From NCBI GenBank assembly GCA_965655095.1, contig OZ296649.1, positions 13,268,001-13,332,000 on the forward strand: a stretch of DNA of 64,000 nt. The letters run 5' to 3'. Shown here one piece after another: positions 1-64,000 of the stretch (position 1 is the first letter of the stretch; each line of letters starts with the position of its first letter). This DNA comes from Haplodiscus bocki (taxonomy: Eukaryota). The position numbers and the translations under genes were made by a program. A model generated the notes under the pieces. That model ran no database searches. It was not told the DNA's origin and saw nothing but the letters and a program-made list of their open reading frames with translations.

Positions 1-3000
1 CCAATGCCAATTTTGAACATTTTGTTTCGTTTTTTCCACATTAGAACTTAATGATCAAACATAAACATAAAACAACTTTCACCATCAAAAGGTTTTAGAA
101 CATCTAAATCCCTTTTCTTTCCTCATCACTCATTTTACGATTCTATCTCAATTTCAATTTAGAAACAAAACAAAGAAACCGCTGCGTGCGGTACTGTGTC
201 AACCCTTGCGACTGTTTGAAATTCAAAAGCCAATAACTTGAAAAAATGATTTGATACGTTTTTGAGTTTAAACTCTAATACTATGGTGTTTTTGACGTTT
301 TTATTGATTTTAGAACTATGATCTTAACTTTAATTTTTGAACTTCTGTGGCTGTTTTTCTTTGGACTACTACTGGGTTTTCTGTTTACAAATAAACATCC
401 ATTTCCATATTTCGAACTTTTAGCTACTTTTTTTGAGATTTTACTAAACACAATCACGATCCACAGAATCACACAAGACATGATTTCCGGCAAAACAAAA
501 GGTTTGATGTCTTTGCTGTATTGTCAAACTTTCCATGTAATTGTATATCTAATGCTTTCCACTGAGATAAAATACACACTCCACAATGCAAGTTTTGGCG
601 ATTGGTTTAAGATCCCTCACACAATAAATATCTGTAACACTAGTTTGTTACTCTGATTTTTAGCGATATTCATTTTGATTACCTTCCTCGAAAGCTGCTT
701 CGTCATGAAATAAATTGCAATGAATTCTGTCAAAGTTTAGTTCCATTGGATTTAGCTACGTATCATGATGATGGGTGTGTCAGATTTGTGTTTTTATCGT
801 GTCTTCCACATTGTTTGTTCGTTCTACCAACGATTGCAATACGTCCAATTCCATCTTTCACTTGTTATGTGAGTTCATAAACTTTCATACTGGCACGTCA
901 AAAAGATTCTGCATCTGCTCTTTCAAGAAAAAATCCAACGTTGAAAACAACTTCAAGTTTTTTCATTTATATGCTCTTTGAATTGATTTTCCAACAACAT
1001 CAAGAAGATGAACATGGGATATTTTTTCTTCAATTTGTCTTTCCTATGCAGCTTGTTTTCTTTTGTCCATTTGTTTTTCTTGAAATAGTTTTTTAAGTGG
1101 TTGGTTTCTAAAATTCATCGAGAAAAATTTAGTATCGTTTTTGCGGTTTTTTCTTCAGGGTCAAGAAGCCTCTTTAAGGAATTCATGTTCATTTCAGTAA
1201 ATTTCATTACTTTGGCCTCAACTTGTTTGTGTCCAGGAAGTATTACTTCGGGTGACATAATTTTTTATTTAAAGAACGGCAATCAATTTTATTCAAAACT
1301 TTGAACATCAACTGATCTAGGTAATTAATCTATTATACCTTCTCAAATTACAGATGAAATATCCATTTTAGTATAAATTGATTCACATTCAACCATCGCA
1401 CTCTGATTTGAGCTTTTAGCATCATAAGCCATTACCCAGTCATCTCTTCGAGATGGGTTGGCTTCGCCAATGTCTAGTTTTGAGTCAACTATTTTTCTCC
1501 GCTTCAGGCAACTCATTTATTTTCTCATTTGCACTTTTGTATGACTCTTCCGGAAAGTTAGTGTCTACTCATCGATCATTTTTTGATAATCTTACTTTTA
1601 CATTTTTGCACAGTTTTGTAAAAAAGACAAAACTATCAAGAACATTAAAAAAATTATATCTGTTTTTATTTTATATTCTTGCTCAAGGTTTTTCAAAGTA
1701 ATTTGAGCCAGAGAAGGTCCGAAAATTTAATCGACTGGTCCATCTTCATAGGCGTCATTCGATTGACCAAAAAAAGCTCCAAATACTTATAAAAAAAGTA
1801 CCATAAACATCCTCTCCGTTACCAGTGCTTCTTTCCTTAATAGAAAAATCCGTCCTAAAGAAGATACTTAAAAATAACTTTCCCCCCACAACTTTGCCAT
1901 GTCATGCTTGTTCTTCTAAGTCTAGGGTGTAACTCCGCTAAGGTTGATACGTTCAATGCTTCTTAAAGCTGCCAATCAAATCGTTTTTTTCATCAACAAT
2001 TTTCTTTACATATCTTCATGCCTTTAATTGTTTTTTAATAACTCATCCTGTAATTAAAATGTTTCTCCCAAAATTCTGAGTGGTCTTTTCGTTTTGTTCA
2101 TGCTACGACAAAATGAAATAAGTTGCAGATATTTTTCGGATAAAATTTCAAATTTTGAATTAGATTCAATACCAGTATTTACTTTCGAAACGAAAAGACC
2201 TTTACCAGCAGGAAGATTTTCTGAAAAGTCTTGTCAAAGTAGTAAATGATTTATATTCGAAAGTTCAAAAAGTTGCAACAAGTTTTGAGCAAACTAAATT
2301 TTTTTCAGAGCCAGAACAACTTCCAATGCCAATTTTGAACATTCTGTTTCGTTTTTTCCACATTAGAACTTAATGATCAAACATAAACATAAAACAACCT
2401 TCAAGATCAAAAGGTTTTAGAACATCTAAACCGCTTTTCTTTCCTCATCACTCATTTTACGATTCCATCTCAATTTCAATTTAGAAACAAAATGAAGAAA
2501 CCGCTGCGTTCGGTACTGTGTTATTTCTTTCGACTGTTTGAAATTCAAGAGCCAATAACAAAAAAAGCTGATTTGATACCCTTTTGAGTTCAAACTCTAA
2601 TCCTGTGGTGTTTCTGACGTTTTTAATGTTTTTAGAACTATGATTTTAATTTTATTTCTTATCCTTCTGTGGCTGTTTTTCTTTGAACTACAATATGGTT
2701 TTCTGTATACAAATAAACAACCATTTCTATATTTCGAACATTTAGCTACTTTTTTTTGAGATTTTACTAAACACAATCGCGATCCACAGAATCACACAAG
2801 ACATGATTTCCGGCAAAACAAAAGATTTGATATTTTTGATGTATTGTCAATTTTTCTATGTATTTGTATATCTAATGTTTTCCACTGAGATAAAATACAC
2901 ATTCCACAATACAAGTTTTGGCGATCGGTTTAAGAGCCCTCACACAATAAATATCTGTAACACTAGTCTGTTAATCTGATTTTTAGCCATAATCACTTTG

Positions 3001-4826
3001 ATTACCTTCCTCGAAAGCTGCTTCGTCATGAAGTAAATTGCAATGAATTTTTTTCAAAGTTTACTTCCATTGGATTTAGCTACGTCTCATGATGATGGGT
3101 GTGTCAGATTTGTGTTTTTATCGTGTCTTCCACATTGTTTGTTCGTTCTACCAACGATTGCAATAGGTCCAATTCCATCTTTCACTTGTTATGTGAGTTC
3201 ATAAACTTTCATACTGGCACTTCAAAAAGACTCTGCATCTGCACTTTCATGAAAATATCCAACGTTGGAAACAAATTCAATTTTTTTCATTTATATGCTC
3301 TTTGAATTGATTTTCCAACAACATCAAGAAGATGAACATCGGATATTTTTTCTTCAATTTGTCTTCCCTATGCAGATTGTTTTCTTTTGTCCATTTGTTT
3401 TTCTCGAAATAGTTTTTTAAGTGGTTGGTTTCTAAAACTCATCGAGAAAACTTTTCGAATCGTTTTTGCGGTTTTTTTTTCAGGGTCAAACACCTTTTTA
3501 AATAATTCATGTTCATTTCAGTAAATTTCATTACTTTGGCCTCAACTTGTTTGTGTCCAGTAAGTATTACTTCGGGTGACTTATTTTTTAAATTAAAGAA
3601 CGGCACTCAATTTTATATAAAACTTTGAACATCAACTGATCTAGGTAATTAATCAATTATACCTTCTCAAATTACAGATGCAAAATCCATTTTAGTATGA
3701 ATTGATTCACATTCAACCATCGCACTCTGATGTGAGCTTTTAGCATCATAAGCCATTACCCAGTCATTTCTCCGAGATGGGTTGGCTTCGCCAACGTCTA
3801 GTTTTGAGTCAACTATTTTTTTACGCTTCAGGCAACTCACTTATTTTCTTATTTACACCTTTGTATGACTCTTCCGGAAAGTTAGTGTCTACTCATCGAT
3901 CATTTTTGGAGAATCCTACTTTTGCATTTTTGCACAGTGTTGTAAAAAAGACATAACTACCAAGAATAATAAAAAAATGTAAATCTGTTTTTATTTTATA
4001 TTCTTGCTCAAGGCTTTTCAAAGTTATTTGAGCCAGAGAAGGTCCATAAAATTAGACAACTGGTCCATCTTCATAGGCGTCATTCGATCGACCAATAAAA
4101 GCTCCAAATACTTATGAAAAAAATACCATAAACATCTTCTCCGTTACCAGTGCTTCTTTCCTTAATATAAAAATCCTTCCTAAAAAAGATACCTAAAAAA
4201 CTATTTTTCGCCCACAAATTTGCCATGTCTTGCATGTTCTTCTAAGTCTAGGGTGTAACTCCGCCAAGCTTGATACGTTCAATGCTTCTTAAAGCTGCCA
4301 GTCAAATCGTTTTTTTCATCAACAGTTTTCTTTACATATCTTCATGCCTTTAATTGTTTTTTAAAAACTGAACCTGTAATTAAAAAGTTTCTCCCAAAAT
4401 TCTGAGTGGTTTTTTCGTTTTATTCATGCTACGACAAAATGAAATAAGTTGCAGACATTTTTCGGACAAATTTTCAAATTTTGAATTAGATTCAATACCA
4501 GTATTCACTTTCGAAACGAAAAGACCTTTACCAGCGGGAATGTTTTCTGAAATGTCTCGTCAAAGTAGTAAATGATTTATATTTGAAAGTTCAAAAAGTT
4601 GCAACGAGTTTTGATTAAACTAAATTATTTTAGAGACAGTACAATATCCAAAGTCAATCTTGAGCAATTTGTTTCTTTTTTTTCCACATTAGAATTTTTT
4701 GATCAAACATAAACATAAAACAACCTTCAACACCAGAAGATTTTAGAACATCTAAACCCCTTTTCTTTCTTCATCACTCACTTTACGATTCCATCTCAGT
4801 TTCAATTTAGAAACAAAATGAAGAAA

Positions 4827-5717
4827 CCGCTGCGTGCGGTACTGTGTTATTTCTTTCGACTGTTTGAAATTCAAAAGCCAATAACAAAAAAGCTGATTTG
4901 ATACCTTTTGGAGTTCAAACTCTAATCCTATGGTGTTTCTGACATTTTTGTTGATTTTAGAACTTTGATTTTAACTTTATTTCTTATCCTTCAGAGGCTG
5001 TTTTTCTTTGAACTACAATATGGTTTTCTGTATACAAATAAACAACCATTTCTATATTTCGAACATTTAGCTACTTTTTTTTGAGGTTTTGCTAAACACC
5101 ATCACGATCCACAGAATCACACAAGACATGATTTCCAGGATAGCAATAGATTTGATTTCTTTGCTGTTTTGTCAAACTTTCTATGTATTTGTATATCTAA
5201 TGTTTTCCACTGAGATAAAAAACACATTCCACAATACAAGTTTTGGCGATTGGTTTAAAACCCTGCACACAATAAATATCTGTAACACTAGTCAATTAAT
5301 CTGAATTTTAGCCATATTCATTTTGATTAACTTCCTCGAAAGCTGCTTCGTCATGAAGTAAATTGCAATGAATTTGTTTCAAAGTTTACTTCCTTTGGAT
5401 TTAGCTACGTCTCATGATGATTGATGTGTCCAAATTTGTGTTTTTATCGTGTCTTCCACATTGTTTGTTCGTTCTACCAATGATTGCATTACGTCCAATT
5501 CCATCTTTCACTTGTTATGTGAGTTCATACGTTTTCACACTGGCACTTCAAAAAAACTCTGCATCTGCACTTTCAAGAGAAAATAAACAATGAATGAAAA
5601 TGAACATAAAACAACCTTCAACATCAAAAAGTTTTAAAACATATAAATGCTTTATCTTTCTTCATTACTCATTTTACGATTCCATCTCAATTTCAATTTA
5701 GAAACAAAATAAAGAAA
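4827..5717. repeat. Internally deleted monomer (891 bp, ~1.44 kb lost) with 18-bp filler at the junction
   Basis: TTTCAAGAGAAAAT (ends 5584) is joined through AAACAATGAATGAAAATG (5585-5602) to AACATAAAACAACC (starts 5603), which lies ~1.44 kb further on in full monomers. Confidence 0.92.
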
Positions 5718-8700
5718 CCGCTGCGTGCGGTACCGTGTCAACCCTTGCGACTGTTTGAAATTCAAAAGCCAGTAACTTGAAAAAATGATTTGATACGTTT
5801 TTGAGTTTAAACTCTATTACTATGGTGTTTTTGACGTTTTTAATGATTTTAGAACTGACTTTAATTTTATGTTTTGACCTTCTGTGGCTGTTTTTCTCTG
5901 GACTACTACTGGGTTTTCCGTATACAATTAAACATCCATTTCCATATTTCGAACAAATAGCTACTTTTTTTGAGATTTCACTCAACACAATCACGATCAA
6001 CAGAATCACACAAGACATGTTTTCCGGCAAAACAAAAGAATTGATTTTTTTGCTTTATTGTCAAACTTTCTAGGTATTTGTATATCTAATGTTTTCCACT
6101 GAGATAAAATACACATTCCACAATACAAGTTTTGGCGATTGGTATATGACCCTCCATACATTAAATATCTGTAACACTAGTCTGTTATTCTGATTTTTAG
6201 CCATATTCATTTTGATTAACTTTTTCGAAAGCTGCTTCGTCATGAAGTAAATTGCGATGAATTATTTCAAAGTTTACTTCCATTGGATTTAGCTACGTCT
6301 CATGATGATCGATGCGTCAGATTTGTGTTTTTATCGTGACTTCCACATTGTTTGTTCGTTCTACCAACGATTGCAATACGTCCAATTCCATCTTTCACTT
6401 GTTATGTGAGTTCAAACATTTTCACACTGGCACTTCAAAAAAACTCTGCATCTGCACTTTCAAGAAAAAATCCAACGTTGAAAACAACTTCAAGTTTTTT
6501 CTTTTATATGCTCTTTGAATTGATTTTCCAACAACATCAAGAAGATGAACATCGGATATTTTTTCTTCAATTTGTCTTTCCTATGCAGATTGTTTTCTTT
6601 GGTCCATTTGTTGTTCCTGATTTAGTTTTTTAAGTTGTTGGTTTCAGAAACTCATCGACAAAACATTTAGAATTGTTTTTGCGGTTTCTTCTTCAGGTTC
6701 AAATGCCTTTTTAAGGAATTCATGTTCACTTCAGTAAGTTTCAATACTTTGGCCTCAACTTAAATCTGTCCAGGAAGTATTAGTTCGGGTGACATAATTT
6801 TTATTTATAGAACGGCATTAAATTTTTTTTAAATCTTTGAACATCAGCTGATCTAGGTAAATAATCAATTATACCATCTCAAATTACAGATGCAAAATCC
6901 ATTTTAGTATGAATTGATTCACATTCAACCATCGCACTCTGATTTGAGCTTTTAGCATCATAAGCCATTACCCAGTCATCTCTTTGAGATGGGTTGGCTT
7001 CGCCAATGTCTAGTTTTGTGTCAACTATTTTTTCCGCTTCAGGCTACTCACTTATTTTCTCAATTACACTTTTGTATAACTCTTTCGGAAAGTTAGTGTT
7101 TACTCATCGACCATTTTCTGATAATCTTCCTTTTACATTTTTGTACAGTTTGGTAAAAATGACATAACTATCAAGAATATAAAAAAGTAAATGTGTTTTT
7201 TGTTTATATTCCGGCTCGAGGCTTTTCAAAGTAATTTAGCCAGAGAAGGTCCAAAGTTTTGATCGACTGGTCCATCTTCATAAGCGTCAATCGATCGACC
7301 AAAAAAAATTCCAAACACTCATGAAAAAGTTACCATAAACATCCTCTCCGTTACCAGTGCTTCTTTCGTCAATTAAAAAATCCTTCCTAAAGAAGATACT
7401 TAAAATACAAATTTCCCCCCACAAATTTGTCATGTCTTGCATGTTCTTCTAAGTCTAGAGTGTAACTCCGCTAAGTTTGATACGTTCAATGCTTCTTAAA
7501 GCTGCCAATCAACTCGTTTTTTTCATCAACAGTTTTCTTTACATATCTTCATGCCTTTAATTGTTTTTCAAAAACTGATCCTGTAATTAAAAAGTTTCTC
7601 CCAAAATTCTGAGTGGTCTTTTCGTTTTATTCATGCTACGACAAAATGAAATAAGTTGCAGACATTTTTCGGATAAATTTTCAAATTTTGAATTAGATTC
7701 AATACCAGTATTTACTTTCGAAACGAAAAGACGTTTACCAGCAGGAATATTTTCCGAAATGTCTTGTCAAAGTAGTAAATGATTTATAATCGAAAGTTCA
7801 AAAAATTGCAACGAGTTTCGAGCAAACTAATTTTTTTCAGAGGCAGTACAACTTCCAATGCCAATTTCGAACATTTTGTTTCCTTTTTTCCAAATTAGAA
7901 CTTAATGATCAAACAGAAACATAAAACAACCTTCAACATCAAAAAGTTTCAAAACATATAAACGCTTCATCTTTCTTCATTACTCATTTTACGATTCCAT
8001 CTCAATTTCAATTTAGAAACAAAATAAAGAAACCGCTGCGTGCGGTACTGTGTCATTCCTTTCGACTGTTTGAAATTCAAAAGCTAACAACCTAAAAAGC
8101 TGATTTGATACGTTTTTGAGTTTAAACTCTAATACTATGGGGTTTTTGACGTTTTTATTGATTTTAGAACTGACTTTAACTTTATTTTTTGACCTTCTGT
8201 GGCTGTTTTTCTTTGGACTACTACAGGGTTTTCCGTATACAAATAAACATCCATTTCCATATTTCGAACAAAAAGCTACTTTTTTTGAGATTTTACTCAA
8301 CACAATCACGATCAACAGAATCAGACAAGACATGTTTTCCGGCAAAACGAAAGATTTGATTTTTTTGCTCTATTGTCAAACTTCTAGGTATTTGTATATC
8401 TAATGTTTTCCACCGAGAAAAAATACACATTCCACAATACAAGTTTTGGCGATTGGTATATAACCCTCCATACATTGAATATCTGTAGCACTAGTCTGTT
8501 ATTCTGATTTTTAGCCATATTCATTTTGATTAACTTTTTCGAAAGCTGCTTCGTCATCAAGTTAATTGCGATGAATTATGTCAAAGTTTACTTCCATTGG
8601 ATTTAGCTACGTCTCATGATGATCGATGTGTCAGATTTGTGTTTTTATCGTGTCTTCCACATTGTTTGTTCGTTCTACCAACGATTGCAATATGTCCAAT

Positions 8701-9929
8701 TCCATCTTTTTTGTTATATGAGTTCAAAAGTTTTCACACTGGCACTTCAAAAAAACTCTGCATCTGCACTTTCAAGAAAAAATCCAACGTTGAAAACAAC
8801 TTCAAGTTTTTTCTTTTATATGCTCTTTGAATTGATTTTCCAACAACATCAAGAAGATGAACATCGGATATTTTTTCTTCAATTTGTCTTTCCTATGCAG
8901 ATTGTTTTCTTTGGTCCATTTTTTGTTCCTGATTTAGTTTTTTAAGTTGTTGTTTTCTGAAACTCATCGACAAAACATTTAGTATTGTTTTTGCGGTTTT
9001 TTCTTCAAGTTCAAATGCCTTTTCAAGGAATTCATGTTCACTTCAGTAAGTTTCAATACTTTGGCCTCAACTTAAATGTGTCCAGGAAGTATTACTTCGG
9101 GTGACATAATTCTTTATTTAAAGAACGGCAATAAATTTTATTTAAAACTTTGAACAACAACTGAATTGGGTAATTTATCATTTATACATTCTCGAATTAC
9201 AGATGGAATATCCATTTTAGTAAAAATTGATTCACATTCAACCATCGCACTCTGATGTGAGCTTTTAACATCATAGACCATTATCCAATCAACTCTTCGA
9301 GATGGGTTGGCTTCTCCAACGTCTAGTTTTGAGTCAATATTTTTTTCTGCTTCAGGCAGCTCATTTTTTTTCTCTTTTACACTTTTGTATGACTCTTTCG
9401 GAAAGTTAGTGTCTACTCACCGATCATTTTCTGATAATCTTACTTTTACATTTTTGTACAGTTTGTTAAAAATGACATAACTATCAAGAATATAAAAAAG
9501 TTAAAGTGTTTTTTGTTTATATTCCGGCTCGAGGCTTTTCAAAGTAATTTAGCCAGAGAAGGTCCAAAGTTTTGATCGACTGGTCCATCTTCCTAATCGT
9601 CAATCGATCGACCAAAAAAAATTTCAAACACTCATGAAAAAGTTACCATAAACATCCTCTCCGTTACCAGTGCTTCTTTCGTCAATTAAAAAATCCTTGC
9701 TAAAGAAGATACTTAAAATACAAATTTTCCCCCACAAATTTGTCATGTCTTGCAATTTGTTTTAAATCTAGCGTGTAACTTAGCTAAGGTTGATACAATC
9801 AATGTATCTTAAAGCTGCCATTCAAATCAAATTTTTCATCAACATTTTTTTTTACATATCATCATGCCTTTAATTGTTTTTTAATAACTGATCCTGTAAT
9901 AAAAAAAATTCTCTTAAATTTTGAGTGGT

Positions 9930-12900
9930 CTTTTCGTTTTATTCATGCTACGACAAAATGAAATAAGTTGCAGACATTTTTTGGATGAATTTTCATATTT
10001 TGAATTAGATTCAATACCAGCATTTACTTTCGGAACGAAAAGACCTTTACCAGCAGGAATAGTTTCCAAAAAGTCTCGTCAAAGTAGTAAATGATTTATA
10101 TTTGAAAGTTCAAAAAGTTGCAACGAGTTTTGGGCAAACTAATTTATTTTAGAGGCAGTACATTTTCCAAAGCCAATCTTGAGCAATTTGTTTGTTTTCC
10201 ACATTAGAATTTATTGATCAAACATAAACATAAAACAACCTCCAACACCAAAAGGTTTTAGAACATCTAAACCCTTTTTCTTTCTTCATCACTCATTTTA
10301 CGATGCCATCTCAGTTTCAATTTAGAAACAAAATAAAGAAACCGCTGCGTGCGGTACTGTGATATTTCTTTCGACTGTTTGAAATTCAAAGGCCAAAAAC
10401 AAGAAAGCTGATTTGATACCATTTTCAGTTCAAACTCTAATCCTATGGTGTTTCTGACATTTTTAATGATTTTAGAACTTTGATTTCAACTTTTTTTCTT
10501 ATCCTTCAGTGGCTTTTTTTCTTTGAACTACAATATGGTTTTCTGTATACAAATAAACAACCATTTCTATATTTCGAACATTTAGCTACTTTTTTTTGAG
10601 ATTTTGCTAAACACCATCACGATCCACAGAATCACACAAGATATGATTTCCGGCAAAACAAAAGGTTTGATATCTTTGCTGTATTGTCAAACTTTCTATG
10701 TATTTGTATATCCAATGTTTTCCACTGAGATAAAATACACATTCCACAATACAAGTTTTGGCGATTGGTTTAAGTCGCCTCACACAATAAATATCTGTAA
10801 CACTAGTTTGTTACTCTGATTTTTAGCGATATTCATTTTGATTAACTTCCCCGAAAGCTGCTTCATCATGAAATAAATTGCAATGAATTATGTGAAAGTT
10901 TACTTCCATTGGATTTAGCTACGTCTCATGATGATCGATGTGTCAGATTTGTGTTTTTATCGTGTCTTCCACATTGTTTGTTCGTTCTACCAACGATTGC
11001 GATACGTCCAATTCCATCTTTCACTTGTTATGTGAGTTCATAAACTTTCATACTGGCACTTCAAAAAAACTCTGAATCTGCACTTTCAAGAAAAAATCCA
11101 ACGTTGAAAACAACTTCAAGTTTTTTCTTTTATATGCTCTTTGAATTGATTTTCCAACAACATCAAGAAGAAGAACATCGGATATTTTTTCTTCAATTTG
11201 TTTTTCCTATGCAGATTGTTCTCTTTTGTCCATTTGTTGTTCTTGAATTAGTTTTTTAAGTAGTTGGTTTCTGAAATTCGTCGAGAAAACGTTTAGACTC
11301 GTTTTTGCGGCTTTTTGTTCAGGGTCAAATGCCTTTTTAAGGAATTCATGTTCACTTCAGAAAATTTCATTACTTTGGCTTAAACTTGTTTGTGTCCAGG
11401 AAGTATTACTTCGGGTGACATAATTTTTTAATTAAAGAACGGCAATCAATTTTATTTGAAACTTTGAACATCAGCTGATCTAGGTAAATAATCAATTATA
11501 CCATCTCAAATTACAGATGCAAAATCCATTTTAGTATGAATTGATTCACATTCAACCATCGCACTCTGATGTGAGCTTTTAGCATCATAAACCATTACCC
11601 AATCATCTTTTCGAAATGGGTCGGCTTCGCCAATGTCTAGTTTTGAGTCAACTATTTTTTCCGCTTCAGGCAACTCACTTATTTTCTCAATTACACTTTT
11701 GTATGACTCTTTCGGAAAGTTAGTGTTCACTCATCGACCATTTTCTGATAATCTTCCTTTTACATTTTTGTACAGTTTGGTAAAAATGACATAACTATCA
11801 CGAAAAAAAAAGTAAATCTTTTTTTATCTTACATTCCTGCTCAAGGCTTTTCAAAGTAATTTGAGCCAGAGAAGGTCCAAAAATTTAATCGACTGGTCCA
11901 TCTTCATAGGCGTCAATCAATCGACCAAAAAAAATCCAAACACTCATGAAAAAAATACCATAAACATCCTCTGCGTTACCAGTGCTTCTTTCCTTAATAG
12001 AAAAATCCGTCCTAAAGAAGATACTTAAAAAAATTTTTCCCCCGCAAAGTTGCCATGTCTTGCATGTTCTTCTAAGTCTAGGGTGTAACTCCGCCAAGGT
12101 TGATACGTTCAATGCTTCTTAAAGCTGCCAATCAAATCGTTTTTTTCATCAACAGTTTTCTTTACATATCTTCATGCCTTTAATTGTTTTTTAAAAACTG
12201 ATCCTGTAATTGAAAAGTTTCCCAAAATTCTGAGTGGTCCTTTCGTTTTTTTCAAGCTACGACAAAATGAAAAAAGTTGCAGACCTTTTTCGGATAAATT
12301 TTCAAACTTTGAATTAGATTCAATACCAGTATTTACTTTCGAAACGAAAAGACGTTTACCAGCAGGAATATTTTCCGAAATGTCTTGACAAAGTAGTAAA
12401 TGATTTGTAATCGAAAGTTCATAAAATTGCAACGAGTTTTGAGCAAACTAATTTTTTTCAGAGGCAGAACAAATTCCAATGCCAATTTTGAACATTTTGT
12501 TTCCTTTTTTCCAAATTAGAGCTTAATGATCAAACATAAACATAAAACAACCTTCAACATCAAAAAGTTTTAAAACATATAAACGCTTCATCTTTCTTCA
12601 TTACTCATTTTACGATTCCATCTCAATTTCAATTTAGAAACAAAATAAAGAAACCGCTGCGTGCGGTACTGTGTCATTCCTTTCGACTGTTTGAAATTCA
12701 AAAGCCAATAACCTAAAAAGCTGATTTGATACGTTTCTGAGTTTAAACTCTAATACTATGGTGTTTTTGACGTTTTTATTGATTTTAGAACTATGACTCT
12801 AACTTTATTTTTTGACCTTCTGTGGCTGTTTTTCTTTGGACTACTACTGGGTTTTCCGTATACAAATAAACATCCATTTCCATATTTCGAACAAAAAGCT

Positions 12901-15900
12901 ATTTTTTTTGAGATTTTACTCAACACAATCACGATCAACAGAACCACACAAGACATGTTTTCCGGCAAAACGAAAGATTTGATTTTTTCGGTCTATTGTC
13001 AAACTTTCTAGGTATTTGTATATCTAATGTTTTCCACTGAGATAAAATACACATTCCACAATACAAGTTTTGGCGATTGGTATATGACCCTCCATACATT
13101 AAATATCTGTAACACTAGTCTGTTATTCTGATTTTTAGCCATTTTCATTTTGATTAACTTTTTCGAAAGCTGCTTCGTCATCAAGTAAATTGCGATGCAT
13201 TATGTCAAAAATTAATTCCATTGGATTTAGCTACGTCTTATGATGATCGATGTGTCAGATTTGTGTTTTTATCGTGTCTTCCACATTGTTTGTTCGTTCT
13301 ACCAACGATTGCAATATGTCCAATTCCATCTTTCACTTGTTATGTGAGTTCAAAAATTTTCACACTGGCACTTCAAAAAAACTCTGAATCTGCACTTTCA
13401 AGAAAAAATCCAACGTTGAAAACAACTTCAAAATTTTTCTTTTATATGCTCTTTGAATTGATTTTCCAACAACATCAAGAAGATGAACATCGGATATTTT
13501 TTCTTCAATTTGTCTTTCCTATGCAGATTGTTTTCTTTGGTCCATTTGTTGTTCTTGATTTAGTTTTTTAAGTTGTTGGTTTCTGAAACTCATCGACAAA
13601 ACATTTAGTATTGTTTTTGCGGTTTTTTCTTCAGGTTCAAATGCCTTTTTAAGGAATTCATGTTCACTTCAGTAAGTTTCAATACTTTGGCCTCCACTTA
13701 AATGTGTCCAGGAAGTATTACTTCGGGTGACATAATTCTTTATTTAAAGAACAGCAATAAATTTTATTTAAAATTTTGAACATCAACTGAATTGGGTAAA
13801 TTATCATTTATACCTTCTCGAATTACAGATGGAATATGCAATTTAGTAAAAATTGATTCACATTCAACGATCGCACTCTGGTGTGAGCTTTTAACATCAT
13901 AAACCATTACCCAATCAACTCTTCGAGATGGGTTGGCTTCTCCAACGTCTAGTTTTGAGTCAATATTTTTTTCTGCTTCAGGCAACTCATTTCTTTCTCC
14001 TTTACACTTTTGTATGACTCTTTCGGAAAGTTAGTGTCTACTCACCGATTTTTTTCTGATAATCTTACTTTTACATTTTTGTACAGTTTGGTAAAAATGA
14101 CATAACTATCAAGAATATAAAAAAGTAAAAGTGTTTTTTGTTTATATTCCGGCTCGAGGCTTTTCAAAGTAATTTAGCCAGAGAAGTTCCAAAGTTTTGA
14201 TCGACTGGTCCATCTTCATAAGCGTCAATCGATCGACCAAAAAAAATTCCAAACACTCATGAAAAAGTTACCATAAACATCCTTTCCGTTACCAGTGCTT
14301 CTTTCGTCAATTAAAAAATCCTTCCTAAAGAAGATACTTAAAATACAAATTTTCCCCCACAAATTTGTCATGCCTTGCAATTTGTTTTAAATCTAGCGTG
14401 TAACTTAGCTAAGGTTGATACGATCAATGTATCTTGAAGCTGCCATTCAAATCAATCTTTTCACCAACAGTTTTTTTACATATCATCATGCCTTTAATTG
14501 TTTTTTAATAACTGATCCTGTAATTAAAAAGATTCTCTTGAATTTTGAGTGGTCTTTTCGTTTTATTCATGCTACGACAAAATGAAATAAGTTGCAGACA
14601 TTTTTTGGATGAATTTTCATATTTTGAATTAGATTCAATACCAGCATTTACTTTCGGAACGAAAAGACCTTTACCAGCAGGAATAGTTTCCAAAAAGTCT
14701 CGTCAAAGTAGTAAATGATTTATAATTGAAAGTTCAAAAAGTTGCAACGAGTTTTGAGCAAACTAATTTATTTTAGAGGCAGTACGTTTTCCAAAGCCAA
14801 TCTTGAGCAATTTGTTTCTTTTTTTTCCACATTAGAATTTAATGATCAAACATAAACTTAAAACAACCTTCAACACCAAAAGGTTTTAGAACATCTAAAC
14901 ACTTTTCTTTCTTCATCACTCATTTTACGATGCCATCTCAGTTTCAATTGGGAAACAAAATAAAGAAACCGCTGCGTGCGGTACTGTGTTATTTCTTTCG
15001 ACTAATTGAAATTCAAAAGCCAAAAACAAAAAAAGCTGATTTGATACCATTTTGAGTTCAAACTCTAATCCTATGGTGTTTCTGACATTTTTAATGATTT
15101 TAGAACTTTGATTTCAATTTTTTTTCTTATCCTTCAGTGGCTGTTTTTCTTTGAACTAGAATATGGTTTTCTGTATACAAATAAACAACCATTTCTATAT
15201 TTTGAACATTTAGCTACTTTTTTTTGAGAGTTTGTTAATCACCATCACGATCCACAGAATCACACAAGACATGTTTTCCGGCAAAACAAAAGATTTGATT
15301 TTTTTGCTCTATTGTCAAACTTTCTAGGTATTTGTATATCTAATGTTTTCCACTGAGATAAAATACACATTCCACAATACAAGTTTTGGCGATTGGTTTA
15401 TAAACCTCCATACATTGAATATCTGTAACACTAGTCTGTTATTCTGATTTTTAGCCATATTCAATTTGATTAACTTTTTCGAAAGCTGCTTCGTCATGAA
15501 GTAAATTGCGATGAATTATGTCAAAGTTTACTTCCATTGGATTTAGCTACGTCTCATGATGATCGATGTGTCAGATTCGTGATTTTATCGTGTCTTCCAC
15601 ATTGTTTGTTCGTTCTACCAACGATTGCAATACGTCCCATTCCATCTTTCACTTTTTATGAGAGTTCATAAAGTTTCACACTGGCACTTCAAAAAAACTC
15701 TGCATCTGCATTTTCAAGAAAAAATCCAACGTTGAAAACAACTTCAAGTTTTTTCTTTTATATGCTCTTTGAATTGATTTTCCAACAACATCAAGAAGAT
15801 GAACATCGGATATTTTTTCTTCAATTTGTTTTTCCTATGCAGATTGTTCTCTTTTGTCCATTTGTTGTTCTTGAATTAGTTTTTTATGTAGTTGGTTTCT

Positions 15901-18900
15901 GAAATTTTTCGACAAAACGTTTAGACTCGTTTTTGCGGCTTTTTGTTCAGGGTCAAATGCCTTTTTAAGGAATTCATGTTCACTTCAGTAAATTTCATTA
16001 CTTTGGCTTCAACTTGTTTGTGTCCAGGAAGTATTACTTCGGGTGACATATTTTTTTAATTAAAAAACGGCAATCAATTTTATTTGAAACTTTGAACATC
16101 AGCTGATCTAGGTAAATAATCAATTATACCATCTCAAATTACAGATGCAAAATCCATTTTAGTATGAATTGATTCACATTCAACCATCGCACTCTGATGT
16201 GAGCTTTTAGCATCATAAACCATTACCCAATCATCTTTTCGATATGGGTCGGCTTCGCCAATGTCTAGTTTTTAGTCAACTATTTTTTTCTGCTTCAGGC
16301 AACTCGTTTATCTTCTCATTTACACATTTGTATGACTCTTTCGGAAAGTTAGTGTCTACTCATAGATCGTTTTTTGATAATCTTCCTTTTACATTTTTGT
16401 ACAGTTTTGTAAAAATGACATAACTATCAAGAAAATAAAAAAGTAAATCTGTTTTTTGTTTTTAATCCGGCTCGAGGCTTCTCAAAGTAATTTAGCCAGA
16501 GAAGGTCCAAAGTTTTGATCGACTGGTCCATCCTCATAAGCGTCAATCGATCGACCAAGAGAAATTCCAAATACTCATGAAAAACTTACCATAAACATCT
16601 TCTCCGTTACCAGTGCTTCTTTCGTCAATAAAAAATCCTTCCTAAAGAAGATACTTAAAATATAAATTTTCCCCCACAAATTTACCATGTCTTGCATTTT
16701 GTTTTATTTCTAGCGTGTAACTTATCTAAGGTTGATACGATCAATGTTTCTTAAAGCTGCCATTGAAATCATTTTTTTCATCAACAGTTTTTTTACATAT
16801 CATCATGCCTTTAACTGTTTTTTAATAACTGATCCTGTAATTAAAAAGATTCTCCCAAATTTTGAGTTCTTTTCGTTTTATTCATGCTACGACAAAATGA
16901 AATAAGTTGCAGACATTTTTTGGATGAATTTTCATATTTTGAATTAGATTCAATACCAGCATTTACTTTCGGAACGAAAAGACCTTTACCAGCAGGAATA
17001 GTTTCCAAAAAGTCTCGTCAAAGTAGTAAATGATTTATATTTGAAAGTTCAAAAAGTTGCAACGAGTTTTGGGCAAACTAATTTATTTTAGAGGCAGTAC
17101 ATTTTCCAAAGCCAATCTTGAGCAATTTGTTTGTTTTCCACATTAGAATTTATTGATCAAACATAAACATAAAACAACCTCCAACAACAAAAGGTTTTAG
17201 AACATCTAAACCCTTTTTCTTTCTTCATCACTCTTTTTACGATGCCATTTCAGTTTCAATTTAGAAACAAGATAAAGAAACCGCTGCGTGCGGTACTGTG
17301 TTATTTCTTTCGACTGTTTGAAATTCAAAGGCCAAAAACAAGAAAGCTGATTTGATACCATTTTCAGTTCAAACTCTAATCCTATGGTGTTTCTGACATT
17401 TTTAATGATTTTAGAACTTTGATTTCAACTTTTTTTCTTATCCTTCAGTGGCTTTTTTTCTTTGAACTACAATATGGTTTTCTGTATACAAATAAACAAC
17501 CATTTCTATATTTCGAACATTTAGCTACTTTTTTTTGAGATTTTGCTAAACACCATCACGATCCACAGAATCACACAAGATATGATTTCCGGCAAAACAA
17601 AAGGTTTGATATCTTTGCTGTATTGTCAAACTTTCTATGTATTTGTATATCCAATGTTTTCCACTGAGATAAAATACACATTCCACAATACAAGTTTTGG
17701 CGATTGATTTAAGTCGCCTCACACAATAAATATCTGTAACACTAGTTTGTTACTCTGATTTTTAGCGATATTCATTTTGATTAACTTCCCCGAAAGCTGC
17801 TTCATCATGAAATAAATTGCAATGAATTTTGTGAAAGTTTACTTCCATTGGATTTAGCTACGTCTCATGATGATCGATGTGTCAGATTTGTGTTTTTATC
17901 GTGTCTTCCACATTGTTTGTTCGTTCTACCAACGATTGCGATACGTCCAATTCCATCTTTCAGTTGTTATGTGAGTTCATAAACTTTCATACTGGCACTT
18001 CAAAAAAACTCTGAATCTGCACTTTCAAGAAAAAATCCAACGTTGAAAACAACTTCAAGTTTTTTCTTTTATATGCTCTTTGAATTGATTTTCCAACAAC
18101 ATCAAGAAGATGAACATCGGATATTTTTTCTTCAATTTGTTTTTCCTATGCAGATTGTTCTCTTTTGTCCATTTGTTGTTCTTGAATTAGTTTTTTATGT
18201 AGTTGGTTTCTGAAATTCTTCGACAAAACGTTTAGACTCGTTTTTGCGGCTTTTTGTTCAGGGTCAAATGCCTTTTTAAGGAATTCATGTTCACTTCAGT
18301 AAATTTCATTACTTTGGCTTCAACTTGTTTGTGTCCAGGAAGTATTACTTCGGGTGACATATTTTTTTAATTAAAAAACGGCAATCAATTTTATTTGAAA
18401 CTTTGAACATCAGCTGATCTAGGTAAATAATCAATTATACCATCTCAAATTACAGATGCAAAATCCATTTTAGTATGAATTGATTCACATTCAACCATCG
18501 CACTCTGATGTGAGCTTTTAGCATCATAAACCATTACCCAATCATCTTTTCGATATGGGTCGGCTTCGCCAATGTCTAGTTTTTAGTCAACTATTTTTTT
18601 CTGCTTCAGGCAACTCGTTTATCTTCTCATTTACACATTTGTATGACTCTTTCGGAAAGTTAGTGTCTACTCATAGATCGTTTTTTGATAATCTTCCTTT
18701 TACATTTTTGTACAGTTTTGTAAAAATGACATAACTATCAAGAAAATAAAAAAGTAAATCTGTTTTTTGTTTTTAATCCGGCTCGAGGCTTCTCAAAGTA
18801 ATTTAGCCAGAGAAGGTCCAAAGTTTTGATCGACTGGTCCATCCTCATAAGCGTCAATCGATCGACCAAGAGAAATTCCAAATACTCATGAAAAACTTAC

Positions 18901-21900
18901 CATAAACATCTTCTCCGTTACCAGTGCTTCTTTCGTCAATAAAAAATCCTTCCTAAAGAAGATACTTAAAATATAAATTTTCCCCCACAAATTTACCATG
19001 TCTTGCATTTTGTTTTATTTCTAGCGTGTAACTTATCTAAGGTTGATACGATCAATGTTTCTTAAAGCTGCCATTGAAATCATTTTTTTCATCAACAGTT
19101 TTTTTACATATCATCATGCCTTTAACTGTTTTTTAATAACTGATCCTGTAATTAAAAAGATTCTCCCAAATTTTGAGTTCTTTTCGTTTTATTCATGCTA
19201 CGACAAAATGAAATAAGTTGCAGACATTTTTTGGATGAATTTTCATATTTTGAATTAGATTCAATACCAGCATTTACTTTCGGAACGAAAAGACCTTTAC
19301 CAGCAGGAATAGTTTCCAAAAAGTCTCGTCAAAGTAGTAAATGATTTATATTTGAAAGTTCAAAAAGTTGCAACGAGTTTTGGGCAAACTAATTTATTTT
19401 AGAGGCAGTACATTTTCCAAAGCCAATCTTGAGCAATTTGTTTGTTTTCCACATTAGAATTTATTGATCAAACATAAACATAAAACAACCTCCAACAACA
19501 AAAGGTTTTAGAACATTTAAACCCTTTTTCTTTCTTCATCACTCTTTTTACGATGCCATTTCAGTTTCAATTTAGAAACAAGATAAAGAAACCGCTGCGT
19601 GCGGTACTGTGTTATTTCTTTCGACTGTTTGAAATTCAAAGGCCAAAAACAAGAAAGCTGATTTGATACCATTTTCAGTTCAAACTCTAATCCTATGGTG
19701 TTTCTGACATTTTTAATGATTTTAGAACTTTGATTTCAACTTTTTTTCTTATCCTTCAGTGGCTTTTTTTCTTTGAACTACAATATGGTTTTCTGTATAC
19801 AAATAAACAACCATTTCTATATTTCGAACATTTAGCTACTTTTTTTTGAGATTTTGCTAAACACCATCACGATCCACAGAATCACACAAGATATGATTTC
19901 CGGCAAAACAAAAGGTTTGATATCTTTGCTGTATTGTCAAACTTTCTATGTATTTGTATATCCAATGTTTTCCACTGAGATAAAATACACATTCCACAAT
20001 ACAAGTTTTGGCGATTGATTTAAGTCGCCTCACACAATAAATATCTGTAACACTAGTTTGTTACTCTGATTTTTAGCGATATTCATTTTGATTAACTTCC
20101 CCGAAAGCTGCTTCATCATGAAATAAATTGCAATGAATTTTGTGAAAGTTTACTTCCATTGGATTTAGCTACGTCTCATGATGATCGATGTGTCAGATTT
20201 GTGTTTTTATCGTGTCTTCCACATTGTTTGTTCGTTCTACCAACGATTGCGATACGTCCAATTCCATCTTTCAGTTGTTATGTGAGTTCATAAACTTTCA
20301 TACTGGCACTTCAAAAAAACTCTGAATCTGCACTTTCAAGAAAAAATCCAACGTTGAAAACAACTTCAACTTTTTTCTTTTATATGCTCTTTGAATTGAT
20401 TTTCCAACAACATCAAGAAGATGAACATCGGATATTTTTTCTTCAATTTGTTTTTCCTATGCAGATTGTTCTCTTTTGTCCATTTGTTGTTCTTGAATTA
20501 GTTTTTTATGTAGTTGGTTTCTGAAATTCTTCGACAAAACGTTTAGACTCGTTTTTGCGGCTTTTTGTTCAGGGTCAAATGCCTTTTTAAGGAATTCATG
20601 TTCACTTCAGAAAATTTCATTACTTTGGCTTAAACTTGTTTGTGTCCAGGAAGTATTACTTCGGGTGACATAATTTTTTAATTAAAGAACGGCAATCAAT
20701 TTTATTTGAAACTTTGAACATCAGCTGATCTAGGTAAACAATCAATTATACCATCTCAAATTACAGATGCAAAATCCATTTTAGTATGAATTGTTTCACA
20801 TTCAACCATCGCACTCTGATGTGAGCTTTTAGCATCATAAGCCATTACCCAGTCATCTCTTTGAGATGGGTTGGCTTCGCCAATGTCTAGTTTTGAGTCA
20901 ACTATTTTTTCCGCTTCAGGCAACTCACTTATTTTCTCAATTACACTTTTGTATGACTCTTTCGGAAAGTTAGTGTTCACTCATCGACCATTTTCTGATA
21001 ATCTTCCTTTTACATTTTTGTACAGTTTGGTAAAAATGACATAACTATCAAGAAAAAAAAAGTAAATCTTTTTTTATCTTACATTCCTGCTCAAGGCTTT
21101 TCAAAGTAATTTGAGCCAGAGAAGGTCCAAAAATTTAATCGACTGGTCCATCTTCATAGGCGTCAATCAATCGACCAAAAAAAATCCAAACACTCATGAA
21201 AAAAATACCATAAACATCCTCTGCGTTACCAGTGCTTCTTTCCTTAATAGAAAAATCCGTCCTAAAGAAGATACTTAAAAAAATTTTTCCCCCGCAAAGT
21301 TGCCATGTCTTGCATGTTCTTCTAAGTCTAGGGTGTAACTCCGCCAAGGTTGATACGTTCAATGCTTCTTAAAGCTGCCAATCAAATCGTTTTTTTCATC
21401 AACAGTTTTCTTTACATATCTTCATGCCTTTAATTGTTTTTTAAAAACTGATCCTGTAATTGAAAAGTTTCCCAAAATTCTGAGTGGTCCTTTCGTTTTT
21501 TTCAAGCTACGACAAAATGAAAAAAGTTGCAGACCTTTTTCGGATAAATTTTCAAACTTTGAATTAGATTCAATACCAGTATTTACTTTCGAAACGAAAA
21601 GACGTTTACCAGCAGGAATATTTTCCGAAATGTCTTGACAAAGTAGTAAATGATTTGTAATCGAAAGTTCATAAAATTGCAACGAGTTTTGAGCAAACTA
21701 ATTTTTTTCAGAGGCAGAACAAATTCCAATGCCAATTTTGAACATTTTGTTTCCTTTTTTCCAAATTAGAGCTTAATGATCAAACATAAACATAAAACAA
21801 CCTTCAACATCAAAAAGTTTTAAAACATATAAACGCTTCATCTTTCTTCATTACTCATTTTACGATTCGATCTCAATTTCAATTTAGAAACAAAATAAAG

Positions 21901-24900
21901 AAACCGCTGCGTGCGGTACTGTGTCATTCCTTTCGACTGTTTGAAATTCAAAAGCCAATAACCTAAAAAGCTGATTTGATACGTTTCTGAGTTTAAACTC
22001 TAATACTATGGTGTTTTTGACGTTTTTATTGATTTTAGAACTATGACTCTAACTTTATTTTTTGACCTTCTGTGTCTGTTTTTCTTTGGACTACTACTGG
22101 GTTTTCCGTATACAAATAAACATCCATTTCCATATTTCGAACAAAAAGCTTTTTTTTTGAGATTTTACTCAACACAATCACGATCAACAGAATCACACAA
22201 GACATGTTTTCCGGCAAAACGAAAGATTTGATTTTTTTGCTCTATTGTCAAACTTTCTAGGTATTTGTATATCTAATGTTTTCCACTGAGATAAAATACA
22301 CATTCCACAATACAAGTTTTGGCGATTGGTATATGACCCTCCATACATTAAATATCTGTAACACTAGTCTGTTATTCTGATTTTTAGCCATTTTCATTTT
22401 GATTAACTTTTTCGAAAGCTGCTTCGTCATCAAGTAAATTGCGATGAATTATGTCAAAAATTAATTCCATTGGATTTAGCTACGTCTTATGATGATCGAT
22501 GTGTCAGATTTGTGTTTTTATCGTGTCTTCCACATTGTTTGTTCGTTCTACCAACGATTGCAATATGTCCAATTCCATCTTTCACTTGTTATGTGAGTTC
22601 AAAAATTTTCACACTGGCACTTCAAAAAAACTCTGAATCTGCACTTTCAAGAAAAAATCCAACGTTGAAAACAACTTCAAAATTTTTCTTTTATATGCTC
22701 TTTGAATTGATTTTCCAACAACATCAAGAAGATGAACATCGGATATTTTTTCTTCAATTTGTCTTTCCTATGCAGATTGTTTTCTTTGGTCCATTTGTTG
22801 TTCTTGATTTAGTTTTTTAAGTTGTTGGTTTCTGAAACTCATCGACAAAACATTTAGTATTGTTTTTGCGGTTTTTTCTTCAGGTTCAAATGCCTTTTTA
22901 AAGAATTCATGTTCACTTCAGTAAGTTTCAATACTTTGGCCTCAACCTAAATGTGTCCAGGAAGTATTACTTCGGGTGACATAATTCTTTATTTAAAGAA
23001 CGGCAATAAATTTTATTTAAAATTTTGAACATCAACTGAATTGGGTAAATTATCATTTATACCTTCTCGAATTACAGATGGAATATCCAATTTAGTAAAA
23101 ATTGGTTCACATTCAACGATCGCACTCTGGTGTGAGCTTTTAACATCATAAACCATTACCCAATCAACTCTTCGAGATGGGTTGGCTTCTCCAACGTCTA
23201 GTTTTGAGTCAATATTTTTTTCTGCTTCAGGCAACTCATTTTTTTTCTCCTTTACACTTTTGTATGACTCTTTCGGAAAGTTAGTGTCTACTCACCGATT
23301 TTTTTCTGATAATCTTACTTTTACATTTTTGTACAGTTTGGTAAAAATGACATAACTATCAAGAATATAAAAAAGTAAATGTGTTTTTTGTTTATATTCC
23401 GGCTCGAGGCTTTACAAAGTAATTTAGCCAGAGAAGTTCCAAAGTTTTGATCGACTGGTCCATCTTCATAAGCGTCAACCGATCGACCAAAAAAAATTCC
23501 AATTACTCATGAAAAAGTTACCATAAACATCCTTTCAGTTACCAGTGCTTCTTTCGTCAATTAAAAAATCCTTCCTAAAGAAGATACTTAAAATACAAAT
23601 TTTCCCCCACAAATTTGTCATGCCTTGCAATTTGTTTTAAATCTAGCGTGTAACTTAGCTAAGGTTGATACGATCAATGTATCTTGAAGCTGCCATTCAA
23701 ATCAATCTTTTCACCAACAGTTTTTTTACATATCATCATGCCTTTAATTGTTTTTTAATAACTGATCCTGTAATTAAAAAGATTCTCTTGAATTTTGAGT
23801 GGTCTTTTCGTTTTATTCATGCTACGACAAAATGAAATAAGTTGCAGACATTTTTTGGATGAATTTTCATATCTTGAATTAGATTCAATACCAGTATTTA
23901 CTTTTGGAACGGAAAGACCTTTACCAGCAGGAATAGTTTCCAAAAAGTCTCGTCAAAGTAGTAAATGATTTATAATTGAAAGTTCAAAAAGTTGCAACGA
24001 GTTTTGAGCAAACAAATTTATTTTAGAGGCAGTACATTTTCCAAAGCCAATCTTGAGCAATTTGTTTCTTTTTTTTCCACATTAGAATTTAATGATCAAA
24101 CATAAACTTAAAACAACCTTCAACACCAAAAGGTTTTAGAACATCTAAACACCTTTTCTTTCTTCATCACTCATTTTACGATGCCATCTCAGTTTCAATT
24201 GGGAAACAAAATAAAGAAACCGCTGCGTGCGGTACTGTGTTATTTCTTTCGACTAATTGAAATTCAAAAGCCAAAAACAAAAAAAGCTGATTTGATACCA
24301 TTTTGAGTTCAAACTCTAATCCTATGGTGTTTCTGACATTTTTAATGATTTTAGAACTTTGATTTCAATTTTTTTTCTTATTCTTCAGTGGCTGTTTTTC
24401 TTTGAACTAGAATATGGTTTTCTGTATACAAATAAACAACCATTTCTATATTTTGAACATTTAGCTACTTTTTTTTGAGAGTTTGTTAATCACCATCACG
24501 ATCCACAGAATCACACAAGACATGTTTTCCGGCAAAACAAAAGATTTGATTTTTTTGCTCTATTGTCAAACTTTCTAGGTATTTGTATATCTAATGTTTT
24601 CCACTGAGATAAAATACACATTCCACAATACAAGTTTTGGCGATTGGTTTATAAACCTCCATACATTGAATATCTGTAACACTAGTCTGTTATTCTGATT
24701 TTTAGCCATATTCAATTTGATTAACTTTTTCGAAAGCTGCTTCGTCATGAAGTAAATTGCGATGAATTATGTCAAAGTTTACTTCCATTGGATTTAGCTA
24801 CGTCTCATGATGATCGATGTGTCAGATTCGTGTTTTTATCGTGTCTTCCACATTGTTTGTTCGTTCTACCAACGATTACAATACGTCCCGTTCCATCTTT

Positions 24901-25650
24901 CACTTTTTATGAGAGTTCATAAAGTTTCACACTGGCACTTCAAAAAAACTCTGCATCTGCATTTTCAAGAAAAAATCCAACGTTGAAAACAACTTCAAGT
25001 TTTTTCTTTTATATGCTCTTTGAATTGATTTTCCAACAACATCAAGAAGATGAACATCGGATATTTTTTCTTCATTTTGTTTTTCCTATGCAGATTGTTC
25101 TCTTTTGTCCATTTGATGTTCTTGAATTAGTTTTTTATGTAGTTGGTTTCTGAAATTCTTCGACAAAACGTTTAGACTCGTTTTTGCGGCTTTTTGTTCA
25201 GGGTCAAATGCCTTTTTAAGGAATTCATGTTCACTTCAGTAAATTTCATTACTTTGGCTTCAACTTGTTTGTGTCCAGGAAGTATTACTTCGGGTGACAT
25301 ATTTTTTTAATTAAAAAACGGCAATCAGTTTTATTTGAAACTTTGAACATCAGCTGATCTAGGTAAATAATCAATTATACCATCTCAAATTACAGATGCA
25401 AAATCCATTTTAGTATGAATTGATTCACATTCAACCATCGCACTCTGATGTGAGATTTTAGCATCATAAACCATTACCCAATCATCTTTTCGAAATGGGT
25501 CGGCTTCGCCAATGTCTAGTTTTTAGTCAACTATTTTTTTCTGCTTCAGGCAACTCGTTTATCTTCTCATTTACACATTTGTATGACTCTTTCGGAAAGT
25601 TAGTGTCTACTCATAGATCGTTTTTTGATAATCTTCCTTTTACATTTTTG
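9930..25650. repeat. Higher-order block 1: ~9930-16400 repeated at ~19180-25650 (offset 9250), with a hybrid monomer between
   Basis: Identical or near-identical ORF pairs 11885/21135, 12172/21422, 13221/22470, 13764/23013, 14505/23755. ~15750-18300 is also duplicated at +2311. Confidence 0.9.
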
Positions 25651-28600
25651 TACAGTTTGGTAAAAATGACATAACTATCAAGAATATAAAAAAGTAAATG
25701 TGTTTTTTGTTTATATTCCGGCTCGAGGCTTTTCAAAGTAATTTAGCCAAAGAAGGTCCAAAGTTTTGATCGACTGGTCCATCTTCATAGGCGTCAATCG
25801 ATCGACCAAGAAAAATTCCAAATACTCATGAAAAACTTACCATAAGCATCCTCTCCGTTACCAGTGCTTCTTTCGTCAATAAAAAATCCTACCCAAAGAA
25901 GATACTTAAAATATAAATTTTCCCCCACAAATTTACCATGTCTTGCATTTTGTTTTATTTCTAGCGTGTAATTTATCTAAGGTTGATACGATCAATGTTT
26001 CTTAAAGCTGCCATTGAAATCATTTTTTTCATCAACAGTTTTTTTACATATCATCATGCCTTTAATTGTTTTTTAATAACTGATCCTGTAATTAACAAGA
26101 TTCTCCCAAATTTTGAGTGGTCTTTTCGTTTTATTCATGCTACGACAAAATGAAAAAAGTTGTAGACATTTTTTGGATGAATTTCCATATTTTGAATTAG
26201 ATTCAATACCAGTATTTACTATCGGAACGAAAAGACCTTTACCAGCAGGAATAGTTTCCAAAATGTCTCGTCAATGTAGTAAATGATTTATATTTGAAAG
26301 TTCAAAAAGTTGCAACGAGTTTTGATTAAACTAAATTATTTTAGAGACAGTACAATATCCAAAGTCAATCTTGAGCAATTTGTTTCTTTTTTTCCACATT
26401 AGAATTTTTTGATCAAACATAAACATAAAACAACCTTCAACACCAGAAGATTTTAGAACATCTAAACCCCTTTTCTTTCTTCATCACTCACTTTACGATT
26501 CCATCTCAGTTTCAATTTAGAAACAAAATGAAGAAACCGCTGCGTGCGGTACTGTGTTATTTCTTTCGACTGTTTGAAATTCAAAAGCCAATAACAAAAA
26601 AGCTGATTTGATACCTTTTGGAGTTCAAACTCTAATCCTATGGTGTTTCTGACATTTTTGTTGATTTTAGAACTTTGATTTTAACTTTATTTCTTATCCT
26701 TCAGAGGCTGTTTTTCTTTGAACTACAATATGGTTTTCTGTATACAAATAAACAACCATTTCTATATTTCGAACATTTAGCTACTTTTTTTTGAGGTTTT
26801 GCTAAACACCATCACGATCCACAGAATCACACAAGACATGATTTCCAGGATAGCAATAGATTTGATTTCTTTGCTGTTTTGTCAAATTTTCTATGTATTT
26901 GTATATCTAATGTTTTCCACTGAGATAAAAAACACATTCCACAATACAAGTTTTGGCGATTGGTTTAAAACCCTGCACACAATAAATATCTGTAACACTA
27001 GTCAATTAATCTGAATTTTAGCCATATTCATTTTGATTAACTTCCTCGAAAGCTGCTTCGTCATGAAGTAAATTGCAATGAATTTTTTTCAAAGTTTACT
27101 TCCTTTGGATTTAGCTACGTCTCATGATGATTGATGTGTCCAAATTTGTGTTTTTATCGTGTCTTCCACATTGTTTGTTCGTTCTACCAATGATTGCATT
27201 ACGTCCAATTCCATCTTTCACTTGTTATGTGAGTTCATACGTTTTCACACTGGCACTTCAAAAAAACTCTGCATCTGCACTTTCAAGAGAAAATCCAACG
27301 TTGAAAACAACATCAAGTTTTTTCTTTTATATGCTCTTGGAATTGATTTTCCAACAACATCAAGAAGATGAACATCGGATATTTTTTCTTCAATTTGTTT
27401 TTCCTATGTAGATTGTTCTCTTTTGTCCATTTGTTGTTCTTGAATTAGTTTTTTAGGTTGTTGGTTTCTGAAATTGGTCGAGAAAACATTTAGACTCGTT
27501 TTTGCGGCTTTTTCTTCAGGGTCAAATGCCTTTTTAAGGAATTCATGTTCATTTCAGTAAATTTCATTACTTTGGCTTCAACTTGTTTGTGTCCAGGAAG
27601 TATTACTTCGGGTAACATAGTTTTTTAATTAAAGAACGGCAATCAATTTTATTTGAGGCTTTGAACATCAGCTGATCTAGGTAATTAATCAATTATACCT
27701 TCTCAAATTACAGATGCAAAATCCATTTTAGTATGAATTGATTCACATTCAACCATCGCACTCTGATGTGAGCTTTTGCATCATAAACCGTTACCCAGTC
27801 ATCTCTTCGAGATTGGTTGGCTTCGCCAATGTCTAGTTTTGAGTCAACTTTTTTTCCGCTTCAAGCAACTCACTTTTTTTCTCATTTACTCTTTTGTCTG
27901 ACTCTTCCGGAAAGTTAGTGTCTACTCATCGATCATTTTTTGATAATCTTACTCTTACATTTTTGCACAGTTTTGTAAAAATGACATAACTATCAAGAAA
28001 ATAAAAAAGTAAATCTGTTTTTTGTTTATAATCCGGCTCGAGGCTTCTCAAAGTAATTTAGCCAGAGAAGGTCCAAAGTTTTGATCGACTGGTCCATCCT
28101 CATAAGCGTCAATCGATCGACCAAGAGAAATTCCAAATACTCATGAAAAACTTACCATAAACATCTTCTCCGTTACCAGTGCTTCTTTCGTCAATAAAAA
28201 ATCCTTCCTAAAGAAGATACTTAAAATATAAATTTTCCCCCACAAATTTACCATGTCTTGCATTTTGTTTTATTTCTAGCGTGTAACTTATCTAAGGTTG
28301 ATACGATCAATGTTTCTTAAAGCTGCCATTGAAATCATTTTTTTCATCAACAGTTTTTTTACATATCATCATGCCTTTAACTGTTTTTTAATAACTGATC
28401 CTGTAATTAAAAAGATTCTCCCAAATTTTGAGTGGTCTTTTCGTTTTATTCATGCTACGACAAAATGAAAAAACTTGCAGACATTTTTTGGATGAATTTT
28501 CATATTTTGAATTAGATTCAATACCAGCATTTACTTTCGGAACGAAAAGACCTTTACCAGCAGGAATAGTTTCCAAAATGTCTCGTCAAAGTAGTAAATG

Positions 28601-30499
28601 ATTTATATTTGAAAGTTCAAAAAGTTGCAACGAGTTTTGATTAAACTAATTTATTTTAGAGGCAGTACATTATCCAAAGCCATTCTTGAGCAATTTGCTT
28701 CTTTTTTTTCCACATTAGAATTTATTGATCAAACATAAACATAAAACAACCTTCAACACCAAAAGGTTTTAGAACATCTAAACCCCTTTTCTTTCTTCAT
28801 CACTCACTTTACGATTCCATCTCAGTTTCAAGTTAGAAACAAAATGAAGAAACCGCTGCGTGCGGTACTGTGTTATTTCTTTCGACTCTTTGAAATTCAA
28901 AAGCCAATAACAAAAAAAGCTGATTTGATACCTTTTTGAGTTCAAACTCTAATCCTATGGTGTTTCTGACATTTTTGTTGATTTTAGAACTTTGATTTTA
29001 ACTTTATTTCTTATCCTTTAGAGGCTGTTTTTCTTTGAACTACAATATGGTTTTCTGTATACAAATAAACAACCATTTCTACATTTCGAATATTTAGCTA
29101 CTTTTTTTTGAGCTTCTGCTAAACACCATCACGATCCACAGAATCACACAAGACATGATTTCCAGGAAAGCAATAGATTTGATTTCTTTGCTGTTTTGTC
29201 AAACTTTCTATGTATTTGTATATCTAATGTTTTCCACTGAGATAAGATACACATTCCACAATACAAGTTTTAGCGATTGGTTTAAAACCCTGCACACAAT
29301 AAATACCTGTAACACTAGTCTGTTAATCTGATTTTTAGCCATATTCATTTTGATTAACTTCCTCGAAAGCTGCTTCGTCATGAAGTAAATTGCAATGAAT
29401 TTTTTTCAAAGTTTATTTCCATTGGATTTAGCTACGTCTCATGATGATTGATGTGTCCAAATTTGTGTTTTTATATCGTGTCTTCCACATTGTTTTTTCG
29501 TTCTACCAATGATTGCATTACGTCCAATTCAATCTTTCACTTATTATGTGAGTTCATACGTTTTCACACTGGCACTTCAAAAAAACTCTGCATCTGCATT
29601 TTCAAGAAAAAATCCAACGTTGAAAACAACTTCAAATTTTTTCTTTTATATGCTCTTTGAAATGATTTTTCATCAACATCAAGAAGATGAACATCGGACA
29701 TTTTTTCTTCAATTTGGTTTTCCTATGCAGATTGTTCTCTTTTGTCAATTTGTTGTTCTTGAATTAGTTTTTTAAGTTGTTGGTTTCTGAAATTCGTCGA
29801 GAAAACGTTTAGACTCGTTTTTGCGGCTTTTTCTTCAAGGTCAAATGCCTTTTTAGGGAATTCATGTTCATTTCAGTAAATTTCATTACTTTGGCTTCAA
29901 CTTGTTTGTGTCCAGGAAGTATTACTTCGGGTGAGATAATTTTTTATTTAAAGCACGGCAATCAATTTTATTTGAAACTTTGAACATCAGCTGATCTAGG
30001 TAATTAATCAATTTTACCTTCTCAAATTACAGATGCAAAATCCATTTTAGTATAAATTGATTCACATTCAACCATCGCACTCTGTTGTGAGCTTTTAGCA
30101 TCATAAACCGTTACCCAGTCATCTCTTTGAGATGGGTTGGCTTCGCCAATGTCTAGTTTTGAAACAACTTTTTTTTCCGCTTCAGGCAACTCACTTTTTT
30201 TCTCATTGACTTTTTTGTCTGACTCTTCCGGGAAGTTAGTGTCTACTCATCGATCATTTTTTGATAATCTTACTCTTACATTTTTGCACAGTTTTGTAAA
30301 CAAGACATAACTATCAAGAAAAAAAAAGTAAATCTTTTTTTAGTTTACATTCCTGCTCAAGGCTTTTCAAAATAATTTGAGCCAGAGAAGGTCCAAAATT
30401 TTAATCGACTGGTCCATCTTCATAAGCGTCAATAGGTCGACCAACAAAAGCTCCAAATACTTATGAAAAAAATACCATAAACATCCTCTACGTTACCAG

Positions 30500-33400
30500 T
30501 GCTTCTTTCCTTAATAGAAAAATCCGTCCTAAAGAAGATACTTAAAAAAATTTTTCCCCCGCAAAGTTACCATGTCTTGCATGTTCTTCTAAGTCTAGGG
30601 TGTAACTCCGCCAAGGTTGATACGTTCAATGCTTCTTAAAGCTGCCAATCAAATCGTTTTTTTCATCAACAGTTTTCTTTACATATCTTCATGCCTTTCA
30701 TTGTTTTTTAAAAACTGATCCTGTAATTGAAAAGTTTCCCAAAATTCTGAGTGGTCCTTTCGTTTTTTTCAAGCTACGACAAAATGAAAAAAGTTGCAGA
30801 CATTTTTCGGATAAATTTTCAAATTTTGAATTAGATTCAATACCAGTATTTACTTTCGAAACGAAAAGACCTTTACCGGCAGGAATTTTTTCTGAAATGT
30901 CTTGTCAAAGTAGTAAATGATTTATATTCGAAAGTTCAAAAAGTTGCAGCGAGTTTTGAGCAAACTAAATTTTTTCAGAAGCAGTACAATTTCCAATGCC
31001 AATTTTGAACATTTTGTTTCCTTTTTTTCACATTAGAACTTAATGATCAAACATAAACATCAAACAACATTCAACATCAAAAGGTTTTAGAACATCTAAA
31101 ACCCTTTTATTTCCCCATCACTTATTTTACGATTCCATCTCAATTTCAATTTAGAAACAAAATGAAGAAACCGCTGCGTGCGGTACTGTGTTATTTCTTT
31201 CGACTGTTTGAAATTCAAAAGCCAATAACAAAAAAGCTGATTTGATATCCTTTTGAGTTCAAACTCTAATCCTGTGGTGTTTCTGACGTTTTTATTGATT
31301 TTAGAACTATGATTTTAACTTGAATTTTTGACCTTTTGTGGCTGTTTTTCTTTGGACTACTACTGGGTTTTCTGTATACAAATAAACATCCATTCCCATA
31401 TTTCAAACAAAAAGCTACGTTTTTTGAGGTTTTACTCAACACAACCACGATCAACAGAATTACACAAGACATGATATCCGGCAAAACAAAACATTTGATT
31501 TCTATGCTCAATTGTCAAACTTTCTAGGTATTTGTATATCTAATGTTTTCTATGAGATGAAATACACATTCCACAATACAAGTTTTGGCGATTGGACTTT
31601 AACCTTTCACACAATAAATATCTGTAACACTAGTCTGTTAATCTGATTTTTAGCCATATTCATTTTGAAAAATTTCTTCGAAATCTGCTTCGTCATGAAG
31701 TAAATTGCAATGAATTTTTTTCAAAGTTTGTTTCCATTGGATTTAGCTATGTCTCATGATGATTGATGTGTCCAAATTTGTGTTTTTATCGTGTCTTCCA
31801 CCTTGTTTGTTCGTTCTACCAATGATTGCATTACGTCCAATTCAATCTTTCACTTATTATGTGAGTTCATAAGTTTTCACACTGGCACTTCAAAAAAACT
31901 CTGCACCTGCACTTTCAAGAAAAAATCCAACGTTGAAGACAACTTCAAGTTTTTTCTTTTGTTTGCTCTTTGAATTGATTTTCCAACAACATCAAGAAGA
32001 TGAACATCGGATATTTTTTCTTCAATTTGTTTTTCCTATGCAGATTGTTCTCTTTTGTCCATTTTTGTTCTTGAATTAGTTTTTTAAGTTGTTGGTTTCT
32101 GAAATTCGTCGAGAAAACGTTTAGACTCGTTTTTGCGGCTTTTTCTTCAAGGTCAAATGCCTTTTTAAGGAATTCATGTTCATTTCAGTAAATTTCATTA
32201 CTTTGGCTTCAACTTGTTTGTGTCGAGGAAGTATTACTTCGGGTGACATAATTTTTTAACTAAAGAACGGCAATCATTTTTATTTGAAACTTTGAACATC
32301 AGCTGATCTAGGTAAATAATCAATTATACCTTCTCAAATTACAGATGCAAAATCCATTTTAGTGTGAATTGATTCACAATCAACCATCGCACTCTGATGT
32401 GAGCTTTTAGCATCATAAACCGTTACCCAGTCATCTCTTCGAGATGGGTTGGCTTCGCCAATGTCTAGTTTTGAGTCAACTTTTTTTCCGCTTCAAGCAA
32501 CTCACATTTTTTCTCATTTACTCTTTTGGCTGACTCTTCCGGAAAGTTAGTGTCTACTCATTGATCATTCTTTGATAATCTTACTCTTACATTTTTGCAC
32601 AGTTTTGTAAAAAAGACATAACTATCAAGAATAAAAAAAGTAAATCTTTTTTTATTTTACTTTCCTGCTCAAGGCTTTTCAAAGTAATTTGAGCCAGAGA
32701 AGGTCCAAAAATTTGATCGACTGGTCCATCTTCATAAGCGTCAATAGGTCGACCAACAAAAGCTCCAAACACTTATGAAAAAAATACCATGAACATCCTC
32801 TGCGTTACCAGTGCTTCTTTCCTTAATAGAAAAATCCGTCCTAAAGAAGATACTTAAAAAAATTTTTCCCCCGCAAAGTTACCATGTCTTGCATGTTCTT
32901 CTAAGTCTAGGGTGTAACTCCGCCAAGGTTGATACGTTCAATGCTTCTTAAAGCTGCCAATCAAATCGTTTTTTTCATCAACAGTTTTCTTTACATATCT
33001 TCATGCCTTTAATTGTTTTTTAAAAACTGATCCTGTAATTGAAAAGTTTCTCCCAAAATTTTGAGTGGTTTTCTCGTTTTAAACATGCAACGACAAAATG
33101 AAATAAGTTGCAGACATTTTTCGGATAATTTTTCAAATTTTGAATTACATTCAAAACCAGTATTTACTTTCGAAACGAAAAGACCTTTACCAGCAGGAAT
33201 TTTTTCTGAAATGTCTTGTCAAAGTAGTAAATGTTTTATATTCGAAAGTTCAAAAAGTTGCAGCGAGTTTTGAGCAAACTAAACTTTTTCAGAAGCAGTA
33301 CAACTTCCAATGCCAATTTTGAACGTTTTGTTTCCTTTTTTCCACATTAGAACTTAATGATCAAACATAAACATCAAACAACCTCCAACATCAAAAGGTT

Positions 33401-36400
33401 TTAGAACATCTAAACCTCTTTTTCTTTCCTCATCACTCATTTTACGATTCCATCTCAATTTCAATTTAGAAACAAAATGAAGAAACCGCTGCATGCGGTA
33501 CTGTGTTATTTCTTTCGACTGCTTGAAATTCAAAAGCCATTAACAAAAAAAGCTGATTTGATATCCTTTTGAGTTCAAACTCTAATCCTGTGGTGTTTCT
33601 GACGTTTTTATTGGTTTTAGAACTATGATTTTAACTTGAATTTTTGACCTTTTGTGGCTGTTTTTCTTTGGACTACTACTGGGTTTTCTGTATACAAATA
33701 AACATCCATTCCCATATTTCGAACAAAAAGCTACTTTTTTTGAGGTTTTACTCAACACAATCACGATCAACAGAATTACACAAGACATGACTTCCGGCAA
33801 AACAAAACATTTGATTTCTCTGCTCAATTGTCAAACTTTCTAGGTATTTGTATATCTAATGTTTTCCACTGAGATGAAATACACATTCCACAATACAAGT
33901 TTTGGCGATTGGTTTTTAACCCTCCACACAATAAATATCTGTAACACTAGTCTGTTAATCTGAATTTTAGCCATATTCATTTTGAAAAATTTCTTCGAAA
34001 GCTGCTTCGTCATGAAGTAAATTGCAATGAATTATGTCAAAAGTTACTTCCATTGGATTTAGTTACGTCTCATGATGATCGATGTGTCCAAATTTGTGTT
34101 TTTATCGTGTCTTCCACATTGTTTGTTCGTTCTACCAACGATTGCGATACGTCCAATTCCATCTTTCACTTGTTATGTGAGTTCATAAACTTTCATACTG
34201 GCACTTCAAAAAAACTCTGAATCTGCACTTTCAAGAAAAAATCCAACGTTGAAAACAACTTCAAGTTTTTTCTTTTATATGCTCTTTGAATTGATTTTCC
34301 AACAACATCAAGAAGATGAACATCGGATATTTTTTCTTCAATTTGTTTTTCCTATGCAGATTGTTCTCTTTTGTCCATTTTTGTTCTTGAATTAGTTTTT
34401 TAAGTTGTTGGTTTCTGAAATTCGTCGAGAAAACGTTTAGACTCGTTTTTGCGGCTTTTTCTTCAAGGTCAAATGCCTTTTTAAGGAATTCATGTTCATT
34501 TCAGTAAATTTCATTACTTTGGCTTCAACTTGTTTGTGTCGAGGAAGTATTACTTCGGGTGACATAATTTTTTAACTAAAGAACGGCAATCATTTTTATT
34601 TGAAACTTTGAACATCAGCTGATCTAGGTAAATAATCAATTATACCTTCTCAAATTACAGATGCAAAATCCATTTTAGTGTGAATTGATTCACAATCAAC
34701 CATCGCACTCTGATGTGAGCTTTTAGCATCATAAACCGTTACCCAGTCATCTCTTCGAGATGGGTTGGCTTCGCCAATGTCTAGTTTTGAGTCAACTTTT
34801 TTTCCGCTTCAAGCAACTCACTTTTTTTCTCATTTACTCTTTTGGCTGACTCTTCCGGAAAGTTAGTGTCTACTCATTGATCATTCTTTGATAATCTTAC
34901 TCTTACATTTTTGCACAGTTTTGTAAAAAAGACATAACTATCAAGAATAAAAAAAGTAAATCTTTTTTTATTTTACTTTCCTGCTCAAGGCTTTTCAAAG
35001 TAATTTGAGCCAGAGAAGGTCCAAAAATTTGATCGACTGGTCCATCTTCATAAGCGTCAATAGGTCGACCAACAAAAGCTCCAAACACTTATGAAAAAAA
35101 TACCATGAACATCCTCTGCGTTACCAGTGCTTCTTTCCTTAATAGAAAAATCCGTCCTAAAGAAGATACTTAAAAAAATTTTTCCCCCGCAAAGTTACCA
35201 TGTCTTGCATGTTCTTCTAAGTCTAGGGTGTAACTCCGCCAAGGTTGATACGTTCAATGCTTCTTAAAGCTGCCAATCAAATCGTTTTTTTCATCAACAG
35301 TTTTCTTTACATATCTTCATGCCTTTAATTGTTTTTTAAAAACTGATCCTGTAATTGAAAAGTTTCTCCCAAAATTTTGAGTGGTTTTCTCGTTTTAAAC
35401 ATGCAACGACAAAATGAAATAAGTTGCAGACATTTTTCGGATAATTTTTCAAATTTTGAATTACATTCAAAACCAGTATTTACTTTCGAAACGAAAAGAC
35501 CTTTACCAGCAGGAATTTTTTCTGAAATGTCTTGTCAAAGTAGTAAATGTTTTATATTCGAAAGTTCAAAAAGTTGCAGCGAGTTTTGAGCAAACTAAAC
35601 TTTTTCAGAAGCAGTACAACTTCCAATGCCAATTTTGAACGTTTTGTTTCCTTTTTTCCACATTAGAACTTAATGATCAAACATAAACATCAAACAACCT
35701 CCAACATCAAAAGGTTTTAGAACATCTAAACCTCTTTTTCTTTCCTCATCACTCATTTTACGATTCCATCTCAATTTCAATTTAGAAACAAAATGAAGAA
35801 ACCGCTGCATGCGGTACTGTGTTATTTCTTTCGACTGCTTGAAATTCAAAAGCCATTAACAAAAAAAGCTGATTTGATATCCTTTTGAGTTCAAACTCTA
35901 ATCCTGTGGTGTTTCTGACGTTTTTATTGGTTTTAGAACTATGATTTTAACTTGAATTTTTGACCTTTTGTGGCTGTTTTTCTTTGGACTACTACTGGGT
36001 TTTCTGTATACAAATAAACATCCATTCCCATATTTCGAACAAAAAGCTACTTTTTTTGAGGTTTTACTCAACACAATCACGATCAACAGAATTACACAAG
36101 ACATGACTTCCGGCAAAACAAAACATTTGATTTCTCTGCTCAATTGTCAAACTTTCTAGGTATTTGTATATCTAATGTTTTCCACTGAGATGAAATACAC
36201 ATTCCACAATACAAGTTTTGGCGATTGGTTTTTAACCCTCCACACAATAAATATCTGTAACACTAGTCTGTTAATCTGAATTTTAGCCATATTCATTTTG
36301 AAAAATTTCTTCGAAAGCTGCTTCGTCATGAAGTAAATTGCAATGAATTATGTCAAAAGTTACTTCCATTGGATTTAGTTACGTCTCATGATGATCGATG

Positions 36401-39400
36401 TGTCCAAATTTGTGTTTTTATCGTGTCTTCCACATTGTTTGTTCGTTCTACCAACGATTGCGATACGTCCAATTCCATCTTTCACTTGTTATGTGAGTTC
36501 ATAAACTTTCATACTGGCACTTCAAAAAAACTCTGAATCTGCACTTTCAAGAAAAAATCCAACGTTGAAAACAACTTCAAGTTTTTTCTTTTATATGCTC
36601 TTTGAATTGATTTTCCAACAACATCAAGAAGATGAACATCGGATATTTTTTCTTCAATTTGTTTTTCCTATGCAGATTGTTCTCTTTTGTCCATTTTTGT
36701 TCTTGAATTAGTTTTTTAAGTTGTTGGTTTCTGAAATTCGTCGAGAAAACGTTTAGACTCGTTTTTGCGGCTTTTTCTTCAAGGTCAAATGCCTTTTTAA
36801 GGAATTCATGTTCATTTCAGTAAATTTCATTACTTTGGCTTCAACTTGTTTGTGTCGAGGAAGTATTACTTCGGGTGACATAATTTTTTAACTAAAGAAC
36901 GGCAATCATTTTTATTTGAAACTTTGAACATCAGCTGATCTAGGTAAATAATCAATTATACCTTCTCAAATTACAGATGCAAAATCCATTTTAGTGTGAA
37001 TTGATTCACAATCAACCATCGCACTCTGATGTGAGCTTTTAGCATCATAAACCGTTACCCAGTCATCTCTTCGAGATGGGTTGGCTTCGCCAATGTCTAG
37101 TTTTGAGTCAACTTTTTTTCCCGCTTCAAGCAACTCACTTTTTTTCTCATTTACTCTTTTGTCTGACTCTTCCAGAAAGTTAGTGTCTACTCATTGATCA
37201 TTCTTTGATAATCTTACTCTTACATTTTTGCACAGTTTTGTAAAAAAGACATAACTATCAAGAATAAAAAAAGTAAATCTTTTTTTATTTTACTTTCCTG
37301 CTCAAGGCTTTTCAAAGTAATTTGAGCCAGAGAAGGTCCAAAAATTTGATCGACTGGTCCATCTTCATAAGCGTCAATAGGTCGACCAACAAAAGCTCCA
37401 AACACTTATGAAAAAAATACCATGAACATCCTCTGCGTTACCAGTGCTTCTTTCCTTAATAGAAAAATCCGTCCTAAAGAAGATACTTAAAAAAATTTTC
37501 CCCCGCAAAGTTACCATGTCTTGCATGTTCTTCTAAGTCTAGGGTGTAACTCCGCCAAGGTTGATACGTTCAATGCTTCTTAAAGCTGCCAATCAAATCG
37601 TTTTTTTCATCAACAGTTTTCTTTACATATCTTCATGCCTTTCATTGTTTTTTAAAAACTGATCCTGTAATTGAAAAGTTTCCCAAAATTCTGAGTGGTC
37701 CTTTCGTTTTTTTCAAGCTACGACAAAATGAAAAAAGTTGCAGACATTTTTCGGATAAATTTTCAAATTTTGAATTAGATTCAATACCAGTATTTACTTT
37801 CGAAACGAAAAGACCTTTACCGGCAGGAATTTTTTCTGAGATGTCTTGTCAAAGTAGTAAATGATTTATATTCGAAAGTTCAAAAAGTTGCAGCGAGTTT
37901 TGAGCAAACTAAATTTTTTCAGAAGCAGTACAATTTCCAATGCCAATTTTGAACATTTTGTTTCCTTTTTTTCACATTAGAACTTAATGATCAAACATAA
38001 ACATCAAACAACATTCAACATCAAAAGGTTTTAGAACATCTAAACCCCTTTTCTTTCCCCATCACTTATTTTACGATTCCATCTCAATTTCAATTTAGAA
38101 ACAAAATGAAGAAACCGCTGCGTGCGGTACTGTGTTATTTCTTTCGACTGTTTGAAATTCAAAAGCCAATAACAAAAAAGCTGATTTGATATCCTTTTGA
38201 GTTCAAACTCTAATCCTGTGGTGTTTCTGACGTTTTTATTGATTTTAGAACTATGATTTTAACTTGAATTTTTGACCTTTTGTGGCTGTTTTTCTTTGGA
38301 CTACTACTGGGTTTTCTGTATACAAATAAACATCCATTCCCATATTTCAAACAAAAAGCTACGTTTTTTGAGGTTTTACTCAACACAACCACGATCAACA
38401 GAATTACACAAGACATGATATCCGGCAAAACAAAACATTTGATTTCTATGCTCAATTGTCAAACTTTCTAGGTATTTGTATATCTAATGTTTTCTATGAG
38501 ATGAAATACACATTCCACAATACAAGTTTTGGCGATTGGACTTTAACCTTTCACACAATAAATATCTGTAACACTAGTCTGTTAATCTGATTTTTAGCCA
38601 TATTCATTTTGAAAAATTTCTTCGAAATCTGCTTCGTCATGAAGTAAATTGCAATGAATTTTTTTCAAAGTTTGTTTCCATTGGATTTAGCTATGTCTCA
38701 TGATGATTGATGTGTCCAAATTTGTGTTTTTATCGTGTCTTCCACCTTGTTTGTTCGTTCTACCAATGATTGCATTACGTCCAATTCAATCTTTCACTTA
38801 TTATGTGAGTTCATAAGTTTTCACACTGGCACTTCAAAAAAACTCTGCACCTGCACTTTCAAGAAAAAATCCAACGTTGAAGACAACTTCAAGTTTTTTC
38901 TTTTGTTTGCTCTTTGAATTGATTTTCCAACAACATCAAGAAGATGAACATCGGATATTTTTTCTTCAATTTGTTTTTCCTATGCAGATTGTTCTCTTTT
39001 GTCCATTTTTGTTCTTGAATTAGTTTTTTAAGTTGTTGGTTTCTGAAATTCGTCGAGAAAACGTTTAGACTCGTTTTTGCGGCTTTTTCTTCAAGGTCAA
39101 ATGCCTTTTTAAGGAATTCATGTTCATTTCAGTAAATTTCATTACTTTGGCTTCAACTTGTTTGTGTCGAGGAAGTATTACTTCGGGTGACATAATTTTT
39201 TAACTAAAGAACGGCAATCATTTTTATTTGAAACTTTGAACATCAGCTGATCTAGGTAAATAATCAATTATACCTTCTCAAATTACAGATGCAAAATCCA
39301 TTTTAGTGTGAATTGATTCACAATCAACCATCGCACTCTGATGTGAGCTTTTAGCATCATAAACCGTTACCCAGTCATCTCTTCGAGATGGGTTGGCTTC

Positions 39401-42400
39401 GCCAATGTCTAGTTTTGAGTCAACTTTTTTTCCGCTTCAAGCAACTCACTTTTTTTCTCATTTACTCTTTTGGCTGACTCTTCCGGAAAGTTAGTGTCTA
39501 CTCATTGATCATTCTTTGATAATCTTACTCTTACATTTTTGCACAGTTTTGTAAAAAAGACATAACTATCAAGAATAAAAAAAGTAAATCTTTTTTTATT
39601 TTACTTTCCTGCTCAAGGCTTTTCAAAGTAATTTGAGCCAGAGAAGGTCCAAAAATTTGATCGACTGGTCCATCTTCATAAGCGTCAATAGGTCGACCAA
39701 CAAAAGCTCCAAACACTTATGAAAAAAATACCATGAACATCCTCTGCGTTACCAGTGCTTCTTTCCTTAATAGAAAAATCCGTCCTAAAGAAGATACTTA
39801 AAAAAAATTTTCCCCCGCAAAGTTACCATGTCTTGCATGTTCTTCTAAGTCTAGGGTGTAACTCCGCCAAGGTTGATACGTTCAATGCTTCTTAAAGCTG
39901 CCAATCAAATCGTTTTTTTCATCAACAGTTTTCTTTACATATCTTCATGCCTTTAATTGTTTTTTAAAAACTGATCCTGTAATTGAAAAGTTTCTCCCAA
40001 AATTTTGAGTGGTTTTCTCGTTTTAAACATGCAACGACAAAATGAAATAAGTTGCAGACATTTTTCGGATAATTTTTCAAATTTTGAATTACATTCAAAA
40101 CCAGTATTTACTTTCGAAACGAAAAGACCTTTACCAGCAGGAATTTTTTCTGAAATGTCTTGTCAAAGTAGTAAATGTTTTATATTCGAAAGTTCAAAAA
40201 GTTGCAGCGAGTTTTGAGCAAACTAAACTTTTTCAGAAGCAGTACAACTTCCAATGCCAATTTTGAACGTTTTGTTTCCTTTTTTCCACATTAGAACTTA
40301 ATGATCAAACATAAACATCAAACAACCTCCAACATCAAAAGGTTTTAGAACATCTAAACCTCTTTTTCTTTCCTCATCACTCATTTTACGATTCCATCTC
40401 AATTTCAATTTAGAAACAAAATGAAGAAACCGCTGCATGCGGTACTGTGTTATTTCTTTCGACTGCTTGAAATTCAAAAGCCATTAACAAAAAAAGCTGA
40501 TTTGATATCCTTTTGAGTTCAAACTCTAATCCTGTGGTGTTTCTGACGTTTTTATTGGTTTTAGAACTATGATTTTAACTTGAATTTTTGACCTTTTGTG
40601 GCTGTTTTTCTTTGGACTACTACTGGGTTTTCTGTATACAAATAAACATCCATTCCCATATTTCGAACAAAAAGCTACTTTTTTTGAGGTTTTACTCAAC
40701 ACAATCACGATCAACAGAATTACACAAGACATGACTTCCGGCAAAACAAAACATTTGATTTCTCTGCTCAATTGTCAAACTTTCTAGGTATTTGTATATC
40801 TAATGTTTTCCACTGAGATGAAATACACATTCCACAATACAAGTTTTGGCGATTGGTTTTTAACCCTCCACACAATAAATATCTGTAACACTAGTCTGTT
40901 AATCTGAATTTTAGCCATATTCATTTTGAAAAATTTCTTCGAAAGCTGCTTCGTCATGAAGTAAATTGCAATGAATTATGTCAAAAGTTACTTCCATTGG
41001 ATTTAGTTACGTCTCATGATGATCGATGTGTCCAAATTTGTGTTTTTATCGTGTCTTCCACATTGTTTGTTCGTTCTACCAACGATTGCGATACGTCCAA
41101 TTCCATCTTTCACTTGTTATGTGAGTTCATAAACTTTCATACTGGCACTTCAAAAAAACTCTGAATCTGCACTTTCAAGAAAAAATCCAACGTTGAAAAC
41201 AACTTCAAGTTTTTTCTTTTATATGCTCTTTGAATTGATTTTCCAACAACATCAAGAAGATGAACATCGGATATTTTTTCTTCAATTTGTTTTTCCTATG
41301 CAGATTGTTCTCTTTTGTCCATTTTTGTTCTTGAATTAGTTTTTTAAGTTGTTGGTTTCTGAAATTCGTCGAGAAAACGTTTAGACTCGTTTTTGCGGCT
41401 TTTTCTTCAAGGTCAAATGCCTTTTTAAGGAATTCATGTTCATTTCAGTAAATTTCATTACTTTGGCTTCAACTTGTTTGTGTCGAGGAAGTATTACTTC
41501 GGGTGACATAATTTTTTAACTAAAGAACGGCAATCATTTTTATTTGAAACTTTGAACATCAGCTGATCTAGGTAAATAATCAATTATACCTTCTCAAATT
41601 ACAGATGCAAAATCCATTTTAGTGTGAATTGATTCACAATCAACCATCGCACTCTGATGTGAGCTTTTAGCATCATAAACCGTTACCCAGTCATCTCTTC
41701 GAGATTGGTTGGCTTCGCCAATGTCTAGTTTTGAGTCAACTTTTTTTCCGCTTCAAGCAACTCACTTTTTTTCTCATTTACTCTTTTGGCTGACTCTTCC
41801 GGAAAGTTAGTGTCTACTCATTGATCATTCTTTGATAATCTTACTCTTACATTTTTGCACAGTTTTGTAAAAAAGACATAACTATCAAGAATAAAAAAAG
41901 TAAATCTTTTTTTATTTTACTTTCCTGCTCAAGGCTTTTCAAAGTAATTTGAGCCAGAGAAGGTCCAAAAATTTGATCGACTGGTCCATCTTCATAAGCG
42001 TCAATAGGTCGACCAACAAAAGCTCCAAACACTTATGAAAAAAATACCATGAACATCCTCTGCGTTACCAGTGCTTCTTTCCTTAATAGAAAAATCCGTC
42101 CTAAAGAAGATATTTAAAAAAATTTTTCCCCCGCAAAGTTACCATGTCTTGCATGTTCTTCTAAGTCTAGGGTGTAACTCCGCCAAGGTTGATACGTTCA
42201 ATGCTTCTTAAAGCTGCCAATCAAATCGTTTTTTTCATCAACAGTTTTCTTTACATATCTTCATGCCTTTAATTGTTTTTTAAAAACTGATCCTGTAATT
42301 GAAAAGTTTCTCCCAAAATTTTGAGTGGTTTTCTCGTTTTAAACATGCAACGACAAAATGAAATAAGTTGCAGACATTTTTCGGATAATTTTTCAAATTT

Positions 42401-42610
42401 TGAATTACATTCAAAACCAGTATTTACTTTCGAAACGAAAAGACCTTTACCAGCAGGAATTTTTTCTGAAATGTCTTGTCAAAGTAGTAAATGTTTTATA
42501 TTCGAAAGTTCAAAAAGTTGCAGCGAGTTTTGAGCAAACTAAACTTTTTCAGAAGCAGTACAACTTCCAATGCCAATTTTGAACGTTTTGTTTCCTTTTT
42601 TCCACATTAG
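30500..42610. repeat. Higher-order block 2: trimer period 6944 bp (X-Y-Y, X-Y-partial Y), very homogeneous
   Basis: Identical ORFs 31266/38210, 31791/38735, 33582/35898/40526, 33061/35377/40005/42321. Diagnostic ATGCCTTTCATTG at 30691 and 37635. Confidence 0.92.
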
Positions 42611-42619
42611 ACTTTAATG

Positions 42620-43918
42620 ATCAAACATAAACATAAAACAACCTTCAACATCAAAAGTTTTTACAACATATAAACGCTTTTTCTTCCTTCATTACTCATT
42701 TTACGATTCCATCGCAATTTCAATTTAGAAACGAAATAAAGAAACCGCTGCGTGCGGTACTGTGTTGTTTCTTTCGACTGTTTGAAATTCAGGAGCCATT
42801 AACTTAAAAAGTGGATTTGATACGTTTTTGAGTTTAAACTCTAGTACTATGGTGTTTCTGACGTTTTTATTGATTCTAGAACTATGATTTTAAGTTTAAT
42901 TCTTAATTTTCTGTGGCTGTTTTCCTTTGGACTGCTACTGGGTTCTCTGTATACAAATAAACATCCATTTCTGTATTCCGAACAATTAGCTACTTTTTGG
43001 GAGGTTTTACTCAACACAATCACGATCTACAGAATCACACAAGACATGATTTCCGGCAAAATAAAAGGTTTGATTTCTTTGCTGTATTGTCAAATTTTCT
43101 ATGTATTTGTATATCTAATGTTTTCGAATGAGATAAAATACACATTCAAGAATGCAAGTTTTGGCGATTGTTATTTAACTCTTCATACAATAAATATCTG
43201 TAGCACTAGTCCGTTAATCTGATCTTTAGCCATATTCATTTTGATTAACTTTTTCGAAAGCTGCTTCACCATGAAGTATATTGCAATGATATATGTCAAA
43301 GTTTACTTCTATTGGATTTAGCTACGTCTCATGATGATCTATGTGTCCAAATTTGTGTTTTTATCGTGTCTTCTACCTTGTTTGTTCGTTCTACTAATGA
43401 TTGCAATACGTCCAATTCCATCTTTTTTCTATTATGTGAGTTCATAATTTTTCACACTGGCACTTCAAAAAAACTCTGCAATTGCACTTTCAAGAAAAAA
43501 ACCAACGTTGAAAACAACTTCAATTTTTTTCTTTTTCATGCTCTGTGAATTGATTTTCCAACCACGTCAAGAAGATGAACATCGGGTATTTTTTCTTCAA
43601 TTTGTCTTTCCAATGCAGATTGTTTTCTTCCGTCGATTTGATGTTCCTGAAATAGTTTTTTTAGTGGTTGGTTTCTGAAGTTCATCGAGAAAACGTTTAG
43701 TATGGTTTTTGCGGTTTTTTCTTCAGGCTCAACTGCCTTTTTAAAGAGTTCACAAACACTGTTTGGTTTTTGTTTTTAATCATTATTTGTATCTCTTCTA
43801 CTAAATTCGACAAAAAAAATAGAAAAATTGAAGTGTCTAAAAACTGGACTTTTTTCGGAATTGGTCACAAATAAAGGGCCAAGACTTTTTCAAAATGCCT
43901 GTTATAGTTAATTTCCAT
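42620..43918 (-). pseudogene. Decayed gene of unknown family that gave rise to the monomer; 5' end in the unique flank, body in the terminal monomer
   Basis: From ATG at 43918: MEINYNRHFEKVLALYL*PIPKKVQFLDTSIFLFFLSNLVEEIQIMIKNKNQTVFVNSLKRQ, a frameshift, then VEPEEKTAKTILNVFSMNFRNQPLKKLFQEHQIDGRKQSALERQIEEKIPDVHLLDVVGKSIHRA*KRKKLKLFSTLVFFLKVQLQSFFEVPV*KIMNSHNRKKMELDVLQSLVERTNKVEDTIKTQIWTH. The minus strand is A-rich with K/E/N-rich codons. Confidence 0.65.
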
Positions 43919-43970
43919 TCATATATAGGAAAACTTTGTGTTTGATTGATGGTCGGTTTTTTCATAAGCA

Positions 43971-44300
43971 ATGGCTCCCCCACGTAAACTGTTTATTGAT
44001 TTCAAGCAAAAGACATTGGAAAATTTTTAGGTTCTCAGTACACAGTCTGAGCGAAAGAGACTCTTCCAGCTGGTTTTTGTTTTTATAGTATGTATTGCAT
44101 GCGTTTATTTCAACGAATTTCAAAAAGAACTGTTTTGGATTTTTTTGCTTAAAAAATGAACTAAAAGAAAAACAAAAACATGTGGAAGAAAAAGTTTAGA
44201 AACTTCGATTTGAATCAGTGAAGCTGCCACTCCTAAAAATGCAAGTGAAGAAAAACGTTGATAGTTCAGAAAAATCCCAAAGTACTGATTATTAAAATTA
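43971..44300 (+). pseudogene. Decayed small ORF divergent from the monomer-source gene
   Basis: MAPPRKLFIDFKQKTLENF*VLSTQSERKRLFQLVF..., later NELKEKQKHVEEKV*KLRFESVKLPLLKMQVKKNVDSSEKSQSTDY; contains stops and frameshifts. Confidence 0.4.
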
Positions 44301-44314
44301 TTAACTGAAATTTG

Positions 44315-44620
44315 TCATTGCTGGTGCTCCAAGAAATGATAGTTTCTCTGTTCAAATATGAATATTTCTCTTTTTACTCCATCTAGTAGAAGTAAAACCT
44401 TTTCCCAATCGATAGTAGAACAAATTACATAAACAAAACCAAAGAAAACGTTAAAGGGAGGATTACTTAACGCAAGCAGAATTTCTCTTATGACTTTTCT
44501 CAAATTATCCCTCGAAAGTGGATGAAGTCTGTTACTAAAAGAAAATGTCTTATGCAGCTTACAATATAACTTGAAGAACTTTTATTTTTTTCCATTGGAT
44601 CCCAATTTTGTAAAATAAAA
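44315..44620 (-). pseudogene. Decayed ORF, unknown protein
   Basis: Protein-like ...SFSNRLHPLSRDNLRKVIREILLALSNPPFNVFFG...STIDWEKVLLLLDGVKRE...; extends the track ORF 44315..44503 upstream. Confidence 0.35.
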
Positions 44621-44767
44621 ACTTAAAAATTCTGAGCTGTTCAAAACAATGATCAATGGGAAAAGCCTAGATTGTACCTTAGCAAATGATTCAGATTTAG
44701 CTACTGAAGATGGAAATGAATCAAGAACAAAATGTGAAAACGGAGATTAAAAAGCATATATTGTGCA

Positions 44768-45073
44768 TCAGATCCTATTTCGCAAATGCCCAGAAAAAGA
44801 ATTGTAGAAAGGTTGAAAGAAATGAAGTACGGTCATCACCACAACGATGAAGGGTTCGACACGTGACATAGAAAATAAAGTGCAATAAAAGAAACTGAAA
44901 ACTTTTATGTTACTTTCATTTTGAATTGAAAACTTTTGCTTATGAAAAACCTCCAGGGATAAATGCTTTAACCAACAAAAACAAAATTTCTCCGGATGTA
45001 CAAATTGAGGTCGACAAGAGCACTGTGGAAAAAGTTTCACTTCACAATTAAATGAGATTTTGGGCGCACGCAT
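44768..45073 (-). CDS. Small Cys-containing hypothetical protein (101 aa), possibly a pseudogene
   Basis: ATG-initiated ORF MRAPKISFNCEVKLFPQCSCRPQFVHPEKFCFCWLKHL with two CxC pairs; no family recognised. Confidence 0.35.
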   Translation of the reverse strand: MRAPKISFNCEVKLFPQCSCRPQFVHPEKFCFCWLKHLSLEVFHKQKFSIQNESNIKVFSFFYCTLFSMSRVEPFIVVVMTVLHFFQPFYNSFSGHLRNRI

Positions 45074-46018
45074 GAAAACTTTTTTTCTGTAGTTCGGTGA
45101 GGGGAAAAACTAGAAAAATAACAACAAATGACAATGATCATAAAGTTTGTGATTTCGTTGACGGTTTTTTCTCGTAAAATTAACGTTTTGAAAACAGTTC
45201 GCGTCCAAGTATACTTCCTTTTGTTTTAGTACTCCACCAAGAATTATTTTCTTGTATCATCTACACCGATGCCTTATCTAAAACAAGCTTAAGAAAACCT
45301 ATTGACAAAACGTTTTAATTGGAAGATGATAAGGAAATGAAGTTGAGTTTAATGGAGAACACATAACACTTGCAGTGATTTAGTTTAAAAAGAACTCAAA
45401 GTAAGGTACAATTTTGTTTATTTGTTCTGAATGAGTTTTGAAAAATTGAAGGAAATTTCTTTTTTGGTGCTGGTAAACCTACTCACCGACAAATGGTGAA
45501 AAAACACAAACAACACTTGGCAAAAAAACTGGTTCGCCGATTGAGAAAGTCAAGTGTAAGTGTAGTGCATGCGATAAAAGCCGGATTTGAAGGTTCCATA
45601 TAAAACAATTGAAGTTGACGCAGTGGGAAATTGTTTCAAAGATTTTGAAAAATCTACAACACGACAGCAAAAAGTCTTGCTGTTGAAGTAGCTAATAATC
45701 AAAATAAAAATAAAAGTTGCTGCTGACTTACCAACTGCTGCTGCAACAAGAACCCTGAAACAAAAGCAACAACGGTTCCTTCTGCTATAAAATTATACCA
45801 TCAAGGGGAAGGGTTGTAACCTGGTAGAAGACAGTATCTAAGATTCATTACAATGTAAAAAAAGGAGTAGACGACTCAATCCAATACTTTTTGATTATCA
45901 TTGATCACAATCAAGAATCGTAAGTATCTTGAAAATTACAAAAATTGTAGAAGCTAGAGAGATATTTTTAAAACGTTTATCGCAAGTTAAATCGAGTAAA
46001 CATTTATTTTATTATCAT

Positions 46019-46572
46019 ATGAACAAAACTTTCAGCAGTCACAAAATCAGCAGGAAAAAAATCACGTGATTGAATAGCGAAAACGAATAAAACTGGATTT
46101 GAGAATTAATGGAACAGCATTTGAGAAAGAACACAAAAAATACTATACCAAAACGAATCAAAGGAGGAAACATTGAACTATCCTGTTTTTCTTTTTTTCT
46201 TAATATGAAGTGGACGCGGGAATTAATGAGACTGTTTCCGAGCTTATTAACTTTAAAACTTTGAGTGAGTTCAATTTCAAACATAATTTTTTTAACACAG
46301 TCGAGATAAATTGCAAAATTTCCATAAAGCTGCAAAAAAGGAACATTTTTTGTTTGCCAACCTTTGAATTAGACGATGCAGATCAAGCATACATTTTATC
46401 CAACTCAACTTTTGCATTTGATGTCAAAGACGGAATCTATTATCTGGGTTTCATAGGTAAGTTAGTGTCGATTTGCATTATGGTGTTTAAACATCGGATA
46501 GACGATCAACGAGTAAGACGTTCCAAAAAAGCAAAAAAGAAGGTGATCCATCGAATCACAGGAACTAATTGA
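46019..46572 (+). pseudogene. Decayed ORF, unknown protein
   Basis: 120-aa open segment (DAGINETVSELINFKTL...FDVKDGIYYLGFIGK) preceded by frameshifted protein-like sequence. Confidence 0.4.
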
Positions 46573-47154
46573 GTACCGTTATTTTCGGTAAAGCTCACTC
46601 AAGGAAAAACAAAGCTTTAAAATGAGTAGACAGTTTTTTGTTTGATCTGATCCTGCTAAATTAGTGGTTAGATTGCATTGTTTTTATCAAATAAAAGAGG
46701 CGCGAATGACTCAAGCTTTCGAAGCGCCGGAACGACTGCGACAGTTCATAATTTTCCGGAACACATTTTTGTCACAAAAAAGCGTCGCGTGCAGTTCTTT
46801 CGCTGCCTCATTTCGATAAAGGCGACACAGTGGTAAAGTCTCTCAGTGAATTTGCCGCAATTTTTAAAACTATGTGTTTGATCTTGCTTGCTTAATATAC
46901 AAAGTATTTTTGTTCAGCATCTAGTCGATTATTCTTTAGATTTTTTTTCTACTCTGCTTCTTTGCTTATATCTCTAACTTCCTATTATTTATTCTGAAAT
47001 CCTCTTTTGCCTTTGAAAAAACTTCGTACTGTCTGAGCGATTTGTTACTAATATTTAAAAGTAAATATTATGAATGGATAATTTCAACTGTTTTTTTATT
47101 TTATTTCTTTGTATATAAAGGTTGATCTTTAGAGGTACGGACAAAACTATATTT

Positions 47155-47354
47155 NNNNNNNNNNNNNNNNNNNNNNNNNNNNNNNNNNNNNNNNNNNNNN
47201 NNNNNNNNNNNNNNNNNNNNNNNNNNNNNNNNNNNNNNNNNNNNNNNNNNNNNNNNNNNNNNNNNNNNNNNNNNNNNNNNNNNNNNNNNNNNNNNNNNNN
47301 NNNNNNNNNNNNNNNNNNNNNNNNNNNNNNNNNNNNNNNNNNNNNNNNNNNNNN
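47155..47354. other. Assembly gap, exactly 200 N
   Basis: Run of N of round fixed length, typical of a scaffolding gap of unknown true size. Confidence 0.99.
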
Positions 47355-47836
47355 ACGCGTTATAAAAATTTTAATTCAAAATCTGACGCGTTGTAAAATT
47401 TTTCATTCAAAATCTGACGCGTTATAAAAATTTTAATTCAAAATCTGACGCGTTGTAAAATTTTTCATTCAAAATCTGAAGCGTTGTATCAAATTTAATT
47501 CACAATCTGACGCGTTATAAAAATATTAATTCAAAATCTGACGCGTTGTAAACTTTTTAATTCAAAATCTGACGCGTTGTAAAATTTTTAATTCAAAATC
47601 TGACGCGTTATAAAATTTTTATTTCAAAATCTGACGCGTTGTAAAATTTTTATTTCAAAGTCTGACGGGTTGTGGATTTCTTGATTGACAATCTGACACG
47701 TTTTAAAACTTTTCCTCCGAGATCTGATTTTTTTCTTGTTTTTCAGGTTCTGATTGAATGATGATATCTTCTGTCAACGTTATTACTAACTTATTTTAAA
47801 GAGGAGAATCAAAAAAACAATGGGTGTTATAGTTAG
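47355..47836 (-). mobile_element. Inverted copy (cut by the gap) of the 31-bp-array element
   Basis: ~31-bp repeat ACGCGTTRTAAAATTTTTAATTCAAAATCTG at 47355-47700, then a unique segment ending TGGGTGTTATAGTTAG. It is the reverse complement of 49987 onward, with about 5 mismatches in the first ~200 bp. Confidence 0.85.
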
Positions 47837-49661
47837 ACTGACAATGCTTAATCGAAAATCGAATGTCAATACATGTGATGCTGAGAACAGAGCTTAGGTG
47901 GTCCCATAAATTACCTAACCCTAATATCATCCTCAAAAATTGCTAAATTAAAGCATACTTTGATGCGTTAGTGTAGGACTTTCTCAGCTTCAAGGCTACT
48001 CCGCCGGTTTTTACCGTCTGCACGGTCTGGCTTTACACGCTGTCACAATGCATTGGCGGACAAAATCAGCTCGGATCGCACATCATAAAATATTGACGGT
48101 CTTATGCACTCGATTTTTGCCGAAAGCTTAAACTCATCTCAAGTTAAGGACTCGGGCACCCAACTCCTTACCATACATTAATAAAGTGCGGAAATAAATC
48201 TTGTCTTAATACATTCGTGGGGAGTGTACGCTATCGTATTACTTTGCTGAGGTACACGCTGCCTTATTACTTTGTTGAGCTATACCCAGCATTAATATAT
48301 TGTTGTGGTACACTTTACCTTAGTACATAGCTGGACTATACCCAGTACTAACACATTGCTGAGGTAAATCCAATTTTATTACATTGCTGAGTAATTCCCA
48401 ATTTTAATGCATTGATGAGCTGTACCAAATCTTAACACATTGTTGAGGTACACCATGTCTTTTTACATTGATGAGTTGTTACTAATCTTCTAACAATGCT
48501 GAGGTATATCTCGTTCTATTACCTTGCTGAGCTATTCCCAATCTTGAAACAATGTTGAGGTACAGCCTGTCTTACTACATTGCTGATCTTTTCCCAATCT
48601 TAAAACATCACTGACGTTTACCTTGTCTTATTTCATTGCTCAGATGTTCCCAAACTTGAAACATTGCTGACGCATACCTTGTCATTTTACATTGCTGAAA
48701 TATTCCCAATCTTAAAACAATCTTGAGGTACACACTGTCTTATCTCAGCAATGCAATAAGGAGAGATATGACTCAGCAGCGTTATAAGATTAGGGACAGC
48801 TCAGCATTGTAATATGGCAAGGTATACGTCAGCAATGTTTCAAGAATGGGAATAGCTCAGCAATGAAATAAGACAAGGTAAACGTCAGGGATATTTTAAG
48901 ATTGGGAAAAACTCAGCAATGTAGTAAGGCAGGGTGTACCTCAACATTGTTTCAAGATTGGGAATAGCTCAGCATTGTAATAGAACCAGATATACCTCAG
49001 AATTGTTAGAAGATTACGAACAGCTCAGCAATGTAAAAAGACATGGTGTACCTCAACAATGTGTTAAGATTTGGTACAGCTCATCAATGCAATAAAATTG
49101 GGATTTACTAAGCAATGTAATAAGATTGGAATTACCTCAGCAATGTGTTAGTACTGGGTATAGTCCAGCAATGTATTAAGGTAAAGTATACCACAACAGT
49201 GTATTAATGCTGGGAATAGCTCAACAAAGTAATAAGGCAGCATGTACCTCAGCAAAGTAATACGATAGCGTACACTCCCCACGAATGTATTAAGACAAGG
49301 TTTACTTCCGCACTGTATTAATATATGGTAAGGATTTGGGTGCCCGAGTCCTTAACATGAGATGAGTTTAAGCTTTCGGCAACAACCGAGTGCAAAAGAC
49401 CGTCAATATTTTATGATGTGCGATCCGAGCTGATTTTGTCCGCCAATGCATTGTGATAGCGTGTAAAGCCAGAACGTGCAGACGGTAAAATCCGGCGGAG
49501 TAGCCTTGAAGCTGAGAAGGTCCTACAGTAACGCATCAAAGTATGCCCTAATTTGGCATTTTTTGAAGATGCGATTAGGGTTCGGTATATTATGGACCAC
49601 CCAAGCTATGTTCTGAGCATCACATGTCTTGAAATTCGAGTTTCGACTAAGCATTGTCAGT
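47837..49661. repeat. 1.8-kb imperfect palindrome (foldback hairpin), axis ~48750, inner parts made of 28-bp minisatellite
   Basis: ACTGACAATGCTTA (47837) pairs with TAAGCATTGTCAGT (ends 49661); pairing is traceable to 48718/48781. Units such as ACATTGCTGAGCTATTCCCAATCTTGAA and ACATTGTTGAGGTACACCATGTCTTTTT alternate with a 56-bp period over ~48240-48745 and its mirror. Confidence 0.95.
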
Positions 49662-49986
49662 TTTGATAAGTTTCAAGTTTTTCGTAGGTAACGTCCCGCA
49701 ACCAAGATCGGGTAGATGCTGTGTAGGTGTCAGCTTCTTTCCATCGCTCTTCCTCTTGTTGCTCACACAAAAAAAATTGGAGAAAATGGATAGAATTCAT
49801 ACTATAGAATGTTTTCTTTTGTTTTCACAAAGGTGTATTTTGAAAAACACTGCTGATCTGCTACATTTTATGCTCCACAGAGTTCTGTCCCTAACTTCTG
49901 TGAAAATAGCGTGTTGTCGAAATGGTATTCCTCACACATTGAGAGATGAACTAACGTGTGGCAGCTTTTAACTGTCCATCTGGCGA

Positions 49987-51135
49987 CTAACTATAACACC
50001 CATTGTTTTTCTGATTCTCCTCTTTAAAATAAGTTGGTAATAACGTTGACAGAAGATATCATCATTCAATCAGAACCTGAAAAACAAGAAAAAAATCAGA
50101 TCTCGGAGGAAAAGTTTTAAAACGTGTCAGATTGTCAATCAAGAATTCCACGACCCGTCAGATTTTGAAATAAAAATTTTACAACGCGTCAGATTTTGAA
50201 ATAAAAATTTTACAACGCGTCAGATTTTGAAATAAAAATTTTATAACGCGTCAGATTTTGAATTAAAAGGTTTACAACGCGTCAGATTTTGAATTAAAAT
50301 TTTTATAACGCGTCAGATTTTGAATTAAAAATTTGACAACGCGTCAGATTTTGATTTAAAAATTTTACAACGCGTCAGATTTTGAATTAAAAATTTTACA
50401 ACGCGTCAGATTTTGAATTAATATTTTTCTAACGCGTCAGATTTTGAATTAAAAATTTCATAACGCGTCAGATTTGTAATTAAAAATTTTATGACGCGTC
50501 AGATTTTGAATTAAAAATTTTACAACGCGTCAGATTTTGATTTGAAAAATTTAACAACGCGTCAAATTTTGAATTATAAAGTTTATAACGCGTCAGATTT
50601 TGAATTAAAAATTTTACAACGCGTCAGATTTTGATTTGAACTTTTTACAACGCGTCCAATTTTGAATTATAAAGTTTATAACGCGTCAGATTTTGAATTA
50701 AAAAAATTTCAACGCGTCAGATTTTCAAATAAAATATTTACAACGCGTCAGATTTCGAAGGAAAATATTTTTTTACAAAACGTGATTTTGAAGAAAAAAT
50801 TATTCTTAAAAAGCACGATTTTGAAGAAAAAAATATTTTTGAAAGTACGATTTCGAAGAAAAAAATACTTTTAAAATGCATGATTTTGAATGAAAAAGTT
50901 TGTAAAAAGCATGATTTTCAATTAATATTTTTTCGTCTTGTCAGAATTTGAATTAAAATTTTTTCATCTGGTCAGATTTTGAATTGGAACTTCCACAACG
51001 CGTCAACTTTTAAATCAACTTTTCAAACACGCTTCAGACTTTGACTTGAATATTTTACAGCGCGTCAGATTTTGATTGTACTTCTTTTGCAGTTTGGCAA
51101 ATTTTCATGCGTTCATCGTAACAGGTCACGTTTCC
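49987..51135 (+). mobile_element. Non-autonomous element with internal 31-bp tandem array (ACGCGT-containing) and ~32-bp variant array; right boundary approximate
   Basis: Unique head CTAACTATAACACCCATTG..., ~20 copies of ACGCGTCAGATTTTGAATTAAAAATTTTACA (50140-50757), CACGATTTTGAAGAAAAAA-type units (50758-50930), degenerate 31-mers to ~51075. A second copy lies at 47355-47836. Confidence 0.7.
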
Positions 51136-51695
51136 GTAATGTTTTAAGGTATGGTGTGGGTTTGGTTAGTCAAGTTATTTCGTTAGGATAGGCTTTGTGT
51201 ACCCCAACTGTGATCAACGTAATAAGACGCATTAAGACAGCCAATCCGATCCGAGTTTGTTCATTGATATACGTAGATAAGGAATGCTACTTAAGATTTA
51301 AGAAGGTTCTACTAGAGACTATGAGGTTTGCAACGTACAGAGAAAAGTAGTTTGATTTCAATGACTCATTTTTGATGACGTCATGTCCTAGGATCAGGCA
51401 GAGAACCGACCTGATCAAGTAATCAAGTATTGAAGTAGGTAATAGAGAGTGGTGTCTGAGGAGGGTGTGCACCTATGTGTTACACTAGGGTGAAATTCTG
51501 CAAAGTACTAAGATAGGTTGCGGCCTTGACTACTTAAAGGAGTGTTAACTTACAAAGAAAATGTCCATGAACTTTTAATGCTCACTCAAAGTCATCAAAG
51601 AAATGGAACAAAAAACGTAAATTTTCGAAAAAAAAAACAACAAATATTGCACCAGCAAACAATAGAAATCAAACAAGTGAAACAAATAGCAACAC

Positions 51696-52448
51696 TTAGA
51701 TACAATTACAGTTCATCACAAACGAAGGAGTTCTATCCATTGCTCCGGGCTTCCAGAGATCACTCAACTTTTCGACCTTAGCAACCGTTTCGTTCATTCG
51801 TCCATCCGGTAAGTTATTTCCTTGAAAGAATGCAAAGCCGACGCGCAATCCCTTCCTTTTACAGTCCATCGTTCGCAATGAAGAGAACACCGAATATGAG
51901 TCCGTTCTAGGTTGTTGATTTGTTAGTTGAGGGTACTGATTGAACATAGTGTATGTATCATTAGTGTGGTTGAGTGACATAAGAGCTGCTGGACCCATGT
52001 CCCATAAAGTGTGCCGGTTCAGAAAGATATTAGAGCTATGCTGTTCATCAACAGAACTGGTATGTTGATCGTTGCTGGGAAAGTATTGGGGTTTTTCACT
52101 GGATCTGGAAATGTAACTCCGTTCTCAGTTGATCTGTCTGATTTTTGCAGGAGTTTCACTGAAGAACATAATACCACAATCAAAATCTACATAACTCACC
52201 ATGTTCTCTTCGTCAATGAATTGTACAACGTCATCAAAAGAAACAATCTTTTCGACATTCGGACCAAAATTCGATATAGGATCATCTTCCGGTCGCAAAA
52301 TAGAACGAATTGCAAGCTTTGTAGGACATTAAGGAGAGAGTACGGATTTACTGTACTTGTACATCGTGTCCTGCAAAGGGAAAAGTTATTCAATTTCGAC
52401 AAAGATTGAGCACTGAAATCTGATCGTAGGCAGGTATTGTTGAAACAT
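51696..52448 (-). pseudogene. ~250-codon decayed ORF with 3 in-frame stops and no frameshift; probably mobile-element derived
   Basis: MFQQYLPTIRFQCSIFVEIE*LFPLQDTMYKYSKSVLSP*CPTKLAIRSILRPEDDPISNFGPNVEKIVSFDDVVQFIDEENMVSYVDFDCGIMFFSETPAKIRQIN*ERSY...NRHTLWDMGPAALMSL..., in frame with track ORF 51696..51998. Confidence 0.6.
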
Positions 52449-52919
52449 TTCACCAGTGGTTAGGTACGTTGGTAGCTGGAAGAAGCGAGTTGCTGCTGTT
52501 GAAGATTTTTAAAGAGTGAATTTTCAGAGTAGCAAGTTGCTGCTTTTATAGGATTTTAACTGAATCATACCTGCTTCATACGGACAACTTTTTCTTTTTT
52601 GGTCAAAGCTACAACGATTTCCATATATGGGAGGTGTTTCCTTTTTTAGGTACCTGGTGCAAGTTTTAACACTATTTTGTTTTTCAGTCATTTGTTCAGT
52701 GTAATTTCGCCAGACAAACTGTCGCCTTATCACTGACTATGTTCCACTTGAGTGAATTTATCACACACGCTGTCTGGCGATGTTAATCCCCGTGAAAAGT
52801 TTTCCCAGACAGACTGTCACCATAAAAGGGGAACTTGATCCACTTGAGTTGTTTTGACATTCAAGCTCTTTCATCAATTTAACTAGTTTTAAATGTATAT
52901 AGTCGGTTTTTAAAACAAA

Positions 52920-53075
52920 AGAAACTGATTGACAGCTCCCCTTACTGTTGGTCTTTCCTTTTATGGTCTTTTCATAGATGGTGTAAAGTAATGAGTAGCA
53001 CTTGCTACATTTTTTTGCCATTATTTCATTTTCATTGGTTCAGTCAAGTTGCTACAAATATTACGTTTACTTCAA
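52920..53075 (+). repeat. Dispersed repeat with a diverged second copy at ~55562-55730
   Basis: Both copies share, in order, GAAASTGATTGACAGCTC, TTTCCTTTTATG, GGTCTTT, TGCTACA and CAGTCAARTTGCTACAA. Confidence 0.7.
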
Positions 53076-53924
53076 AAACTTCTGTTATAGTACTATTGCT
53101 CAAATTTCTCCCCTCTAACGCAGCGAAAAAGTTACTTGTCAAAAATGTGAAACATAAGCTAGAAAAAGCCTTTTTGACAGCATAAGAGGAGATGTTCAAC
53201 TGAGACACTTCATTTTACTCACTGTCCAAATTTCTCAACAACTTCCCAGACTTACCTCTTTTTACTTCTTTAGTTTTCTCGAGAGACCGTTGCAATTTGT
53301 CTGCACTTTTTGTTGAAAATTCGCAGGTGCCTTTGAACATTTAACCTCTCTTGAAAACTGGAATTTATTCTCTTGCAAGTAACAAGTTGAAAAGCATCTT
53401 TCAATTAATTTTAACCCTAGTTATCTACCCATTCATCTTTGTTGCTTCCACTGAGTGTACGGATTCTTCTATTTTCAATGGTAAGACCACATTTTGTACT
53501 ACTTTCAACTTATGTGGTTCAAATCGGTCGGCTTAAAATCTGTAAAGGGAAGTGGTTTGCTGTCACAGGTTAAGTCCAGTTTATTCAACTATCAATCAAT
53601 CATGTGGTCTCTCCACGCTTTTTTCGCTGTTTGTTGATCATTTCTCGCTTCCAACCACTTACGAAACTGTTTTATATACTTGATACTTGTCAATCAGCTT
53701 GCTAAAACTATTGCATGATGATTGGTCTACACGATTTCCCTTTATGGCAATGTTTTCAAATTTGTGTCCTTATAAATACAAGTAGGTTTCAAGTTGTCTG
53801 TTTGTAATTTAGTTACGTCGATTTTTGATTGTGCTATTGGGTGACGTAATACTCGATTCTGATTGGCTGTCGACAACGTTTCGCGAAAACTGACAGCAGT
53901 ATATTAAGATCGATCATAGTTCGA

Positions 53925-54422
53925 CAATGTACTAAGACAGGTTATAGCTCAGCAATGTTTTGATTTTGGCTATACCTCAACAATGTGTTAGAATGGGAAT
54001 AGCTTGGCAATGTAATGAGTTACGGTTGAACTCAGCAATGTGATAAAGTTGGGTATACCTAAACAGTGTGTTAGGATTGGGTATAGCTCAACGGTATGTT
54101 GAAATTGGGAATTGCTTAGCCATCTAGAAAGATAGGGTATACCAAAACAATGTGTTAGGATTGGGTATTGCTCAACAATGTAATAAAACAGGGTGTACTT
54201 CAGCAAAGTAATAAGATAGCGTAGACTACCCACCAATGTTTCAAGACTGTATACTTCTGCAATGTAAAAATATATGGTTTGAATTTGGGCGTCCGAGTCA
54301 TAAAGTTGAGATAAGGTTTAGTTTTCGGCAAAAACCGAATGTATGGGTCCGTCAATGTATTAGGAGGTGCGATCCAACCCGATTGTTTTCCACAATGTAT
54401 TTTGAAAACGTGTAGAGCCAGT
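53925..54422 (-). repeat. Third, more diverged, unpaired copy of the hairpin arm
   Basis: 28-bp units followed by TCAGCAAAGTAATAAGATAGCGTA...CCGAGTC...TTTCGGCAA...CCGTCAAT...TGCGATCC...CGTGTAGAGCCAG, colinear with ~49249-49472. Confidence 0.85.
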
Positions 54423-54879
54423 CGTCTCAACATTTTACCCACCTTTCTGTATATACTCTCGACATTATTTAGCATTTAAATTAAGAGAAACCGTAAAACA
54501 CATGATCTCATCATTTACTTTTAATCATATTGCTACCAAAGTGAAAAAATGGTTGATATGGCTTCATGTTCTTTGATTTTCAAACTAAGACTCCTGTCTC
54601 AATCATTTTGTATGCTTGCTTGTATTCAAACTCCCTAATTGGTATAGACAAACCCAAAGAAAGTCTGAAAACACAGTTTATCTGTCAACTTTCACAAATT
54701 TGTTTGCTGTGCTATCTTACAATTACGCAGACTCTGTTGCTGTGCGTTCAAATCATTTTTTGTTTGTTAGTGACTCTTCGACACAAAAGTATTGCTTAAT
54801 GGTCATGCTGTAACGCAAAACTACGTTCTTATAGTTTTTCAATCAGAAGCAACTAAAATTAATTCCCACGACTAATTGA

Positions 54880-55441
54880 TCAAACATGTTAAAGAGAGAA
54901 TAGTCGAAAAAATCCTTATGCAATTTAGAACAAACGTCAACTACATGGCATACATCTCTGATTGTTTAATTGAGATATGTAACACTCATACAGTCACTTT
55001 TGGTTATCAAACCCATTTTTTCTCACAATTTGCCTTCAAGTTACATTTAGCATGAAATGTCTTTGATTGCTTACTGTGACACTGAGGACTAGGAGTGACG
55101 ATGGTAAACATCGGAACAGGAGTTGCGCCGGTGAACGTTGCTCTTCCTAGTTCAAAAAGTGCGGCTTTAATCGAACGTAAAATGTTGCAAAACACAACAT
55201 TATCTATAAAACTCCATCATTGTACATTGAGCGAAATAAAAACCCAAGTTTTTACATTGTCAGACGTCCTTGCTTGTGTCTCAGTACATTGCGCGGATCA
55301 GAGACAACACTCAATCCCGGACTTTTAACAAAATATTTGGATATTACCCTGCAAACGTGTGTTGACGTCGCAAATGAGTTTCTGCAGGCGTACAACACAG
55401 GCGCAGACGTGAAAAATTATCTTTTTTGTAATCTGCATTGA
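54880..55441 (+). pseudogene. Decayed ORF, unknown family
   Basis: HVKERIVEKILMQFRTNVNYMAYISDCLIEICNTH... and HNIIYKTPSLYIERNKNPSFYIVRRPCLC...LLTKYLDITLQTCVDVANEFLQAY, with stops and frameshifts between. Confidence 0.4.
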
Positions 55442-55769
55442 TGTAAATAAGCAGGTTATACAATGTTTTTGTTTGCATTTGTTCTTTCTTACTAACTTTG
55501 TTGAAAATATAATCAATAATTTTAAAATAGCATTAGGTCAAAACAGTATCCGCTGGCGTAACAGAAAGTGATTGACAGCTCGTGCAGTTTTCTGTTTGTA
55601 TGGTTAGCGTTTCCTTTTATGACTGGTCTTTCCATATAGGGTATTTTAAAAGACAACACATGCTACAGATTTTTCCCCATTTTTATTTTTTGCGTTGCTA
55701 CAGTCAAATTGCTACAATCTTTACGTTTTTTTGAGATTTTCCGGTTAAAAAATTGCTCGGCAGGCGTCA

Positions 55770-56710
55770 CCGAGCTGTATCCGATCTTACATTGCGAAAC
55801 TGAATCCTATCTTAATACATTACCAAACTAAACCCTTTCTTGATACCTTACCCAACTTTAACCAAAATCCTAATACATTACCAAAATATACCCTATCTTG
55901 CTGCAATGCCGAAGTATCTTTGCACATTGCATTAGGTCAAAACAGTATAGGATAGCGACAGCGGAAAGGAGCCGCAGGCGTACGGGAGGTAGCAGGTGTA
56001 AAAATTCTAAGGGAGTGTCAGCGAAGGGGAGCCGCAGGCGTGCCAGAGGCAGTACCCGTCATAATTAGTCCGCGCGGCGGGGTCCAAGAAAAAATTTCGA
56101 AAAAGTTTCACAGTACTGAAAATGAGTCATTCAGTTCACTCCCTATCTTTATACATGGAACCGAAATATGCTCTATCTTAATACATTGAGCCGAATTATA
56201 CCCTATCTTAATACAATGAACCGAATTACACCCTATCTTATTACATTGAGTCGAACTATACCCTATCTTAATACATTGAGTCGAACTTTGCCCTATCTTA
56301 TTACAATACCGAACTATACCCTATCTTAACACATTACCAAACTATACCCTATCTTAATACATTGCCGAAGTATCTCCTCGCATTGCGTTAAATCAAAACA
56401 GTATCCGCAGGCGTGAAAAAGAACCGCGGGCGTCATAATCAGTACGCGCCGTATTAAATATCAACGCGGGAAAAAGTTCAAAAAGTTTTTCTCGAAAAAG
56501 TCTCTCAGTGCCGAAAATTGTCGCACAGTGCCAAAAAACAGCCATTCCATATCTTAATACATTGAGACGACCTATAGCCCATGCTTATACATCACCGAAT
56601 GCTATTGCCTATCTTAATACATGCATCCCCTGTCTTAATACATGCTTTGCCTATCTTAATACATTGACTCGGCTTTCGGCTTTCGGCTCCGTAACTTAAT
56701 ACATTGAACT
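55770..56710 (+). repeat. Composite element with three blocks of 28/30-bp CCGAACTATACCCTATCTTAATACATTG(AG) minisatellite
   Basis: Blocks at ~55770-55920, 56140-56370 and 56545-56710. TCAAAACAGTAT recurs at ~55538, 55938 and 56393; CGCAGGCGT recurs at ~55973, 56033 and 56406. Confidence 0.85.
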
Positions 56711-56761
56711 GACACGACTCGTCTCGGCAGCCAAGAGCACCCGAGAACCCTCGGTTCTCGG

Positions 56762-56891
56762 CAACCATTCAGAATCGACTAATACGTCAACCGAGTCGTC
56801 AGCCAATCAGAATCGAGTATTACGTCACCCGAGTCGTCAGCCAATCAGAATCGAGCATTACGTCACCCGAGTTGTCATTACGTCACCCGAG
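56762..56891 (+). repeat. 38-bp tandem repeat (3 copies plus partial) carrying CCAAT and TTACGTCA
   Basis: CAGCCAATCAGAATCGAGTATTACGTCACCCGAGTCGT-type units at 56762, 56800 and 56838; single inverted copy at 53839-53869. Confidence 0.9.
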
Positions 56892-57007
56892 AGCTCCCGG
56901 CTTGGGTGGAGATCCCTTCTCAGCTCTCGGCTCGAGTCGGCTCGCTATAGCCTATCTTAATACATGGGGTCCTCCACCCCCTGCTCACCTCAGCTCACAC
57001 CCTTACT

Positions 57008-57330
57008 ACTAATGTGATGAAAACGGTCGAAACTAGAGTCCAAGACGTCGTATTGACTGCGGTAGAAAATTTAGTGATTCCGAGAGTGGAATTGGCCATG
57101 AAATCAGCCAATGCGTCTTGAGCACGGAGTGTTGACGGTAATGTATTGGAACCTGACCAGAGGGATTTTTCAGGTGATATCGAAAGCCCTACAAATGACG
57201 GCTTCCAGCAGAACAAACTCACGTACAGACTTAAATGGGATCGATGAAACTCATGGTAACATTACCGTAGGGGAATGTGATTTGTTGGTCAACGAAAGAA
57301 ACATTAACCGGCAAACACACACTCATCACA
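57008..57330 (+). mobile_element. Possible LTR-retrotransposon fragment (gag-like coding sequence or LTR end)
   Basis: Decayed frame TNVMKTVETRVQDVVLTAVENLVIPRVELAMKSANAS*...NRQTHTHH ending CATCACA at an apparent junction. The assignment is recall-based; no catalytic motif seen. Confidence 0.3.
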
Positions 57331-58330
57331 CTTGGGATGTCTTTTGTATTGGTAGGCGCTGGCCGCAGGCTCCGCAGGCGTGCTGCGACATATGCAGCTG
57401 GCGTGAATGCACCCAAGTTTTTGACTTTCGCCCATATCCTTTGCACAGAGTATCCATACTCACCCATTTTTGCTAACTCCAGGCATTTGTGTAAAGCTTT
57501 GTTTCCTACCGGGTGAATATATTTTTTGATATCCCATTGAAATACAGCTGTTCCCGCATTGTTGTATATAGCCAAATCTGCGGGCATCAAGACCGGAAAT
57601 CTTCCGGAAGAGTGCAAGTTTTCTCCCATTTAGTGGTCTTGGTTGAACTTGTATCCGTGAAACTAATCGCAGCTCCCGTTCGTTATTAAAACAATAATAA
57701 CATTAGCGCAGCGTTATTCTGAAGTGACTGTCTAAAATGGTGAAAAAACAGCAAAATTTTGCTTTTGGAACCTTCCGTAGTAGAAGTCGATCTAAAGTTT
57801 TCAGACAGAAACCATTTTAATTTACCTCATATTCTGAAAATCTTTCGGTCGACCGGAAGTTTTAAATAAATTTGTTCCAAAATTTACCGTTTCATAATGC
57901 AAGGTTTCAATACTTCAGAACAGCTCTGTATTTGTTCAACTAGTTTATACACCTTGCCATATATTCAGAAGAAACTGTTCAATGATTCGATTAGCTTTTT
58001 TCACTCAAAATCCACTCCCCATTTTTTCAAAGGCTCGAAATATTTGGTCATTTTCTGTCAAAGTTTGGTACTTCATAAATTTTCAATTGTTTCGTGATAA
58101 CGTATACTCCGGTTTTATACAGCGTAATATGTGATTTATGCATCCTCATGTATTTTTGGACGAACTGCGGTGAATATTTATCTTCAACCTCGGAAAACTA
58201 CATCATTTATTTGATTGAATCCACGTTCAGAATATTTAGTTCTTTCTGTCCATCAAAAAGAAAAAAATATGCAATAAAAACAGTTGGTTGTCTAGTACTT
58301 TATTTCGCTTTATCAACATTTTCCGCCACA
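57331..58330 (-). pseudogene. Decayed ~330-codon gene with an open 3' part (57629-57331)
   Basis: VAENVDKAK*STRQPTVFIAYFFLFDGQKELNILNVDSIK*MM*FSEVEDKYSPQFVQKYMRMHKSHITLYKTGVYVITKQL, frameshifts, then MGENLHSSGRFPVLMPADLAIYNNAGTAVFQWDIKKYIHPVGNKALHKCLEL... Confidence 0.45.
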
Positions 58331-58429
58331 TTTTTTTTATATATATGTAAGAAAAACTATTCAATCAGTGGAGTCGTTTTTCTTTTTCTTCTCAGTGTAT
58401 TTTTGACCTTTTTAAATTTTTGAATAAAT

Positions 58430-58499
58430 GGTCTCGGCAGTGCGGTGAGGGCAAAAGTTTCTCAAGCAGTAGGTCCGAGTTCGAATCTCTGTTGGGCCA
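58430..58499 (+). pseudogene. tRNA-derived sequence 1 (pseudo-tRNA or SINE head)
   Basis: Ends ATGGTCT/GGGCCAT can pair; T-arm/B-box GAGTTCGAATCTC; D and anticodon arms are not canonical. Confidence 0.55.
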
Positions 58500-58541
58500 T
58501 AAATTTCTATGATTTCACTGACATTCTTTAGAAATTCAGAT

Positions 58542-58625
58542 GATTCCCATGGCACAGTGGGTAGGACAATGGGGTTTTGAAGCACTAGGTACGGGTTCGA
58601 ATCCCAATATTTACCATTTTTTTTT
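58542..58625 (+). pseudogene. tRNA-derived sequence 2 with Pol III A box, B box and T-run
   Basis: A box TGGCACAGTGG (58550-58560), B box GGGTTCGAATCCC (58593-58605), T9 at 58617-58625; poor acceptor stem. Confidence 0.6.
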
Positions 58626-58825
58626 ATTATTTTCCGACAATTTTTATTCACTGCAATAATAATTAAAAATATGACCTTTGTAGACCTTTGTAGATACATT
58701 GGTTTTTTTCGATTATTATCATTATCATTCTTTTCAAGATCGCAACGAAAGTTCTACTTTCTCCCGAATTGTTTTTTCCACCATATAATTTGAAACAAGT
58801 ACTGCAAACACCAAAACATCACTTC

Positions 58826-59260
58826 TACGAAATTTTTCGGTTCTATGACAGAAAAATTTTCGACGGAAAATCATGATACTCCCTTTTACGAATAAATTGT
58901 TTCAATACCAGAAAAAAATTAGAAGAACAGAAGGGTTCTCTTTTCAATTTTTTTTCGGTCCTATAAAGCAAAAAAAGGTTGTTGAAATAAGTGATACCCC
59001 GTTAAGTGTCCTGTTTCTTGTTTTTCGATAGCAAATATGTTCAGAAGTTCAGAAACAGAAAAAGCCCCCTCACAAAAAATTCAACGGAAACCAAAAGTTT
59101 TCGGCGGTTTTTTGTGAAACCCAACTCTATGGTTCACCAGAAGTTTCTGACCCAACAAATGGGCAGCGCCAGAAACTTTTAGAAACTTCAGAGACTCGCA
59201 GAATTACTAAAACCGCTCCATTACTAATATTTCGGCACTGTGAGACAAAAAATTTTTGAG
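58826..59260 (+). repeat. Degenerate repeat with recurring TTTCGG..CTRT..GACAAAAAA / GTGATAC motifs
   Basis: Similar motifs at ~58835, ~58952 and ~59230; heavily diverged. Confidence 0.4.
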
Positions 59261-60534
59261 TTACCTTCCGAATGTTTACCGAAGTTTCCGCGCCAGGCAG
59301 ATGAGCAGCGTCAATTTTGATCTCTTCTTAGTTTGTTTTAATTACCATCCATATGTTTTTGAAAAAGAAAATAGTCAATTCACTTAAGCTTTTTTTCTGT
59401 TTCAGGAATTTTCAAAAGTCACACAGATTTTGAGTTGCACATTCAATCATATGTACTGAAAAACATATATATGGCGTCACTGCAGATAGGTAATCTAAAT
59501 TAGAATCCTCCACTTCTTTTAAAATCTTGTTTTTTGTTTTCTGGAACTTTTGTGCAATTTCGTTTTTTTTTTTGTGACACAATACATTTTTGTGTTATCC
59601 ATATTTTTCAGGGTTTTCCGGGTTTCCAAAAAATCTTTTTCTTACAAAACTCATTCAACTTAGCAAATTCCAAAATTTTTGAAAGGTGGGAAAAGAATTT
59701 AGGACCTTGTGTTAACCTTCAAATATTTGAAAATTGTATCTTAATTTCTGAAAATGATTTTCATTTTAGAAATATAAGGTACTTTTCCTGGAAAGTTTCT
59801 CGAGTACCTGTATATTGATTTCCTATCTGAGCTTCAAACACCAGGAACACAATGTTTAAAAATTTTTCCGAGGTTGCGTTGTTTTGTACGTCGTATAGTC
59901 CTGAGAGTCAGACCAGGGTTAAAAAAACTTGTGTTGATTAATATTCTCGTTTTTCAAAAATTTTTTCCTCCAAAACGACTGACTGGACTTCCTCCGTCAA
60001 AACCACAATCAACTATCTTCTACTTATAGCAACTCCGCTGTTATGAGAGTACTTGCGTTTAAATGCCTGGCATCTGAAGCAAAGATGAATTTTTCAAAAA
60101 TTATTAGAAAGGTAATTTTTAAATCGAATTCAAAACACAAATATCTTCAGAACTACCTGATGATTTTTGTCCGTAAACGTCTCACTGAAAAATTGTTACT
60201 ATTCAAAAATGGGTGTTCATTGAGCAGTGTTTGCAATTTGACTTTTCCAATAGAAACTCCAACAAGCATTATCTCCTTTTAGGTATGATCAACGTTATTA
60301 ATCAAACTAAAAATTTTTCAAAACTACCAGCTCTAACCCTTCCGTCAAGATCATAATCAACTGTTTTATACCTCTATTCACGTCGTTAAACAACAACGTT
60401 TGGGGAACTTTTAGCTTGAGTTTTGGCAAAAACTGCATGAAAGGATTTTTCTCGAAAATTGAATTTGAAGTTGTCCAAAAATGTTTTCTATGAAGTTTCT
60501 ATTGTTCTTTCTGCTTCGATTTTTTTTTCGATTA

Positions 60535-60894
60535 CCCTAGACTGTGAATTATACATTCGTTGCAAAGATCTTGTAAGATCTTGACATTCGAGAGATTCCT
60601 CGTAAGATCCTTCAAAGTTGATAAATTCCTTAAGAGATTCTTGAAGGAAGAAATGTACTTTGCAAGGATCGTGTGAGCAAATCGATTCATTTTAAGATCC
60701 TTTAAAGTTTATACATTCTATCTCAGGTCCATGCAAGGATTTTACATAGACTTTAGCTTTTTCAAGGATCTTGGACGGAATCCAAAATATTGCAGGGACC
60801 TTGAAAGTTCCTTTAAAGAAGATGTATTATCTTTGAAGCTCCTTCAAGGTTCTTGGATGATCCTTGCAAGGATTTCATTTTCGTAAATCTAGGG
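60535..60894. mobile_element. 360-bp MITE-like DNA transposon with CCCTAGA/TCTAGGG ends, TA on both sides and internal (AAGATC)CTTGCAAG repeats
   Basis: TA|CCCTAGA at 60533-60541 and TCTAGGG|TA at 60888-60896 bracket the degenerate short repeat. CCC..GGG ends with a 2-bp TSD resemble animal CMC/EnSpm non-autonomous elements. Confidence 0.55.
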
Positions 60895-61809
60895 TAGTGT
60901 AGTACCTTAATCTTTAGTTTGACCTTCCGGAAATCAGCTGTTGAAACGCAAAGGATTAGCATTCCTTTGACTCCTTATTTCTGCTGATTCTCATAACTCG
61001 AACTGCAAAGGAACATCTGGGTGAACCAACTGCATTAAATTATGGAGATTTGTAAAGTCGCCATTCCCAACTGCTTTCTGTTGCTGATCCATAGTGATCG
61101 GGAAATCAAAACTGGAATTTAGATCAGCTTAACTGCCAATATTTTCAAGATATTCGCTCTTACATGGACTGTTTTTGGAACAATAGCGATGTTATTGAGA
61201 TTTCTGTGATCAATTCAAGCATTTTGACAAATTTTATAGAATAAAGAAGCTGTCGGCGGAAATACGTTCCTGGAAAGTAACAGCGGAAATCAAAAAAAGT
61301 TCGAGCTGTCATATTTATTTTTTGTACTGTATTTTCGAATCTCAATACTCAACAGTTAGCTTAATGATTTAAAATTGAAGTTTCTAAAGCAACATCGGCA
61401 GTCGCTTCGCTTCATTTCAGAGTGGTTAACCCAAAGGTTTTCCTGTAATGGTAGTGTCTGTTGAGAACATACTTTGAAAACTCATCAGTTTCATCCAGAC
61501 CTGCAGAGGGAGGGGTTAGGTCCTTCCAAATATAAATCAAACAAAGTTTCATTCCAGTCATCTGCTCTTTGTTTCACTGCCGCAACTTGTTGTAATTGCT
61601 AAATTTTGGCCTGAAAAAAACCAAAAAGAAGAAAACCCTAGTCCCAACCACTTTTGAGAATGACATTTGAGGTGACCCTAATTTAAGCAGAAAAATTTCA
61701 AGCCGTTTTATTGAAGGAAGACACGAAAAATTGAAAACTTTCGAGGAACAAACACTTTTAAAATTGTCAACTGCCAGAACATAGTCCATTACTTGAAGTG
61801 GAACCCATT

Positions 61810-61991
61810 CCCCTAGTAGAGGTTGTCTCTTCGTGCCACCTGTTTGGTCGCTAGTCTTTCAGATCCTTCTTTAAATCATACAGGCGTTCGAGATGTCATC
61901 TTCACGGATCAGTTGTTGCTTTCATCTGTCTAGCGACCTCTTCAGACGTGACGGAATTACTATTCCAATTGTCATTTTTGTTATTTGACAT
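61810..61991 (-). pseudogene. Decayed coiled-coil-like fragment, possibly a retrotransposon gag N-terminus
   Basis: MSNNKNDNWNSNSVTSEEVARQMKATTDP*R*HLERLYDLKKDLKD*RPNR; the family assignment is recall-based only. Confidence 0.3.
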
Positions 61992-63231
61992 TCTGTGTGG
62001 ATAGTTTTAAACTATACTCGCTGTGTCCGAACTATTTTTTAAACTGTTCATACTAACCTAGTAGACATTGCACGCAAACTTTACAAGCTGCATGCATTAA
62101 GTTGTATTTTTTTAAAAAAAAACATAGCAAACTCATATATCTAACATGGAAAAGTCTCACACATTTTTCCTTTCAAAAAGAAAAATTTTCACGAAACTTG
62201 CTTGAAACGTAAAAATTGCATAAAAATTTCAATGCAAAAAATTGACAAAACTCAACAAAAGTAACCAAAAAAGTTACTTTGCCAATATAATTATACACTA
62301 TTTTACCTAAGCAAAGTCCTATTAGATGTTTGTGCCCTCTCCACAAACAGGCAGACGAAAACACACCCTATCAACCAAACGTTGAGGAAAGTTTTCAACT
62401 ATGCAGGATATGTCTTATATCAATTTGGCAATACTACTTATTACCCTCCAACAATCATTTCAGTATTTTCTTCTGAAACTTTTGTTTTTCCATCACGAAT
62501 TTGCACTTAAATTGCAAAAATGACCCGTTTTACTTAATCAGAAATATGTGTTGCATGTGAAACGTTTCAGTCACACAATAGAAAATTCGTGCAAATGAAC
62601 AAACTATTACGATAACAAAAGTTTGATTGCACGTGATGTTCGGAAAAGTGCTTGGAAAATTTTAAATACTGCATTAAAGAGTTTCATAAAAGTGGTAAAT
62701 TGTCTGCTGGCTAAATATTTTGTATGTTCCATTGAAAAATTTTGTAAGAGTTCTCTGCAGCAGTCATTTTTTTTCATTTTGATCAGTTTCATGCAAATAA
62801 AACTATGCATACATCATGTGAAAACTTATAAAAACTAACAAAACACTTAGAAGAACACGTAAAATTTTAATGCAAACTCGACTAGGTTAGTGCTGTTTTG
62901 GTCAAGTTTTTATCTGATGTGAAGAAAAGTGAGATTTGAAGAAGATTTTCATCATTACACGGTTTCGAGATGTAACGAAATTCATGACATCTCAAAGATG
63001 TGTATCCCTACTTTGTGATCACGTCCAAGTTCTTAGGCTATCTCTTTCTGCCCTAGAAAAAGAATTGCTCACAGTGATGAGGCAATGTTTTTTGTCATTT
63101 TGCGCCATATTTTTCAGTATATGGAAAGCAAAATCTTCTTCTGAAATGGGTGCGTTTTTTAACTCGATGTTTGCCAATTGAGCTCGCACTATAGATGATG
63201 TTGGCTCGCGTTTCTGAACGTGAAAAGTTTC

Positions 63232-63858
63232 CGCCAAGATCGCTGGGATTGCGAAGACTGCCATGATGTCCAAGATTGCCGAGATTGCCAAGATTGTCAA
63301 GATTGGCAAGAGTGCCAAGATTGCCAAGATTGCTGAGGTTTCCCAGGTTGCCGAGATTGCTAAGGTTCCCAAAATTGCCAAGATTGCAAAGATTGCCAAG
63401 ATTGCCGAGATTGCTAAGATTGCCGCTAATGCCGAGATTGCCAAAAACGCCGAGGTTGCCGAGATGGCCGAAAATGCCGAGATTGCCTAAAATGTCGAGA
63501 TTGCCGAAAATGCCGAGATTGCCGAAAATGCCGAGATTGCCGAAAATGCCGAGATTGCCAAGATTTCCGTGATTGCCAACTTTGCTGAGATTGCCAAGAT
63601 TCCCAAGATTGGCAAGAGTGCCAAGATTGCCAAGATTGCCGAGATTGCTAAGTTTGCCGCTAATGCCGAGATTGCCAGAAACGCCGAGATTGTCCAGATT
63701 GCCGAAAATGCTGAGATTGCCGAAAATGCCGAGATTGCCGAAAATGCCGAAATTTCCAAGATTGCCGTGATTGCCAACTTTGCTGAGATTGCTAAGATCG
63801 TCGAGATTTCCGATGTTTCCAAGACCGGCGAGATTGCCAAGGTTGCCACGATTGCCAC
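63232..63858. repeat. 9-bp minisatellite GCC(G/A)AGATT / GCCGAAAAT, ~70 units
   Basis: Directly visible. Internal ~306-bp duplication (GGCAAGAGTGCCAAG at ~63305 and ~63611). Bracketed by ~30-bp direct repeats at 63200-63230 and 63859-63888. Confidence 0.97.
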
Positions 63859-64000
63859 GTTGGCTTGCGTCTCTGAACTTGAAAGTTTTTTTTTCATTAA
63901 GTTTTTAGAAAATTTGCCGTAGAATGCGACTGGAATAGTAAGACTTTTCAAAACGTGCAAAATTTGGGCTTTTTTATTGGAAAAATAGATAGGTTTTTTT

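What the first reader, a model, noticed from the sequence alone, without database searches (positions are those of the whole stretch)
1..43918. 2.3-kb macrosatellite built from a protein-coding gene, with the source gene's 5' end still attached
Seen: on the minus strand each monomer gives protein-like segments along its whole length with no obvious spacer (e.g. RFLYFVSKLKLRWNRKMSDEERKG, LDVLKPFDVEGCF, QDISENIPAGKGLFVSKVNTGIESNSKFENLSEK, FPKESYKSVIEKISELPEAEKIVDSKLDIGE). Homology ends at 43752, yet coding-like sequence continues into unique DNA up to an ATG at 43918. Inference: an internal 2.3-kb piece of a large intron-less gene, probably from a virus or giant transposon, was amplified in place. 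That fixes the true monomer boundary (after GAATTCA, e.g. 1185/1186) and shows a satellite at its site of origin.
Basis: partly seen in the sequence, partly recalled or inferred. Interest (0 to 1): 0.8.

Follow-up and report, generated by a model that had tools for sequence, protein, structure and literature searches.

The report
Tandem array inside dead Maverick polymerase
A 2.3-kb piece of the DNA polymerase gene of a long-dead virus-like transposon (a Maverick) was copied 21 times head to tail right where it lay, with the rest of the element still on both sides: a tidy but ordinary case of a tandem repeat born from a mobile element.

Summary
The array is real: 21 units of about 2,316 bp (19 full; two cut by one deletion), 47 kb, 86-100% alike, ending 3.4 kb left of the window. 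Both ends stop at the same unit phase. The unit is the first ~70% of a Maverick/Polinton protein-primed DNA polymerase gene (pPolB, minus strand). A profile of intact relatives matches the copies colinearly (positions 111-751 of 1083, r=0.9997), and the missing last third (764-1072) lies in unique DNA just beyond the left end. The 3' end is the attached one; the gene start projects inside the unit. Most or all of 43753-43918 belongs to a plus-strand protease gene, and the 'ATG at 43918' is the complement of one of its His codons. Further Maverick gene remnants follow to about 47,070. Stops shared by most copies show the gene was dead before amplification. No other copy of the unit was found in the genome. 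Most likely a neutral local array grown by unequal exchange. Satellites from TE coding sequence, including a Polinton CDS, are already described.

The parts
1..43752 (-). In-window part of the tandem array. The whole array is 47,197 bp, 21 units, and begins 3,445 bases upstream of the window at G000:C2:13264556 (L006:6556). Directly beyond that end, outside the window (L006:5593-6555, minus strand), lies the single-copy 3' third of the degraded pPolB gene (profile 764-1072)
1..1185 (-). In-window part of unit 2 (the unit begins at L006:8869)
3510..6722 (-). Two units fused by a deletion of about 1.4 kb (joint at 5583/5589); the joint is also in sequencing contigs of both samples laid
   Evidence: table 5c
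11349..25227 (-). Four-unit block duplication: 11349-13660 vs 20599-22909 differ at 17 columns, 13661-15976 vs 22910-25227 at 27; twins 15977-18287 and 18288-20598 differ at 2
29865..41436 (-). Youngest part: 32177-34492, 34493-36808 and 39121-41436 differ at 1-2 columns; 29865-32176 and 36809-39120 are 98% alike (three-unit period)
41437..43752 (-). Terminal unit, chimeric: inner half 99-100% like its neighbours, outer half (42612-43752) mostly 88-91% like its closest copy. Encodes degraded pPolB, profile positions about 1-751 of 1083 (113-750 matched in this copy)
43753..44143 (+).
44432..45389 (+). Degraded homologue of the 356/364-aa ORFs of intact Mavericks of this genome (penton-like by recall; identity not established)
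45480..45828 (+). Degraded homologue of a 137-aa Maverick ORF
46428..46785 (+). Weak match to a 148-aa Maverick ORF (iE 0.007-0.03)
46883..47071 (-). C-terminal piece of an A32-like packaging ATPase (iE 3e-5), cut by the assembly gap at 47155-47354

Best explanation
A Maverick/Polinton element of a lineage only distantly related to the intact copies now in this genome inserted here and decayed (shown: homology, shared stops). A 2.3-kb segment covering the first ~70% of its pPolB gene was then duplicated in tandem, with only one base shared between the two breakpoints (shown: edges; the repair or replication pathway is inferred). The two-copy seed grew to 21 units by unequal crossing-over or sister-chromatid exchange and gene conversion, in steps of one, three and four units, with one deletion (pattern shown, process inferred). 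The rest of the element stayed single-copy on both sides. The array makes no protein and most likely has no function.
For: Left flank hits 114 other loci in the genome, most with long open frames; one is DNA_pol_B_2, E 5.8e-19; tblastn of it against the flank gives E 2e-8. A profile of 35 full-length relatives gives 79 minus-strand domain hits of 10 bits or more in the array (overlapping pieces, not independent), none on the plus strand (best 3.0) and none in reversed translations (best 2.4); offset against profile position has slope 3.04 nt, r=0.9997, 121 points. Matches run to the unit edge (position 751) and resume in the flank at 764. Protease, penton-like and 137-aa ORF remnants on the right follow the order in an intact element. 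Of 27 in-frame stops in four profile-anchored segments, 9 are in all 19 copies and 18 in at least 16. Changes among 14 distinct copies are not raised at third positions: 0.37/0.40/0.32 per site, p=0.09. Twins, block periods and a chimeric end unit fit unequal exchange. Contigs of public runs hold a unit junction (one run), the deletion joint and the right edge.
Against: Single profile hits in a unit are weak (best 25.3 bits); the case rests on their colinearity. Profile positions 1-110 are unmatched. No integrase, major capsid gene or terminal inverted repeat was found for this element, and assembly gaps lie on both sides. Two other pPolB clades of this genome give no match at all. The codon-position test is diluted if segments contain frameshifts, and some counted stops may be off-frame. 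Only the right terminal unit shows a clearly divergent outer half. The runs laid may include the assembly's own sample.
Confidence: 0.88

Rival explanations
1. One reading: the unit is an internal piece and the gene's 5' end continues in unique DNA to an ATG at 43918.
For: An ATG lies there in the same phase as the start of the terminal unit. The N-terminal 110 profile positions are too variable to match, so a longer N-terminus is not strictly excluded.
Against: The frame has a stop at codon 18; no pPolB match right of 43752 (best 1.8 bits); the projected start is inside the unit; the plus strand is a protease gene whose His codon supplies the CAT.
Confidence: 0.05
2. The repeats arose while the element was alive, as concatemers or rearranged products of its own replication, and decayed later.
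For: The element encodes its own polymerase; one unit edge lies near the gene start.
Against: Stops shared by all or nearly all copies predate the copying; copies 1-2 columns apart show growth long after the gene died. Later homogenisation could spread stops, so the very first duplication cannot be dated.
Confidence: 0.05
3. The array is kept by selection, as a small-RNA source against Mavericks or as a chromatin or centromere-like element.
For: The genome holds many intact Mavericks; the locus is present in two samples and a second version about 10% diverged also carries at least the unit's edge.
Against: The intact relatives found are only about 25% identical in protein, too far for RNA targeting; DNA search finds no other copy of the unit beyond one weak 160-bp match; one small locus.
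Confidence: 0.06
4. Part of the array (the near-identical twins) is an assembly artefact.
For: Five units differ from a twin at only 1-2 columns; no contig laid spans the array.
Against: Most units differ by 5-14%; junction and deletion joints are in read contigs; public contigs of 19 and 22 kb each hold several versions of the same translated piece. At most the copy number is affected.
Confidence: 0.08

Closest known systems
Maverick/Polinton elements, degraded genomic fossils (PMC8097293, passages read)
   Same: pPolB, protease, ATPase and further module genes, intron-less, eroded by stops and frameshifts, no discernible terminal repeats; the paper reports 96% of vertebrate loci as degraded.
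   Different: Here most of pPolB is amplified 21-fold in place. Integrase and major capsid remnants were not found in the stretch searched. pPolB is head to head with the protease, unlike the intact element K examined here.
Locust satellite LmiSat34-299 (PMC4935994, passage read)
   Same: Tandem repeat with homology to a Polinton coding sequence.
   Different: 299-bp monomer; the passage gives no donor locus. This unit is 2.3 kb and still sits inside its donor.
Chenopodium CficCl-61-40 from the CACTA tnp2 domain (PMC7320549, abstract read)
   Same: Array derived from a transposon coding region and found attached to the parent gene.
   Different: About 40-bp monomer and a major genome-wide satellite; this is one small locus.
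Maize CRM1TR/CRM4TR (PMC3648361, abstract and section list read)
   Same: Large tandem repeats made wholly of a mobile element, homogenised locally, gene conversion invoked.
   Different: Derived from LTR/UTR of retrotransposons, not from a polymerase gene of a DNA element.

Membership tests
Maverick/Polinton (donor element) | [quoted passage not shown] | tested here: met
   Colinear match to relatives that carry PF03175
Maverick/Polinton (donor element) | Adenovirus-type cysteine protease | tested here: met
   iE 2e-8 to a profile of the 139-aa ORF of intact element K; that ORF has no Pfam or PDB hit but groups with Peptidase_C5 clusters in the Atlas, 0.94-0.96
Maverick/Polinton (donor element) | A32-like packaging ATPase | tested here: met
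   C-terminal piece only, iE 3e-5, next to an assembly gap; query family Pox_A32 E 5e-6
Maverick/Polinton (donor element) | Minor capsid protein (penton) | tested here: inconclusive
   Homologue of K's 356-aa ORF present (iE 6.5e-7), but its naming as penton is from recall; Pfam none, Atlas only unnamed viral clusters with low recognition
Maverick/Polinton (donor element) | Double jelly-roll major capsid protein | tested here: inconclusive
   No match at its expected place in L006 plus window; the element is cut by gaps at 47155-47354 and about 10.2-10.4 kb upstream of the window
Maverick/Polinton (donor element) | Retroviral-like integrase | tested here: inconclusive
   No match in L006 plus window; may be lost, too decayed or beyond the gaps
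Maverick/Polinton (donor element) | [quoted passage not shown] | tested here: inconclusive
   No match between 26.5 kb left and 20 kb right of the array; absence is common in degraded copies (PMC8097293 passage)
Satellite DNA / macrosatellite | Head-to-tail array of large units | tested here: met
   21 units of about 2.3 kb
Satellite DNA / macrosatellite | Local homogenisation and higher-order structure | tested here: met
   Twins, three- and four-unit periods, mosaic copies
Satellite DNA / macrosatellite | High copy number or spread to other loci | tested here: not met
   47 kb in a 1.5-Gb assembly; DNA and protein searches of the genome list only this locus plus one 160-bp match at E 4.5e-5; both score only the best candidates, so this is a lower bound
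Satellite DNA / macrosatellite | Heterochromatic or centromeric location | not testable with these tools
   No chromatin data; the array lies 13.3 Mb from the start of a 152-Mb contig

The most novel reading that the evidence does not exclude
The array is older than the split of two versions of this locus that differ by about 10%, is kept in both, and still turns over. It would then be an endogenous-virus gene retained by the host as a working tandem element (small-RNA source or chromatin landmark), with its full birth record (donor, both breakpoints, order of duplications) still readable.
Probability: 0.06. Interest if true: 0.65.

Novelty: new member of a known kind. Interest (0 to 1): 0.3.

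Why it matters
The origin of most tandem repeats cannot be traced. Here the donor gene, both breakpoints, the single-copy remainder and the order of later duplications are all visible, and the former reading frame gives an outside ruler for unit phase and for the order of decay and amplification. That makes it a clean test locus for unequal-exchange models, and shows that Maverick fossils can seed kilobase-unit arrays that sequence searches of single copies fail to recognise. It is not a new mechanism and shows no function.

Tried and rejected
Direct family scans of single-frame translations (stops as X) found nothing over cut-off in Pfam, only two weak E 0.002-0.06 matches in PHROGs, and nothing in phage records. 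phmmer of one frame against 1.84 billion proteins gave 3 hits, all 55-144-aa fragments from ENA contigs that hold the same array, read with W where the window has TGA: not true homologues, possibly the same organism or sample. A TGA- or TAR-reassigning code opens no frame. Stop depletion against 100 shuffles was no stronger than in two control regions. Early guesses from recalled motifs (KDZ transposase, PIF1 helicase/Helitron, DIRS RNase H) were dropped; none was backed by Pfam. The 30 best PF03175 loci of the genome (two clades) and a profile of them did not match the unit; the match came only from a third clade found with the left flank. No RNA holder listed. PDB sequence searches for the intact pPolB and protease gave nothing useful. 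No earlier finding of this scan matched. Seven literature searches listed no report of a pPolB-derived kilobase array inside its donor; I saw listings only, apart from the papers named. Supplements were not read; that of PMC4935994 may say which Polinton gene LmiSat34-299 comes from. The 5' surroundings of intact members of the matching clade were not obtained, so their gene order could not be compared.
Full report
Observation. The window lies at G000:C2:13268001-13332000 of a 1.5-Gb assembly. Repeated 20-mers recur at 2311-2318 bp and at multiples. blastn of the last unit gives end-to-end copies from 1 to 43752 and none beyond. Of 100 kb fetched upstream, only the nearest 3.4 kb hold copies; the array stops at L006:6556, at unit position 1. 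The array has 21 units over 47,197 bp: 19 full (2311-2324 bp) and two cut by one deletion (3510-6722). Full units are 86-100% alike. DNA and protein searches of the genome list no other copy apart from one 160-bp match at 70%, E 4.5e-5; these searches score only the best candidates.

Coding signal. No frame is open: the three minus phases carry 60, 38 and 43 stops shared by at least half of the copies, and a shuffle test gave no more depletion than control regions. Family scans and a search of 1.84 billion proteins did not identify the unit. The way in was the unique DNA. The right flank hit a dispersed family whose larger loci hold polymerase, integrase and ATPase remnants. One frame of the left flank hit 114 other loci, most with long open frames, at about 25% identity; one of them is DNA_pol_B_2 (E 5.8e-19) and aligns to L006:6375-5602, just beyond the array's left end (E 2e-8).

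The unit is pPolB. From 120 listed public relatives I took the 35 of at least 1020 aa for a profile of 1083 positions. Against single-frame pieces it matches every one of the 21 units on the minus strand at 4 bits or more, at positions 111-755, and the left flank at 764-1072 (best iE 4e-8). Controls: best plus-strand score 3.0 bits, best reversed-translation score 2.4, against 25.3 in the array and 28.6 in the flank; offset against profile position has slope 3.04 nt and r=0.9997 over 121 points. Two other pPolB clades of the genome do not match.

Which end is attached. Position 1 projects about 16-45 nt inside the unit; relatives have 122-184 residues before a motif (exact in 18 of 35) that the unit precedes with about 190 codons. 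Right of 43752 the best minus-strand score is 1.8 bits. The plus strand at 43874-44143 matches positions 39-130 of 132 of a protease profile (iE 2e-8), so that gene projects back to about 43760, and 43916-43918 is one of its His codons. The query ORF groups with adenovirus endoprotease clusters in the Atlas. After it come a penton-like remnant (name from recall; inconclusive), a 137-aa ORF homologue (iE 6e-7 with the single intact sequence; its profile partly rests on loci found with this flank), a weak 148-aa ORF match and an ATPase piece. The first three follow the order of intact element K, which carries pPolB, an rve integrase, a double jelly-roll capsid and an A32-like ATPase. Of 13 profiles searched over L006 plus the window, 6 gave matches at 43874-47071; integrase, major capsid and five others did not. 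No terminal inverted repeat was found.

History. Of 27 in-frame stops in four anchored segments (two overlap in part), 9 are in all 19 copies and 18 in at least 16; changes among 14 distinct copies (5 near-twins dropped) are 0.37, 0.40 and 0.32 per site at the three codon positions, p=0.09. So the gene was already broken and the copies drifted without protein-level constraint. The two breakpoints share one base. Neighbouring twins, a four-unit and a three-unit period and mosaic copies, and a right terminal unit whose outer 1.1 kb is mostly 88-91% like its closest copy while its inner half is 99-100% like its neighbours, fit unequal exchange with conversion; that reading is inference from established models (PMC9659126, passages read). 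Contigs of 4 runs (at most 2 samples, 1 study, possibly the assembly's own) show a unit junction in 1 run, the deletion joint in 3 and the right edge crossed by two versions about 10% apart.

Comparison and verdict. Tandem repeats from mobile-element coding regions are known: several cases in a review (PMC9659126, passages), a Polinton-CDS-related locust satellite (PMC4935994, passage), a tnp2-derived satellite attached to its parent (PMC7320549, abstract) and retrotransposon-derived arrays in maize (PMC3648361, abstract). Degraded Mavericks without terminal repeats are common (PMC8097293, passages). Passages of 10.1101/2021.06.02.446622 and PMC13130569 added nothing. My seven searches listed no pPolB array inside its donor. 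Verdict: real, explained, a new member of a known kind; interest 0.3.

Noticed in passing
L175:2409-3524 and L178:2409-3524: In two Mavericks of the matching pPolB clade the polymerase is followed by a separate 372-aa ORF; the L178 one has intein-splicing (E 1.8e-10) and LAGLIDADG homing-endonuclease matches.
   Followed up: no
G000 genome-wide (L077-L106, L169-L179): At least three divergent pPolB clades, many copies with open frames over 1,000 codons, and several near-complete Mavericks: a very Maverick-rich genome.
   Followed up: partly
L119-L121 (G000:C4:88364001-88394000): Two pPolB genes with three neighbouring ORFs each, 98% alike, face each other as a large inverted duplication around a shared insert; HSP90-like exons lie next to it (name from recall).
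   Followed up: no
L006:5226-5486: A 260-bp dispersed repeat just after the pPolB end matches 39 other listed loci at about 70% with little shared flank; nature unknown.
   Followed up: partly
L006:1922-2837 and L006:3836-4766: An older direct duplication of about 950 bp (65% alike) in the left flank.
   Followed up: no
43506-44732: Both samples hold a second version of this stretch about 10-13% different from the assembly: a very divergent haplotype or a paralogous copy.
   Followed up: no
47355-50771: 31-bp minisatellites at 47355-47713 and 50110-50771 in opposite orientation enclose a 28/56/112-bp array that flips strand at 48743/48744, like a foldback element.
   Followed up: no
51660-52549: An 890-bp stretch 87% alike to the insert in L119-L121, with a 246-codon frame open there.
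   Followed up: no
63247-63857: An 18/27/36-bp-period tandem array with an open minus-strand frame of 269 codons.
   Followed up: no
L182:5862-8903: A 1014-codon uninterrupted HIRA-like ORF next to Maverick K.
   Followed up: no
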